NCBI GenBank assembly: GCA_963700635.1
Contig: CAVOYH010000003.1
Coordinates: forward strand, 1,344,001 to 1,408,000
Reading direction: 5' to 3'
Source: an uncultured Bacteroidota bacterium
Lineage (GTDB): Bacteria > Bacteroidota > Ignavibacteria > UBA10030 > UBA6906
Length of the DNA stretch: 64,000 nucleotides
Part shown: piece after piece, positions 1 to 64,000 of the stretch
How positions within the stretch are numbered: the first letter of the stretch is position 1
How the letters are laid out: each line of letters begins with the position of its first letter
Notes under the pieces: generated by a model
The model's input: only the letters and a program-made list of their open reading frames with translations
Told to the model about the DNA's origin: nothing
The model's database searches: none
Translations under genes and position numbers: made by a program

Positions 1-1
1 T

Positions 2-1393
2 CCCGGCGTTTCGCACCCCGGTGGCCGTTCGGAGCAAAAGGGGACTAACGCACAACTGGCAGACAGCAGTGCACAAACGGACACCGTCCACCGGCTTGGT
101 GACGGATCGGAATTACGCGTTACGTTTACCGGTGGATCGCTGTCCGGCGAGAGTACAGAGGCCGGGAATCTTCCGGTGCGGTTTGCGGTTGCCGTGTTTG
201 ATGCAGCGTATAGAGCTCTGCTTCACCGGCAACATGAAAAAAACCTTGCCTTTTCGTTGAACCAGCGATTGTTACAACTCAACAGCCTGATTGACACGGG
301 GATCGATATTGCGACGCTGGATGGAGCGGTGAATCCCTGCAACCTCGCACTGGAGCGTGCCGTGGCGTTGACCGATGCGTCTTACGGACTCGTTATCGTT
401 TATGAAGGGGACAGTATCGCCGAACGGATTACATTTCCGGGCGAGGTGCCGGAGCACAGAGGAAAGGGGGATGACACGAGTATCACAGCGGAGTTTGTCT
501 TCGGTCAGAAACGATATGTGTTTTCGCTGCTGGAGAAGGAAAGTCGTGATGGGGTTGCATCTTTTGAAGGGACAGACCGTCTCCTGCTTGATGCACTCTC
601 GCGACAGGTGCATGCTTCCCTGGAGAATCGGTTTCTGTACCAGCAGTCTCTTGAGAAGCAGAAAATGGAACAGGATCTTGCGGTAGCAGCGTCCATCCAG
701 CAGAGGATTTTGCCGTCGGTCCTTCCCGTCATCGAAGGCTATGATGCAGCGGGGATCAATATACCTTCAAAATCCGTGGGGGGTGATTACTACGACTGTA
801 TTCCTCTTCCGGAAGGCCGGTACGCACTGGTCATGGCTGATGTGGCCGGAAAGGGAATCCCGGCAGCGCTCCTGGTGAGCACGCTTCACGCGTATCTCTC
901 CGCGTATCTCGAGAGCGGGATGCCGCTTGCGGGAATGGCCACCCGGATCAACACGATGATTCATCGGGCCTCAACGGACGATAAATTTATCACGGCCTTC
1001 ATCGCGCTGCTTGACCCACAATCAGGCATTCTGGAGTATGTCAATGCGGGGCACACGGTGGGATACTGTCGAAGGGTTGACGGCACACTCCAGGGCCTTA
1101 CCGAAGGCGGAATTCCCTTCGGAATGCTTGATATGGAATTTCCCTATGAATCCGCCCGGGTCACGTTGCAGCCGGGGGATCGCCTCCTTCTCTACACCGA
1201 CGGAATCCCCGAGGCTCAGAACGACGCCGAGGTACTCTACGAAGACCAGGCTCCGCTGGAGGAGTTTATGGCCCGTGTAGTCCCCGGCAACGCCAGCGAT
1301 TTTATCAGTGAACTCATTGCTGATGTGGCCCGCTTTACCGCCGATGCCCCTCAGGCCGACGATATCACGGCACTCTATCTCATTCGCCGGTGA
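2..1393 (+). CDS. PP2C/SpoIIE (RsbU-like) serine phosphatase with GAF-like region; 5'-truncated by window edge
   Basis: Frame is open from base 2; motifs VGGDYYD, ADVAGKGIPAA, NAGH, LYTDGI, QADDIT. Confidence 0.9.
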   Translation, partial: PGVSHPGGRSEQKGTNAQLADSSAQTDTVHRLGDGSELRVTFTGGSLSGESTEAGNLPVRFAVAVFDAAYRALLHRQHEKNLAFSLNQRLLQLNSLIDTGIDIATLDGAVNPCNLALERAVALTDASYGLVIVYEGDSIAERITFPGEVPEHRGKGDDTSITAEFVFGQKRYVFSLLEKESRDGVASFEGTDRLLLDALSRQVHASLENRFLYQQSLEKQKMEQDLAVAASIQQRILPSVLPVIEGYDAAGINIPSKSVGGDYYDCIPLPEGRYALVMADVAGKGIPAALLVSTLHAYLSAYLESGMPLAGMATRINTMIHRASTDDKFITAFIALLDPQSGILEYVNAGHTVGYCRRVDGTLQGLTEGGIPFGMLDMEFPYESARVTLQPGDRLLLYTDGIPEAQNDAEVLYEDQAPLEEFMARVVPGNASDFISELIADVARFTADAPQADDITALYLIRR

Positions 1394-1484
1394 TGGACTG
1401 TTTACCCGACCCAACGAACTCCGCCCGCTCTCCCCTTACCCCACCAGGGATACTGAAGCCCCGGTAACATGACGGGTGTTGTTC

Positions 1485-2048
1485 CTATACACGGGGCCAC
1501 AACCATCCGAACGTTCCGGCTGTCACCAGAGCATACAGCAACGCATCGAAGGTGTTTTTAAGTGCCACGGAAACGGGGCGTTTGTACCAGATTGTTTCCT
1601 GCCAACCACCCAGCGCATAACTTGCGAATGCCGTGACGCCCGCAAAACGGAAGACTGCCAGATAATGTGCGTCGGGTCCGAGAGCGCGCCCGGCCACGTA
1701 CGCAGCAAAGATCCCGATGATAAGAGAATAAACAAACCACTGCAGCAGGTTGCCTGCCATGGAGGGGTTTGCTCCCGACCAAACGGTGAGCATGGCGTTC
1801 GGCCCCTTTTTCACCTTCGCCTGAAAATCCGGTGCATTCATGTCTTTCATGCTTGCCGCGCGCGGAAAATGATACTGACCGGGAGGAATGTTGAACTTCC
1901 TCAGGGCATCCATCACCCCGTCTTCGTCAGGGAGTTTCCGGTAATCGTTGGCGTGATAGCCGAGCAGCATGTGGATCAGCGAACTGACCACAAAGACAAA
2001 CACGGCAGAAAGCAAAATGGGAAGCCAGAGGGAGAGAATAGAAACCAT
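1485..2048 (-). CDS. Conserved hypothetical integral membrane protein (~187 aa)
   Basis: AGGAGG upstream of ATG at 2048; about four hydrophobic segments; no function assignable. Confidence 0.75.
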   Translation of the reverse strand: MVSILSLWLPILLSAVFVFVVSSLIHMLLGYHANDYRKLPDEDGVMDALRKFNIPPGQYHFPRAASMKDMNAPDFQAKVKKGPNAMLTVWSGANPSMAGNLLQWFVYSLIIGIFAAYVAGRALGPDAHYLAVFRFAGVTAFASYALGGWQETIWYKRPVSVALKNTFDALLYALVTAGTFGWLWPRV

Positions 2049-2197
2049 AACGACCTCCTGATGATGATTATGCACCTGGATTACAGTGATTGAAGGTAGG
2101 TCTTTTCCGGATTCGAGGCAAGAGATTATGTCTACACGCTGGCAGTGAGACACGGATCTTCGTATATTATACATCTACACGAGAAGAACGGAATCCC

Positions 2198-3802
2198 ATG
2201 GGTCTAAAAGAAGAAATCCTGCGCCGGCGCACATTTGCTATCATCTCCCACCCCGACGCGGGGAAGACAACACTCACCGAAAAGTTTCTGCTCCATGGCA
2301 ATGCCGTCCAGCTTGCCGGATCCGTGACAGCCCGGAAGAATCAGAGACAGTCCACGTCGGATTGGATGGAACTGGAACGCAAAAGGGGTATCTCCATCAG
2401 TTCTACCGTGTTGCAATTCGACTACAATGGTTTCAGGATCAACCTTCTGGACACGCCGGGTCATCAGGATTTCTCGGAGGATACCTATCGGGTCCTGACT
2501 GCTGTGGATGCTGTCGTGATGGTGATAGATTCCGCAAAAGGAATCGAAACACAGACAAAAAAGCTCTTTGAAGTCTGCCGCCGGAGACATATTCCGATTT
2601 TTACGTTTATGAACAAACTCGACCGGCCCACCAAAGATCCCCTGGAACTGCTTGACGAGCTCGAAAAGGTCCTGGGAATTGCGGCCTATCCGATGAACTG
2701 GCCGCTGGGCACGGGATTTTTATTTCGCGGCGTTTTTGACCGCCTCGCCAGGCAAGCCCACCTCTTTGAGTTCGGGGTGAGCGGGGCCTACCGGGTACCG
2801 GTGGAAATTGGTTCGCTTTCAGACCCGGTGGTTACCGATCGGCTCGCAGGGGAGGACCACAGGCGTCTTGTGGAGGAGATTGAGATGCTGGATCATGCAG
2901 GCTCGGCATTTGACACGGCCGAGGTTCTGGCGGGGAAAATTACGCCGGTCTTTTTCGGGAGCGCACGAAACAACTTCGGGGTTCAATTACTGCTCGACGG
3001 TTTCCTGGAGTACGCCGAACCTCCTCGTGCGCGTACGAGTAATGGCATACCGGTTCCGGTGGACAGCGATGTGTTTTCGGGGTTCGTGTTCAAGATTCAG
3101 GCAAACATGGATCCGCGCCACAGAGACCGTATTGCGTTTCTCCGTGTGTGTTCCGGAAAGTTTTCCAGAGACATGACGGCCATTCACTCGCGGAGCGGCA
3201 AGAGCATCCGGCTCTCGAATGCGGCAAAACTGTTCGGACGCGACAGGGAAACTGTTGACGAGGCCTATGCCGGAGATATCGTGGGGTTTGTCGGGCAGTC
3301 CCTCCTGAGTATCGGGGACACGCTTACGGAAGATCCGAAGATTGTGTATGAAGAAATCCCGAGATTTCCCCCCGAGTGCTTCTCGATCCTGAGTAATCCC
3401 AATCCCTCCAAATTTAAACGGTTCCGCGAAGGCGTGGATCAGTTGCTGCGCGAAGGCGTCGTGCAGGGCTTCTATCCCCGTGTCTCAGCTCAACAGGTCC
3501 CCATTCTCGCTGCCGTGGGACCGTTGCAGTTTGAGGTCTTCCAGTTTCGTCTGGAAAGCGAATACGGGGCGGAGGTGCAACTCAGCGCTGCAGACTGGAA
3601 GTTTGTTCGCTGGGTTCACCCCGATACCGACCGTTCGGTGCTCACCACAGGGGCACTTCCCACCGGATCTCTGCTGGCAGATGATGCGGCGGGACAGCTG
3701 GTGATTCTGTTTCCCGGTGATTGGGCGCTAAGCTATTTCGAAGAAAAAAATCCTTTGATTGTCCTCGGGACAAGTCCGTTTGAACCTCACTCCGGGAAAT
3801 AG
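2198..3802 (+). CDS. prfC: Peptide chain release factor 3
   Basis: RRTFAIISHPDAGKTTLTEK, DTPGHQDFSEDTYR, NKLDR, KIQANMDPRHRDR, GPLQFEV; start moved to ATG 2198. Confidence 0.97.
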   Translation: MGLKEEILRRRTFAIISHPDAGKTTLTEKFLLHGNAVQLAGSVTARKNQRQSTSDWMELERKRGISISSTVLQFDYNGFRINLLDTPGHQDFSEDTYRVLTAVDAVVMVIDSAKGIETQTKKLFEVCRRRHIPIFTFMNKLDRPTKDPLELLDELEKVLGIAAYPMNWPLGTGFLFRGVFDRLARQAHLFEFGVSGAYRVPVEIGSLSDPVVTDRLAGEDHRRLVEEIEMLDHAGSAFDTAEVLAGKITPVFFGSARNNFGVQLLLDGFLEYAEPPRARTSNGIPVPVDSDVFSGFVFKIQANMDPRHRDRIAFLRVCSGKFSRDMTAIHSRSGKSIRLSNAAKLFGRDRETVDEAYAGDIVGFVGQSLLSIGDTLTEDPKIVYEEIPRFPPECFSILSNPNPSKFKRFREGVDQLLREGVVQGFYPRVSAQQVPILAAVGPLQFEVFQFRLESEYGAEVQLSAADWKFVRWVHPDTDRSVLTTGALPTGSLLADDAAGQLVILFPGDWALSYFEEKNPLIVLGTSPFEPHSGK

Positions 3803-3864
3803 TTTCGTCGCGACGAAAAAAAATTGAGAATATTCGCAGGAGTCTTCGTTTCTCCCCCGTTTCC

Positions 3865-3893
3865 TTGCACCTCTCCGGAGAATTTCGTATATT
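3865..3893 (+). promoter_or_regulatory. Sigma70-type promoter upstream of LysM gene
   Basis: TTGCAC-N17-TATATT in intergenic DNA. Confidence 0.65.
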
Positions 3894-4068
3894 AGAATAC
3901 AAGAAACAGGGCGCACCATGATTTTTTGGTTCGCCGCCCTGCAGTGTATCGGCATCCAGCCAGACCTCTCACCGCAGGTCAATCTCCGGAACTCCGTCGT
4001 CGTTCACGTGTAAGGCTAACCCCGGCGGGGCGCCGTCATGAATTCATTAACTGCACGAAAGGACTGCC

Positions 4069-4443
4069 ATGTTAGCAGGAAAATATAGCCCAGCGATCGA
4101 CCTTGCGAGGAAACTCGGTTTTTCGGGGGTAGACGTCAAAGAAGATGGCGGGAAACTCAAAGTTAAAGCGACAGCTCCGTACCAGTTTGACAAGGATCTC
4201 TTCTGGGACAAGCTGAAGACGATTGCGAACTGGAATACTGAAGTAGAAGCGTCCATCAACGTCCAGCATACCGACGTGTATGGCTTCTACACGGTCGTTT
4301 CAGGTGACACCCTCTCCAAAATCGCAAAAGCGCATCTCGGTGACGCGATGCGATACATGGAGATCTTCAACATCAATAAAGATGTCCTGACAAATCCGGA
4401 CATGATCAAGGTGGGCCAGAAGATCAAGCTGCCATCAAAATAG
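4069..4443 (+). CDS. LysM domain protein (Kbp/YgaU-like architecture)
   Basis: C-terminal YTVVSGDTLSKIAK...IFNINKDVLTNPDMIKVGQKIKLP; no signal peptide. Confidence 0.88.
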   Translation: MLAGKYSPAIDLARKLGFSGVDVKEDGGKLKVKATAPYQFDKDLFWDKLKTIANWNTEVEASINVQHTDVYGFYTVVSGDTLSKIAKAHLGDAMRYMEIFNINKDVLTNPDMIKVGQKIKLPSK

Positions 4444-4455
4444 ACTGACCTGCTC

Positions 4456-5616
4456 TTATTTTACATGCACCATTCGCCGGGTGCTAACATGGCCGCCGGC
4501 GGACAGGCGGTAGAAGTATGTTCCGCTGGCGATGGTGCGGCCCGGCCCCGGAAACTCCACAGCATGGTGTCCTGCCTCAGCGGGCCCGTCCTGCAGCACG
4601 GTGATAAGCGCCCCGAGCGGCGTAAACACTTCGAGTCGCACGGGACCTGCATGCGGGAGCGTATACCTGATGGTCGTGGATGGGTTAAATGGGTTCGGAT
4701 GATTCTGGGCGAGAAAGAACTCTAAAGGTGGTATCTCGTCTTGCCGCACCACGGTTGTCCAGGAAGAAGCAAAAGCAACACCACCGGGAATTGTCACGGA
4801 AACGGGCACTACCATTGGGTTTGATCCGTCCATCCCCGCAACACGAATTCGTCCCGGTTCCAGTTCAGCCCAGACAATCCTCCCTCCGTTCACGTCCAGC
4901 GCGATGTAACCGGGGCGTGAAAGTCCTTCCAGTACCGATGCAAGTCCACTCCCATTCCGGTTGATCCTGCGGATCCGATTCCCGACGAACTCCGTCCAGT
5001 ACACGGTTCCCGTGCTGACATCAAGCGCCAGTCCATGCGGTCCGTCGAGTCCGGTGATCAGATCTGTTGGTACGCCGCCGGGCTGACGTTGGAGCGAACG
5101 GACGGACCCCATTTCGTACTCACACCAGTAGAGCTTGTCGGCAGTTGTGTCAACGACAATGCCCCGCGGATTACTCCGCGGCCCGAGCACGGCGAGTGTC
5201 TCGACTGCGCCCCCGGAAATTGGACAACTGAATATGGCGGGGCCGGTGAGCAGGTTCGATGATGCCCAGTAGAGTTTCCCCTTTTGTTGATCGACCGCGA
5301 TCCCACGGAGCGCTGAGCCGTCCGTCACGAGGATGGTCGGGCTCTGGAAGGCCGGACCCGCACGATGCAGGCGTGCGCCGGCAAACTGCAATTCCGTCCA
5401 GTAAATATTCCCCGCTTCATCGATTGTCAGACCTTCAGGCAGAGACGTAAGATCCAGAGCAAGCGTGCGTTGAGCCGAGCCATCAAGGTTGGCCGAACGT
5501 AAGAGCGCAGCTCCAAACGCCTCTTCCAGCCAGCAAATTTGTTGGGCCTGGACGCGGACGCCTATGGCCGGAAAAAGGACAATGAGCAGAGCGGATACAT
5601 AAAAGATTCTTTTCAT
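4456..5616 (-). CDS. Secreted YWTD/LDL-receptor-class-B-like beta-propeller protein with T9SS C-terminal domain
   Basis: Signal peptide; repeats IYWTE, LYWAS, LYWCE, VYWTE, IVWAE; C-terminal [15 protein letters not shown]...ASGTYFYRL. Confidence 0.85.
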   Translation of the reverse strand: MKRIFYVSALLIVLFPAIGVRVQAQQICWLEEAFGAALLRSANLDGSAQRTLALDLTSLPEGLTIDEAGNIYWTELQFAGARLHRAGPAFQSPTILVTDGSALRGIAVDQQKGKLYWASSNLLTGPAIFSCPISGGAVETLAVLGPRSNPRGIVVDTTADKLYWCEYEMGSVRSLQRQPGGVPTDLITGLDGPHGLALDVSTGTVYWTEFVGNRIRRINRNGSGLASVLEGLSRPGYIALDVNGGRIVWAELEPGRIRVAGMDGSNPMVVPVSVTIPGGVAFASSWTTVVRQDEIPPLEFFLAQNHPNPFNPSTTIRYTLPHAGPVRLEVFTPLGALITVLQDGPAEAGHHAVEFPGPGRTIASGTYFYRLSAGGHVSTRRMVHVK

Positions 5617-5661
5617 CGGATACTCTCCCTGAATGCTGGAACGCCAGTGGAGGTTCGGCGG

Positions 5662-6273
5662 TCAATCCCTGGAGGGGTAGATGCCCTGCAGGGCAATGAT
5701 GAAGTTTACCACGGTGTAGGGGGGCATTATGGAATGGGGCTGATTCCCGCCGGCAGACTCAATGAAGTCAGGAGCGAGGGTGGTGTTGGGGTTCTTCCCA
5801 TAGTGCGGGATACCTGCCGCATTACGTGCAGGAAGTGAGTCGCCGGGTCCGCCGGCAACTCCCACTGTGGAATCGGCCCATGCGCGATGAGTGTGACTCG
5901 GAATCTGATTCGTCGTCAGCGTATGTGATTCGGCGCCTGCCTTCTCGCCAAGCCTCCTGTTGGTCAGGCCGGGCCCGCTTCCGGCATGTAGCGGAAAACG
6001 CCCGCGGAGATCAGGCAGAGCAAAGGTTGTCCGTCCATCTCCCCCATACGTTGTGCCGAGCAGTGAAAAGAGAGCGGTGTTCTGAGCAATCGGGAGTAGT
6101 TGACCGTCGCAAAAGGCCCATCCCCTGGGGGCAAAGTTCCCTGCGAACATCCGGATTTCACCGATAAAAGGGTCCTGCGCGTGTGCGGCTGACAGACCGG
6201 CAATGGACAGTACCGCGAAGAGGAATAACTTCGACGGAAGAAACTTTGTCCATGATTGTGTCCGCGTTTCCAT
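5662..6273 (-). CDS. Phage tail-collar domain protein (microcystin-dependent protein/MdpB family) with signal peptide
   Basis: PFIGEIRMFAGNFAPRGWAFCDGQLL...LFSLLGTTYGGDGRTTFALPDLRGR...FIIALQGIYPSR; preceded by hydrophobic stretch ending AHA-Q. Confidence 0.9.
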   Translation of the reverse strand: METRTQSWTKFLPSKLFLFAVLSIAGLSAAHAQDPFIGEIRMFAGNFAPRGWAFCDGQLLPIAQNTALFSLLGTTYGGDGRTTFALPDLRGRFPLHAGSGPGLTNRRLGEKAGAESHTLTTNQIPSHTHRAWADSTVGVAGGPGDSLPARNAAGIPHYGKNPNTTLAPDFIESAGGNQPHSIMPPYTVVNFIIALQGIYPSRD

Positions 6274-6359
6274 AACGACCTCCGGAAAAATGGGAAGATG
6301 ATAATAATAGAGAAAACCCCGGAAGAGTCCGAAAGGTTTCCGACAAACGGAGAATCACC

Positions 6360-8774
6360 TCAGGTTTCTTCGATCATACTAACTTCTTTCCATCTGCCAT
6401 CTGTTTCAATCCTCAGAGTCTTAATTTCAAATGGCGAGCAATCTATGCCGATCTGGAGGGCGGGTTGCCGGAGAGCCAGCAGCCCCCGGACGTTGGCGCC
6501 TGTTGTTTCATGAATACGGACGATCAGCGCCCGCCCATCCCACGATTGTTTACATGCCAGCAGTCGGAGGGAGGGAGGCGAAAGACTCAGAAGCTCCTGA
6601 TGGGCGGGAGTCCCGGCGCCGGCGGGGTAGTGAGCGAGTGCGAACGGGGGTGTGATGAGCCAGTCAGCCATCGCCGACAATTGGGGCAGAAGATCCTCCT
6701 GCACCCCAGCCGCCACAAGGAGCCGTACCTCATGAACGCCCAGGTCCATGACCTTTGTTTGCCGCCCTTTGCCGGGAGCATAGGTATGTTCGTAACAGTA
6801 CGGGACGCTCCGCAGGACCGACAGTCGGACCTCACCGTCCCTGCAATCGAAACCGTGTTGCCCGTTGTTCACAATGGCAAGGGCTGCGGGTTTGTTCTCC
6901 ACGTCTCCGGTGAGAATCATCCAGCGGCCATGGGAATGTTCTTCGCCGTCCGCCGGTCTGTGTATGGCGCCGCCCGGGACTTCGCAGAACACCGATGATG
7001 CGTTGATGCAGGTGGGAAGCGCGAGTTTCAGCCGCATACGTTCCTCGTTCCAGAGAATACGGAACCGGAACTCCAGGAATGGGGTCGTCGTATAGCTGAT
7101 CGTCCGTGTTGTGATCCTGCTTTTTCCATACTCAAAGACGGCCTCCTGGATCGTCCTCACCCGGCCGGACTCAATTGTGGTAAGAGATCCGCTCACAGGA
7201 GAAAACTCTCCCATCACGTCATGGTAGTTCCATCGTTCCATTCCCCAGGAATCCGCATCATCATGAACTACAAGAGCCCGGAAGAGTTCTCCGGCGAGAA
7301 GCTCCCGGCCATCTCCGGTTTGGATCGAGCGAACCCGGCCTGTTACAGGGTGAATGCTGTGATGGACAGCCGGCTTCCCCGGGAGTTGTGTGCGGGGTCC
7401 CTCGTGCATTTCCACACGGAGGTGCGTTGCGCCGACGTGCGGCAGACTGGTGCTGAAGCAGAGCTTGCGGCGCCATTGATCGGCGATCAACAGCATCTCG
7501 GCTGTCTCTTCCTGCGCCGGAACCTCAACGCCGTCGAGCGTGAATAATCGAGCGTGCCACGCTCCTTCAAGTTTTGGGAGGTGATCGATCATATATTCCA
7601 CCTCGACCGGCAGCGTGGAGCCTCCAGGATTCACATTCAGGATGGTCAGAGGGATGTTGATCGGCTGTGCCGGTCCCCGGGTAAATCCGGACACTGCACC
7701 GAGCCGCAGACGGCGAAGCGTTTCGGAGGAGCGGCCGTAGAGATCAAGCGCGTCGAGTTCGGCAGGTTCGATGGACGATCCCGGAAGGATGTCGTGGAAA
7801 TCGTTAAAGAGATGGTCACGCCATGCGTCCCGGAGTTGCCATTCCGGATACTCCTGCCCGCATAACCACCAACTCGCTGTACGAGCGCCCTCCGTTTGCA
7901 GGACCTCTCCCAGATTCCGCTGCATTCTCCGTTTGAGACGGGCCATCGATGTATAGCAGCCGGTGAAGACTCTCTGGAGGTCACCGCGGACAAGCGGTGC
8001 AGAAGGGATACAGTGTTTGATTGCCTGGTAGTAGCGCTCGGGAGAGCTGTGGATGATCTCCACGCGGGTTTCCCGGCGCATCAGGTCGCGGATCTGTTCG
8101 AGATCCGCCTTTGTCGCACCTCCGCCGTGGTCCCCCAGTCCCCAGAATACAGGGGTATCACGTTTGAGTCGTAACGCAATGTCCATTGCCTGGTTAATCC
8201 GGTCCACAGCCGTACCGGGAAACGTATTGTATGCCGGGAACGGAATACGGTAGCCGGCGATTTCGGTTCCGTCCGTGCCCTGCCAGCGGTAGAGATCGGA
8301 GGGTATATCAAGGTTTTTTTGTTCCGGGCGCATATGGACGTACATGGAGTAACCGGCCCGCGCCAGCAACTGGGGGAGCCCACCGCTGTGGCCGAAGGAA
8401 TCAAAATTGTACGCCACGCGGGGAGCTGCATCAAAAAATTCCCGAAAATAGCGTCGTCCTTCAGCGATGTGTCTGATCAACGCTTCAGTGCCGGGCATAT
8501 TGACGTCCGGTTGCAGATCCCAGCCCCCGCTGATGCACCACCGTCCTTCCTGTACAAGCTTCTGAATCTCCGCAAACAGCGGAGGATCAAGATCCTGCAC
8601 CCACCGGTACAGAATGGATTCGTTGTGGTTGAACAGGAATTCCGGAAATTCACGGAGCAACCGTGCGGCGATCCCGAACGTATTCACCGCTTCGGCGGCG
8701 CCTTCTTCCCATCGCCACTGCCAGACAGGATCAAGATGAGCGTTGCAGATCAGGTGCAGAACCGGCTTTGTCAT
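6360..8774 (-). CDS. Glycoside hydrolase family 38 (alpha-mannosidase-like)
   Basis: NAHLDPVWQW, DSFGHS, GLGDHGGG, FHDILPGSSI; start moved to ATG 8774. Confidence 0.9.
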   Translation of the reverse strand: MTKPVLHLICNAHLDPVWQWRWEEGAAEAVNTFGIAARLLREFPEFLFNHNESILYRWVQDLDPPLFAEIQKLVQEGRWCISGGWDLQPDVNMPGTEALIRHIAEGRRYFREFFDAAPRVAYNFDSFGHSGGLPQLLARAGYSMYVHMRPEQKNLDIPSDLYRWQGTDGTEIAGYRIPFPAYNTFPGTAVDRINQAMDIALRLKRDTPVFWGLGDHGGGATKADLEQIRDLMRRETRVEIIHSSPERYYQAIKHCIPSAPLVRGDLQRVFTGCYTSMARLKRRMQRNLGEVLQTEGARTASWWLCGQEYPEWQLRDAWRDHLFNDFHDILPGSSIEPAELDALDLYGRSSETLRRLRLGAVSGFTRGPAQPINIPLTILNVNPGGSTLPVEVEYMIDHLPKLEGAWHARLFTLDGVEVPAQEETAEMLLIADQWRRKLCFSTSLPHVGATHLRVEMHEGPRTQLPGKPAVHHSIHPVTGRVRSIQTGDGRELLAGELFRALVVHDDADSWGMERWNYHDVMGEFSPVSGSLTTIESGRVRTIQEAVFEYGKSRITTRTISYTTTPFLEFRFRILWNEERMRLKLALPTCINASSVFCEVPGGAIHRPADGEEHSHGRWMILTGDVENKPAALAIVNNGQHGFDCRDGEVRLSVLRSVPYCYEHTYAPGKGRQTKVMDLGVHEVRLLVAAGVQEDLLPQLSAMADWLITPPFALAHYPAGAGTPAHQELLSLSPPSLRLLACKQSWDGRALIVRIHETTGANVRGLLALRQPALQIGIDCSPFEIKTLRIETDGRWKEVSMIEET

Positions 8775-8815
8775 GGTGTTTTTGCTGCTCCCGCTTTGTC
8801 GTTTGAGAACATGGC

Positions 8816-10576
8816 TTATACCTCGGTTGGCGAAGGAAGGTGTTTGTACCAGGTGAAGTAGAGGACCACGGCTGTGAGGAGGGCGAATCCGAACCATACG
8901 CCGGCGTGTGTCCATTCTCTCAGGAAGATGTAGAACGGAGCGATACCAAGGCACAGTTGAAAGAAGGCCGCAACAAAAGCATTGATCACGTCCATCCTTG
9001 GCATATGGTCGTTCCGTGGAACCAGGCCCCGGCGAACCGCCTCTTCCCGGACCGGTTTCCAGAATCCAAACGGGCGTACGTTCGTATAGAACCTGACCAG
9101 CGTGTCCATGTCTGCGGGCCGGGTCAGGAACGTGATCACAACGCACAGGATGATTGACGAGCTCATCAGAAACACAATGGCCCAGTGTAACGGGAGCGCA
9201 TTCAGGAAGATTTTATGGACAAGAACCACGCAGGTTGAGGCAGCCATGCTCCAGATGAATGCGCGTGCGCCGAACCTCCACCAGTGCCAGCGTAATGTCC
9301 CGGGCACAAGGATCATGGTGAGCATAATATAGAGGAGCATCTCCCACGCCGATACAATGCTCTCGTACATAAAACTCATCGCAAATCCCAGGATGATGGC
9401 CACGCTGGAGACGATCATGCCCAGGCGGACAAGCGAGGATTCGGACATGTTGCGGGCCACCGAACGTTTTAGCAGATCGTTGAGGACAACATTACTCGTG
9501 ACATTGATGATAGCACTCAGCGTTGACATCAGCGCGGCAAGGAGTATCGCCATCATGAGTCCGGCGACGCCGCTGGGCAGGTTCTTGATAACCAGCGGCA
9601 TGATCTTCTCCGCGTCAAAGGTGGTATCCGTGCCAAGGTAATACACTCCAAAACAGAGGAACGAACCGGCAATAAACCAGCGGACGGTGTGGCCCAGCGT
9701 CCACATGCCGGCGGAGAGGGAGGCCTCTCTGGCACTTTTGGCCGTCAGGAAGAAGGCGAAGTCCCACCCGAGCGGACCCATAAGCAACTTCAAGACAAGC
9801 CAGAGAACACTGGCTGCGATCAGGGGTCCGAACGCAAAATACTGATGGTAATTTGCGGGAACGGTGGTTAGAAACTCAGGCCACAGGTGCCATGACAGCG
9901 CGAGCGAATCCCATCCCGGAGTCCTGGCTGCAAGCGTGGAAAGTCCATCGGGAAGCTGGAGGGCGGCGAAGGAGAGCCCGGCAGCACCGATTACGATCAA
10001 CACAGTCTGAAAAATGTCTGTCCAGATAACCCCGAAAAATCCGCCGAGCGTCACATAAATGCCCACCACGACAAACACGATCAGCGTTGACGCCCATCGC
10101 GGGAGAGGGACAAACTCCTCGGCAAATTTTCCGGTGCCCACCGCGACGTAAATCAGAGTCAGGATCATGGAGAGCAGGACGAAGGCCGCAACGATCGTGC
10201 GCAGATACTCCGTTTCACGGTTTTTTCCGAACCGGGTCTCCATCCACTCGGCGGGGGTCATCACACCCGATCGCCTGATATATTTTGCCTGGAAGGCCAT
10301 GAACATCGCCATCCCGAAAAATCCCCAGGCGAAATGGATAACCCAGACGGATTTGATCCCGAGATAAAACATCAGGCCGATGATGAGCATGGTCCCGCCG
10401 ATATCCACATAGCTGGAACATCCCGAAAGCCCGATCATCCACCACGTGGCCTTACGATCGGCCAGGTAGTATGAGTCGAGTTTCTTTGTGGCACGCCGCT
10501 GAAACGCAACACCGATGGACATCGTTGCGAGGAGATACACGATGACAATAAAAAGATCGATGGGTTGAACCTGCAT
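8816..10576 (-). CDS. Sodium:solute symporter family protein
   Basis: YYLADRK, T(P)AEWMETRFG, YVTLGGFFGVIWTDIFQ, LAALMSTLS; many TM helices; AGGAGA before ATG 10576; upstream of GH38. Confidence 0.9.
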   Translation of the reverse strand: MQVQPIDLFIVIVYLLATMSIGVAFQRRATKKLDSYYLADRKATWWMIGLSGCSSYVDIGGTMLIIGLMFYLGIKSVWVIHFAWGFFGMAMFMAFQAKYIRRSGVMTPAEWMETRFGKNRETEYLRTIVAAFVLLSMILTLIYVAVGTGKFAEEFVPLPRWASTLIVFVVVGIYVTLGGFFGVIWTDIFQTVLIVIGAAGLSFAALQLPDGLSTLAARTPGWDSLALSWHLWPEFLTTVPANYHQYFAFGPLIAASVLWLVLKLLMGPLGWDFAFFLTAKSAREASLSAGMWTLGHTVRWFIAGSFLCFGVYYLGTDTTFDAEKIMPLVIKNLPSGVAGLMMAILLAALMSTLSAIINVTSNVVLNDLLKRSVARNMSESSLVRLGMIVSSVAIILGFAMSFMYESIVSAWEMLLYIMLTMILVPGTLRWHWWRFGARAFIWSMAASTCVVLVHKIFLNALPLHWAIVFLMSSSIILCVVITFLTRPADMDTLVRFYTNVRPFGFWKPVREEAVRRGLVPRNDHMPRMDVINAFVAAFFQLCLGIAPFYIFLREWTHAGVWFGFALLTAVVLYFTWYKHLPSPTEV

Positions 10577-10793
10577 TACGGATGTCTCCTCTGCGGAGTA
10601 TCGGCAACATGCGTTGATGGATTGAAGAAGAGCGGGTGAAAAGGTAGGGCGAAATATCAAAAGAAATATCATGAAATGAAAGACGCCCGGGCCCGTTTCC
10701 CCGAAGAGCCCGGGAATACCATAGGTACGATACATTGACTTTTTGCACGTACCGAAGTACTTTGAGTGAGAGTAATCTTCCGGGAGGCCTGCC

Positions 10794-12293
10794 ATGCCGA
10801 CACCATGCACCCGCCTGCTCCTTCTCATCCCTTTCCTCCTGGCACTATGCAGACCGGTCGTCACCGCGACAGACCGGGCACCCGCCTGTGCCGGGCAGTT
10901 CTATCCGGCATCGCCGGCCGAGTTACGAGCAACTCTCACAGAGCTGTTTCGTCATGCGGCACGGGAACAGGAAAAAGGGGACATAGAGGCCCTTATCCTC
11001 CCTCATGCCGGCTACATCTTTTCCGGCGGGGTGGCTGCCGCAGGGGTTGCGCAGGTGAATCCCCGGCAACAGATTGACAACATCTTTCTGATCGGGGTAA
11101 GCCACCATGCGGCATACAGTGGCGCCGCGGTGTATGCTGCGGGCGATTTTCTCACGCCGCTCGGCCGCGTCCCCGTCAATATGAACATTGCCCGGACACT
11201 TCTGAACCAGCGTGACCTGTTTCTCGAGAACGATCGGGCCCACGCGGTTGATCACTCGCTCGAAGTCCAGCTCCCCCTTCTCCAGTTCCACCTGCAGAAG
11301 CCGTTCAGAATCGTGCCCATCCTGCTGGGCACGTCGGACCTGGCACTGTGTACCCGTATCGCACAGGTGCTCAAACCATATTGTACCGCCGGAAATCTTT
11401 TTGTTATCAGCACCGACCTGTCGCATTATCCCTCCTACCGGGAGGCTGTGACAACCGACCGGAGAACGATTAAAGCTGTCCTGTCGGGCTCCACCCGAGA
11501 ACTGCTCCGGACAATAGAGCAAAACGAACGGGCGGGGATCAGCCATCTGGCGACTTCCATGTGTGGATTGGGCGGAGTGCTCCTGCTTCAGGAAATAGTC
11601 GGGACGGACAACGGCGGACGGTTTTCTCTGGTGCAATACAGAAACTCCGGTGATGCGGCTGTGGGCGAAAAAAGCCGTGTTGTCGGGTATGCCTCGATCG
11701 TCGTGACACGGCCGGAGAGTGAATCGTTTCTTCTCTCACCCGACGATAAGCGCCAGCTCCTGGTCATTGCACGATCCACTCTGGCCGAATATCTGCAACA
11801 TCGTCGGCTGCCGGACCTGTCCGGCGACCGGCTTTCTGCGCCTCTTCGCACCCCCTGTGGAGCTTTTGTTACCCTCAGGAAACAAGGCGAACTTCGGGGA
11901 TGTGTCGGAAATTTCTCCGGCATGGAAGAATTGGCCCGCACAGTCCAGAAGCTGGCGGTCGCCGCAGCGACCGAGGATCATCGTTTTACTCCCGTGACTG
12001 CCGGTGAACTCAAAAGTCTCTCTATCGAAATCTCAGCGCTTTCGCCGATGCGAAGGGTCGTCTCACCGAAGGAGATAACGCTGGGCAAGCACGGTATCTA
12101 TATCAGGAAGGGCGATCGGACCGGAACATTTCTGCCTCAGGTAGCACTGGAAACCGGATGGTCTCTGGATGAATTTCTTGGCCATTGTGCACGGGACAAA
12201 GCCGGGATCGGATGGGATGGGTGGAAAGATGCAGAACTGTTTGTGTACGAGGCAATTGTCTTCGGTGAGCCCGACCATGCCGGACAACGCTAA
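10794..12293 (+). CDS. amrB: AmmeMemoRadiSam system protein B (Memo) fused to protein A (AMMECR1)
   Basis: Memo motifs AGQFYP, PHAGYIFSG, HSLEVQLP, STDLSHY, SMCG, VVGY; AMMECR1 motifs GAFVTL, LRGCVG, FLPQVA. Confidence 0.92.
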   Translation: MPTPCTRLLLLIPFLLALCRPVVTATDRAPACAGQFYPASPAELRATLTELFRHAAREQEKGDIEALILPHAGYIFSGGVAAAGVAQVNPRQQIDNIFLIGVSHHAAYSGAAVYAAGDFLTPLGRVPVNMNIARTLLNQRDLFLENDRAHAVDHSLEVQLPLLQFHLQKPFRIVPILLGTSDLALCTRIAQVLKPYCTAGNLFVISTDLSHYPSYREAVTTDRRTIKAVLSGSTRELLRTIEQNERAGISHLATSMCGLGGVLLLQEIVGTDNGGRFSLVQYRNSGDAAVGEKSRVVGYASIVVTRPESESFLLSPDDKRQLLVIARSTLAEYLQHRRLPDLSGDRLSAPLRTPCGAFVTLRKQGELRGCVGNFSGMEELARTVQKLAVAAATEDHRFTPVTAGELKSLSIEISALSPMRRVVSPKEITLGKHGIYIRKGDRTGTFLPQVALETGWSLDEFLGHCARDKAGIGWDGWKDAELFVYEAIVFGEPDHAGQR

Positions 12294-14411
12294 CGGGTGG
12301 CGCATCACCACCGTTCTGGCAGGAGCCATTACCGCTGGAACACAGATTGTGTTGCTGCGCGAAGTGTTGTCGGCTTTTCTGGGGAACGAGCTTGTTTTCG
12401 GAATCCTCCTGTTTGACTGGCTGGCGCTCACGGGGTTGGGCGCGGTGCTTGCCCGGCGCTGGACACCACGTCTGCGTCCCTCCGTAGTCCCTTCTATAGT
12501 ATTAGGGGCCCTTCTTCTCCTGCCTCCCCTCACGTTTCTCGGCTTCCGCATCCTTCCGCTTGTCGTCGCTCCTCCCGGAAGTATGCTCGAGATCTGGATC
12601 TTCCTCGTCGGCGCGATTCTCGTTCTGAGTCCCGTGTGTCTGATTTCGGGAGCGGTGTTTTCCATGCTGGTGGGTGCCTCCGTATCCGGCGGGACAGCGA
12701 ACCCGGCCGGCAACGTGTATGCCCTGGAAGCGGCCGGGAGTCTTGGCGGGGGAGTCTTGTTCGGGATTTTCCTGTTTGATCTGATTGTTTCCCAGGACCT
12801 TCTCGTGCTGCTCTGCGCGGGAGCCGGAACTGCAGGAGCTGTGCTCGCATATCAGTCAGGAGTCCGCCGCGCTGCGGCATTACTTACGGTGGGTGTCCTC
12901 TTGCTGGTTTACGCACGGATTTCGTTCGACGTGGATACGCTGACTTTTGCGCTCCGATATCCCGGGCAGTGATTCTCGCTCATAAGGAAACCCCTTTCGG
13001 TGTCCTGACCGTTACCCGGCTCGGCGAGCAAACGACGGTGTATGCAAACAATGTTCCCCTGTTCGTCAGCGGTGACATTGCGGGAACCGAAGAGATCGTC
13101 CACTTCGCGCTGGTGCAGCGTTATCACTCCCCGGCCGTACTGATTGCCGGGGGCAATCCGTCAGATCTTGTTCCTGAAGTTCTCCGGTACGCCGGCAGCA
13201 CGGTTGATTGTATCGAGGAGAACCCCTGGCTCAGGCAGGTGGAGGAGAGGTATCTTCTGCTTCCGCACCAACCGCGTGTCCGGTACGTACTCGGGGATCT
13301 CCGGCGTCATCTCCTTAGTACACCGGAGCAGTACGATGTGATTATCGTGGTCGCCCCCGAGCCCTCGACACTTCAGCTAAACCGGCTGTATACCCGCGAA
13401 TCGATTCAGCTCGCGTACCGCGCTCTCAAACGTTCCGGGGTGCTCTGTCTGGCGCTTCCGTCTTCTGCCGAGTATGCCGGCGGTGACGCACGGAGCGTCC
13501 GTGCGATCCTGCGGAATACGCTTTTGGAATCGTTTGGTCAGGTCCGGATTCTTCCCGCAGGCCGTGACGTGTTTCTGGCTTCTGATTCCACACTCCGGAT
13601 GGATATTGGGGCTGCAATCGGGGAGACCGGTGTGCAGACATCGTATGTTAATGCCTACTACATTCAGGATGATCTGCTTGCGGCCCGGGCTCAGCGCCTG
13701 AGTGCGTCGATCAATGGAAGCAGTGGGATAAATACGGACGCCCATCCTGTTCTGATGCTCGCGCAGATGCAATACTGGCTTCGCCTGTTTAATGTCGAAC
13801 TCTGGATCCCGGTTCTGATCGGTCTCGTTGGTGTTGTCTTCCTGTTCATTCACACCGACCGCCTATCCCTGGGCGTGGTCACTGCCGGTTGCGGCGGAAT
13901 TACCCTGGAGCTGACAGTCTTGATGATCGTGCAGGTTGGCTTTGGCAATGTCTACAAAGTGAGTGGTGGACTCATTGGTCTGTACATGGCAGGCATGAGT
14001 GTCGGTGCGTTTGCTGCCGGACGTTTGAAGCGTGGATCACGGTGGTATACAACGATGCAGTGTGGGCTCGCGCTTACGCTCGTCGGCACCGCGCTGCTGC
14101 AACCCGGGGTATCGGCGGGTTCCTTTTCCGCCGTCGTCGGACTGATGACCTGCCTCTTCCTGGGATCACTGAGTGCAGGCGCCGTGTTTGCGCTTACTTC
14201 CCGGTTGGGGTTGGAAAACCCTGTGACTTCCGGGTCGCGGCTCTATGGCGTGGATCTGCTGGGATCGGCGATGGCGGCATTCTTCGTCGGTCCCTTCTTA
14301 CTCCCATTGTTCGGTGTGTTCGCGGTTGCCGGTTCTGCCGCAGCAGTGGTGCTCTTTGGAGCTTATGTCTCACTCTCGTCTCCGGCGTGGAGGATGTATG
14401 AAAAAGCGTAA
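12277..14411 (+). CDS. Membrane-embedded spermidine-synthase-like protein (TM bundle + SAM-MTase-like domain + TM bundle); split by one frameshift at ~12969
   Basis: QIVLLRE...GNEL and YALEAAGSLGGG in ORF 12277-12972; ETPFG, YDVII, NRLYTRE, NTDAHP, LYGVDLLGS in ORF 12969-14411; adding one G (cagtg to caggtg) fuses them as ...YPGQVILAHKETPFG. Confidence 0.8.
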
Positions 14412-15546
14412 ATTTCTACAATGCTGCGCGCTTGGTGCGGTAGGTGCCTTTGCTCATCTTCCGATTCCACGGCGTTTGCAAGCAGAGTTCACCGATTGGA
14501 CCAAAGGAGAGCCGGCTGACGACACACTCTGGAAATGGAGCAAGGAAGCGCTCTTTGTAGAACCGGCCGGCGACGGCGTACACTGTCTGAAGTGTCCGAA
14601 CAGTTGTGTTATCCCAGCCGGGGGAACCGGAACCTGTCGCAACCGCGTGAACGTTCGCGGGAAGCTGTACTCCATTGCATACGGCAATCCGTGTGCCGTT
14701 CATGTTGATCCAATCGAAAAAAAACCACTCCTCCATTTTCTGCCCGGAACCCGGGCATTTTCCATCGCTGCGGCAGGCTGTAACCTGGCATGCCTGAACT
14801 GCCAGAACTGGGAAATCTCGCAGGTGAGTCCGAAGGAAACCCGCAATCATGATCTGATGCCGCGCGCGGTTGTGGATGAATGCCGGCAGTCAGGTTGCGC
14901 ATCCATTGCCTACACCTATTCAGAACCAACAACATTTTATGAATATGCCTTTGATACTGCTGAAATCGCGCGTCGTGAGGGGATCCGGAATGTCTGGAAG
15001 TCGAACGGTTACATCGAAGAACTTCCGTTGCGCACGCTCGGTCGTGTGATGGATGCGGCAAACATCGATTTGAAAAGTTTTGACGATACTCTCTATGCCC
15101 GTCTGAATGCGGGCACACTTGCTCCGGTATTACGAACGCTCCGGGTGTTCCGTGAAATGCGTGTCTGGTTGGAGATCACGAATCTGGTGATCCCCGGGTG
15201 GACCGACGATGTGAGCATGATACGCCGCATGTGCGCCTGGTTGTGCAGCAACGGCCTTGCCGACGCCCCCCTTCATTTTAGCCGTTTTGTCCCTATCTAT
15301 AAATTGAACCAGCTGCCGCCAACGCCGGTAAAACGGCTGGAAGAAGCCCATGCCGCAGCCGTCAGCGAAGGGATGCAGTATGTGTACATTGGGAACGTCC
15401 CCGGCCATCCGGCCGAACATACGTATTGTCATCACTGCAAGAAGATAGTTTTCAAGCGGCGCGGCTACTCTATACTTTCCAGCAACCTCAAGAAAGGGAA
15501 ATGTGGGTTCTGCGGCACCGGGATTCCGGGCGTCTGGCAGATGTAA
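14398..15546 (+). CDS. amrS: AmmeMemoRadiSam system radical SAM enzyme
   Basis: DPIEKKPLLHF, GCNLACLNCQNWEISQ (CxxxCxxC), AYTYSEP, YIGNV; GGAGG before ATG 14398. Confidence 0.93.
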   Translation: MKKRKFLQCCALGAVGAFAHLPIPRRLQAEFTDWTKGEPADDTLWKWSKEALFVEPAGDGVHCLKCPNSCVIPAGGTGTCRNRVNVRGKLYSIAYGNPCAVHVDPIEKKPLLHFLPGTRAFSIAAAGCNLACLNCQNWEISQVSPKETRNHDLMPRAVVDECRQSGCASIAYTYSEPTTFYEYAFDTAEIARREGIRNVWKSNGYIEELPLRTLGRVMDAANIDLKSFDDTLYARLNAGTLAPVLRTLRVFREMRVWLEITNLVIPGWTDDVSMIRRMCAWLCSNGLADAPLHFSRFVPIYKLNQLPPTPVKRLEEAHAAAVSEGMQYVYIGNVPGHPAEHTYCHHCKKIVFKRRGYSILSSNLKKGKCGFCGTGIPGVWQM

Positions 15547-15670
15547 TTTTCCTCCGAAGGAACGATTACGGCATTTCAAGGGTTTACTGTAAGATACGAC
15601 GGATAGCTCCGTTCTTTGAATATGTTGTCCTTTCCGGGAGAGCACCACCGGCTCTTGGGCGCAAACTGCC

Positions 15671-17267
15671 ATGTACCAACAAACCGATCCAGGGCGTATG
15701 TCGTTTATTCGAACAATGTTGTGCCTGCCGGCCATGCTTCTCGGCTGCGTCATGAACAGTCCAGCTCAACTCCAGCCCTCCGATCCGGACAGTCTTCTCC
15801 TCAGCATTTTGAATCAGCGTGCGGGAACACCGCTTACGCTGGACCATGCCATCCGGCACACCCTGCAAACGTCTCCTTCCATCCTTGCCGCCGCGGCCGC
15901 AGTTGAGGGTGCGCGTGGTGTAGTGCGCCGGGAGGGTGGTACGTTTGATCCGGAACTCTCCCTTGCGTGGCACTATAGCGACCAGAAACAACCAACCGCA
16001 TCATTTTTTGCAGGCGCATCTCTCCTCCGTACCCTTTCGGCCGCCGGAAGTGCCGGCTTGAAGTGGAGTCTCCCCACGGGGACGACGGTCGAAGCCACGC
16101 TGGATGCCCTTCGTCTGAACACGAATTCTTCCTTTGCATTTCTCACTCCGCAGTACACCACCGCCGGAACGCTCACTCTGCGGCAGCCGCTGCTGCGGGG
16201 ATTTACCATCTCCGCACGGAAGGGGCTTACGAATGCGGAACAGCAGATGGAGGCCGCGGAGGCGCGTCTGAAGCAGGAGAGTCTTACGCTCGGCACCCTT
16301 ATGGAACATTTGTACTGGGACCTCTATGCCGGAGAGCGGGACTACGCAGTACAAAAACTCACGCTCGATCGCGCCGCAGCATTCCTGAGAGAAACCGAAC
16401 TCAGGGCACAAACGGGGCTGATCGGTCCAAGTCAGGTAGCAAATGCCCGGACGTTTCTTGCCGAGCAAAAGATTCTGCTGCTCGAACGGGAAGAACAAGT
16501 TGATCGGCTCTCAGATCATGTTGCTGCGGTACTTGGTGTCAGGCCGGATCAGGCACGTTTTAAAACCATGGACCAACCGCGGGATACATTCTCTGCGGGA
16601 GAACCCGATGCGCTCGTACAGGCAGCGCTGAACGGGAATCTGGGACTGCGTGCGGTGAAGGCCGAGATTGAAGCACGGCGGACATTTTCGCGTGCTGCCG
16701 GGTGGGAAGCTCTGCCAAGCGTTGATCTTATCGGGTCCCTCGGTGGAACCGGGCTTGCCGGGACCGGACGGGATGTGATTTTCGGCGCGGATACGTTGCG
16801 GACACCGGTCGGAGGCGGGTTGGGCGATGCCTTACGTCAGGCAGTCAACCGCGACTTCCCCAACTGGCACGTCGGTCTTGAAGTGCAGGTGCCGATCGGT
16901 TTCAGGAGCGGACTGGGTGAACAGGATCGCCTGGAGGCCGAAGTCATCATTGCGGAACAACGGTACGAACAGGAAGGCCGGATTCTGGAGGCGGAGGTCC
17001 GGTCGAGCTACAGGGAATTGTCAAATGGACAGAGACGGCTGAATGCGGCGCGTGAGGGGGTCACAGCGGCACAGGAGCAGATACGCATTGGCCTTATCGA
17101 ATTTCAGAACGGCCGGTCTACCGCGTTCGAGCTGGTGCGTCTGGGCGCCGACTTTGCGATTGCACAGCAACGGTACTCACAGGCACTGGTGCGCGGGAGC
17201 GAAGACCGCCGCTACATTACGCCAGCTCACTTCAGGTGCGTATGATCCCACCCCGGCACAACAGTAA
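15671..17267 (+). CDS. TolC-family outer membrane efflux protein; frameshift at ~17196 near the C-terminus
   Basis: LRQPLLRG, LPSVDL, two-repeat TolC pattern; removing one G from GGG 17195-17197 gives ALVRGAKTAATLRQLTSGAY ending at 17267. Confidence 0.85.
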
Positions 17268-17316
17268 AGGCCGTGGATGTGATCGTTTTTTTAGTTCAGA
17301 AAGAAGGAATCATCGG

Positions 17317-18414
17317 ATGCACATACGAAACGTGATGTTCACATGGGTCCTGCTGCTCACTGCTGCGGGCACAACTTCCCTGTTCCTTTCAGGATGCGGC
17401 AACAACGCGGATGGTCGGGGCTTTTCCATGCCACCGATGCCTGTTGAGGTCAGCACCGTTGTGGTGCAGAAGGTCGAAGATAAGTTTGAGGCTATCGGGA
17501 CCATGGAGGCAATCGAAGCGATTACCGTAGTGGGAGAAATTGATGCATCCATCAAGAGTCTTCCCTTCAAGGAGGGGGGAACCATCAGGAAGGATGAACT
17601 GATTGCCCGGCTCGACGATGCGCAGCTTGCTGCCGAAGTTGCCCGTGCCGAAGCTCTCCTGGCCCAGAGCAAATCTACGTACAAACGGGTGAAAAGTGTG
17701 GTCGATCAGGGAGCTGGCGCGCCGCAGGATCTCGACGACGCTGCCGCCGGGTTGAAGGTTGCCGAGGCAAATCTTGATCTGGCCCGCGCACGATTTGCCA
17801 AGACCAGAGTCGTGGCGCCGTTTGAGGGTATTATCGGTGCCCGGCGGGTTAGTGTTGGAACATTCCTCAGGGCCGGCCAGGCCATCGCAGACCTGGCAAA
17901 CATCGGCGAGATTCGTGTCACCTTCTCTGCACCGGAACGGTTTCTTGCCCGGCTTACACCGGGTGCCGGGGTGAGCATCGCCAGTCCGGCTTACCCGGGG
18001 ACCAGACTTAACGGACGGATTGCGGTCGTGGAACCTATTATCGACCCCAACACACGCAGTGCGCGGGTTGTGGCGCGGGTGCAAAACGTCGGGCAGAAAT
18101 TCCGGCCCGGCATGTCCGCCAATGTGTCGGCAGTCCTGGGCACACGTCCGGATGCGATCACGATTCCCAACGAAGCCGTGTTCGGCAGCGGCAATCAGTC
18201 GTTTGTGTTTGTTATGAACCCCGACAGCACGGTCGCGCGCGTAGTGCTCACGCTCGGGACCCGCTCATCGGAATACGTGGAAGTGCTCGAAGGGCTTGCA
18301 CCGGGGATGATTGTGGTGAAGGCAGGTCATCAGAAACTGTTTGACGGGGGAAAAGTGTTCCCGATCTTCAGCGAACGGCCGACCGGGATCGATATGAAGC
18401 AAGGCGGGGGCTAG
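17317..18414 (+). CDS. RND efflux periplasmic adaptor (membrane fusion protein), lipoprotein
   Basis: LSGC lipobox; VVAPFEGIIG, IDPNTRS, FRPGM, AITIPNEAV. Confidence 0.92.
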   Translation: MHIRNVMFTWVLLLTAAGTTSLFLSGCGNNADGRGFSMPPMPVEVSTVVVQKVEDKFEAIGTMEAIEAITVVGEIDASIKSLPFKEGGTIRKDELIARLDDAQLAAEVARAEALLAQSKSTYKRVKSVVDQGAGAPQDLDDAAAGLKVAEANLDLARARFAKTRVVAPFEGIIGARRVSVGTFLRAGQAIADLANIGEIRVTFSAPERFLARLTPGAGVSIASPAYPGTRLNGRIAVVEPIIDPNTRSARVVARVQNVGQKFRPGMSANVSAVLGTRPDAITIPNEAVFGSGNQSFVFVMNPDSTVARVVLTLGTRSSEYVEVLEGLAPGMIVVKAGHQKLFDGGKVFPIFSERPTGIDMKQGGG

Positions 18415-18419
18415 CGCAT

Positions 18420-21400
18420 ATGAACATCAGCGCCACGTCCATCAAGCGGCCGGTCTTTGCCACCGTTATGAGCTTCGGGATTCTGCTCTTTGGGATCATT
18501 TCGTTCTCCCGTCTGCCGGTCCGTGAGTATCCGGACATTGACCCCCCCATCATCTCCGTCGTGACATTCTACCGCGGTGCGAGTCCGGACGTTGTGGAGA
18601 CCGAAATAACAAATGTCCTGGAAGAGCAATTTGCCACGCTGGAGGGCGTCAAGACGATGACCTCCTCCAGCAGGGAACAGGGCTCGGTCATCACGATAGA
18701 GTTTGAACTGAACAGGAAGGTGGACGAAGCAGCGAACGATGTGCGTGACCGGGTTTCGCGTGTGCGTGGCAGACTTCCCCGCGAAATCGAGGACCCAGTT
18801 ATTTCAAAAGTTGACGTAAACGCCCAGCCGATTGTCTGGCTGGCCCTCTCGAGTGATATGCACAACGGTCTGGAATTGACCGATGTTGCCGACAGGGTAC
18901 TCAAAGAACGGATTCAACGGCTTACCGGTGTGGGGTCGGTGTTCATAGGCGGCGAACGGCGCTATGCAATGAGGGTCTGGCTGGATCCCCTGCGCATGGC
19001 TGCCCACGGGCTAACGACACAGGATGTTGAGGCCTCAATCCGGAGGGAAAACGCCGAAATTCCGGGCGGCCGCGTGGAAGGAGCAGAGCGGGAGTTTGCG
19101 GTCCGCACGCGCGGAGAGCTTACGACTCCGGAAGAATTTGGCGCGATTATCATATCCCAGAGCAACAATGATATCGTCCGCTTGCGTGATGTTGCGAAAG
19201 TGACGGTGGGGGCCGAAGACGAGCGGACGGTCGCACGGTACAACGGAAAAGCAGCGGTTGGACTCGGCATTGTAAAACAGTCAAAAGCGAGCACCGTGGA
19301 TGTCGCGGCCGAGGTGCGGAACGGCCTCGGAGATTTAACGGCACTGCTTCCCGCCGGTATGAAGCTGGATATTGCCTATGACTCATCAACATTTATCAGC
19401 GAATCGATCAACGAAGTCGTTGAATCGCTTATCATCGCCATCTGTCTGGTTATCCTCGTCGTGCTCGCATTTCTTAAAAGTCTGCGTGCAACAACAATCC
19501 CAACGGTTGCAATACCCATCTCCATCATCGGTGCGTTGACGGTTGTCTATTTTGCCGGTTTCTCCATCAACATCCTGACCCTTCTCGCGCTTGTACTTGC
19601 CATCGGACTTGTGGTGGACGACGCTATCGTCGTGCTGGAAAATATCTACCGCCACATGGAAATGGGAAAGGACCGGTGGCGGGCAGCACTGGACGGGAGC
19701 AAGGAAATCGGATTTGCCGTTATTGCCACCACCATCACGCTCGTGGCTGTGTTTGTGCCGGTTGCATTCCTCACAGGCTCTGTGGGACGTCTGTTCAATG
19801 AATTCGGGATGACGCTTGCAGTTGCGGTGCTGATTTCCGGATTCGTTGCGCTGACACTTTCCCCGATGCTTTCGTCGAAGATTCTCCGGCCGCTTCACGG
19901 TACAAGTTCTGGATGGCCGTCACGCTCTTTCGACGCATTTTTTGACTGGCTGACCGCAATCTATGAACGGACCGTGCGGTTCAGCCTCCAGCACAAGGTT
20001 GTCATGGTTGCTGCCGCAGGCGCAACGGTGATCCTGAGTGTGGTGCTGTTTCGGTACATCCCCAGCGAACTCGTACCGGTTGAGGATCGCGGGATCGGAT
20101 TTGGTATTGTCATTGCCCCCGAGGGCGCGACGCTCGAGTACACGGATAAGTATATGCGTCAGGCGGAACAACGTATTATGGCATTGCCGGAACGGCGGGG
20201 GCTGTTTACTGCTGTCGGGCTGGGCTTCGGCGGGCCGGGCCGAGTAACAAATGGTTTTATGTTCCTGGCCCTGAAACCGCAGAATGAGCGGGAAAAAACA
20301 CAGCAACAGATCGTTCAGGAATTGTTTCCGCAGCTTCTGTCGATTCCGGGCGTGCTTGCCTTTGTTGTCAACCCGCCCAGCCTCGGAGGATCGTTCAGCT
20401 CAAGCCCCGTGCAGTACGTGCTGCAGGCGGAGAGTTACGAAGAGCTGAGCCAGGCAGTCGGGATCATGATGGGTGAAGCCTCAAAACTCGGCACATTGCT
20501 GAATCTGGATACGGATCTACGATTAAACAAGCCCCAGCTGGACCTTGTCATTGACCGGGAGCGTGCGGCGGGACTCGGGGTTTCGGTGACGGATATCGGG
20601 ACTACGCTGGAGACCTTTCTGGGTGGCCGCGCTGTCACAAACTTCAAGCGTGGGACAAAGCAGTATGATGTGATTGTCCAGATGGAACCGTCAGCCCGTG
20701 CAAGGCCTGATGCGATACGGGAGATCTATGTCCGGGGAAGCGGGGGGCTTGTGCAGCTTGCCAATGTGGTGCGGGTGAATGAAACCCTCGGACCGAAAGA
20801 GCTGAACCATTACAACAGAGTCCGTTCCGCAACACTCACGGCCCAGCTTGTCCCGGGCGTGAGCCTGGGTCAGGCCTTAAGCGATCTTGACCGCATCGTA
20901 GAGCAGAAACTTCCCGCAGGGGTGAAAAGGGAATTCGCTGGCCAGTCGCTGGAATACAAGAGCTCCAGCGCGAGTCTGTATTTTATGTTTGTTCTCGCCG
21001 TTGTCTTCATTTACCTCGTGCTTGCCGCACAGTTCGAGAGCTTCGTTCACCCATTTACCATCCTCCTGGCCGTTCCGCTTGCAGTGTTCGGTGCTTTGTT
21101 GACGCTCTTCCTCTTCGGGGAGACCCTGAACATCTATTCTCAAATCGGACTGATCATGCTTGTGGGCCTTGTGACAAAAAACTCGATTCTTATCGTGGAA
21201 TTTTCCAACCAACTGCGGACGCAAGGCAAATCCGTGTACAGTGCCGTGATTGAGGCTGCGACAATCAGATTACGGCCGATTCTGATGACCTCTTTTTCGA
21301 CGGTATTCGGCGTGTTGCCCATAGCGCTCGGACTCGGCGCCGGAGGCGAGTCCAGGCGGCCGCTGGGCCTGGCCGTTGTCGGCGGAGTCCTTTTTTCGAC

Positions 21401-21557
21401 GTTCCTGACACTCATACTTGTCCCTGTCTTGTACTCCATGCTGGCGAGGTTCACAAAGGCCGTGGAGGCAGGGGGAGATGCGCCGGAGCATGAGAACGCG
21501 GGCATCACCGATGATCGGATCGTTAACACGCCGAAACCGCAGAATGTCATTGCGTAG
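18420..21557 (+). CDS. RND efflux permease (AcrB/AcrD/AcrF family)
   Basis: IKRPVFA, LPVREYPDID, GLVVDDAIVVLENI, TKNSILIVEF, RLRPILMTS. Confidence 0.95.
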   Translation: MNISATSIKRPVFATVMSFGILLFGIISFSRLPVREYPDIDPPIISVVTFYRGASPDVVETEITNVLEEQFATLEGVKTMTSSSREQGSVITIEFELNRKVDEAANDVRDRVSRVRGRLPREIEDPVISKVDVNAQPIVWLALSSDMHNGLELTDVADRVLKERIQRLTGVGSVFIGGERRYAMRVWLDPLRMAAHGLTTQDVEASIRRENAEIPGGRVEGAEREFAVRTRGELTTPEEFGAIIISQSNNDIVRLRDVAKVTVGAEDERTVARYNGKAAVGLGIVKQSKASTVDVAAEVRNGLGDLTALLPAGMKLDIAYDSSTFISESINEVVESLIIAICLVILVVLAFLKSLRATTIPTVAIPISIIGALTVVYFAGFSINILTLLALVLAIGLVVDDAIVVLENIYRHMEMGKDRWRAALDGSKEIGFAVIATTITLVAVFVPVAFLTGSVGRLFNEFGMTLAVAVLISGFVALTLSPMLSSKILRPLHGTSSGWPSRSFDAFFDWLTAIYERTVRFSLQHKVVMVAAAGATVILSVVLFRYIPSELVPVEDRGIGFGIVIAPEGATLEYTDKYMRQAEQRIMALPERRGLFTAVGLGFGGPGRVTNGFMFLALKPQNEREKTQQQIVQELFPQLLSIPGVLAFVVNPPSLGGSFSSSPVQYVLQAESYEELSQAVGIMMGEASKLGTLLNLDTDLRLNKPQLDLVIDRERAAGLGVSVTDIGTTLETFLGGRAVTNFKRGTKQYDVIVQMEPSARARPDAIREIYVRGSGGLVQLANVVRVNETLGPKELNHYNRVRSATLTAQLVPGVSLGQALSDLDRIVEQKLPAGVKREFAGQSLEYKSSSASLYFMFVLAVVFIYLVLAAQFESFVHPFTILLAVPLAVFGALLTLFLFGETLNIYSQIGLIMLVGLVTKNSILIVEFSNQLRTQGKSVYSAVIEAATIRLRPILMTSFSTVFGVLPIALGLGAGGESRRPLGLAVVGGVLFSTFLTLILVPVLYSMLARFTKAVEAGGDAPEHENAGITDDRIVNTPKPQNVIA

Positions 21558-21652
21558 CCGTGCGCATATCTTGCGCGGCATCGGCGATGTTCTTATCTTT
21601 GCGACACCATGCCGGTCCGGAAACCTATAACCTCACCCCTCGGAGAGGGCTC

Positions 21653-22285
21653 TTGACGTCCCGGAATCAACAGCACCAACGTCGGCCCTCACCGGCACAG
21701 CGGACAAGCACCACATTTCTCATAAAAAACATGGTCTGTGCCCGCTGCATAAAGGTGGTACACGAAGAACTGCGCCTGCTTGGTCTTGACGTCCGGAGCA
21801 TCAGCCTCGGCGAAGCGGTGGTCTCCGGCAAGATCAGCGCCAGCATCACCAACAGCGTGAAAGCTATGTTGCAGCGCAACGGGTTTGAGTTGATCGAAGA
21901 CAGACGGATCAACACCATCGAGCAGATCAAACTCGCCGTACTCAAACTCGTCAGAAGCGGACTCCGGGACGAGACACGGTTCCGCAACTATTCGGAATCA
22001 CTTGCGCGGGAGATCGGACAGGAGTACCACACTCTCAGCGCACTCTTTTCTTCCATGGAAAGCGTCACCATCGAGCAGTACATCATTCTGCAGCGTATCG
22101 AGCTTGTCAAAGAACTTCTGAAGTACGGCGAGCTTACCCTCAGTGAAATCTCCTATAAGGTGGGTTATAGCAGTGTTCAGCACCTTTCGAATCAGTTCAA
22201 GAAGGTTACCGGGCTGACGCCAAGCCAGTTTAAGAAGATGATGGCAAACACCAGAAAACCCCTCGACCAGGTCTCCCCGGCCTGA
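21653..22285 (+). CDS. AraC-family regulator with N-terminal HMA-like CxxC domain
   Basis: IKNMVCARCIKVV; C-terminal LSEISYKVGYSSVQHLSNQFKKVTGLTPSQF; start uncertain (TTG 21653 after GGAGAGG). Confidence 0.87.
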   Translation: MTSRNQQHQRRPSPAQRTSTTFLIKNMVCARCIKVVHEELRLLGLDVRSISLGEAVVSGKISASITNSVKAMLQRNGFELIEDRRINTIEQIKLAVLKLVRSGLRDETRFRNYSESLAREIGQEYHTLSALFSSMESVTIEQYIILQRIELVKELLKYGELTLSEISYKVGYSSVQHLSNQFKKVTGLTPSQFKKMMANTRKPLDQVSPA

Positions 22286-22333
22286 AGTAAAACGGCACGC
22301 CGTTGCCCATCTCCGCATCCCCATCATGGTCAG

Positions 22334-22388
22334 CTATAACAATTTTCCGGAATTCTGTAACGCCAGAGGGACTCCTCACCCGTATATT
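22334..22388 (+). promoter_or_regulatory. Candidate activator-dependent copA promoter with direct-repeat operator
   Basis: CTATAAC (22334) and CTGTAAC (22355) 21 bp apart; TATATT at 22383; no recognisable -35. Confidence 0.45.
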
Positions 22389-22400
22389 GAGGTGTGAAGA

Positions 22401-24690
22401 ATGCAAGGAGAAACAATGGCACCGGCGGTGGATAAAATGACTAAAACGATGACCCTCCCCATCGAGGGAATGACCTGCGCCAGCTGCGTTCTCCGCGTGG
22501 AGAAGGCATTAAAGCAGGTCGAAGGAGTCCAGGATGCGGCCGTGAATCTCGCGTCTGAAAAGGCGCGCATCACATTCGATCCATCGCGCGTATCAATCCA
22601 GGAACTCCAGGATTCTATCGAGGAATCGGGGTACAAACTTGTGGGCCCGGATCCGGTCAGGATCGGATCGGATGGTCCTGCCGGTGAACCGCCTGGCAGG
22701 CAGGCGGCGCTAAAGCGCTTGAAAACGGAGACTCTCATCAGCGCGCTGTTTGCACTGCCGATCATGGCTCTGAGCATGTTCAGCTTGTCAGACTGGTATA
22801 TGAGCCAGTCCCCGCTGTCCATGGAGACGACCAACATGATTCTGTTTCTCCTCACGACAGTGGTCATGTTCATCCCGGGCCGGAGGTTCTTCAAAGGGTT
22901 CTGGACTACGGTGCGGCATCTGAATGCCGACATGAATACGCTGGTTGCCGTTGGTACGGGCGTTGCATATCTGTACAGCTCCATCGCGGTGCTTTTCCCT
23001 GCCCTGCTTTCCGTCAACGGGGCCACGCCCGAAGTCTATTTTGACACGGCGGCGACGATCATCACATTGATACTCTTCGGCAAACTTCTTGAGGCACTGG
23101 CAAAACAACGAGCCTCGGATGCCATCAGAAAGCTGCTCGATCTTCAGCCAAACAGTGCCCGGGTGATCAGGGATGGACAAGAATCCGATGTGCCCGTTGC
23201 ACAGGTTCAGACCGGTGACATTGTTCTTGTGCGTCCGGGGGAGAGAATTCCCGTTGACGGCACGATTACGCGCGGATTTTCTGTGCTCGACGAGTCCATG
23301 ATCACCGGCGAGAGTCTTCCGGTGGAGAAGCGCGCCGGTGACCATATCGTTGGCGGCACGATCAATCTCAATGGAAGTATTGAATTCGAGGCGACCGCGG
23401 TGGGACAGATGTCCGTGCTCTCGAGAATCGTTGCCATGGTGGAGGAGGCACAGGGATCAAAAGCTCCTGTGCAGAGCCTTGCGGACAAGATCGCGTCGGT
23501 ATTTGTGCCTGCGGTGATCGGGATCGCCTTACTCACGTTTGTATTCTGGTATGTGCTTGCCGGACAGCCCTTTACCCACGCACTTGTCAACTTCATCGCG
23601 GTCCTCATTATTGCGTGTCCCTGTGCGCTTGGTCTGGCCACTCCCACGGCAATTATGGTCGGGACAGGTGCGGGTGCCAGGATGGGTATCCTGATAAAGA
23701 ATGCGGAGAGTCTGGAAAGGACACACCACGTGCGTACGGTGGTTTTCGACAAAACCGGTACGGTTACCACCGGAAAACCGGAGGTGAGCGCGGTGTTTCC
23801 TCTGAACGGGAGTGACCGGACACATGTGCTGAGGATGGCCGCGTCCATTGAACGACTGTCAGAACATCCCCTGGCAGGTGCAATCGTCCGCTACGCAGAG
23901 CGTGAAGGAATCCACCCCGAACAGTCTGAGGCATTTCAATCTGTCACTGGGCTGGGCGTGGCCGGCGCAGTCGGAGGGATTCCCGTGATCGCGGGAAGTC
24001 CGCACTTCATGAAGGAATACGGTATTCAGGTTGACGACCATGGCGAAAGACGTTGCCCGTATCGCAGCGCAGGGAGAGACCTCGGTGCTCGTGGCGATAG
24101 ACGGAACGGTGGCCGGGCTGATAGCGATCGGAGATACGATGAGGGAAACTTCTCCCGGGGCCATACGGGCACTCCACGAGATGGGGCTTGAAACAGTCCT
24201 GCTCTCGGGTGATAACGAGACGACGGCGCGCGTCATAGCAGACAGGGCCGGCATTGACACTGTTATTGCTGGAGTCCTGCCGGAACAGAAGGCGGAGCAC
24301 ATTAAAACGCTTCAGGCCGGGGGGAAGATTGTCGCAATGGTCGGTGATGGCATTAATGACGCCCCTGCTCTGGCGCAGGCGGATATTGGCATAGCCATCG
24401 GAACGGGAACGGATATTGCCATGGAAACCGCAGGCATCACCCTCATGAACGGCGATCTCAGCGGAGTCGTCCGTGCCTTCCATCTGTCATCCCGCACCCT
24501 CCGGGTTATCAAGCAGAATTTATTCTGGGCCTTTATTTATAACGTCATTGGAATCCCTCTTGCCGCCTTTGGCATGCTGAACCCCATGATCGCCGCGGCA
24601 GCAATGGCGTTCAGTTCTGTGAGTGTTGTCAGCAATTCGCTCCGGCTGAAGCGTATCAGGGGAACAAGCGGAGCCTCGCGCACGTTGTAG
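22401..24690 (+). CDS. copA: Copper-translocating P1B-type ATPase; frameshift at ~24030
   Basis: GMTCASC, TGES, CPCALGL, DKTGT, SEHP in first ORF; [20 protein letters not shown] in ORF 24031-24690; removing one base near 24030-24040 joins them. Confidence 0.9.
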
Positions 24691-24762
24691 CAAGAGGGGC
24701 ACTGTGACGTTGGCACGTAAAAATCTTACAGTTCACACTCTTGGGCACTCTCTGGCAGATGT

Positions 24763-25218
24763 ATGCACGTTATGACTAAGAAAATACGCTTCCTGAGCCG
24801 CGCTTTTCTCGCACTCTTTGTCATTGCCAACTCTGGCTTCACGGTTGTGCTGGAGCGTTGCACGATGGCGGAAAACACGGATAGTATGCAGTGCTGCTGC
24901 GGGATGGATCCAGGGATGTGCTCCGACGCATGCGGAGACACGGAAGGGTCTGTGATGAAGCATGGCCCGGTCGTAGAAGATTCTCTGCCGTGCCGTGTTG
25001 TTGCTGTTGCAGGCGGGCTTCAAGATCAACCAATCATTCTCGAACAGGAATCGACAGCTCGACACCTGGTGAAGTCAAATCCGGTGTCAGCACACTTCGT
25101 ATCCCCGGCACCCGACGGGATGGGCCACACGGAGTACGTCCGACTCTCCTCTGGTTTCTCTGCCGTGTCTCCACCCTCCGTGGGGACGTATCTCTTCCAT
25201 TCCAATCTCCGACTCTGA
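24763..25218 (+). CDS. Cys-rich small protein resembling the HYC_CC_PP family found before metal efflux genes
   Basis: Hydrophobic N-terminus, GFTVVLERC, CCC...C...C, C-terminal SPP...Y; located between copA and cusCBA. Confidence 0.6.
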   Translation: MHVMTKKIRFLSRAFLALFVIANSGFTVVLERCTMAENTDSMQCCCGMDPGMCSDACGDTEGSVMKHGPVVEDSLPCRVVAVAGGLQDQPIILEQESTARHLVKSNPVSAHFVSPAPDGMGHTEYVRLSSGFSAVSPPSVGTYLFHSNLRL

Positions 25219-25394
25219 GATTCCCTCTGCGTTAGGGGTGTAAGGAAAGGACTGTCTGACGGTCCAGCACTTCACCCGCGACCCGATTCAATTCTTCTGT
25301 TGTATTCACTGTTTACTGCACCCGCTTGGAATGCGACCACATCGTTTTCTGAAGAATCACAGATTCTTCTGAGCCGTGCGGATGCGACATTATC

Positions 25395-26756
25395 ATGGGA
25401 GTACATGGTATGGTTTCCATCAGATTTCTTATCCTCATTTCACTCGTCACGGCGGTTTGCCATACACTCATGGCAGACCAGGAAAACGCCGCGGGTGGCA
25501 TTGCAGGTTCTACGGGGGCGGCAATGGAGGTTTTGCAGACGGCCGCTCGGGCGGACAGCGAAGCCACCCTTGCCGTCTTTCTCACGCAGGCCCGCGCGGC
25601 CAGTCCGCGTCTGAAGGCCGCACAGACCCGGGCCCGGAGCGCGGAAGGTCGTGTCGATCAGGCAGGAGCGTGGGAAGACCCACAGGTTGGTGTTGAGATT
25701 ATGGGGACGCCGATCACCTCCATAAATCCATTCAGGGACGGAATGGAAACCGACTATTTCATTCAACAGATGATCCCCCTCTCCGGCAAGAAGGGGCTCA
25801 TGCGAGATGCCGCATCAGCAGGCGCCCTCAAGGCCGAACAGACTGCGTATGCCGTCGAACGCACGCTGCGTGCCGATGTGAAGAAGGCGTATGCGATGAT
25901 ATTCTCGGCGCAGCGCAGGATTGGTGTGACGATCGAGAATCGGCGCCTGCTCGCGGAAATCCTTGAATCGACCCGCACCAAGTACAGCACGGGCCAGGTT
26001 TCGCAAAGTGATCTGCTCAAGGTACAGGTCGAATATGCAAGACTGGAAAACGATCTTGCGGGGATCGAACAAGAGTTGGTCAACGCGACAGCGATGATGA
26101 ATATGTTGCGCGGACTTCCGGCGGTAACGCACATCGGCCGCGTCGCTGACGTTCCACTGACAGCGGTACAGGGAACTCTGGAAGAGCTTACGGCACGGGC
26201 TCTGGAGGTCAGGCCCGAACTACGCGGCATGAATTATGAACTCGAGATGAACAGGGCCGAACTCGCGGCGTCCCGGCGAGAAGCGCTGCCGGATCTGATG
26301 GTGCGGGGCATGTACATGCAGATGGCGGAAGGCAAGGACCGGTGGGGTGCTATGGTCAGCATCAACCTTCCCTTTGCCCCCTGGTCCGGTGGAAAGTATG
26401 CAGGGAAGATCGAGGAATTCACGCTCGTCGCCCGGGCCACCGAACAGTCGTTGGCAGACATGCAGAGTATGATCCAGGCGGAGGTCCGGGATACCTGGAC
26501 AAACACCGTGACTGGATGGCACCAAATAGAACGCTTCCGGCAGGTTATCCTTCCGCACTCTGAACAATCGATGCGCGCCATCCTTGCCGCCTATACAACC
26601 GACCGGACGGACTTTCTCTCGTTGCTGGACAGTTATCGGATGCTGCAAAGGGCAAAGTTGGAGTTCGCCATGCTCGTCGGCGACTATGCGATTGCCCTTG
26701 CGAAGCTTGAACGCGCGGTCGGCGAGGATCTCCGGCAGGATGAATCACACAGGTAG
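25395..26756 (+). CDS. TolC-family outer membrane protein of heavy-metal RND system (CusC-like)
   Basis: Signal peptide, QMIPLSGK, RPEL, LPDL, DFLSLLDS; upstream of cusB/cusA-like genes. Confidence 0.88.
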   Translation: MGVHGMVSIRFLILISLVTAVCHTLMADQENAAGGIAGSTGAAMEVLQTAARADSEATLAVFLTQARAASPRLKAAQTRARSAEGRVDQAGAWEDPQVGVEIMGTPITSINPFRDGMETDYFIQQMIPLSGKKGLMRDAASAGALKAEQTAYAVERTLRADVKKAYAMIFSAQRRIGVTIENRRLLAEILESTRTKYSTGQVSQSDLLKVQVEYARLENDLAGIEQELVNATAMMNMLRGLPAVTHIGRVADVPLTAVQGTLEELTARALEVRPELRGMNYELEMNRAELAASRREALPDLMVRGMYMQMAEGKDRWGAMVSINLPFAPWSGGKYAGKIEEFTLVARATEQSLADMQSMIQAEVRDTWTNTVTGWHQIERFRQVILPHSEQSMRAILAAYTTDRTDFLSLLDSYRMLQRAKLEFAMLVGDYAIALAKLERAVGEDLRQDESHR

Positions 26757-26788
26757 TGCTTGCTCCACACAAAAAAGGAATTACGGTG

Positions 26789-28102
26789 ATGAAGAATCTT
26801 CTGGTCTTACTTCTTCTTGGTGTCGTTCTTAGTGCGCCGGCATGTTCACGGTCATCGGACGAAAACGGTCATTCGGCAGCAGACCACGCCAAAGATGTCT
26901 TGTTGAACGCGCAGGGTGAGTACTATACCTGTCCCATGCATCCGTCGGTCATTTCTGACAAGCCGGGGGCCTGTCCCATTTGCGGTATGTCACTTGTCAA
27001 GCGTGTCAAGCAGGCTCCGGTTTCCGAAGGAGACATTGGTGATCTCAAGGCCGTCAGCCTTTCGGTTGCACAACGTGTCATGGCCAATGTCGCCACCCAG
27101 CCGGCCCGCCGCCACACGCTCATGCACATCATCGATGCGGTTGGCGTGATCGAGTATGCAGAGCCCTTACAGGCGATAGTTTCTGCGCGGTTCAGAGGAC
27201 GCATAGACAAACTCCATGTCAACTTCACCGGCGCCGTTGTCCGCAAGGGTCAGCCCCTTTTTGAGATGTACAGCCCGGATCTGATATCAACACAGCGGGA
27301 GTTCGTCCTGGCACTACAGTCTCTCGATGGGGTGTCAGGCGCCGGAGTAGATTCGCCGGTCAGGGCACAGGCAGAGGCGATGGTGAACGCTGTCAGAGAC
27401 CGGCTCCGCGTGCATTACGGCATGACCGCCGGGCAGGTTGAAACGATTGTGTCGACGCGGCAAACCGGTTCCAGCATGACGTTCACCTCTCCGATTCCGG
27501 GAACGGTCGTAGCAAAGGAGGTTCAGGAGGGACAGTATGTTGACGAGGGAATGCTGTTGTACCAGCTTGCGGATCTTTCCACCGTATGGGTGTACCTGGA
27601 TGTCTATGAACAGGACATCCGTTTTATCAGGAAGGGTCAGATGGTCAGCATGACCACAGAGGCATATCCCGGCGAGAAATTCACCGGACGTGTAACCTTT
27701 ATCGATCCCGTGATAGATCCCCAGACGCGCACGACAGGAGTCAGGGTTGAACTGAACAACGCCGGGGGCAAGCTCAAGCCGCAGATGTATGTTCGTGCCG
27801 AAACTCGTATCCCTCTCTCCAATGCGCTGGTCATTCCGTCTTCTGCACTCCTCTCCACGGGCAAACGGGATGTGGTGTGGGTCGAAGTACAATCAAATCT
27901 GTTCGAGCCCCGGAATGTCCTGACAGGGGTCAATGACGGAGCGCACGTGCAGATTCTCGACGGGTTAAAGGAAGGAGAGCTGGTGACAATCCGGGGAGGA
28001 TTCATGCTTGACTCGGAAAGCCAGCTCCAGCAGCCTGCCGGAAAAAATGCTGATCAGGCAGGGGATGAAGCGCCGGTCTCAGGACAGGTTCACGCGCATT
28101 GA
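26789..28102 (+). CDS. cusB: CusB-family periplasmic adaptor with heavy-metal-binding domain
   Basis: YTCPMHP...PGACPICGMSL, YSPDLISTQRE, LADLSTVWV, FMLDSESQ. Confidence 0.9.
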   Translation: MKNLLVLLLLGVVLSAPACSRSSDENGHSAADHAKDVLLNAQGEYYTCPMHPSVISDKPGACPICGMSLVKRVKQAPVSEGDIGDLKAVSLSVAQRVMANVATQPARRHTLMHIIDAVGVIEYAEPLQAIVSARFRGRIDKLHVNFTGAVVRKGQPLFEMYSPDLISTQREFVLALQSLDGVSGAGVDSPVRAQAEAMVNAVRDRLRVHYGMTAGQVETIVSTRQTGSSMTFTSPIPGTVVAKEVQEGQYVDEGMLLYQLADLSTVWVYLDVYEQDIRFIRKGQMVSMTTEAYPGEKFTGRVTFIDPVIDPQTRTTGVRVELNNAGGKLKPQMYVRAETRIPLSNALVIPSSALLSTGKRDVVWVEVQSNLFEPRNVLTGVNDGAHVQILDGLKEGELVTIRGGFMLDSESQLQQPAGKNADQAGDEAPVSGQVHAH

Positions 28103-28148
28103 TCCCTTGGCAAGTCCGGAAGACTGATTCTGAACAAAGGAGTTTCCC

Positions 28149-31100
28149 ATGATTGAGAGAATAATAGACTTTTCCGCACGCAACAAGTTTCTGGTGATCC
28201 TTTTTTATCTGGGGGTGATTGGCTGGGGCATCTGGGCCGTGGCGCACACCCCGCTGGATGCCATCCCTGACCTTTCTGAAAATCAGGTTATCGTGTTTAC
28301 GGAGTGGATGGGCCGTTCGCCGAAGCTTGTGGAAGACCAGATCACCTTCCCGCTTGTGACCGCTCTCCAGGGTGTGCCGGAGGTATCGGCCATCCGGGCC
28401 CAGTCGATGTTCGGTATGTCCTTCATCTATATCATTTTTAACGAGAAGACAGATCTTTACTGGGCGCGCAGCCGCGTGCTCGAAAAACTGTCAACCGTGC
28501 AGTCCACCCTTCCTGACGGCGCAAAAGTACAGCTCGGTCCCGACGGGACAGGTGTCGGACATGTCTACTGGTACACTCTTGAGGGGAAGTATGACCTCGG
28601 AACATTACGTGCCACCCAGGACTGGTATGTGAAGCTCCACCTTCAGGGTGTGGAGGGTGTGGCGGAGGTGGCGTCCATCGGCGGTTACGTGCGCCAGTAC
28701 CAGGTGGACGTGGATCCGGGCAAGATGAGAGGATACGGAATTACGTTGAACGCAATCCGCAATGCGGTTATGCGGTCCAACAATGACGTCGGGGGTAAAA
28801 TCATCGAGCTCTCCGATGCAGAGTACTTCGTCCGGGGACAGGGATACATACAATCCATCAGCGACATCGAAAACATCGTCGTCGGGACAAGGCCGAACGG
28901 GATACCGATCTTTGTACGGAATATTGGAACGGTACAGATCGGAGGCGACATCCGCCGGGGGTCCCTCGAAAAGAACGGGCAGGGTCAGGTGGTTGGAGGT
29001 ATTGTTGTCATGCGGTACGGTGAGAATGCCAAAGCGGTCATTGACAGGGTGAAGGAGCGGATCAAGGAGATCACGCCCGGTTTGCCCGCAGGGATGGAAA
29101 TAAAGCCGGCCTACGACCGTAGCACCCTCATCATGGCATCGATCGACACTCTCAAGACGGCACTTATCGAGGAAGCCATCGTCGTCAGCATCATGGTCTT
29201 CCTCTTCCTGTTTCATGTGCGCAGTGTCCTCAGAGTCATCATCGAGATTCCCGTGGCCGTTCTGATCGCCTTTATCTGTATGAGGATCTTCGACATCTCC
29301 TCGAATATTATGTCGCTGGGCGGTATTGCCATTGCAATCGGCGTTATTGTAGATGCATCGATCGTGCTCGTGGAGAACGCGTATCGGAATGTGGCGAAAG
29401 CTCAGGAAGAAAAGGGTACGCTGACGAAGGAAGATTTTGTAGAAATCTCGATCCGTTCTGCGAAGCAGGTGGGACGGGCGATCTTTTTTGCGGTGGCGAT
29501 TATGGTCATCTCGTTCCTTCCCGTATTCCTGCTTGAAGGGCAGGAAGGAAAGCTCTTCCGTCCGCTTGCGTTTACAAAGACGTTTGTGCTGGGGGGGTCT
29601 GCGTTCATTGCCATCACCCTGGTGCCCGTACTGATGGTGATGCTCACCAGGGGGAAATTCCGCAGGGAAAATGAGAATCCGATCACCCGATTTTTGCACT
29701 GGCTATATGCGCCGGTGATCACATGGGTACTCAAATGGCGAAAGACCGCGATTGCACTCAATGTGATTGCGCTTCTGTTAACGGTTCCGATGATCATGCA
29801 GATCGGTTCCGAGTTCATGCCGCCTCTGGACGAAGGGAGTCTGTTGTTCATGCCGGTCACACTTCCGTCGGCATCGATAACTGAAGTCAACCGTGTCATG
29901 CAAGTTCAGGATGCAATCATCATGACTGTCCCGGAGGTACAGCAGGTACTGGGAAAGGTGGGGAAGGCCGAAACCTCCACGGACCCTGCCCCGATCAGCA
30001 TGATTGAATCCATCGTGCTGCTCAAGCCGAAAGATCAATGGAGAAAGGGGATGACGAAGGACGATATCATCTCCGAACTTGATGCGAAGCTCCAGATCCC
30101 CGGTGTGCGCAACGGGTGGACGCAGCCCATTATCAATCGTATCAACATGCTCTCAACAGGCGTGCGGACCGATCTGGGGGTCAAGATCTTCGGGAAGGAT
30201 CTTGATACCCTGGAAGCACTTGCCATTGAGGCTGAGCACATTTTACGAACCATCCGGGGAGCGGTCGATCTGTACGCTGAACGGACGCAGGGAGGCCTCT
30301 TTCTTGACATCACGATCGATCGAACCGCAGTAGCACGATACGGCATCACTGTGGGTGACGTGCAGGATATCATTGAAATCGCAATCGGGGGGCAGAATAT
30401 CGGGACCGTACTCGACGGGCGCCAGCGATTCCCGATCCGCGTGCGCTACGAAAGAGAATGGAGAGACAATGTCGAGCGACTCAAAGACCTGCTCATTCCG
30501 GTAAACACCATGCGCGCCCGGCGGTCGCCGGCTCCCATCCAGGCGGCCATCGGAACCGGCATGGAGAAGACGCCGGGCATGGGAGCGTCCGGGATGGAAG
30601 GCGGAACGGAAACGAAACAGGGGTATGTTCCACTTTCCCAGCTTGCGACGGTCGCGATTGCTCCGGGACCACCCATGATCTCCAGCGAGAATGCGCAACT
30701 TCGCTCCATCGTGTACCTCAATGTGCGGGGGCGCGACATGGGTGGGTTTGTTGAAGAAGCGAAGGAAGTTCTTACAAGGGAACTACAACTCCCTTCGGGC
30801 TATTCGGTGCAGTGGAGCGGTCAGTGGGAAAATCAGATCAGGGCAAAAGAGCGTCTGACGGTGGTCATGCCGTTTGTCTTCGTCATCATTTTTGTCATGC
30901 TGTATCTTACCACCAAAGATTTTGCCGAGGCCGGTGTTGTTATGCTTTCTGTGCCCTTTGCGCTGATCGGAGGGGTGTACCTGATCTACCTGCTGGGATA
31001 CAACTTCTCGGTCGCTGTCTGGGTCGGCTTTATTGCGCTGTACGGCGTTGCGGTGCAAACAGGGGTTGTCATGGTAGTGTACCTGCATGAAGCTCTTGAC

Positions 31101-31433
31101 AACAGAATCCGTGATCACCAGAGCGGAAAGCGGGGGCCGATAACGCCGAAGGACATCTTTGACGCCACCATCGAAGGGTCGGTACTCCGGTTACGCCCGA
31201 AAATTATGACCGTGGGAACATCGTTGATCGGACTCATTCCAATCATGTGGAGCACAGGCGTGGGGGCAGACGTCATGAAACCGCTGGCGGCGCCCTTGAT
31301 CGGAGGGCTCCTGACCTCGACAATTCACGTCCTTGTCGTTACACCGGTTCTTTTTACCTACATGAAGCTTCATGCGTTGAAGAAGGGCACACTTGCAGTC
31401 TCCAAAATGGCACACTGGATGAAGGAAGGGTGA
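28149..31433 (+). CDS. cusA: CusA/CzcA-family heavy-metal (Cu/Ag) RND permease
   Basis: LDAIPDLSENQVIVFT, YWARSRVLE, GPDGTGVG, EFMPPLDEG, QPIINRINMLSTG, RLRPKIMT. Confidence 0.95.
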   Translation: MIERIIDFSARNKFLVILFYLGVIGWGIWAVAHTPLDAIPDLSENQVIVFTEWMGRSPKLVEDQITFPLVTALQGVPEVSAIRAQSMFGMSFIYIIFNEKTDLYWARSRVLEKLSTVQSTLPDGAKVQLGPDGTGVGHVYWYTLEGKYDLGTLRATQDWYVKLHLQGVEGVAEVASIGGYVRQYQVDVDPGKMRGYGITLNAIRNAVMRSNNDVGGKIIELSDAEYFVRGQGYIQSISDIENIVVGTRPNGIPIFVRNIGTVQIGGDIRRGSLEKNGQGQVVGGIVVMRYGENAKAVIDRVKERIKEITPGLPAGMEIKPAYDRSTLIMASIDTLKTALIEEAIVVSIMVFLFLFHVRSVLRVIIEIPVAVLIAFICMRIFDISSNIMSLGGIAIAIGVIVDASIVLVENAYRNVAKAQEEKGTLTKEDFVEISIRSAKQVGRAIFFAVAIMVISFLPVFLLEGQEGKLFRPLAFTKTFVLGGSAFIAITLVPVLMVMLTRGKFRRENENPITRFLHWLYAPVITWVLKWRKTAIALNVIALLLTVPMIMQIGSEFMPPLDEGSLLFMPVTLPSASITEVNRVMQVQDAIIMTVPEVQQVLGKVGKAETSTDPAPISMIESIVLLKPKDQWRKGMTKDDIISELDAKLQIPGVRNGWTQPIINRINMLSTGVRTDLGVKIFGKDLDTLEALAIEAEHILRTIRGAVDLYAERTQGGLFLDITIDRTAVARYGITVGDVQDIIEIAIGGQNIGTVLDGRQRFPIRVRYEREWRDNVERLKDLLIPVNTMRARRSPAPIQAAIGTGMEKTPGMGASGMEGGTETKQGYVPLSQLATVAIAPGPPMISSENAQLRSIVYLNVRGRDMGGFVEEAKEVLTRELQLPSGYSVQWSGQWENQIRAKERLTVVMPFVFVIIFVMLYLTTKDFAEAGVVMLSVPFALIGGVYLIYLLGYNFSVAVWVGFIALYGVAVQTGVVMVVYLHEALDNRIRDHQSGKRGPITPKDIFDATIEGSVLRLRPKIMTVGTSLIGLIPIMWSTGVGADVMKPLAAPLIGGLLTSTIHVLVVTPVLFTYMKLHALKKGTLAVSKMAHWMKEG

Positions 31434-31512
31434 TAATAGCCGCCCTGCCTTGTTGACTCTTGGTCCGCTTCAGACTACCTTGCGAGCACAATAGAAAAGT
31501 CAGGAATACTCT

Positions 31513-33414
31513 ATGGTTGCAAAGAAAACAGCGGCGCGTCGGAGTAAGCGCCCCCGGGGCACGCAAAACGGCCAGGGAAAAAAGAGGGGGAAGCCGATGG
31601 TCCACACGCGTCGCAGCACCGGGAAGGTCACAAAAACGTTGAAGACCCGTGATGCTCTCGAGGCGCGACTCCGCCTGACGGCAGAAGAATTCACCAAGGC
31701 GTTCCATCTCAGTCCTGATGCCGTGAATATTAACAGGCTGGCTGACGGTGTCTATCTTGCGGTTAATGACGGGTTTACCACGATAACGGGTTATACCCCC
31801 GCCGAAGTAGTCGGACGCTCATCGCTCCCCGGTGGGTTGGGGATCTGGATCCACAGGGAAGATCGTGACAGGCTTGTTGCCGGTCTCAAAGAACAGGGGG
31901 AAGTGAACGGGTTTGAAGCGGAATTCCGGATTAAGAACGGAAATGTAAGAGCCGGACTCATCTCTGCGAAGGTTATCCATTTTGACGATGAACCATGCAT
32001 CTTTTCGGTCACACGCGACATCACCGAGAGGAACCGGACCGATCAGGCTCTGCGCAGAAGCGAGGAGGCGTACCGGCACCTTATTGAGACCATGCCGGAC
32101 GGTGTGTACAAGAGCACACATGAAGGTAGATTCCTTGAAGTCAATCCTGCCATGTTAACGATCCTTGGATACTCTTCAAAAGAAGAACTGCTGGCCATCC
32201 ACATTCCCACCCAGCTCTATTTTGCACCGACAGACCGGGAAAGTGCGGCGCTGGAAGAGCAGCTGGAAGAAATGGCCGTGTTCCGACTGAGGAAGAAGGA
32301 TGGAACGGAGGTGTGGGTGGAAGACCATGGACGGCATGTGCTGGATGAAAAGGGGAACGTGTTGTATCACGAAGGTATTTTGCGGGACGTAACTGAACGC
32401 CGACGGGATGAGGATAAACTGCGGGCGAGCGAGGAACGGATCAGGGCGATCATTGAGGGGACGCCGCAGTTGTTCTTTTATACCCAGGATGAAGAAGCAA
32501 ACACAACATATGTATCACCAACGGTCGAAGCAATCACGGGATATACGCCGGATGTCTGGGTAAAAAGGAGGGATTGGTTCATCACGGATGCCCCGATGAA
32601 CCAACTGGCAATCCGGGAGACACACGCCCGCCTGCGCGGAGAGAGCTCTGAAGGTCGACAGCTCGTGGAGATCCAACACCGCGAAGGACATCGGATCCTG
32701 CTCGAGGTCTATGAACATCCCATCATTCAGAACGAAAAGGTGACCGGTCTGCAGGGAGTGGCGCATGATATCACCGATCGCGCGCGAGCGGAGGATGCGC
32801 TTGTGCGCTCACTCAAGGAAAAGGAAGTTCTTCTCAAGGAGATCCACCACCGGGTAAAGAACAATCTCCAGGTTATATGCAGCATGTTGAACATGCAGGC
32901 ATCAGAGGTCGCGGATGCCGCTGTCAGCGCAGCGCTGCAGGAGGCACAGGCCCGCGTCCTTTCCATGGCATTGATCCATGAACGTCTTTACGGCGTAGCG
33001 GATTTTGCCCGGATTGATCTTTTTGAGTACAGCCAGAGCCTTCTTGCACACCTTGCACGGACCTGGAGGCGTGCCGGAGTCGATGTACGGGTCCAGGGCG
33101 GCCAGACCTTTGTCGGGGTTGACGCCGCAATTCCCTGCGGATTGATACTGAACGAACTCGTCACAAACGCTCTCAAACATGCGTTTGTTGGAAAAGAGAA
33201 TGGCCGGGTGGAAGTGACCATCCAGCGAAGAAACGACGGGGAGGTGGAAATGGGCGTCCAGGACGACGGCATCGGTTTCCCCCCGGACAAGGAATTTATC
33301 CGGATGGGATCGATGGGAATGACGCTTGTGACGCATCTTGTTGAGCAACTGTCGGGTACACTTACCCTCGAGAAGTCAGCCGGAACACGTTTTGTGATCG
33401 TCTTCCGGGCGTGA
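31513..33414 (+). CDS. Cytoplasmic multi-PAS sensor histidine kinase (HisKA_2 type)
   Basis: Three PAS/PAC repeats ending RDITER, RDVTER, HDITDR; EIHHRVKNNLQ; NELVTNALKHAF; DDGIG. Confidence 0.92.
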   Translation: MVAKKTAARRSKRPRGTQNGQGKKRGKPMVHTRRSTGKVTKTLKTRDALEARLRLTAEEFTKAFHLSPDAVNINRLADGVYLAVNDGFTTITGYTPAEVVGRSSLPGGLGIWIHREDRDRLVAGLKEQGEVNGFEAEFRIKNGNVRAGLISAKVIHFDDEPCIFSVTRDITERNRTDQALRRSEEAYRHLIETMPDGVYKSTHEGRFLEVNPAMLTILGYSSKEELLAIHIPTQLYFAPTDRESAALEEQLEEMAVFRLRKKDGTEVWVEDHGRHVLDEKGNVLYHEGILRDVTERRRDEDKLRASEERIRAIIEGTPQLFFYTQDEEANTTYVSPTVEAITGYTPDVWVKRRDWFITDAPMNQLAIRETHARLRGESSEGRQLVEIQHREGHRILLEVYEHPIIQNEKVTGLQGVAHDITDRARAEDALVRSLKEKEVLLKEIHHRVKNNLQVICSMLNMQASEVADAAVSAALQEAQARVLSMALIHERLYGVADFARIDLFEYSQSLLAHLARTWRRAGVDVRVQGGQTFVGVDAAIPCGLILNELVTNALKHAFVGKENGRVEVTIQRRNDGEVEMGVQDDGIGFPPDKEFIRMGSMGMTLVTHLVEQLSGTLTLEKSAGTRFVIVFRA

Positions 33415-33465
33415 TGGTGCAGGGTAATGTCCATGGAAAACACATCTGAGCATCGAGGAGGACGC

Positions 33466-34020
33466 ATGTCGGCGAAAACGTTTCTTGTGGCGGTTGTTCT
33501 GTTCCACCTGGGTCTGATGAGTAGTTCTATGGCGCAACAGCAGCAAGGGGATGTGGAGCTGCAGTTGCAGGGTTCCTTCTTCACCACGGTGGGTGCAGAC
33601 ATCACGAACAGCGTCGGCACGATTGCCGGGAAAGTCGGCCCATATATCACGGCAAACATACAGGTCGGGATCGGACCAACGCTGACGATTGCCACAAACA
33701 CTTCCACAGCCCGTGAAGTGGCGTCGGGCCCGCTGGTCACAACCACCAAAACGAATGTGACATTTGGCAGCACGATATTTGCGGTGTATTCTTTCCTCTT
33801 CCCTGACGCCCGGACGGTTCCGTATGTCGGCGCATCCTACTACAAACGCGATTTCAGCAATGGTGCTGACCGCGGGTGGATTGGCGGCAATGGTGGCGCA
33901 AAGTTCTTTTTCACAAAAAGGGCAGCCGCCGACCTGAGCGTCAACTATCTTACCAGTCTGAACAAGGAAACGAAGGGCGGACTCCTGCTCTTTGCATTTG
34001 GACTCAGCTTGCTCTTTTGA
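33466..34020 (+). CDS. Small outer-membrane beta-barrel protein
   Basis: GAGGAGG RBS, signal peptide ending SMA-Q, alternating beta-strand pattern (VPYVGASY, GGAKFFF), C-terminal Phe. Confidence 0.75.
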   Translation: MSAKTFLVAVVLFHLGLMSSSMAQQQQGDVELQLQGSFFTTVGADITNSVGTIAGKVGPYITANIQVGIGPTLTIATNTSTAREVASGPLVTTTKTNVTFGSTIFAVYSFLFPDARTVPYVGASYYKRDFSNGADRGWIGGNGGAKFFFTKRAAADLSVNYLTSLNKETKGGLLLFAFGLSLLF

Positions 34021-34179
34021 GTTGTTTCCCGGCGGTTTCCGGGTCTGTTACTCCATTGTCTCCCCTTAAGAGGGATCCTGCCCAGCAGGAACCCATCTTC
34101 GGTTTCTCCTGTTAAGGTAGTACGGTATCGGTGGGAGATATCTTCCCGCAGACTGGCAAAAACCTTGACGGAGGAGCAG

Positions 34180-34839
34180 ATGAGGCGAAGAGTTCAGTCG
34201 TGGTATTCCACAGTGTTGCCCGGAGCAGGCATTCTGATGATGCTGTTCCTGCCTGTGGAAACTGGAGCAACAGTGCACGTTATCGAGTTCGGTGGAGTCC
34301 TCGGAAACACCTATTCACCGAACATCCTCTCGGTTTCGGTCGGCGACACTATCCGCTGGCAGGGGACGTTCGACTCTCATCCGGTCCGCTCTACGATCAT
34401 ACCGGCAGGCGCTGAGAGCTGGTCCAACGGCTCCGGAACGGCGTTCATCTACATTGTGCCCCTTCCCGGGACGTACAACTACACCTGCGATTTCCATGGC
34501 CCATCAATGAGCGGATCCTTCACCGCCGCTGTCAGTAGTCTAAACGGAGACACCGGATCACGACAGCCCGGGGAGTACGCGCTCGGGCAAAACTATCCCA
34601 ATCCGTTTAATCCCACCACGACAATTACCTATACACTCCAGGGTCCGCAGCCTGCCAGGGTGAAACTCGCGGTGTATAACCTTCTCAGCCAGGAGGTGGC
34701 GGTTCTGGTAAACGAGACCCAGAGCGCAGGCTCCCACACGGTTACGTTTAACGCTGCAGGACTTTCGAGCGGAATTTACCTGTACACGCTGACTGCCGCC
34801 GGAATCGACCGTACGCGCCGGATGGTACTCCTGCGGTGA
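34180..34839 (+). CDS. Plastocyanin-like cupredoxin with T9SS C-terminal domain
   Basis: VSVGDTIRW, SHPV, GTYNYTCDFHGPSM (type-1 Cu ligands H...C-x2-H-x3-M); [15 protein letters not shown]...LSSGIYLY. Confidence 0.85.
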   Translation: MRRRVQSWYSTVLPGAGILMMLFLPVETGATVHVIEFGGVLGNTYSPNILSVSVGDTIRWQGTFDSHPVRSTIIPAGAESWSNGSGTAFIYIVPLPGTYNYTCDFHGPSMSGSFTAAVSSLNGDTGSRQPGEYALGQNYPNPFNPTTTITYTLQGPQPARVKLAVYNLLSQEVAVLVNETQSAGSHTVTFNAAGLSSGIYLYTLTAAGIDRTRRMVLLR

Positions 34840-34965
34840 CGCTGGAATCGGTTCCGCAGGGATTAACTCCTTTTCCATCCTTTTGGGTGATTGAATTGGG
34901 AGGGCGCCCCGGTTAGATTATAGCGGGGGGAGTCTGCGCTATTTCTTACGTAAAGGTCCTTCAGA

Positions 34966-36447
34966 ATGAACATCCTCCTCGTTTGCCCGGAATATCCGGA
35001 CAGTTTCTGGTCGTTCAAACACGCGCTCCGGTTCATTTCCAAAAAGGTCGGTCAACCCCCTCTGGGGTTGCTGACCGTTGCAGCTCTCCTTCCGGCGGCG
35101 TGGAATAAGAAACTGGTCGATCTTAATGTTACGGGACTCTCAGATGAGGATCTCCGGTGGGCAGACTATGTCTTTCTCGGGGGGATGTCGGTCCAGGCAG
35201 AATCTGCCCGGTACGTTATCACACAGTGTAATAAGATGGGGACGCCGGTCGTCGCGGGTGGACCGTTGTTCACGGCCCGGCATGAGGAATTCCCGGGCGT
35301 GGACCACTTTGTCTTGAATGAGGCGGAGATCACACTGCCGCTTTTTCTGGATGACGTGCGACACGGCCGGCCGAAACAGCTTTACACAACTGACAGGTGG
35401 GCGGATCTGGGCTCAACTCCTCTCCCGATGTGGGAACTTCTCGACCGCCGCAAATACGCCACGATGAATATCCAATACTCACGGGGTTGCCCGTACGATT
35501 GTGAGTTCTGTGACATTACCGTGTTGTACGGGCATCAGCCGCGCACAAAATCCGGCACGCAGGTGATTGCGGAGATGGATGCCCTGTACCGGACCGGGTG
35601 GCGCGGCCACGTGTTCTTTGTGGATGATAATTTTATCGGCAACAGGGTAAAGCTGAAGAAGGAAGTTCTGCCCCTCATGATCGAGTGGATGGAAGCGACA
35701 CACTATCCGTTTTCCTTGGGGACCGAAGCCTCACTCAACCTTGCTGATGATCCGGAACTTCTGGGACTGATGGCCCGTGCGGGATTTGAAGAGGTGTTTG
35801 TGGGGATCGAAAGCCCGAACGCAGAAAGTCTGGAGGAATGCAAAAAGATTCCAAATAAGAACCGGGACCTGATCGCAAGTGTGAAGACGCTCCAGAAGGC
35901 TGGCCTGCAGGTTCAGGGAGGTTTTATCGTGGGCTTTGATAATGACCCGCTCTCCATTTTTGACACCCTGATCCGGTTTGTCAAGGAAAGTGGTATCGTC
36001 GTTGCAATGGTGGGGCTTCTGAACGCACCAATCAACACCCGCCTGTATGCCCGGTTACGGAAGGAGGACAGGCTGCTGAAAGTGTTTACGGGGAACAATA
36101 CAGATTTTTCGATGAATTTTGTCCCGAAAATGAACCGTCAGGCTCTTCTCGACGGGTACCGGAAAATCCTCGGGACGATCTACTCACCGAAAGAGTACTA
36201 CCAGCGGGTCACCGATTTTCTGAAGACCCATGAACCACTCCGGCACCACGAGGCTCCTTTTCGTTTTGCGCATCTGCACGCGCTGTCAAAGTCGATGCTG
36301 TTGCTCGGTATCATGGGCAAAGAGCGGGTCTACTATTGGAAGCTCTTTTTCTGGTCGTTGTTCCGTCGGCCGCGTCATTTTTCGACTGCCATCACGCTTG
36401 CCATTTACGGGTTCCACTTCCGGCGGGTTTTCCAGCAGTACCTCTAA
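34966..36447 (+). CDS. B12-binding-domain radical SAM protein (DUF4070-type C-terminus)
   Basis: PPLGLLTVAA, VAGGP, SRGCPYDCEFCD, FVDDNFIGN, GGFIVGFDND. Confidence 0.9.
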   Translation: MNILLVCPEYPDSFWSFKHALRFISKKVGQPPLGLLTVAALLPAAWNKKLVDLNVTGLSDEDLRWADYVFLGGMSVQAESARYVITQCNKMGTPVVAGGPLFTARHEEFPGVDHFVLNEAEITLPLFLDDVRHGRPKQLYTTDRWADLGSTPLPMWELLDRRKYATMNIQYSRGCPYDCEFCDITVLYGHQPRTKSGTQVIAEMDALYRTGWRGHVFFVDDNFIGNRVKLKKEVLPLMIEWMEATHYPFSLGTEASLNLADDPELLGLMARAGFEEVFVGIESPNAESLEECKKIPNKNRDLIASVKTLQKAGLQVQGGFIVGFDNDPLSIFDTLIRFVKESGIVVAMVGLLNAPINTRLYARLRKEDRLLKVFTGNNTDFSMNFVPKMNRQALLDGYRKILGTIYSPKEYYQRVTDFLKTHEPLRHHEAPFRFAHLHALSKSMLLLGIMGKERVYYWKLFFWSLFRRPRHFSTAITLAIYGFHFRRVFQQYL

Positions 36448-36464
36448 GTTTTTTCATTATCCCC

Positions 36465-36493
36465 TTGACAATTATCTATGAGTCCGTTATATT
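36465..36493 (+). promoter_or_regulatory. Sigma70-type promoter of the nar-act operon
   Basis: TTGACA-N17-TATATT in an AT-rich intergenic region. Confidence 0.75.
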
Positions 36494-36514
36494 CCGACAA
36501 AAGAGTCTGATATA
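36489..36514. promoter_or_regulatory. Palindromic operator copy 1 (overlaps -10/start site)
   Basis: atatTCCGAC-aaaaga-GTCTGAtata. Confidence 0.6.
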
Positions 36515-36582
36515 TAGATCTGAATTTGGACCGGTTTTGTTGAGCCGGGCGGGTGTTTGATACCAGTGTCTTTTAAGTTCCT

Positions 36583-36608
36583 TATTTCAGACTAATCGGT
36601 CTGATTAT
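36583..36608. promoter_or_regulatory. Palindromic operator copy 2 (upstream of narC RBS)
   Basis: tattTCAGAC-taatcg-GTCTGAttat; perfect 6-bp inverted repeat matching copy 1. Confidence 0.6.
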
Positions 36609-36628
36609 CCGTAAAGGAGGCCAGCGCT

Positions 36629-37513
36629 GTGTCTGCCACCACTTTGTTCCCCAGCATCTGCTTAGGGCAGCGTGTTCACCGCCTCGCGTGGATACTTCCG
36701 TCTGCTCTCCTTCTTACCCTTCCGGCGTTCGCCCAGGATCCCGCAGCTGACTTCCGCTCCAACTGTATGAGCTGCCATACCATCGGTGGTGGCCGGCTTA
36801 CAGGACCGGATCTTCAACACGTTACGCAACGTAAGGACCGTGCGTGGTTGACGCAATTCATACAAGATCCTAAATCGAGCATCGATGCCGGCGATCCGTA
36901 CGCCCTTGAGTTGCTCAGGAACTCACGCGGTGTGATCATGCCCGCGTTGCAGGGGATGACAAATGCCCGGGCGGGGGCATTGCTCGATCTGATCGATGCA
37001 GAGTCGATGCTGGCCCGATCCCAGTTTGCCGGCCTGCAGATCAGCGAACGGCCGTTTACTCCGCGGGATGTGGAGCTGGGACGCGGCATCTTCGAGGGCT
37101 CCGTCTCGCTTATCAACGGCGGCCCCTCCTGTATCTCGTGCCATGCCGTGCAGGGATTGGCGCTCTTCGGCGGTGGCACACTCGCCCCCGACCTGACAAC
37201 TGTGCTTGAACGATATCAGGGCCGGAAGATCCTTTCTACATGGCTCTCAGCACCTGCAACACCCACCATGAGTTCGGTCTATAAAACACATCCGCTTCAG
37301 GGTGATGAAGTGCTCGCACTTGTTGCGTATTTCCAGAGTACCCTCGCACGTAATCCCGACGACGTTTCCCCGGCCCGGCTCAACTTCATCCTCATCGGTC
37401 TGGTCGGAACACTTCTTGTCCTGGGTCTTCTGGATATCGTCTGGAGCAAACGCCTTCGTTCCGTGCGCCGCGCCATGGTGAGAGACAAACGATTGGAGGT
37501 TGTCAATGAGTAA
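36629..37513 (+). CDS. narC: Diheme cytochrome c with signal peptide and C-terminal membrane anchor (NarC-like)
   Basis: AAGGAGG + GTG; AFA-Q signal; CMSCH and CISCH, each followed by a distal Met; C-terminal TM helix; overlaps narG start. Confidence 0.85.
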
Positions 37514-40500
37514 CAACGACAAGGTAAGCTGGATCAAAGACGAAGAAGATGTACACCTGCGGAGCTGGGAAGAATTTTATCGCAACCGCTGGCAGCACGA
37601 TAAAGTCGTGAGGAGCACTCACGGTGTGAACTGCACGGGCAGTTGCACCTGGATGATTCATGTCAAGGATGGTATTGTGACATGGGAAATGCAGGGACTT
37701 GATTATCCTTCGCTGGAACACGGTCTGCCCCCGTATGAACCTCGGGGATGTCAGCGCGGAATCTCCTTTTCCTGGTACCTGTACAGTCCGTTGCGCGTGA
37801 AGTACCCGTACATCCGGGGCGCATTGCTCGACCTCTGGCGCAAGGCACGGGCAGAACACGAAGATCCCGTGGAAGCGTGGAAATCGCTCGTCACTGATCC
37901 TGAATCGCGCGGCCGCTGGCAACGCGCACGGGGAAAAGGCGGATTCCGCCGTGCCAGCTGGGAGGAGGCACTGGAGATCACGGCTGCCGCAAACATTCAC
38001 ACCATCAAAACGCACGGCCCGGACCGTATCGCGGGTTTCTCCCCGATTCCCGCGATGTCCATGGTCAGTTACGCGGCGGGCGCCCGTCTGATGCAACTGC
38101 TGGGCGGCATCTCCCTTTCGTTCTATGATTGGTACTGCGACCTTCCCCCGGCATCACCCGAAACGTGGGGAGAGCAGACTGATGTGCAGGAATCGGCCGA
38201 TTGGTATAACGCCAAACTGCTTGCCGTCATGGGGTCCAACCTGAACATGACCCGGACGCCCGACTGCCACTTCGCGGCGGAAGCGCGTCACAACGGCACA
38301 AAAATGTACGTCTTCTCCCCCGATTTCAGCCAGGTTGCAAAATATGCCGACCACTGGGTGTCGGTGAACGCCGGACAGGACGGTGCGTGGTGGATGGCCG
38401 TCAATCATGTACTACTCAAAGAATTCCACCATGACAAGCAGACTCCGTATTTTCTTGACTACACGAAGAAGTTTACCGACGCGCCGTATCTTGTCGAGCT
38501 GACTGACGATGGGGGGGTGTATGAGGCAGGTCAGCTTCTTCGCGCCGGCCGCCTGCAGAAATACGCCGACGCCGAACACGGTGAATGGAAATTCCTCATG
38601 TGGGATGAGACGTCGCAGGCGATGAAGATGCCGATGGGCAGTTCGGGCTTCCGGTGGGGAGCGGAAAAAGGGAAATGGAATCTGCTGCTCCGTGATGGTG
38701 TTGATGGCACCGCCATCGATCCCCAGCTGACTTTTCTGAAAGATTCTGAAACGACGCTCCCGGTCCGTTTTGACAACTTTGCCGATGCCACAAGCCACAC
38801 GCGCCATGTACCGGTGAAATTTGTCACAACGAAAGACGGGAAGAGGGTTGCTGTTGCCACCGTCTATGACATCCTCATGGCTCAGTACGGCGTACCCCGC
38901 GGTTTGCCGGGAGATTACCCCGCCGATTACGATGACAGGGACAAACCCTTCACACCTGCGTGGTCGGAGAAGTACACAGGTATTGACCGGAAGGATCTTC
39001 TGAAGTTTGCGCGGGAATGGGGCAGTACCGCCATGCACACCAACGGCAAGTGCACCATCATCATCGGGGCAGGGATCAACCACTGGTATCACGCCAACCT
39101 GATGTACCGCGCCGGAATCCATGCACTAATGTTCTGCGGATGTATCGGTGTGAACGGCGGTGGCCTCGCGCACTACGTCGGGCAGGAGAAACTTGCACCC
39201 GGAGAACCCTGGGGCGCCATCGCATTTGCCAAGGACTGGTACGGACCGTCCCGCCAGCAAAATGCACCGAGCTGGCACTATGTGCATACAGACCAGTGGC
39301 GGTACGAAAGAGGGTTCACCGATTATCACACGGTGCCGGCGAAACAATCACCCGGTTCGCTCGCCCAGGGTCATACGATGGATGTGCAGGTGAAAGCCGT
39401 CCGCAACGGATGGCTCCCGTTCTATCCGCAGTTTAACCGGAATCCCCTGGATCTCGCGCGTGAAATGGAAGCCGGCGGTCTGACGAAACCGGACGAAATG
39501 GTCAACCAGGTCGTCAACCAGCTTACGAACCGCACACTCAAGTTCGCCGTTGAGGATCCGGATGCATCGGAAAACTGGCCCCGTGTCTGGTACATCTGGC
39601 GCGGCAACGCCCTCATGGCCAGCAGCAAAGGACATGAATACTTCCTTCGCCATTATCTGGGCACCCATGACAATGCTGTCGCCGAAGACATGGCGAAAGA
39701 TTCCGTAAAAGAGGTAACCTGGCACGATAAAGTACCACATGGTAAAATGGATCTTGTGGTGGACCTGAACTTCCGGATGGACACGTCCGCACTGTATTCT
39801 GACATCGTCCTGCCGGCGGCGACCTGGTATGAGAAGGCCGATCTCAACTCGACGGACATGCACAGTTTTATCCATCCACTCTCGGCGGCTGTCCCTCCGT
39901 GCTGGGAGTCGAAAAGCGACTGGGATATCTTCAAAGCAATCGCCAGAAAATTCTCCGAGCTTGCAGCCAATCACTTTCCCCATCCTGTCAGAGATATCGT
40001 CGCCACCCCGCTGGCCCACGATTCTGCCGCGGAGATCGCTCAGCCACAGATCAGGGATTGGATAACGGGTGAGGTGGAAGCGATTCCCGGCAAGAGTATG
40101 CCCAAACTGACGGTCGTGACGCGTGACTACAAGCATGTCTACGACCAGTATATCGCGCTCGGCCCTCTGGTGAAGAAAAACGGGCTGAACGCTCATGGCA
40201 CGGCCTATGCCATCGATGACTTCTACGATCATATGCTCGAGACAGGCCCGACGGTGTCCATCGATGGAACATCCTATCCGTCGTTGCTCAGGGACGTTGA
40301 TGTGTGTGACGCCATCCTGCAGCTTGCCACCGTGACGAACGGCGAGCTTGCATACCGCTCGTACAAGAACATGGAGGAGAAGGTCGGCCTGCCGCTTGCA
40401 CAGCTTGCCGAAAAGAACCGGGGCGTGCGCATCTCCTACCGGGAGCTGCAGGGCCGGCCCATGCGGCTCCTGAACAGTCCGATGTGGTCGGGACTGACGG

Positions 40501-41150
40501 AAAACGGACGGGCCTATTCGCCGTTCACCTACAACAAGGAAGCCCTGGTGCCGTGGCGGACATTAACCGGCCGGCAGCATTTTTATCTCGATCATCCAGG
40601 GTACATTCAATTCGGCGAACATCTTCCCACGTACAAGCCCAAGCCGGCACCCGTGCATTATGCCGACCTCCGCTTCACAAAGGAAGCCGGCGCATCGATG
40701 ATGTTGAACTTCCTGACCCCCCACGGCAAGTGGCATATCCACTCGACCTATGGCGACAATCAGCGTATGACGACTCTCTCGCGCGGGGTGGAACCGTTCT
40801 GGATTAACGACAAAGACGCGGCAGATATCGGTGTGAACGATAATGACTGGGTAGAAGTGTACAATGACCATGGTGTTGTGGTGACCCGCGCCGCGGTCAG
40901 CGCCCGAATCCCCCGCGGCATCTGCATCATCTATCACTCCCCGGAACGAACGTACTCGGTTCCGAAGTCCCCGCTCCGCAACAACCGGCGGGCAGGCGGG
41001 CACAACAGTCTTACCCGTACCCGTCTGAAACCGAACTTGATGGTGGGTGGATACGGACAGTTTACGTTCCACTTCAATTACTGGGGTCCCGTCGGGTGTA
41101 ATCGTGATACGCATGTGCTGGTGCGGAAATGCCCGGAAGTGATCTGGTGA
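37506..41150 (+). CDS. narG: Respiratory nitrate reductase alpha subunit (NarG/NxrA family), cytoplasm-facing
   Basis: [59 protein letters not shown]; no Tat signal. Confidence 0.96.
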
Positions 41151-41177
41151 CCATGCGGTGAACAAGGAGAACTCAGC

Positions 41178-42667
41178 ATGAACGTTCGGTCTCAAATCTC
41201 GATGGTGTTTCATCTCGACAAATGTATCGGGTGCCACACATGCAGCATTGCCTGTAAGAATATCTGGACCGACCGGAAGGGAACGGACTACATGTGGTGG
41301 AACAACGTGGAGACGAAACCCGGCACAGGGTTCCCGACGGCATGGGAGGACCAGCAGAAATACCGGGGTGGGTGGGAGTTGAAGGACGGCAAACTGCAGC
41401 TTCGATCCACGAGCAGGGCCAGGACCATCACCAACATTTTTCACAATCCATCCATGCCGAGTATGGATGAATATTACGAGCCCTGGACTTACACATACGG
41501 CGACCTCTTTAATGCCCCCGAAGGCGCCGACCAGCCCGTCGCACGGCCGATCTCACTGGTTACCGGTGAATACATCAATGTTGAGGCCGGACCGAACTGG
41601 GACGACGACCTCGGTGGTTCTCCCGTGTACGCGGAGAATGATCCCAACCTGAAGAACCTCACGCCGGAACAGCGCGAACAGTTGTTCGCCATTGAGCGCC
41701 TGGTCTTCTTCTACTTTCCCCGCATCTGCAACCACTGCCTGAATCCAAGCTGCGTGGCGTCATGCCCCTCGGGTGCTTTGTACAAGCGCGGGGAGGATGG
41801 TATTGTCCTTATTGACCAGAAACGGTGCCGTGGCTGGAGGGCGTGTGTCGCCGCATGCCCCTACAAAAAGTCGTTCTACAACTGGTCGACCGGCAAGTCC
41901 GAAAAGTGTGTGTTGTGTTATCCCCGGCTTGAAACGGGCCAGGCGCCGGCCTGCTTCCATTCGTGTGTCGGCCGCATCCGTTATCTCGGGGTGTTGCTGT
42001 ATGACGCCGACCGCATTGAAGAAGTGGCGAAGTTTCCAGACGACCAGCTGATCGATGCGCACCGGTCCATGGTTCTCAATCCCCACGATCCCGCCGTGAT
42101 AGAAGGCGCGCGGAAGAGCGGTATTCATGACACGGTCATCGAATCGGCACAGATCTCACCCGTCTATAAATTCGTCAAAGAATGGAAACTTGCCCTTCCG
42201 CCGCATATCGAATTCCGGACTCTCCCGATGCTGTTTTATGTCCCCCCCATGTCTCCGGTTATGGCGCAACGCGGGGACGACACGGTCAGCGGCGTGTCCG
42301 GCGAGTTCTTCCATGATATTGAAGATTCTCGCGTGCCCCTTCAGTTTCTGGCCAATCTCTTCGGCGCGGGCCATCAGGGGAAGGTCCTGTATGCCCTGAA
42401 AAAACAAAAAGCGATCCGGACCTACCGGCGGGCGAAGACGGTCGGGGATATTACCATGGACGTTGCTGAGGCGATGCTCCGTGAAGCCGACTGCACGCCG
42501 CAAGAAGCCGAAGCTGTGTACGCACTGACATCCCTCTGTACGTTTGAGGATCGCTTCGTCATTCCACCCATGCACCGTGAAGAAGCAATTGAATTAATGC
42601 GCGACCCGATGGAGCACAAGGGATCAGTCGGGTTTGGCTTTATGGAGCCCCCCGGAGGGGACTGTGA
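41178..42667 (+). CDS. narH: Nitrate reductase beta subunit (NarH/NxrB); apparent frameshift in the last codons
   Basis: CIGCHTCSIAC, CNHCLNPSCVASC, CRGWRACVAAC, CVLC...CFHSC; adding one C to the C6 run at 42648-42653 gives EPPRRGL-stop at 42667 coupled to narJ (TGATG); the ORF as written runs to 42776. Confidence 0.93.
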
Positions 42668-43225
42668 TGGCGAACCCAGAAGGACATTCTGGATACGCTT
42701 GCCCGTGTTCTCTCCTATCCGGGCGAGGAGTACGGACATCATGTGGCACGGTGTGTGGAGCTCTGCGGTGCGGTGAAGTGGGAAGACCCAGTTGCCGCCC
42801 GGGCGCTCGTGAGCGCCATGAGAAGTTTCTCCGACGCACTCAATGATCTGTCGGACGGAGAACGCGAGGAGCTCTATACCCGGACCTTTGATATCAATCC
42901 GGTCAGCAGTCTGGAAGTTGGCTGGCATTTGTACGGTGAAAGTTATGAACGGGGAGCTTTTCTTGTGCAGATGAGAGATCTCCTGCGGCGGTGTGGCATC
43001 GAGGAATCCAGCGAGCTGCCCGATCATCTTACCCATACCGTGCTTGCCGTCGGAAGGATGGAAGCAGAGGAAGCCGGTAAGTTCGTTTCCGGCCATCTCC
43101 TGAAGGCCATTGACAAAATGCTTGAGGGGTTTGCCGACAAAGGGAATCCCTATGAGCACGTGTTAACATCAACAAAGCTCGTGCTGACCGAGATCCGTAC
43201 GCAGACTGTTCATCAGGAGGTATGA
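42667..43225 (+). CDS. narJ: Nitrate reductase molybdenum cofactor assembly chaperone; frameshift just after the start
   Basis: ELYTRTFD, GESYERG, ELPDHL, NPY; removing one C at ~42676 gives MANQKDILDTLARVLSYP in frame with ORF 42743-43225. Confidence 0.88.
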
Positions 43226-43932
43226 CCATGGTGACCCCGGGGCCGTTTATGTTCGACCAGATTATTTTTGTTGTGTTCCCGTATGTGGCCGTCATCCTGT
43301 TTGTCCTGGTCTCGATCCGTCGATTCAGGACGGAAGCCTACACATTCTCCAGTCTCTCGTCCCAGTTCCTCGAGAATCAGAACCATTTCTGGGGGCTCGT
43401 TCCGTTTCACTTCGGCATTATCACCGTCCTGGCCGGACACCTTATCGCATTCCTGATCCCGCGGGAAATCCTCGCGTGGAACAGCCACCCCGTCCGCCTC
43501 TATATTCTTGAGGGATCAGCCCTGGTTGCATCGCTGCTCACGCTGGTTGGATTGACGTCGATACTCCTGCGCCGGTTCACCGATCCCAGGGTGCGCAAGG
43601 TCACCAGCGGGGCGGATTGGGTTGTGCTCGGGAGTTTTGTGGTGCAGATCCTCAGCGGCCTGTATGTTGCAGTGTTCCATAGCTGGGGCTCCTCCTGGTA
43701 TGCGGCGCTGGCCGCGCCGTATCTCTGGTCGCTCGTTACACTGACTCCCGACATCACCTTCGTCACTGCCATGCCCTGGATGGTTAAAGTACATATTGCC
43801 AGCGCGTGGCTGATGATTGCGTTCGCACCGTTCACACGTCTGGTGCACATCCTTGTCGTTCCGAATCCTTATCTCTGGCGAAAACCGCAGGTGGTGCGAT
43901 GGTACACGAAGTGGTCTCCGCGTCGCAGTTAG
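43222..43932 (+). CDS. narI: Nitrate reductase gamma subunit (diheme cytochrome b)
   Basis: VFPY, SSQFLE, FHFGI...GH, KVH...PFTRLVH: four heme-ligating His; five TM helices. Confidence 0.94.
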   Translation: MTMVTPGPFMFDQIIFVVFPYVAVILFVLVSIRRFRTEAYTFSSLSSQFLENQNHFWGLVPFHFGIITVLAGHLIAFLIPREILAWNSHPVRLYILEGSALVASLLTLVGLTSILLRRFTDPRVRKVTSGADWVVLGSFVVQILSGLYVAVFHSWGSSWYAALAAPYLWSLVTLTPDITFVTAMPWMVKVHIASAWLMIAFAPFTRLVHILVVPNPYLWRKPQVVRWYTKWSPRRS

Positions 43933-43962
43933 CCACACATCCACGATGCCAGGAATTTTTCC

Positions 43963-45534
43963 ATGCAGGGGTCAAGCATGACGAATAATCGGCAGGGCCT
44001 CATCGTGCTCGCAATGAACACGATGGCGTTCACCGTCTGCTTTGCCGTCTGGATGATGAACGGCGTGCTTGTGACGTTCCTGGTGGAGCAAGGGGTGTTT
44101 GACTGGGACAAGAGTCAGATTGGCTGGTTGATCGGCATCCCGGTCCTGACAGGATCGATCATGCGGCTGCCTGTCGGAGTACTGACCGACAAGTACGGTG
44201 GACGGATTGTCTTCGGGCTGCTCTTGCTGCTCTCGGCAATTCCGACCTACTTCCTGAGCTACGCAACGAGTTACACCGGCTTTCTGCTTGGAAGCCTCGG
44301 GTTCGGCCTTTCGGGGGCTTCGTTTGCCGTCGGTATCGCGTACACATCCCTCTGGTTCAAGAAGGAACGGCAGGGGACAGCGCTGGGCATCTTCGGTGCA
44401 GGGAATGCCGGCTCCGCACTGACGAGTATTGGTGCTCCATGGCTCCTGCTGTATCTGACAGACAATGGCGAAAATCTCGGCGCATGGCGGACGATGCCCC
44501 GGCTCTATGCGGGAGCACTGATTGTCATGGCCATCCTGTTTTTTCTGCTTACAAAGTCGAAGAAAGTCCAACACGGCCAGGAACTCACCCTGACCCAGCG
44601 CCTCGCGCCGCTCCGATACACCCGTGTATGGCGGTTCGGTCTCTACTATTTTGTCGTGTTTGGTGGTTTTGTCTCGCTTGCCCAATGGCTTATTCCATAC
44701 TACGTCAGTGCCTATGGCATGACGGTCGCTCTTGCAGGAATCATGGCGAGCATCTTCAGCTTTCCCTCCGGAGTCATCCGTGCACTCGGCGGGTGGTTAT
44801 CGGATCGTTTTGGAGCGCGGGCTGTCATGTACTGGGTGTTTGGCCTGTGTCTTGTCTGCTTTATTTTGCTTTGTGTCCCGCGAATGGATATCGAGTCGCC
44901 CGGTCAGGGCGTGATGGCTGAAAAGTCAGGCCTGGTGACCGAGGTAACTTCAGAGAGAGTTGTTGCTGCCGGGAACGTCTATCCGCTTCTCGCCAGACCG
45001 GCAATAGACAACACGATGTGGGATGAGGGAACGCTCGTGTGGCCTACGTTTACCTTCTGGCAGGAACCTGTGGCGCAGGTAGGAGAGAGGGTTGAAAAAA
45101 GACAACTGCTTGCCAGAGGGGTCACCCACATCTACTTCCAGGCGAATGTATGGATTTTTACGGGCCTTGTGTTTCTGGTGGGTATCATGATGGGCATCGG
45201 AAAAGCCGGCGTCTATACGTTTATCCCCGAATACTATCCGAATGAAGTGGGTATCGTGGGAGGAATCGTCGGGGTGATCGGCGGACTGGGCGGGTTCGTC
45301 TGCCCCATCATTTTCGGATATCTTCTGAAGGCGACAGGCATATGGACCACGGCCTGGATGTTTCTCTTTCTCGTTACCCTGGCAAGTCATCTCTGGATGC
45401 ATGTTACGGTTAGAAGATTGCTCCGGGAACAGGCTCCCATTCTGGATCGCCAGATAGAAGATCATCGACCGATGGAGGAGATGGCCGAAGAAGTACCCCT
45501 GCGTATCCATCTGGGAAAGAGGAGCAGCTCCTGA
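43963..45534 (+). CDS. narK: NarK-family nitrate/nitrite MFS transporter (NarK1-like) with ~90-aa insertion
   Basis: AFTVCFAVW, RLPVG.LTDKYGGR, GASFAVGI, GTALGIFGAGNAG, YFVVFGGFV, GGLGGF. Confidence 0.92.
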   Translation: MQGSSMTNNRQGLIVLAMNTMAFTVCFAVWMMNGVLVTFLVEQGVFDWDKSQIGWLIGIPVLTGSIMRLPVGVLTDKYGGRIVFGLLLLLSAIPTYFLSYATSYTGFLLGSLGFGLSGASFAVGIAYTSLWFKKERQGTALGIFGAGNAGSALTSIGAPWLLLYLTDNGENLGAWRTMPRLYAGALIVMAILFFLLTKSKKVQHGQELTLTQRLAPLRYTRVWRFGLYYFVVFGGFVSLAQWLIPYYVSAYGMTVALAGIMASIFSFPSGVIRALGGWLSDRFGARAVMYWVFGLCLVCFILLCVPRMDIESPGQGVMAEKSGLVTEVTSERVVAAGNVYPLLARPAIDNTMWDEGTLVWPTFTFWQEPVAQVGERVEKRQLLARGVTHIYFQANVWIFTGLVFLVGIMMGIGKAGVYTFIPEYYPNEVGIVGGIVGVIGGLGGFVCPIIFGYLLKATGIWTTAWMFLFLVTLASHLWMHVTVRRLLREQAPILDRQIEDHRPMEEMAEEVPLRIHLGKRSSS

Positions 45535-46869
45535 TGACACAGTCCACAACATGGCTCTCCAGATGGGAGCCGGAAAACACCAGGTTCTGGGAGGAGACCG
45601 GGCGCAAAGTCGCATGGCGTACACTTGACGATCACCACCATCTCTCTTGTCCTTTCCTTCTCGACGTGGTTCATGATGAGCGCCATCGTCGTCCGCCTGC
45701 CGCAGGCCGGCTTTACCTTCGATACAATGCAGCTCTTCTGGCTGACGGCGTTGCCGGGGCTTGCCGGAGGGACGCTGCGAGGCGTGCATATGTTCCTCAT
45801 CCCGATTTTCGGTACGCGTGCGGTTATTTCGACGGCCACGTTTTTGAAGTTGATTCCCTGCCTTGGCATCGGTCTTGCCGTGATGAACCCCGCGACCCCG
45901 TTCTGGGTGTTCATGCTGCTCGCGTTTGCGGCCGGTTTCGGAGGTGGTGATTTCTCTTCGCACATGTCGAGCACCAGTGTGTTCTTTCCAAAACGGCTGC
46001 AGGGGACAGCACTTGGCATTCAAGCCGGTGTGGGGAATTTCGGGGTAAGCCTTGCGCAATTTGTGACCCCATGGATCATCGGGATTTCCGGCTACGGGGT
46101 GTCTCAGACGCTCCTGCTGGGTGGGAAAGCCACTCCCGTCTGGCTGCAGAATGCCGCGCTCTGGTATATCCCCCTGCTGCTCCTGATGGGGGCGCTCGCG
46201 TGGAGGTATCTGCGAAGTATCCCCGTGCGTGCCTCGTTCACCGAACAGCTTGACATCTTCAAGAACAAGCACACGTGGTTCTGCACGCTCACCTACGTGA
46301 TGACGTTCGGTTCGTTCGCCGGGTTTTCCGCGGCCTTTCCACTCCTTATCAAGATCCTCTACGGGAAATTCCCGGATGCACCTGACCCACTCGCGTATGC
46401 TTTTCTCGGACCCCTTGTCGGATCCGCTGCGCGTGTTGCGGCGGGACCGCTGGCTGACAGGGTCGGGGGTGCGATTCTGACCCACGTGACCGGTATCGGA
46501 CTGATAGTCTCGGTGGGAATTATGGCAACCACCGGCCTGCTGACACCGGATTCGCCAGATATGTTCCCGTACTTTCTGGCACTGATGCTTATCATCTTCT
46601 TGCTGTCGGGGATCGGGAATGCCTCCACGTTCAGGCAATACCCGATTATTTTCTCGCATTCTCCCCGGCAGGCGGCGGGGGTCATCGGGTGGACGGCCAC
46701 GGTCGCTGCATACGGTCCGTTTGTCTTTGCAACCCTGATTGGTTCGGCCATCACGCACGCCGGATCTCCCGTCCCGTTTTTTGCCGGAGTGGGAGCGTAC
46801 TACGCCATTGCCACGGCTGTCAACTGGTGGTACTACGTGCGAGCGGGATGTGAAACACCACGTTCGTGA
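45534..46869 (+). CDS. narK: NarK-family nitrate/nitrite MFS transporter (NarK2-like); frameshift at ~45625
   Basis: WEPENTRFW...AWRTL in ORF from 45534 continues as TITTISL in ORF 45625-46869; GFGGGDFSS, GTALGI, TFGSFAGF, GNASTFRQ. Confidence 0.9.
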
Positions 46870-46878
46870 GGAATTTGT

Positions 46879-47544
46879 ATGAAATTGCCGGATAACAGAA
46901 TTCTCACCGTCATCCTGGGCGTTGCCGTACTGTTGACGTTTAGTGTGTTCGTGACGTCCTTCACGTTTAATATAAAGTTGCCGGACAACCATCAGGGTTA
47001 TGAACCGGTCCAGCCGATCCAGTATTCGCACAGACTCCACGCCGGAGAACTCGGCATTCCCTGTCTGTTTTGTCACGGTGGCGCGGAGCGGAGCGGCACT
47101 GCGGGGATACCCTCCGCTGGAGTGTGCATGAATTGCCACAAGTATATCTCAGCTCCGTGGGTGCAGGTGAGGGCCGAGGACCAACGTGCCACAAAGGAGA
47201 AGCGTGAACCGCTGCGTCTCGTGTCTCCTGAACTTGAAAAACTCTATAGTGCCATGGGTCTGAATGCTGAAATGAAGAATGACCAGGCGCATACGCCACG
47301 GCCCATCGAATGGGTGAAGGTGCACTCAGTGCCTGCCTTTGTGCGCTTTGATCACAGCATCCATGTGTCTGCCGGAGTGGAATGCCAGACATGCCATGGT
47401 GCGGTGGAAACCATGGAACGTATCCGGCAGGTGTCCGACCTGTCGATGGGGTGGTGTGTGAACTGCCATCGTGATGTCAATCGCCTGGGTCTTAACGGGA
47501 AAACGGTGTATGCTTCGACCGACTGCGTAGTGTGTCACCACTGA
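46879..47544 (+). CDS. actA: Alternative complex III pentaheme cytochrome c subunit
   Basis: N-terminal TM; PVQPIQYSH..HAG; five CxxCH (CLFCH, CMNCH, CQTCH, CVNCH, CVVCH); LSMGWC. Confidence 0.92.
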   Translation: MKLPDNRILTVILGVAVLLTFSVFVTSFTFNIKLPDNHQGYEPVQPIQYSHRLHAGELGIPCLFCHGGAERSGTAGIPSAGVCMNCHKYISAPWVQVRAEDQRATKEKREPLRLVSPELEKLYSAMGLNAEMKNDQAHTPRPIEWVKVHSVPAFVRFDHSIHVSAGVECQTCHGAVETMERIRQVSDLSMGWCVNCHRDVNRLGLNGKTVYASTDCVVCHH

Positions 47545-47585
47545 ACAGAAACGATCACCGTATTGCTGATGAACGACAGGTGCCA

Positions 47586-50561
47586 ATGAGTCACGACCAT
47601 CAACGACCGGAAGGCCCGGTGCCGTTCGATATAGACCGGCGCTCATTTCTCAAAGTTGCCGGGTTCTCGTTCGCAGGAGTTATGATCGCCGGATGCCAGA
47701 AGGGGGGCGTGGAAAAGGCAATTCCACTTCTGGTCCAACCGGAAGACTCCACGCCGGGCATTGCCTCCTGGTATCCCACCACATGCGCCGGGTGTTCTGC
47801 AGGATGTGGTGTGCTGGCGAAAGAGAGGGAAGGACGGCCCATCAAGCTTGAGGGGAATCCGGAGCATCCACTTTCGCGCGGCGGACTGTGCGCGGTGGGT
47901 CAGGCCTCACTGCTGGGACTGTACGATTCCCGGCGACTGCATACGTCCCTCATTCAAGGAAAGCCCTCTACCTGGAGTCAGATCGATGAGGAAGTGGGGG
48001 CGGAACTCAGACGGATCAAGAGCACGGGAGGTGCCGTGTGCTTCCTGACCGGGACCATCGACAGTCCGACGACGCGGGCCATGATCAATAAGTTCCTGGC
48101 CGGCTTCGCCCGTGCACGACATATCGAGTATGACTCGATGTCCTGCTCGGCCATTCTTGATGCGCATAATATCACGCATGGCAAACGGGTGCTGCCGCGC
48201 TATCGATTTGATAGAGCGGAAGTCATCGTCAGTGTTGATGCGGATTTTCTTGGCAATTGGATTTCGCCGGTTGAATTTACGAAGGGATATCGTTCTGGCC
48301 GGACACTCGGAGGCGATCCTGCTCGCTTTTCATTTCATGCCCAGATCGAGTCGCGTGTCTCACTCACCGGCAGCAATGCAGACGAACGAATCTGTGTTTC
48401 TCCGGATGAAATGCGCGGGAGTCTGGAGAAACTGGCAGAGCTGATTGCGTACAGATCAGGAAAGCAGCCCATTGTTCAGACCACTCTCTCCCCGGAGCTG
48501 GACCAAACGATCGGACGCCTTGCCGACCGGCTCTGGTCCGCTCGCGGCAGAGGGCTCGTACTCTGCGGGGTGAACACTCTCCGGTGTCAGTTGCTCGTGA
48601 ATGTCATCAATGACATGCTGGGGAATTACGGCCAGACCGTTGATCTCACCTTCCCCTCGTACCAGTATGGCGGCGATGATGCCGGGCTGGGAGAACTGTT
48701 GAAGGAAATCTTCTCCGGCGATATCGCCGCCCTGTTTATCGCAGGCGTGAACCCTGTCTATGAACTTCCGGACGGGCCGGCCCTCGGCGAGGCATTGAAG
48801 AAGATTCCGCTGGTGGTAAGTTTTGCGGAACGGGTTGACGAAACTGCCGCCTGTTCCCGGTACGTCTGCCCGCAGCCTCACGCGCTCGAATCGTGGACCG
48901 ATCGCGAACCGGTCGCCGGAATTGTTGCGGTGGCGCAGCCCGCCGTACAACCTCTGATGGACACACGGCATCTCCTTGAGAGCCTCGGTGTTTGGAGCGG
49001 TGAAAAAGAACCTGCGCTCAGTCTGATCCAGCGCGAGTGGAAACGGTCTGTGTTCACGCGACAATCGGGGGAAGTTTCCTTTCCACGATTCTGGGATCGA
49101 ACCCTGGCTTCAGGGTACGCCGAGGTTACCTCCAGGCCGGGTGTTTCACGGTCGTGCGACTACGCGGCACTCCGGGGTACACTGGCACCTGTTGTTCCTC
49201 CCGGTTCAGATACCGATGGGCACACGCTTCTCCTGTATCCTTCATTGACCATGCTGGATGGACGGCACGCGCACAATCCCTGGCTGCACGAACTCCCCGA
49301 TCCCGTCACAAAAGTGGTCTGGGACAACGTCGTATCGGTCTCGCGGAAGACCGCAGAAGCACTTGGTGTGCATGATGGGGATGTGCTCCGCCTTGAGGCG
49401 GATGACCGCTCGGTGGAGTTGCCCGTCCATATCCAACCCGGTCAGCACGATACGGTAGTGGTTGTTGCGCTCGGGTACGGAAGGGAGGGCACGGACCGGT
49501 TTGCGGATATTGGTCCGCATTGGCTTCAGTCACAGCCCACGGTGTCAGCGGGTGAACGTATCGGCAAGAATGCCGCGGTGTTTCTCCGGATGGCCGAGGG
49601 GTGTCTTTCCTCCTCTGGAGGCAGGGTTACGCTCGTTGCCACCGGGCGCAAGCAAACACTTGCCATGACCCAGGAGTACAACTCGCTTCACGAGCCCGAG
49701 CTTCTCGGCGGATCAACTGGTCCACGCCGGCCGATAGTTCAGGAAACCACGCTCGCGTCCTTTATCAAGGACCCATCGGCGGGGAGCTTCCACAAGGAAC
49801 AGCTCGACTCCATGTGGCCGGAGGATCACACCTACACAGGACATCGTTGGGGAATGGCGATTGATCTGACTGCCTGTACAGGCTGCTCCGCGTGTGTGCT
49901 CGGCTGCCAGGTAGAAAACAACATTCCGGTGGTCGGCAAAGATGAGGTCCATCGTAACAGGGAATTGGCGTGGATACGGATTGACCGTTATTACGACGAA
50001 TCCGGAGGCGGGTTCTCTGTTGCCCATCAGCCAATGATGTGTCAGCACTGCGGCAACGCTCCATGCGAGACCGTCTGTCCCGTTCTGGCCACGGTGCACA
50101 GTGAAGAGGGACTAAATCAGCAAATCTACAACCGCTGTGTCGGAACACGGTACTGTGCCAATAACTGTCCGTATAAGATGAGGCGATTCAACTGGTTTCA
50201 ATACCGGCACGGTGATGAAATGCATAAAATGGTACTCAACCCTGATGTTACCGTGCGTGATCGGGGTGTTATGGAAAAATGTTCGTTCTGCATTCAGCGC
50301 ATCCAGGGGGCGAAGATCGAGGCAAAACGAAACGGCAGGGTGGTGCGGGATGGGGATGTGCAGCCCGCATGTGCGCAATCATGTCCGGCGCAGGCTATCG
50401 TCTTTGGGGATACGAATGATCCGGAAAGTGACATATCGAAGCGATTGTCCGATCCCCGCGCGTACCGGGTGCTGGAAGAACTTGGCGTCCGTCCGTCGAT
50501 CGGCTACCTGACGCTGGTGCGAAATCGGGAAGCACAACGCACGGAGACGCATCATGGCTAA
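47586..50561 (+). CDS. actB: Alternative complex III subunit B (molybdopterin-oxidoreductase-like domain + Fe-S domain), Tat-exported
   Basis: DRRSFLK Tat motif; GRPIKLEGNP; NPWLHELPDPVTK..WDN; CTGCSAC..C, CQHC..PCETVCP, CVGTRYCANNCP, CSFC...CAQSCP. Confidence 0.93.
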   Translation: MSHDHQRPEGPVPFDIDRRSFLKVAGFSFAGVMIAGCQKGGVEKAIPLLVQPEDSTPGIASWYPTTCAGCSAGCGVLAKEREGRPIKLEGNPEHPLSRGGLCAVGQASLLGLYDSRRLHTSLIQGKPSTWSQIDEEVGAELRRIKSTGGAVCFLTGTIDSPTTRAMINKFLAGFARARHIEYDSMSCSAILDAHNITHGKRVLPRYRFDRAEVIVSVDADFLGNWISPVEFTKGYRSGRTLGGDPARFSFHAQIESRVSLTGSNADERICVSPDEMRGSLEKLAELIAYRSGKQPIVQTTLSPELDQTIGRLADRLWSARGRGLVLCGVNTLRCQLLVNVINDMLGNYGQTVDLTFPSYQYGGDDAGLGELLKEIFSGDIAALFIAGVNPVYELPDGPALGEALKKIPLVVSFAERVDETAACSRYVCPQPHALESWTDREPVAGIVAVAQPAVQPLMDTRHLLESLGVWSGEKEPALSLIQREWKRSVFTRQSGEVSFPRFWDRTLASGYAEVTSRPGVSRSCDYAALRGTLAPVVPPGSDTDGHTLLLYPSLTMLDGRHAHNPWLHELPDPVTKVVWDNVVSVSRKTAEALGVHDGDVLRLEADDRSVELPVHIQPGQHDTVVVVALGYGREGTDRFADIGPHWLQSQPTVSAGERIGKNAAVFLRMAEGCLSSSGGRVTLVATGRKQTLAMTQEYNSLHEPELLGGSTGPRRPIVQETTLASFIKDPSAGSFHKEQLDSMWPEDHTYTGHRWGMAIDLTACTGCSACVLGCQVENNIPVVGKDEVHRNRELAWIRIDRYYDESGGGFSVAHQPMMCQHCGNAPCETVCPVLATVHSEEGLNQQIYNRCVGTRYCANNCPYKMRRFNWFQYRHGDEMHKMVLNPDVTVRDRGVMEKCSFCIQRIQGAKIEAKRNGRVVRDGDVQPACAQSCPAQAIVFGDTNDPESDISKRLSDPRAYRVLEELGVRPSIGYLTLVRNREAQRTETHHG

Positions 50562-51978
50562 GACCCCCGTGGCTGCCCGCACGTTCCCCGCCGCACACGA
50601 GGAAAAGTCCTCTGGCTGGTCTGTGTTGAGAGAGCCACTCATTCTCGGGCACAAGACGTATGGTGATGTCACGGAAGATGTGTGCTCGCCTCTGGACCAG
50701 AAGGCATCCACGGCCTGGTGGGCGGCGTTTGTGATTTCTCTCTGCGTCTTGCTGCTGGGGGTGGTCTCTGTTGCCTATCAAATCGCAACCGGCGTCGGTG
50801 CGTGGGGATTGAACAACACCGTTGGCTGGGCGTTTGATATCACCAACTTTGTGTTCTGGATTGGTATCGGCCACGCAGGGACGCTGATCTCAGCCATCCT
50901 GTTTCTTTTCCGCCAGAAGTGGAGAACCGGGGTTAACCGTTCGGCGGAAGCGATGACGATATTTGCGGTGATTTGCGCGGGCATTTTTCCCATCATCCAC
51001 ACGGGGCGTCCCTGGCTGGCGTACTGGCTGGTTCCGTATCCGAATTTCCGCGGACCGCTCTGGGTGAACTTCCGGTCTCCGCTGGTGTGGGATATGTTTG
51101 CGATCAGCTGTTATTTCACGATTTCTGCGGTGTTCTGGTTTGTGGGGCTCATTCCTGACTTTGCCACGCTCCGCGACCGGTCAACGTCCGGTCTGAAAAA
51201 ACGGCTCTACAGCTTCCTCAGTTTCGGATGGGATGGATCCAATCGCACCTGGCACCGATACGAAAAGGTATATCTGCTGCTCGCGGGATTGGCGACACCG
51301 TTGGTGGTGTCGGTACACACGATTGTGAGCTGGGACTTTGCAACCTCGGTCATCCCCGGGTGGCACACGACCATCCTCCCTCCCTATTTTGTGGCAGGCG
51401 CGGTGTTCTCCGGTTTTGCCATGGTGCTCACCCTGATGCTAATCGTGCGCACGGTGATGCGAATGGAAGCCTACATTACCCTCCATCATGTTGAACAGAT
51501 GTGCAAGATCATTCTCACCACGGGAGGCATGGTGGCGCTGGCCTATGCCACCGAGATCTTTGTGGCATATTATTCCGGGAACGAATACGAACGATTCGCT
51601 TTTATCAACAGGGCCCTCGGACCGTACGCCTGGGCGTACTGGACGATGGTCTCGTGTAATGTTCTGGTACCTCAGTTCCTGTGGTTTAAGAAGATCAGAA
51701 GGAGCATCGTTGCCGTTTTTATTCTTTCCATTTTCATCAATATCGGCATGTGGTTTGAGCGGTACGTGATCATCATGACGTCCCTGACCAGGGATTATCT
51801 CCCGGCAGGGTGGTCCGGCTTTACACCCACTCTTATTGACCTCGGCACGCTGATCGGAAGCTTCGGGTTGTTTTTTACTCTCTTCCTGCTCTTTGCCCGG
51901 TTTCTCCCGATGATTGCCATCGGTGAAGTGAAGGGGGTTCTCCGGTACGGCCGTACACCGAAAGGGGATTCAGCATGA
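50554..51978 (+). CDS. actC: Alternative complex III subunit C (NrfD/PsrC-type quinol-binding membrane subunit)
   Basis: WAFDITNFVFWIGIGHAGTLISAI, NRSAEAMT, HTGRPW, SPLVWD, PLVVSVHT, PPYFVAGA, GMWFER. Confidence 0.95.
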   Translation: MAKTPVAARTFPAAHEEKSSGWSVLREPLILGHKTYGDVTEDVCSPLDQKASTAWWAAFVISLCVLLLGVVSVAYQIATGVGAWGLNNTVGWAFDITNFVFWIGIGHAGTLISAILFLFRQKWRTGVNRSAEAMTIFAVICAGIFPIIHTGRPWLAYWLVPYPNFRGPLWVNFRSPLVWDMFAISCYFTISAVFWFVGLIPDFATLRDRSTSGLKKRLYSFLSFGWDGSNRTWHRYEKVYLLLAGLATPLVVSVHTIVSWDFATSVIPGWHTTILPPYFVAGAVFSGFAMVLTLMLIVRTVMRMEAYITLHHVEQMCKIILTTGGMVALAYATEIFVAYYSGNEYERFAFINRALGPYAWAYWTMVSCNVLVPQFLWFKKIRRSIVAVFILSIFINIGMWFERYVIIMTSLTRDYLPAGWSGFTPTLIDLGTLIGSFGLFFTLFLLFARFLPMIAIGEVKGVLRYGRTPKGDSA

Positions 51979-52499
51979 GCCGCCGCGTATTGGTAAGTGT
52001 GTTCGGGAGTGAGGAGGATATCCTCGGCGCCACAACGCAGGCACGAGAGCGCGGTTATGACATCATTGATACCTATACGCCGTATGCGGTGCACGGACTC
52101 GATGCGGCCATGGGAATCACCCCCACACGTCTTGCGTACGTGTGTTTTGCGCTGGGCCTGACCGGCGCAGTAGCCAAACTGGGTTTCCAGATCTGGACGT
52201 CGGCATGGGATTGGCCCGTGAATGTGGGAGGCAAGCCTCTCGTGTCAATCCCTGCGTTTGTCCCGGTGACCTTTGAAGTCATGGTATTGTTTGCCGGCGT
52301 CGGAACCGTTCTGGCCTTCTTTCTGGTGAGCCGGCTCTTTCCGGGAAAAAAACCGAAGGTGGTGTTTCCACGGGTGACCGACGATCATTTTGTTCTTGTG
52401 CTTGACGAGAAGGATGCTTCGTTTGACGTCAGGAAAGTGGAACTCATGTTCAAACCGTATGCCCCGCTCCACATGGAGGAGCGGGTGCTGCAGGAGTAG
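51975..52499 (+). CDS. actD: Alternative complex III subunit D (DUF3341)
   Basis: YTPYAVHGLD.AMG, DWPVNVGGKP, PAFVPVTFE, RVTDDHF. Confidence 0.92.
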   Translation: MSRRVLVSVFGSEEDILGATTQARERGYDIIDTYTPYAVHGLDAAMGITPTRLAYVCFALGLTGAVAKLGFQIWTSAWDWPVNVGGKPLVSIPAFVPVTFEVMVLFAGVGTVLAFFLVSRLFPGKKPKVVFPRVTDDHFVLVLDEKDASFDVRKVELMFKPYAPLHMEERVLQE

Positions 52500-52502
52500 C
52501 GC

Positions 52503-53099
52503 ATGTCGAGCAAGGCCCTGAACCGTGTTCTGTTCGTCATTCTCGTATTCATGGTGGGTACGGTCTTTCTTGTTCGCCGGGATTACACCACGAAAAACGT
52601 GGAATTCCTGCCGGGGATGGTTTCCGGTGTTGCGTACGGACCACAATCCGCCAACCCGATTTTTCAGGATCGAAAGACCCTTCAGATGCCGGTGAAAGGA
52701 ACGGTGGCGCGGGGGTTTGAACCGCTGCTGTACACCCCGGATCCGGAAGGCGCGCTTCGGGCCGGGCTGGAGTTAGGCAGTTCGCTGGATCCGAAAGACA
52801 GCACCGGGGATCTTGCCCGCGGGGCGTTTGTCTTTAACACATTCTGTACACCCTGCCATGGATCAGGCGGAGCGGGCGATGGCCTGATTCCCCAGCGCGG
52901 ATTTCCGCCCCCGCCCTCGCTCCTTGCAGAGCATGCCGTCACCATGAAGGACGGGCAGATCTTCCATATCATCACCTATGGTCAGCGCACTATGCCTGCC
53001 CTTGCCGGGCAAGTGGTGCGCGACGATCGGTGGCGTGTGGTGAACTTTATCCGGACGCTGCAGAAACATTCAAAACCGACTCCCCTCGCCGCACAATGA
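52503..53099 (+). CDS. actE: Alternative complex III monoheme cytochrome c subunit
   Basis: PVKGTVARG, CTPCH, DGQIFHIITYG..TMP, DRWRVVNFIRTLQ. Confidence 0.9.
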   Translation: MSSKALNRVLFVILVFMVGTVFLVRRDYTTKNVEFLPGMVSGVAYGPQSANPIFQDRKTLQMPVKGTVARGFEPLLYTPDPEGALRAGLELGSSLDPKDSTGDLARGAFVFNTFCTPCHGSGGAGDGLIPQRGFPPPPSLLAEHAVTMKDGQIFHIITYGQRTMPALAGQVVRDDRWRVVNFIRTLQKHSKPTPLAAQ

Positions 53100-54283
53100 A
53101 ACCCGAACCCCACATCCCGCATACCACGTTCCGAATGTCGGAACGGCTCCGGAAGACCCTTCTCGGCGTCACCCTTGCCGGATTGTCCATCGCGGCGCTT
53201 GGCGTCATTGTATCACCCGAACGTACGTGGCCCAATATTCTCCTGGCCAATTATTATCTGATGAGTCTCGGACTGGCGGGCGTGTTCTTTGTCGCGCTGC
53301 AGTATGTGTCCAATGCGGGCTGGCCGACGGCATTCCGGCGTGTGCCCGAAGCGATGATAACAACCATCCCGGTCTCCGGACTGGTGATGCTCGTTATCCT
53401 GTTCGGCATTCCCGCGCTCTACGAATGGAGCCACGTGTCGGCCGTGGAGCAGAGCAGGGTGCTGCAGGCAAAAGCAGGGTGGCTGAATATCCCCTTCTTT
53501 GCCGTCCGCACCGTTCTCTATCTGACGGTATGGGTTGTCCTTGCCTCCGCCATCGTCCGTTTGTCCCGAAAACAGGATCTGGATGGCGGGGTGGTGCACA
53601 CGCTCAGGAACAGAAAATTCTCGGCGGCATTTATCGTTGTCTTTGCTTTGACATTCACGCTTGCCAGCATGGACTGGATCATGTCGCTGGAACCCCACTG
53701 GTTCAGCACCATCTTCGGCGTGTACAATTTCAGCGGTCTGTTTCTGAACGGTCTTGCGACGATCACGTTGAGTGTCATTCTCCTGCGCCGGTGGGGGTTT
53801 CTGGCGGGGGTTGTCAGCGATGCGCATCTGCATGATCTCGGCAAACTTCTCTTTGCTTTCAGTACCTTCTGGATGTACATCTGGTTCAGCCAGTACATCC
53901 TCATATGGTATGCGAACATCCCCGAAGAAGTGCGGTACTACACCACGCGTTCACAGGGAGGGTGGCTGGTATTGACGATCGTGAATGTGGTTTTCAACTG
54001 GTTGATACCGTTTCTCATCCTGCTCCCCGCCTGGACGAAGAAAAACGAAGCGGTTCTGTTTCGCGTCTGCATCATTCTCATGATCGGTCACTGGATTGAT
54101 TTGTTCTGGATGATTCTTCCTCCCTTTATGAAAGGGAATCCCACGTTGTTCTTCTGGGAAATCGGTCCCATAGCTGCTGCAATCGGTGGATTCTTCCTGT
54201 TGACATTCAGGACTTTGGCCAGGCACAAACTCGTCCCGGCGAAGGACCCGTACCTCGCTGAAAGTATCACACGAGACCATTAA
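53096..54283 (+). CDS. actF: Alternative complex III subunit F (membrane)
   Basis: [57 protein letters not shown]. Confidence 0.93.
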
Positions 54284-54293
54284 GGGAGGTGGC

Positions 54294-56374
54294 ATGAACA
54301 GAAAGACTTTTGTCCGGTTACTCGGAGCAGCTCTTCTACTCCTCGTCGCGTTACCCGGTGAAGGGCAATGGGTGAAAACGAACGGACCCGATGGAGGATC
54401 GGTAGATTGTTTTGTGGGTGATTCCGCGGCATTGTATGCCGGAACCAGCGGGGGGATCTATCGTACAACTGATGCCGGTGGATCCTGGGGCTGGTTCGGG
54501 GGAGGGCTCACAACGGACCGTGTACAATCACTGCTTCGGGATAAGGGCATGCTCTACGCCGGAACCGCCGGAGGGGGTGTGTTCAAATCCACCGACGAAG
54601 GGGTGACCTGGGCGTCCTCCAATACAGGGCTCGCGTATCTCAGCATACTGGCACTCGCCGCGACGGACTCGGGCGTGTTTTCAACGAGTGCCGGAGGAAT
54701 CTACCGCTCTACCACCGGCGGAACAAGTTGGTTTCCCGTCAACACGGGGCTGACCAAAACGCGCACGCGGTGCCTCCTGTCAGCTGATAATACGCTCTTT
54801 GCGGGAACGGATGGCGCAGGTATGTTTCGTTCCACCGATCAGGGCGGACTCTGGATACCGATAAACACTGGGTTGACCGATTCGGTGATCACATCCTCGG
54901 TACTGGCAGGGGGGACTCTCTTCATTGGCACCCAATCCGCAGGTGTTTTTCGATCCACCGATGACGGAGCATCCTGGACGGCGGTCAATGACGGACTGCT
55001 CAACCTTTCTGTGAGCGCGGTTGCAGGCGACCCGGCTGTTCTCTTCGCCGGAACCTGGTTTAACGGCTGTTACCGTTCCACCAACCAGGGGGCCACATGG
55101 GTGAGGGTCGGTCTCGGTACGACCAACGGTGCGGTGCGGTCCGTTCTGGTGACCGGCGGACGGGTATTCCTCGGAACACTTGGTGGCGCGTATGTATCAA
55201 ACGATCAGGGTACCTCCTGGTCGAATATCTCGGCCGGCATCTGGGCCACCGCCGTCCTTGCACTCTATCCTACACCTTCAGGGCTGTTTGCCGGAACGAA
55301 CACCACGGGAGTCGCGGTTACAATCAACAAGGGTGCCACATGGCATACTGCCGGCACAGGCATTACCTATCCGTCAGTGTATGCTCTTACGAAAGCCGGC
55401 TCGACTCTCCTTGCCGGGACCAATGGTAACGGCGTATTCGGTTCCACGGACGACGGACTCACGTGGAATCCGAGGAATGCGGGAATTACCATGATGAACA
55501 TTCTCACACTGGCGAGTAATGGTGCTGCCACGTATGCAGGGACATTGGACGGATTGTTCATTTCCACAAATGAAGGGGCGGTCTGGTCCACGGCCCCAAT
55601 CGGTCACACCGGGGCGACGGTGTACGGGCTGGTTACGCTGGACACACTCGTGTTTGCCGGGATCTACGGCGTTGGCGTTTTGAAGTCAACAGACGGAGGG
55701 CAGACATGGAACACCGCCAATGCAGGCCTTGGTGATCTGAGCGTCCGGTCACTCTCTGTTTCAGGAACTACACTCCTCCTAGGTATTTTCGGGGAGGGTA
55801 TATTCCGGTCCACAAATCGGGGCGTGGGCTGGCAGGCGTCTACGACCATGTGGCCCCTGGGCGGAGTCACCGCGGTCGCAACCAGCGGGACGACAATGTT
55901 TGCCGCTACAGATTACTATGGCGTGTTCCGTTCGGAAGACGGAGGGGACACCTGGGCCGAGGTGAATGAAGGACTCGTCTCGAAGCAACTCCAGGCCCTG
56001 GCGGTCGCAGGTGGGGATCTGTATGCAGGCTCAAGTGGTTCAGGAGTATGGAGGCGGCCCATTTCAGAACTGGTCACATCCACGCCGCGCGATGCAGACC
56101 GTTCGCTGCCGGAGGGGTTCAGCATGGAGCAGAATTATCCCAATCCGTTTAATCCCTCGACCACAATCCGTTATGGATTGCCCCGTCGCTCGCACGTCAC
56201 GCTGTCGATCTACAATAGTCTGGGCCAGCGTGTGGCGCAGCTCGTCAACGGCGAGAGGGGGGAGGCTATCACGAGGAGCAATTCGACGGTTCACGTCTGG
56301 CCAGCGGTGTATACTTCTACAGGATTCAATCAGGATCGTTCGTCCAAACAAATCGGCTGGTGTTGATGCGTTGA
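54294..56374 (+). CDS. Secreted BNR/Asp-box repeat beta-propeller protein with T9SS C-terminal domain; frameshift at ~56260
   Basis: 13 repeats of (S/T)xxxGxxW, e.g. STDEGVTW; [15 protein letters not shown]; adding one G to the G6 run 56257-56262 restores [21 protein letters not shown]...LMR-stop at 56374. Confidence 0.88.
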
Positions 56375-56519
56375 CTCCTGCTAGGGGAACTGTCGGGCCC
56401 GGTACTGAAGGTAGTCCTCTATGGTATCGATGTCCGACAGTTCTCGCAGCAAAACGACGGTTGCCTGATGTTCTTGAAGGAGACGGAATGAATCCTCGAT
56501 TTTTCGGTTCCCGGCGCAT

Positions 56520-57867
56520 TCATCGGGCGGTCCACTCCGTCTCAGATGCCGATTCCGTTTTCCACCGACCTGAGGCCGCCTTCCTGCCGAATTGACCTCT
56601 TGCGATTTCCCAGCCAAGAACCAGAAAAAACGGAACATACTCGATAAGGAGCAACAGCGTATTCTCCTGCCAGACTGATGTCAGGCGGTACTGGTAGACA
56701 ACGATATTGCTGATGTTTGACAACCCGAGGAAGACGAATACCGCAGTTGACCATCGCAGGGTTATGAGCGCGGCGATCCACGTCAGGTACCACGGGTGAA
56801 CGACCGGTGCGAAAATAATCATGCCAAGGAATATGAGAAAAACCTTTTCCGGGATGGGGCGATCAATAGAAAGAACCCCTGCCACCCAGAGCAGTGTTGC
56901 TCCTGCGCAGTAGAGATGCGCCATTTCGTTCGATCCAACGAGGGCATACACGAGTGCGAACACCGAGCCGTTAAATTCCCATCGCGAACTGAATACAGCA
57001 AGGGATTCAAACAATCCGCCCGTAGGCTCACGGTAGAGCCAGTACCCGGCAACGACGAGTGCGGCAGTAACACCTGGTATCCAGATGCTCTTCCAGTGTC
57101 GAAGGGACCGCATGGTGAGCGGTGCGAGGACCAGTGGGACGAGTTTCGTAAGCACTGCACCTCCCAGAGCGATTGCGGCGAAGACGCGTTTGTTCTTCAC
57201 GAGCAGCAGCACAAAGAGGAGCATCAAGAGTATCCCGAGAGAATCCACATGGCCGTCGAGGCCAAAGTACAGTACGGGAAGCGGGGACCACGCATACACC
57301 AGGATACCTTCCGGCGGCAGACCAAGGCGACGAAGGAGGAGGAGCAGTATTCCCAAAGACCCGATATCACACAGGACCAGCAGGAACTTCAGTCCCGTGA
57401 GAGAATCCCCGAACAGGAGCGTCGAGAAGGCGAAGAGGCCCTGAGCAAGCGGAGGATAGATCGTACGCATGCCGGGGTGATTGATTTTCCCCGGCAAGGT
57501 GTCGGTGCTCAGGGACTTCAGTGTGGGGTCAGAGGGGGAAAAAGCGAAGGGATTAATACCGTGCACGGCAACCCTGCCGTCCCACACGTACCGGTAGATA
57601 TCATCGGATCCGACAGGATCATGGGCAACAAGGGTGAGTCGAAAAAGAATGCCAAACCCGACAATCAACGGGACCAAGCTTCTCCGGTCCGTGGCGGGTT
57701 GCTTCGTACGCCGGAGACGCAATAACGGCGACGACGAGAAGGAGAAATGTCAGGCCGTTCACCACGATGAACGCGACAATATCCTGGAGCGGGTCATGCA
57801 CAATGTACAGCCCGATGTAACAGAGCTCCATCAGGACGCCAAGCGTGATACCATGAAGTCTGGACAC
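56520..57867 (-). CDS. GT-C fold membrane glycosyltransferase (GT87/DUF2029-like); frameshift at ~57722
   Basis: SDDIYRYVWDG, GINP, TIYPP, YAWSPL, GHVD, WEFNGS, VHPWY; two extra N-terminal TM helices lie in the adjacent frame (57722-57867). Confidence 0.8.
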
Positions 57868-58262
57868 GACTAGACCTTTTTTACGAGGTATTTTGCTATT
57901 GTATAGAGGATCATCGCCGAGGCTTTTACTGTCCCCGCCAGGGTGCCTGCCACTTTGGATTTGTTTGCCATAGTAGTGATGACTTGGATGGAGTGACAGG
58001 TGCTGGCTGGCGGCTGGGCGAATGCTGGTGCGTATAGTAGGGAATCCACACTCCAGAGTCAATATTTGTCGGCTGGCGGACAAATCTTCAGCGTGTGTGA
58101 TTCGGAGCTTGACAATTCGCAAAAGGATACTCTCATTGCGCCGGCAGAGTATCTGCCTGCACCGGTCAAGGCCAGCATACTCGCCAACAAACAGAGATTC
58201 CCATTCCCGATCTGCCCGGAGATGTCCTCCGTACACGATCATGAACGAAGGGACTTCGTACA

Positions 58263-59729
58263 ATGAGTACTGCTGTGATTATCTTTGGGGCTTCCGGTGA
58301 TCTTGCGGCAAGGAAGCTGATTCCCGCCCTGTACAACAATCTGAAGAAAAAGCGCCTGCCGGATCAGACGCGAATTATTGGATTCTCGTCCTCCACTTTT
58401 ACAGACGATGAGTTCCGTCAGAAAATGAGACTGGCGATGCAGACATTCGCACCGGCAGATTTCGATGAAGCCGAATGGAGCGCATTTGCGCCGAACCTCT
58501 ACTACCAACCGGGGAAGTTTGAGAATGACAAGGATTTTGCTGCACTGGCAAGAAAGATTCAGACAACCGGCGGTCAACCGGACAACTGCCTGTTCTATCT
58601 TGCCGTCGCGCCACGGTTCTTTCCGGTAGTGCTGGCGCGAATGGGTGCATCACACATGGTTGACGAAGGGAACCGGACAGGATACAGGAGGATCATTCTT
58701 GAAAAACCGTTCGGGCGCGATCTTCCCTCGGCTCGTGCTCTGAATCAGGAGCTGCTGAAGGTCGTTTCTGAGGATCAGATCTATCGTATCGACCATTACC
58801 TCGGCAAGGAGACTGTACAAAACGTTCTCCTGCTGAGATTCGGCAACGCAATCTTCGAACCTCTCTGGAACAGAAACTATATCGATCATGTTCAGATCAC
58901 CGTCGCTGAAACCGTCGGTGTCGAGCACCGGGCCGGGTATTATGACGTCACGGGTGCCCTCCGGGACATGTTTCAAAACCACCTCCTGCAGCTTCTGACT
59001 CTGGTAGCGATGGAACCTCCAGCCAAAGTGGAAGCAAATGCCCTGCGGAATGAAAAAGTCAAAGTCCTCGAGGCAATCCGGGATATCGTGCCGGAACATG
59101 TTTCGCGGTATACCGTCCGGGGTCAGTATGAAGGATACCTCTCTGAAAAGGGGGTTGCACCGGCGTCAGAAACGGAAACGTACGCCGCACTCCAGGTGTA
59201 TGTCGATAACTGGCGCTGGCAGGGAGTTCCGTTCTACCTGCGTTCCGGAAAGTTGTTGACCGAAAAGACGTCGGAAATCGTGATTCAGTTCCGGCGACCT
59301 CCCACCCAGATCTTCGATGTTCAGGCGGGAGTCACGGAGCTCTTTACAAACCGATTGAGCATCTGCATTCAGCCGGATGAAGGAATACACCTCCGGTTCA
59401 TCGCCAAGGTTCCCGACCAGGGGATAACAACCAGACCGGTTGACATGGATTTTCACTACAGAGATTCGTTCAGTGGGGAGGTCATCCCGGAAGCGTACGA
59501 ACGTTTGCTTCTTGATGCCCTCCGCGGGGATGCGTCGTTGTTCGCCCGGAGTGATGAGATCGAACTTGCGTGGAAACTGGTCGACGGTATCCGGACCGGA
59601 TGGGAGAGTGAAACAGCTCCCCCGCTGGAGACATACCAGCCGGGGTCATGGGGACCAGAAGCAGCGGAGAAACTTCTGGGCCGCGAAAGGCGGTGGTGGA
59701 TGCACGACTGCGGAGCGCATGAACAGTAA
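58263..59729 (+). CDS. zwf: Glucose-6-phosphate 1-dehydrogenase
   Basis: GASGDLAARKLIPAL, EKPFG, RIDHYLGKE, RDMFQNH, WRWQGVPFYLRSGK, AYERLL. Confidence 0.97.
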   Translation: MSTAVIIFGASGDLAARKLIPALYNNLKKKRLPDQTRIIGFSSSTFTDDEFRQKMRLAMQTFAPADFDEAEWSAFAPNLYYQPGKFENDKDFAALARKIQTTGGQPDNCLFYLAVAPRFFPVVLARMGASHMVDEGNRTGYRRIILEKPFGRDLPSARALNQELLKVVSEDQIYRIDHYLGKETVQNVLLLRFGNAIFEPLWNRNYIDHVQITVAETVGVEHRAGYYDVTGALRDMFQNHLLQLLTLVAMEPPAKVEANALRNEKVKVLEAIRDIVPEHVSRYTVRGQYEGYLSEKGVAPASETETYAALQVYVDNWRWQGVPFYLRSGKLLTEKTSEIVIQFRRPPTQIFDVQAGVTELFTNRLSICIQPDEGIHLRFIAKVPDQGITTRPVDMDFHYRDSFSGEVIPEAYERLLLDALRGDASLFARSDEIELAWKLVDGIRTGWESETAPPLETYQPGSWGPEAAEKLLGRERRWWMHDCGAHEQ

Positions 59730-59756
59730 CCATCAGCAAGTTGATCCGGATATCGT

Positions 59757-60500
59757 ATGACACCAACGGTCGAGGTATATGAGACGATTTCTGCTCTCGA
59801 GGACGCTGCGGCTGAATACATCACGACGGATGCAACGGCTTCGATCCAGGACAGGGGTGTGTTTACTATTTCCCTTGCGGGGGGCAATACACCCCGGGGT
59901 GTCTACCGGCGCCTTGCCACGAGTCCGTACCGTGATCGTATAGACTGGAGCCGCGTCCATGTGTGCTTTGGAGATGAGCGAGTGGTCGGACCCGACGATC
60001 CACAGAGTAATTTCGGCATGGCGACGGAGGAATTACTCTCCCGGGTTCCTCTCGCGGAAACGAACGTGCACCGGATACACGGAGAATGGTCTGCAGATGC
60101 GGCGGCAAAGGCGTATGCAGAAGAAATGAAATACCTCCTGCGGGGTCAGTCTGATCGTCTCGATCTTGTCGTGCTTGGTTTGGGTGCGGACGGGCACACT
60201 GCATCGCTCTTTCCGGGTACCGATGTTCTGGATGAGGACTCTGAAATGGTGCGCGCGGTCTTCGTGCCAGAGTTGACGAGTTGGCGTGTCACGATGACGT
60301 ATCCGTTGCTGAACAGAGCCCGCGCGGTGCTGTTCCTGGTCGCGGGAATTCAGAAAGCCGCGATTGTCCAACGTGTGCTCAGCTCACGCAGGTTCGAGCC
60401 TGTTATACCCGCCTCGGGAGTGCTGCCGGCGGATGGGACAGTGCGGTGGATGCTCGACATCGGGGCTGCAGCGGCGCTCGGCGGTGCAACACTCCGATGA
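59757..60500 (+). CDS. pgl: 6-phosphogluconolactonase
   Basis: LAGGNTP, GDERVV, SNFGM, LGLGADGHTASLFPG; follows zwf. Confidence 0.95.
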   Translation: MTPTVEVYETISALEDAAAEYITTDATASIQDRGVFTISLAGGNTPRGVYRRLATSPYRDRIDWSRVHVCFGDERVVGPDDPQSNFGMATEELLSRVPLAETNVHRIHGEWSADAAAKAYAEEMKYLLRGQSDRLDLVVLGLGADGHTASLFPGTDVLDEDSEMVRAVFVPELTSWRVTMTYPLLNRARAVLFLVAGIQKAAIVQRVLSSRRFEPVIPASGVLPADGTVRWMLDIGAAAALGGATLR

Positions 60501-60513
60501 CCAACAGATGAGG

Positions 60514-60978
60514 TCAGGGCTTCCGGAATTTCTGTGCCGGATGTTTGACAATCAGCACCGAGCACGGAGCTTTGCGTATGACCTTCTCCGTGACGCTGCC
60601 AATCAGGACTTGCGCCAGCCCGGAGCGTCCATGGCTCCCCATGACGATGATGTCCGCCTTTACGTCTCTGGCGCACCTGATGATCTGAACAAACGGCTGT
60701 CCATCCCGGATGACAGCGTCGCATTTGATTCCCTTGCCTCTGGCTTCACTTCTCAGCCGTGCCAATTTCTGCTCCGCGCGTTCTTTTAGAGCCCCGTAAA
60801 TCTGTGCGGGAGTCATCGCTACGACCAGAAACTGATAGTCCTGTGGCATGCGATGCACCACATGCACGACCACAAGTTTGGCCTTCTGTTTGCTGGCATG
60901 GAGAAGAGCATGTTTCCAGGCAACAGCAGAACTGCCGGAGAAATCGGTCGGAAAGAGGATGGTCTTAATGCTTTTCAT
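60514..60978 (-). CDS. Universal stress protein (UspA family)
   Basis: ILFPTDFS, DIIVMGSHGRSG...IGSVTEKVIRKAPCSVLIV; GGAGG before ATG 60978. Confidence 0.93.
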   Translation of the reverse strand: MKSIKTILFPTDFSGSSAVAWKHALLHASKQKAKLVVVHVVHRMPQDYQFLVVAMTPAQIYGALKERAEQKLARLRSEARGKGIKCDAVIRDGQPFVQIIRCARDVKADIIVMGSHGRSGLAQVLIGSVTEKVIRKAPCSVLIVKHPAQKFRKP

Positions 60979-61019
60979 ATTCGCCTCCGGATGTGTCAAG
61001 CAGCGTTGTGAGCATGGTC

Positions 61020-61235
61020 TTATCCTCCTGCCGGGTCCCATGTTTCGGGGCCGGGACTATGCGTGTTTGAAAAGTGATCTGAACCACTCCTCCCGTCATC
61101 CTGCCTGCCATCAGTGATCCTGCGACCTGAAGTACACACCGGACAAATCCAGAGCCCCTCGCTGCTGCCCCTTCGCTGAACAAAGGCCATGCGCGACGTG
61201 CACCGTCTGCACTGAACACTTGGCGTGAATGTCAT
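61020..61235 (-). CDS. Putative small zinc-ribbon protein (71 aa)
   Basis: CRRC-x18-CPVC with W-x-C-P-x-C; GGGAG upstream; fills the gap between co-oriented genes. Confidence 0.45.
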   Translation of the reverse strand: MTFTPSVQCRRCTSRMAFVQRRGSSEGLWICPVCTSGRRITDGRQDDGRSGSDHFSNTHSPGPETWDPAGG

Positions 61236-61250
61236 TGGTCATCACTCCCT

Positions 61251-61613
61251 TCATTTCGCCGTCACCGGTCCCAAATAGATCACGATACTCATATCCTCCG
61301 GCTGAGTGCCGAAGATGTAGTGAATGCTTCTGATGCTTCTTTGCAGGAAGTCCGCGACCCTTCCGCGCAACACGTGCTCTGACTGTTTGAATAGCTGCTC
61401 GCGCAATTGTTGATACGACGAAACGGTGGAGCCATTCCGGTCGAGCAAATCCTTTTCCGCAGGTGAAAGAAGATTCCGGATGATCACCACGGCGATGTCT
61501 TCGGTGAGTTCCGTCTTCATGTCTGTGGGAGTTTCTCCAACATGTGTGACAAGGAAATTCTTCACAATAAGATTGACTCCAATTGCCAGACTTCCTGCCG
61601 AGGTTTCCGCCAT
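61251..61613 (-). CDS. DUF2294/MpsC-family protein, divergent copy
   Basis: HVGETP...EDIAVVIIRNLLSPAEKDL...LREQL aligns by eye with the neighbouring copy; GGAG before ATG 61613. Confidence 0.75.
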   Translation of the reverse strand: MAETSAGSLAIGVNLIVKNFLVTHVGETPTDMKTELTEDIAVVIIRNLLSPAEKDLLDRNGSTVSSYQQLREQLFKQSEHVLRGRVADFLQRSIRSIHYIFGTQPEDMSIVIYLGPVTAK

Positions 61614-61663
61614 AGAATCTCCATGCCTGATGACGCAAGAGAGGGAATGAGAACCGGTCGACC

Positions 61664-61714
61664 AGAATGAAGAAACCAACACTGGTCATCGCTCGTGATG
61701 ACTCGTGTTGGTTT
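61664..61714 (-). terminator. Intrinsic-terminator-like hairpin in the leader of the DUF2294 gene
   Basis: Minus strand AAACCAACAC-ga-GTCATC-acgagc-GATGAC-ca-GTGTTGGTTT then CTTCATTCT. Confidence 0.6.
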
Positions 61715-61796
61715 ACCAACCACCAAATCGCCCCTGCAGCAATTCGCAGGGAATATTTCGTGATCCGTCTACCCGGTATGTACCAGCTTCATGTCA

Positions 61797-61825
61797 AATA
61801 TACGGCAAGACGTCAGCGTTGTCAA
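61797..61825 (-). promoter_or_regulatory. Sigma70-type promoter
   Basis: Minus strand TTGACA-N17-TATATT. Confidence 0.72.
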
Positions 61826-61880
61826 GCACAATCGGCACAATCGGGTCTGCGCAAAAGAGCACGGCGGTGCAGCGAAAAAA

Positions 61881-62234
61881 TCAGGGCGCCTTCATCAGCG
61901 TGAATACGATTATACGTTCCCCCGTCCTGGCGCTGATATCGGAATGCATACTCGTTACGTCGCGGCGTGTGATGTCATTGATGAGACGTATGAGCATATC
62001 CTTTGAGTTTTCGATCAGCGTCTGCCGGACTTCCTTGAGCAGCCTGATCCCCGCGGGGTCTTTTGCCAGCTGAATCTCTGCCGGTGTCAGAACGCCCTCC
62101 AGCCGGACAATAATCATATCGTCGAGGAAGTGCGTGCTCGTGCGGGCGGGTCCACGTCCCATGTGTTCCCGCTCGAACGTGACCATTGCTTCGCTAATCT
62201 GAGCTTCAATTTGTCCGATAGATTTCTGGGGCAT
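61881..62234 (-). CDS. DUF2294/MpsC-family protein
   Basis: EAQISEA...FEREHMGRGP...DDMIIVRLEGVLTPAE..L...SMHSDISARTGERIIVFTL. Confidence 0.9.
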   Translation of the reverse strand: MPQKSIGQIEAQISEAMVTFEREHMGRGPARTSTHFLDDMIIVRLEGVLTPAEIQLAKDPAGIRLLKEVRQTLIENSKDMLIRLINDITRRDVTSMHSDISARTGERIIVFTLMKAP

Positions 62235-62355
62235 GGGAATGCGCAGGGTGATTCACAAACAGGGTACTGTAACCCTAATGTACGGAAATGTCACAGAATA
62301 TCCACTCAACACATCCGGTGAAGGGGTATCAAACGACCGCTGCTGAGGTCTTCTC

Positions 62356-62390
62356 AAAAAAAATCCCCGGCCGCCGTGTGGCGACCGGGG
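62356..62390 (-). terminator. Rho-independent terminator of cold-shock gene
   Basis: Minus strand CCCCGGTCGCC-acac-GGCGGCCGGGG-a-T8. Confidence 0.9.
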
Positions 62391-62419
62391 TTACAACGGC
62401 CTCTAACGCTGTGGACGAA

Positions 62420-62620
62420 TTACGTCCTTCTTACGCCTGTGGCCTGGAGACCCTTCGGGCCGTTGGTGACTTCAAAACCAACTTTGTCACCTTCGTTGAG
62501 GGTTTTGTAACCGTCACCGACGATCTCCTTAAAATGCACAAAGACATCTTCGCCAGTTGCGCGTGAGATAAAACCGTAGCCTTTAGCTCCGTTGAACCAT
62601 TTTACTGTTCCTTCTTCCAT
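62420..62620 (-). CDS. Cold-shock protein (CspA family)
   Basis: GTVKWFN..KGYGFI...DVFVHF (RNP1/RNP2), GPKGLQA; 66 aa; AAGGA RBS. Confidence 0.96.
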
Positions 62621-62844
62621 GGAACAATTCCTTTCAAAAAATACAAATCCGCTGCCGGCGGACACGGCCATCAACATCCAGAAGTGTGCCATGAAAGCAA
62701 AAATCGCAACCAGGTTTATACTGCATCATGGTTGCGATCTCGAGCTGTCCAGCTATGGGCCTGTCTGATGTACTTGAACAAACCCCGCTTCGGTTTCCCG
62801 AAGCCAACGTAAAGCCACAACGATGTTCTAATGATGTGTATAAC

Positions 62845-62873
62845 AATATACGCTATCAGGTGGACAATAGCAA
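62845..62873 (-). promoter_or_regulatory. Sigma70-type promoter upstream of csp leader
   Basis: Minus strand TTGCTA-N17-TATATT. Confidence 0.65.
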
Positions 62874-62930
62874 GAATATTCGAGGCGAATTACCGCATTC
62901 CTGAAAATGTCAGGATATTGCATGCCCATT

Positions 62931-62974
62931 GGCCACAACTGCACCCGGCTGCCGCCCCGGATGCAGTTGTGGCC
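62931..62974. repeat. 13-bp perfect inverted repeat downstream of the oxidase-like gene
   Basis: GGCCACAACTGCA ... TGCAGTTGTGGCC; no U-tract, so possibly a 3' stabilising hairpin. Confidence 0.6.
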
Positions 62975-63029
62975 GTTGTGCACGATTATGGGCGTTTCCG
63001 CGCCTCACCAAAACCGGATCTCACCGCAA

Positions 63030-64000
63030 TCACGCAGTGGCGGGCACGGTATCCTTGGTGTCAAGTTTTGCGGGCAGGAAAATCCCGATCACACCGCGCA
63101 ACCCGACACTCATCACGATATTAAAGAAGAACGCAAGGAATGCCAGCAGGAGCAACGATCCGGCCAATGCCGCAAAGACCATGTAAGTGTTAAACTCCCC
63201 GTCCACATACAGCGTGCGTCGCAACATTCCGCCAAGTCCGGCCATGCCCATAAACGCACCCATGCCGATTCCCCCTACCAGGTGTGCCCAGAAATGTACA
63301 GTGGTCAGGCGCTGGCTGTAAAGTTTAGCGCCGTTCGTGAGTATGGGCAGCAGAAGGTAGATCGCAGCATACAGGGTCATGGACAATCCTACGAGAATCG
63401 CCACGTGCACATGCGGACCCACAACCCATTGCGTGTTATGGAGAATCCTGTTAAGTCCGATATCGGCCTGCATGATACCTGCAGGAACAGCCAGGGCAAA
63501 CCCGAGTAATCCCCCGAGGAGAAACTTCAACGGATTGCTCATCGTCAACGGTCTCGCGCTCCACAGCGTAACAAGCGTGATAAAGAAGGCCAGCCCCTGT
63601 GTGATCAATTCAAAGGCCGTGACCATTTCTCCCGAGACCACCTTGAGGAAGCCCGGTTGCGCCTGGTCGGAGAGCAAGTGGTGCGACCATACGGTCCATG
63701 ATACGACCAATTCGACGAAGAGGGCGGCGCGGGCGACGTTCTCCATGTACAACTTCTTTCCGGTGATCATCATGGCAAGAAGGTACCAGGTCCCGGCAAC
63801 GAAGATGAGGACGAGTCCATCGGCAATAAGATCCAATCCCCACCAGAACCAGTTCTTGTAGAGCAACGCATCCACCGCTGTGTGTTTCAGGTCATACCCC
63901 ATCAGAGCCGCGACCATGTAGACCAGAATCAGCACTCCCGTAAAGAGGATGATAGCTGCATTCAGCGCCACATCCACGGTTCCCCGTGCGACTGCCGCCA
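63030..64000 (-). CDS. Heme-copper oxidoreductase superfamily subunit I, non-canonical active site (gNOR-like NO reductase candidate); 5'-truncated by window edge
   Basis: WSHHL, HNTQWVVGPHVH, HFW, GMLRR present; helix VI reads WWGLDLIADGLVL where HPxVY is expected; frame is open to the window end. Confidence 0.8.
   Translation of the reverse strand, partial: AAVARGTVDVALNAAIILFTGVLILVYMVAALMGYDLKHTAVDALLYKNWFWWGLDLIADGLVLIFVAGTWYLLAMMITGKKLYMENVARAALFVELVVSWTVWSHHLLSDQAQPGFLKVVSGEMVTAFELITQGLAFFITLVTLWSARPLTMSNPLKFLLGGLLGFALAVPAGIMQADIGLNRILHNTQWVVGPHVHVAILVGLSMTLYAAIYLLLPILTNGAKLYSQRLTTVHFWAHLVGGIGMGAFMGMAGLGGMLRRTLYVDGEFNTYMVFAALAGSLLLLAFLAFFFNIVMSVGLRGVIGIFLPAKLDTKDTVPATA

Follow-up and report, generated by a model that had tools for sequence, protein, structure and literature searches.

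Among described systems, the narCGHJIK(T) operon of Thermus thermophilus is like the locus reported here in that a gene for a C-terminally anchored dihaem cytochrome c lies directly 5' of narG, and in its order narC-G-H-J-I-narK. Thermus NarCGHI is a heterotetramer. The available portion of PMC7694296 has NarC binding NarI, which bears out the statement in the sequence-only reading, an earlier note made from the letters of this DNA, that Thermus NarC is a fourth Nar subunit. The same text proposes NarC as an outlet by which electrons leave Nar for Nir and Nor. The Thermus nitrate respiration conjugative element and the present module are alike as transferable cassettes with their own electron-transfer module. 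However, Thermus nar is paired with an NADH dehydrogenase cluster, called Nrc in PMC7694296 and comprising genes for a ferredoxin, an SDH-type FeS protein and an NAD(P)/FAD oxidoreductase, and has no alternative complex III (ACIII) beside it.

Oxidase-linked ACIII, as in Rhodothermus marinus (ACIII-caa3), Flavobacterium johnsoniae (ACIII-aa3 supercomplex) and Ignavibacterium album, has the same six subunits, order and cofactor motifs as the copy reported here, which instead sits after nar rather than before SCO1-COX genes and falls in a separate clade. An ActD-ActE fusion is described for I. album, with actABC-DE-F next to caa3 (PMC3362086, available portion); the oxidase-linked copy of our genome shares this fusion, whereas ActD and ActE are two distinct proteins in its nar-linked copy. 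Thermogutta terrifontis likewise has complex III genes beside a membrane nitrate reductase, and its authors suggest that complex III participates in nitrate respiration, but there the complex is bc1, NarC was not found and NarG is assigned to a deep Nar-DMSO lineage (PMC5673643).

The nar-adjacent six-gene block is itself in print for 13 Planctomycetota MAGs as a "novel NrfD-containing complex" (Suarez et al. 2023, PMC10732223), which is the same block; in the available portion of that paper it is not recognized as ACIII. OFTM MAGs, which we take to be from that study, are among our nar-linked loci (L007, L046, L057, L060, and L072). Beyond that paper, the block is here identified as ACIII, extended to further phyla, and set apart as a distinct ACIII clade. 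The earlier statement that no characterized Nar-ACIII example was known stands, with adjacency alone printed in the available portion of PMC10732223.

Layout of the nar-act locus

The window, that is, the whole 64,000-nt stretch of DNA analysed, from an uncultured Bacteroidota bacterium, contains 13 co-directional genes at 36629-54283 on the + strand, in the order narC-narG-H-J-I-narK1-narK2-actA-B-C-D-E-F. These genes and their places had been proposed from the sequence alone, and profile and structure-chain matches confirmed the identities.

The first gene, narC (36629..37513), encodes a membrane-anchored periplasmic dihaem cytochrome c of 294 aa with a signal peptide, CxxCH motifs at 46 and 168, and a C-terminal TM helix; both motifs, together with Met104 and Met214, are invariant across 21 sequences. 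On pTTJL1801 of T. thermophilus JL-18, narG is immediately preceded by a cytochrome c gene whose product shares 29% identity with the window NarC across 246 aa (E 2e-17), along with the two motifs and the anchor. NarG (37500..41150, 1216 aa; TIGR01580 1507 bits, cut-off 1084) is the nitrate reductase alpha subunit, with an H-x3-C-x3-C cluster motif near its N-terminus and no twin-arginine signal found. It is followed by the iron-sulfur beta subunit NarH (41178..42776, 532 aa; TIGR01660 643 bits, cut-off 524) and the assembly chaperone NarJ (42743..43225, 160 aa), which passes Pfam only (PF02613 33 bits, cut-off 22; TIGR00684 cut-off 59, missed at 30.8 bits). NarI (43222..43932, 236 aa; PF02665 197 bits) is a dihaem b membrane subunit of the TIGR01351 type (TIGR00351 118 bits, cut-off 106). 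Two NarK-family MFS transporters come next. NarK1 (43963..45534, 523 aa) matches MFS_1 and scores 188 bits against TIGR00886, below cut-off; NarK2 (45534..46869; TIGR00886 264 bits) reads for 414 aa from TTG 45625. The conserved NarK2 N-terminus, in frame in relatives, is here encoded by 31 codons from ATG 45534 that overlap the narK1 stop and sit in a different frame, so narK2 is frameshifted near 45625 in the assembly.

The act genes begin with actA (46879..47544), for a pentahaem cytochrome c of 221 aa that has a TM helix at its N-terminus; each of its five CxxCH motifs is conserved without exception across 44 sequences. ActB (47532..50561, 1009 aa) fuses a MopB-like part to a 4Fe-4S part and carries an RR motif (6F0K_B, E 2e-185; 6BTM_B, E 3e-181), and ActC (50554..51978, 474 aa) is the NrfD-like quinol-site membrane subunit (6BTM_C, E 4e-197; 6F0K_C, E 1e-185). 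ActD (51975..52499, 174 aa) matches PF11821 at 176 bits, and ActE (52503..53099, 198 aa) is a monohaem cytochrome c whose one CxxCH (C115/C118/H119) is invariant in 39 sequences. ActF (53030..54283), a second NrfD-like membrane subunit, matched no Pfam family but did match 6F0K_F (E 4e-77) and 6BTM_F (E 9e-56); its probable start is ATG 53096, giving 395 aa. Chains of solved ACIII (6F0K/6BTM) were thus matched by ActB, ActC, and ActF, with most E values at 1e-77 to 1e-197.

Overlaps join narC/narG (14 nt), narH/narJ (34 nt, longest ORF taken), narJ/narI (4 nt), actA/actB (13 nt), actB/actC (8 nt), actC/actD (4 nt), and actE/actF (4 nt, given the ATG 53096 start), and gaps separate narG from narH (27 nt), narI from narK1 (30 nt), narK2 from actA (9 nt), and actD from actE (3 nt). 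The 9-bp figure for narK2-actA agrees with the earlier one, as does an upper limit of about 41 bp on the gaps, except at narK1-narK2, where the distance from TTG 45625 of the frameshifted narK2 is 90 nt.

A sigma-70-like promoter match, TTGACA-17-TATATT, lies at 36465..36493 (+), 136 nt upstream of narC. With 11/12 positions matched, it was the best of 11 hits in a pattern scan of 36000-55000, but the hit total did not exceed that of shuffles (9.3 +/- 3.0), so the single consensus promoter claimed earlier is kept as a pattern match only. As to internal terminators, 24 terminator-like sites were counted (18.3 +/- 4.6 in shuffles), all of them weak. Downstream, a gene for a 690-aa BNR/Sortilin-like secreted beta-propeller (54294..56366, +) begins 10 nt past actF with its own GGAGG in front, so the transcription unit may extend to 56366 rather than end at actF. 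This gene is outside the conserved module; no counterpart 3' of actF was found in relatives, nor was any other gene conserved there. As the sequence-only reading had stated, no oxidase genes were found 3' of actF in the window.

Conservation, phylogeny, and the second complex III

The nar-act linkage is conserved. Of 79 loci nearest to the window ActB, 66 were testable, and 61 of these were nar-linked in the same order, in Bacteroidota/Ignavibacteria, Planctomycetota, Acidobacteriota, Hydrogenedentota, and Myxococcota. NarC was present at all 12 loci whose flank reaches far enough, and in some loci (L152, L154, L043, L057, L078, and L097) the act genes lie between narI and narK. The narK2-actA joint recurs in the 61 independently assembled loci, which in practice excludes a misassembly at about 46870, the artefact named earlier as its possible source. 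Among 121 sampled Planctomycetota genomes, narG was found in 15, and 13 of these also encode ActD on that strand, 8-12 kb further downstream (12/14 without the hand-picked centre genome). Within the window's own phylum (301 genomes), narG was found in 20, comprising 8 ACIII-linked, 9 unlinked, and 3 cut by contig ends; the linked set includes the window's genome, giving 8/17 decidable cases, or 7/16 without it. Nar genes were absent beside the nar-type-clade ACIII at L063, L068, L073, and L083, and narG was found in none of the five genomes of these loci and L006, whose completeness is not known. The arrangement and its recurrence suggest that narCGHJI-narK1K2-actABCDEF is one operon, presumably co-transcribed, found across several bacterial phyla.

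The phylogeny called for earlier separated the two kinds of ACIII. A FastTree phylogeny of 125 ActC rows placed all 65 nar-linked rows inside one 78-row clade with zero oxidase-linked rows, and an IQ-TREE phylogeny of 81 rows set all 36 that are oxidase-linked apart from the others by a branch with SH-aLRT 91. Judged by ActC, the nar-linked ACIII is a distinct clade, apart from all oxidase-linked ACIII. In the NarG tree, linked Bacteroidota NarG grouped with linked Planctomycetota and Acidobacteriota NarG, apart from unlinked NarG of the same phylum; Thermus NarG, in contrast, grouped with the unlinked sequences, outside the ACIII-linked clade.

The sequence-only reading had asked whether the genome holds another ACIII, and a second cluster was found beside a caa3 oxidase, in the order actA-B-C-DE-F followed by cyt c, SCO1, COX1, COX3, and COX2. 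The two copies are 35-40% identical in ActB and 58% in ActC. Across 35 of 40 module-bearing genomes, at least two ActD copies were counted in 14 and one in 20; 16 of 20 second copies fetched were followed by SCO1-COX2-COX1-COX3. A cytochrome b gene occurred in 38/40 module-bearing genomes, and in at least 10 single-ActD Planctomycetota genomes no more than about 12 kb separated it from an A-type COX1; haem-copper oxidases occurred in 40/40. The nar-linked ACIII is not the housekeeping complex III; the oxidase has a separate one.

Proposed electron path to nitrate and rival explanations

Our best reading, held at about even confidence, is that one operon encodes a cytoplasm-facing NarC-type nitrate reductase and a dedicated ACIII that would feed Nar via NarC. 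Nitrate and nitrite would be exchanged over the membrane by the NarK proteins, and menaquinol would be oxidized by ACIII at ActC on the periplasmic side. Electrons would then travel via the iron-sulfur clusters of ActB to ActA and ActE, whose haems are periplasmic, reach the haem pair of membrane-anchored NarC, and cross the membrane through the two NarI b haems to NarH and NarG, where nitrate would be reduced. Such a path would keep the ordinary redox-loop charge separation of Nar and add any protons that ACIII translocates, so the yield per electron would rise. It is the most economical of the three sub-options offered earlier for a dedicated Nar-ACIII module, a core idea supported by the conserved linkage, the separate clade, and the second, oxidase-linked ACIII.

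There are counterpoints. NarC is not specific to the ACIII linkage: all 19 further nar operons retrieved from the phylum sample had a NarC-like gene, including the 9 without ACIII. The outward flow proposed for Thermus NarC also points against this path, as do the five genomes with nar-type-clade ACIII in which narG was not found. NarI may also still oxidize quinol directly, in which case ACIII is not required: its four haem-ligand His align with those of Escherichia coli NarI, and the position of the quinol-site Lys86 of that protein is Arg in the window NarI and in 62/62 ACIII-linked NarI, as well as in 7/12 unlinked NarI. If NarC is of high potential, moving electrons from it into NarI against the membrane potential would be only marginally feasible.

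The retained NarI ligands and basic residue fit a possible, though rather unlikely, alternative, in which Nar is fed by menaquinol via NarI and ACIII is co-induced as a general anoxic complex III that reduces the periplasmic cytochrome c pool, with the linkage reflecting shared regulation and joint horizontal transfer rather than electron transfer between the two. The pool would serve whichever c-dependent enzymes the host carries, among them NosZ, cNOR-like haem-copper enzymes, peroxidases, and octahaem nitrite reductases. NarC-type Nar is known without ACIII in the phylum sample and in Thermus, nar-type-clade ACIII occurs in the five genomes where narG was not found, and an ACIII of Caldithrix is proposed as donor to periplasmic multihaem reductases (PMC5317091, available portion). 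Candidate acceptors also lie near some modules: NosZ at about 5-7 kb in G065 and G033, nrfHA 3' of the module in G305, and a divergent haem-copper enzyme 9 kb downstream of the module in the window.

Counts over the 40 module-bearing genomes, of known completeness in just 5, weaken both this alternative and the earlier sub-option that ACIII supplies periplasmic denitrification enzymes. A NirK-like protein was found in 1/40 (completeness not known for 35), NirS in 0/40 by a search without a positive control that scored, and NosZ in 5/40, and in the NosZ carriers G033, G145, and G316 nosZ has a cytochrome b gene a few kb away at most. NrfA was found in 19/40, but nrfA adjoins its own nrfH in both genomes checked (the window's and G305). 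Many haem-copper matches were open frames of about 740-820 aa, which we take to be the size of quinol-dependent NOR. Moreover, the nar-act joint is conserved while nothing 3' of actF is, and the hosts already have another complex III.

Distinctly less probable is that NarC serves as an exit, as proposed for Thermus, with NarI oxidizing menaquinol, some electrons leaving through NarC to periplasmic acceptors, and ACIII working alongside as another quinol oxidase within one respirasome, with the haems of NarC and ActE as a node that both use. The available portion of PMC7694296 reports Thermus genetics in which NarC is needed for growth on nitrite/NO when complex III is repressed, and the constant presence of NarC in the phylum sample agrees with such a role, but the acceptors were mostly not found in module-bearing genomes, and the strict nar linkage of a second quinol oxidase would be left unexplained.

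Very improbable is cytoplasmic nitrite oxidation, with electrons leaving via NarI and NarC and ACIII reversed to reduce quinone. The Nitrobacter-type nitrite oxidoreductase is of the NarG lineage and comes with a NarC-like cytochrome c (PMC7694296 and PMC10732223, available portions), a periplasmic protein with which the cytoplasm-facing enzyme exchanges electrons (PMC7694296). Its reaction runs opposite to the proposed cytochrome c-to-nitrate path. We know of no ACIII linkage for that enzyme. The carrier lineages are described as organoheterotrophic and are presumably menaquinone users. The haem-copper oxidases found in every module-bearing genome are compatible with nitrite oxidation, but menaquinone reduction by nitrite is very uphill, and NrfA in the carriers fits nitrate ammonification; reverse flow, the third earlier sub-option, is unlikely on this energetic reasoning. 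The hypothesis in the available portion of PMC10732223 that the six genes form a novel NrfD-containing complex, based on their location behind nar and on the presence of the pentahaem ActA and NrfD-like subunits, is scarcely credible, since a non-ACIII complex is contradicted by the matches of ActB, ActC, and ActF to solved ACIII, by PF11821 in ActD, and by the ACIII subunit order, and the block has no gene for a catalytic haem protein of the NrfA type.

Read as a nitrate reductase with its own dedicated ACIII, the Nar-ACIII block suggests a so far unstudied electron route to nitrate that may also be more energy-efficient.

The module in the window

Thirteen co-oriented genes, narC-narG-H-J-I-narK1-narK2-actA-B-C-D-E-F, had been read from the sequence alone on the + strand (window 36629-54283), and these were confirmed from the ORF list and from Pfam, NCBIfam, and solved-structure searches. 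The claimed spacing was borne out as well, down to the gap of 9 nt that separates narK2 from actA, with two corrections: a frameshift in narK2 and a BNR gene 3' of actF. The first gene, narC, starts at 36629 (+) and encodes a cytochrome c of 294 aa. The narG, narH, and narI products all exceed their NCBIfam equivalog cut-offs (TIGR01580, 1507 bits against 1084; TIGR01660, 643 against 524; TIGR00351, 118 against 106), which identifies them as NarGHI. The narJ product scored above threshold in Pfam only, and two genes encode NarK-family MFS transporters. NarG has an H-x3-C-x3-C cluster motif at its N-terminus and no Tat signal; together with the transporters of the operon and the four His haem ligands kept in NarI, these are the features of a cytoplasm-facing enzyme, and by homology NarGHI, with its transporters and chaperone, faces the cytoplasm.

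All six core subunits of alternative complex III (ACIII) are present, in the order actA-B-C-D-E-F. ActB, ActC, and ActF match solved subunits from Rhodothermus, Flavobacterium, Roseiflexus, and Chloroflexus (E 1e-77 to 1e-197), with best E values against 6F0K/6BTM chains of 2e-185, 4e-197, and 4e-77, respectively, and ActD scores 176 bits against PF11821. In ActB, which also carries an RR motif, a MopB-like domain is fused to a 4Fe-4S domain, while ActC and ActF are NrfD-like. ActA combines a membrane helix with five CxxCH motifs (pentahaem), invariant in 44 aligned sequences, and the single CxxCH of ActE (monohaem) is invariant in 39. By homology, this ACIII would be expected to oxidise menaquinol and to pass the electrons to c haems in the periplasm. 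Oxidase genes had been claimed to be absent after actF, and indeed no COX gene lies 3' of actF in the window or in any mapped nar-linked locus. The usual, though non-defining, neighbor of ACIII, a haem-copper oxygen reductase, is thus missing at the module and present at the other ACIII of the genome.

The conserved N-terminal 31 codons of narK2 run from ATG 45534, overlapping the narK1 stop, and the remainder lies in another frame that reopens at TTG 45625; in relatives, both parts share one frame. The break (window 45534-45660) is either an assembly indel or a true lesion in one of the two transporters. As a second gene, for a cytochrome b, is also split in this six-contig assembly, assembly indels are a likely cause, with a genuine frameshift possible. 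That cytochrome b belongs to a cluster with a Rieske protein and a multihaem cytochrome c (contig C3 of the genome, ~1099700-1102000; L104:3677-6024, -) and is divided over two overlapping frames of 136 and 115 aa, the second apparent frameshift in the assembly. Beginning 10 nt past actF, with its own GGAGG, a gene for a 690-aa BNR/Sortilin-Vps10-like secreted beta-propeller (54294-56366, +; F510_1955-like, below cut-off) may be part of the module transcript; no counterpart was seen 3' of actF in the relatives mapped. A weaker BNR-like match lies 5' of an oxidase-linked ACIII in locus L119.

A consensus promoter had been proposed for the operon; what stands is a single strong match at 36465-36493 (+), predicted by pattern and agreeing at 11 of 12 positions. 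No internal terminator had been seen in the sequence; terminator-like matches are weak and no commoner than in shuffles. Upstream, a B12-binding radical SAM protein with DUF4070 (34966-36447, +) ends 181 nt 5' of narC, and positions 31513-33414 encode a PAS histidine kinase. The window showed no regulator of the Crp/Fnr type. The stretch 15671-31433 (+) holds two RND efflux systems (OEP, HlyD-type adaptor, AcrB-type pump) and, between them, an AraC-family regulator and a heavy-metal P-type ATPase of 596 aa that looks truncated past the hydrolase domain.

Conservation and phylogeny of the nar-act linkage

To define conservation, we took the best 79 loci among at least 590 relatives of the window ActB in one-genome-per-species contigs and mapped all window proteins onto them by tblastn; 66 had enough upstream sequence to test. 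The linkage is conserved, with nar genes directly upstream and on the same strand in 61 of these 66 loci. The five without are L006, L063, L068, L073, and L083. Of these, L006 (part of JBBIRR010000002.1) lacks ActA and ActC, retains only part of ActD, and joins a NarC fragment directly to ActB; we took it for a module copy that had collapsed or been rearranged and scored it as unlinked. Immediately 5' of actA stands narK2 in 46 loci, with narK1 there in 12 and narI in 3, and NarC precedes narG in all 12 loci with a long enough flank. The act genes are found between narI and narK in L152, L154, L043, L057, L078, and L097, an insertion that is hard to reconcile with mere neighborhood. Clustering of 156 ORFs 3' of actF revealed no conserved partner gene there, no family occurring in more than four loci; MoaA was one of the small families. 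The record titles name Bacteroidota, Ignavibacteriota, "Chlorobi", Candidatus Zhuqueibacter, Planctomycetota, Acidobacteriota, Hydrogenedentota, and Myxococcota/"Deltaproteobacteria".

Since this set was picked by likeness to the query, samples chosen from the narG side were added. Within the window's own phylum (301 genomes), ActD was found in 216 and NarG in 20, and the 19 nar loci besides the window's were all fetched for scoring. Eight of the 20 are linked to ACIII (the window's included), nine are unlinked, and three are cut by contig ends (G293, G081, and G241). A Planctomycetota sample of 121 genomes, centered on a genome chosen for carrying the module (G303), had ActD in 59 and NarG in 15. 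Thirteen of these 15 have ActD on the contig and strand of narG, 8-12 kb further downstream (12 of 14 leaving out G303); the exceptions are one genome split over contigs (G358) and one unlinked (G344). The module is accessory, because a genome of the same genus as the window's (G053) has no narG and a single ActD.

The expectation of a second, oxidase-linked ACIII in the genome proved correct: on contig C4 (~818900-832900; L003, L004), a second ActD lies within actA-B-C-DE(fused)-F, followed by cytochrome c, SCO1, COX1, COX3, and COX2. Past COX2 are another cytochrome c and a UbiA-family gene (PF01040), and bshC is upstream. The excerpted account of Ignavibacterium album (PMC3362086) gives the same ACIII-oxidase arrangement. 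For comparison, we assembled 20 second copies from module-bearing genomes and 26 ACIII loci from the two phylum samples. Among the second copies, SCO1-COX2-COX1-COX3 come next in 16, three are cut by contig ends, and one (L106) has no oxidase within the stretch fetched. COX genes lie 3' of actF in all 26 other loci, which were picked, not at random, from listed and mostly high-scoring ActD matches.

The nar-linked copies also form their own clade, as anticipated. In a FastTree phylogeny of 125 ActC sequences, all 65 nar-linked ones fall in one 78-member clade (support 93) that otherwise holds 13 sequences of undetermined linkage and none that is oxidase-linked. In an IQ-TREE quick search (LG+G4) of 81 hand-chosen sequences (41 nar-linked, 36 oxidase-linked, and 4 standalone), all 36 oxidase-linked ActC are set apart by a branch of SH-aLRT 91. 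The nar-linked ActB and ActC of the window share about 38% and 58% identity with the genome's own oxidase-linked copy, against 61-69% and 74-84% with nar-linked copies of related lineages.

The NarG tree unites 36 linked NarG and the truncated G293 locus in one clade (support 100), and linked Bacteroidota NarG are nearer to linked Planctomycetota and Acidobacteriota NarG than to unlinked NarG of their own phylum. Thermus NarG sits with five unlinked sequences (support 99). Five linked lineages branch deeply and one unlinked clade, of seven, is nested, so that the label changes three times; on this unrooted tree, the simplest history would be one origin of the linkage and at least one loss.

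Complex III and electron acceptors in carrier genomes

We surveyed 40 module-bearing genomes, with completeness known for the five from the phylum sample only. A haem-copper oxidase is present in all 40 and cytochrome b in 38. ActD copies were counted in a set of 40 genomes, 35 of them module-bearing: a single copy occurs in 20 of the 35 and two or three copies in 14, and the one remaining genome, G331, whose locus breaks off inside actC, yielded none. The single-ActD carriers are mainly Planctomycetota, and at least 10 have cytochrome b within ~12 kb of an A-type COX1. Throughout, then, the oxidase is provided with a complex III of its own. A housekeeping role for the module ACIII as sole complex III was rejected on the second, oxidase-linked ACIII of this genome and on the oxidase, cytochrome b, and ActD counts of the carriers surveyed.

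Other acceptors for an ACIII are scarce. A NirK-like gene is found in 1 of the 40 module-bearing genomes, NirS in none (in a search whose positive control gave no signal), and NosZ in five, with a cytochrome b gene beside nosZ in three carriers. As these acceptors were mostly not found in the 40 carriers, we rejected ACIII as donor to NirS, NirK, or NosZ. In two genomes of the taxonomic order to which the window belongs, a Sec-type nosZ lies within ~5-7 kb of the module (G065:C9:16665-18467 and G033:C35:252250-253971). NrfA occurs in 19 of the 40, but its own nrfH precedes nrfA both in the window's genome and in an Ignavibacteriales MAG (G305) where nrfA follows the module, and ACIII as NrfA donor is rejected as a general explanation. 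Downstream of the module and co-oriented with it, that MAG (L158; G305:C90:47000-58700) carries moaA and genes for an Rrf2-family regulator and a YwiC-like protein, then nrfH, nrfA, and a hemerythrin gene, which makes a nitrate-to-ammonium gene string.

In the window's genome, NirK and Sec-type NosZ were not found, and the only NirS-family match was weak. What the genome does show is one nrfHA pair, the caa3 oxidase, and, at the end of the window, a single haem-copper subunit I of 540 aa that is very divergent (window 63030-64000, -, continuing to L103:3030-4652; COX1, 182 bits). The best solved relative of this subunit is cbb3 CcoN, at just 29 bits, and the protein may represent either an unusual oxidase or a NOR; a 188-aa gene without known family lies upstream of it.

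Proposed electron flow through NarC

The narC gene immediately precedes narG, and its product is a periplasmic dihaem cytochrome c that combines a signal peptide and two CxxCH motifs with a membrane anchor helix at the C-terminus. NarC shares 29% identity over 246 aa (pairwise E 2e-17) with the cytochrome c whose gene sits just ahead of narG on Thermus megaplasmids; by tblastn, 13 Thermus plasmid records matched at E 2e-9 to 7e-10, and 14 came within the limit of E 1e-3. Both haem motifs and the membrane anchor are common to the two proteins, and on sequence comparison the kinship holds but is distant. More than 2000 NarC homologues were found, and the best 120 are labeled only "cytochrome c" or "mono/diheme cytochrome c", none being named NarC. 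The 19 further nar operons found in the phylum sample all contain a NarC-like gene, showing that NarC is not specific to ACIII linkage. Identity to the window NarC is 60-69% in most linked operons and 36% in one, against ~27-32% in unlinked operons. Among candidate partners for the periplasmic haems of the nar-linked ACIII, NarC alone is conserved.

In the textbook scheme, NarGHI takes electrons directly from quinol and conserves energy by its redox loop only, and ACIII is usually regarded as a component of aerobic or phototrophic chains. We put at about even the chance that the module ACIII feeds Nar through NarC: ACIII would oxidise menaquinol and reduce NarC, and NarC would pass the electrons to the periplasm-side haem of NarI, and so to NarH/NarG. 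This path is suggested by the conserved linkage, the dedicated clade, the oxidase's separate complex III, and the scarcity of other c-type acceptors. Reasoning from standard potentials, menaquinol at about -75 mV and nitrate at +420 mV leave room beyond the 2 H+/2e- of the Nar loop. A proton-translocating ACIII in the route would exploit this spare potential, given moderate-potential NarC haems; if these were of high potential, electron entry into NarI would be only marginally feasible against the membrane potential.

Against ACIII feeding Nar, NarC-type Nar also occurs without ACIII, and NarI looks intact. The residue aligned to E. coli Lys86 is Arg in 62 of 62 linked and 7 of 12 unlinked NarI, and so does not tell the two groups apart; with the haem ligands intact and Arg at this position, NarI may still oxidise quinol directly. 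Moreover, no narG was found in five genomes that have an ACIII of the nar-type clade. It is possible, though doubtful, that the module encodes a general anoxic complex III; these five genomes have to be set beside the conserved nar linkage and the few acceptors detected in the carriers. Thermus NarC is needed for Nar maturation and binds NarI in two-hybrid assays, roles established for Thermus only, and it has been proposed to send electrons out to Nir and Nor under complex III repression (excerpts of PMC7694296). A NarC-exit or shared-node model has this proposal in its favor and the rarity of Nir genes in the carriers against it, and we consider it unlikely. The NarC-to-NarI step proposed for the module is the reverse of the Nitrobacter NXR reaction; nitrite oxidation by the module itself seems very improbable. 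The published idea of a "novel nitrite reductase" is hardly credible beside the six ACIII subunits.

Returning to ACIII as the donor to Nar, we tentatively propose a "nitrate respirasome" of Nar and ACIII, a fuller version that may be correct but that we hold with less confidence. Menaquinol would be oxidised by ACIII alone, with entry via NarC and not the NarI quinol site, making the NarG-type enzyme effectively a cytochrome c:nitrate oxidoreductase. There would be a second coupling site, with a higher H+/e- than the Nar redox loop, and the cassette would have spread between phyla. If true, this would be the physiological reverse of Nitrobacter NXR.

Our literature search, which covered sources other than subscription ACIII reviews (e.g., by Refojo and colleagues), found the adjacency only in PMC10732223. 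Excerpts of that paper report it in 13 Planctomycetota MAGs, state that the six genes fit no known complex, and suggest a nitrite reductase or respiratory role for them. The ACIII identification corrects this view of the genes as an unknown complex or nitrite reductase. Only oxidase-linked ACIII is described in the excerpted Ignavibacterium, Melioribacter, and Lacipirellula genome papers, and in Thermogutta bc1 genes adjoin a different Nar (PMC5673643). New here are the division of NarC-type nar operons into those with and without ACIII, the retention in each host of another complex III to serve its oxidase, the virtual absence of NirS, NirK, and NosZ from carriers (40 genomes), and the near-universal linkage among Nar operons of the Planctomycetota sample.

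The module is real, widespread, and uncharacterised, a distinct ACIII clade being joined to nar operons in Bacteroidota/Ignavibacteria, Planctomycetota, Acidobacteriota, Hydrogenedentota, and Myxococcota. If ACIII feeds Nar, the function of NarC would be explained, and ACIII would gain a second physiological partner, testable by genetics and cryo-EM. The assumed energy yield of nitrate reduction would then be wrong for many abundant uncultured groups of soils, sediments, groundwater, and low-oxygen waters.
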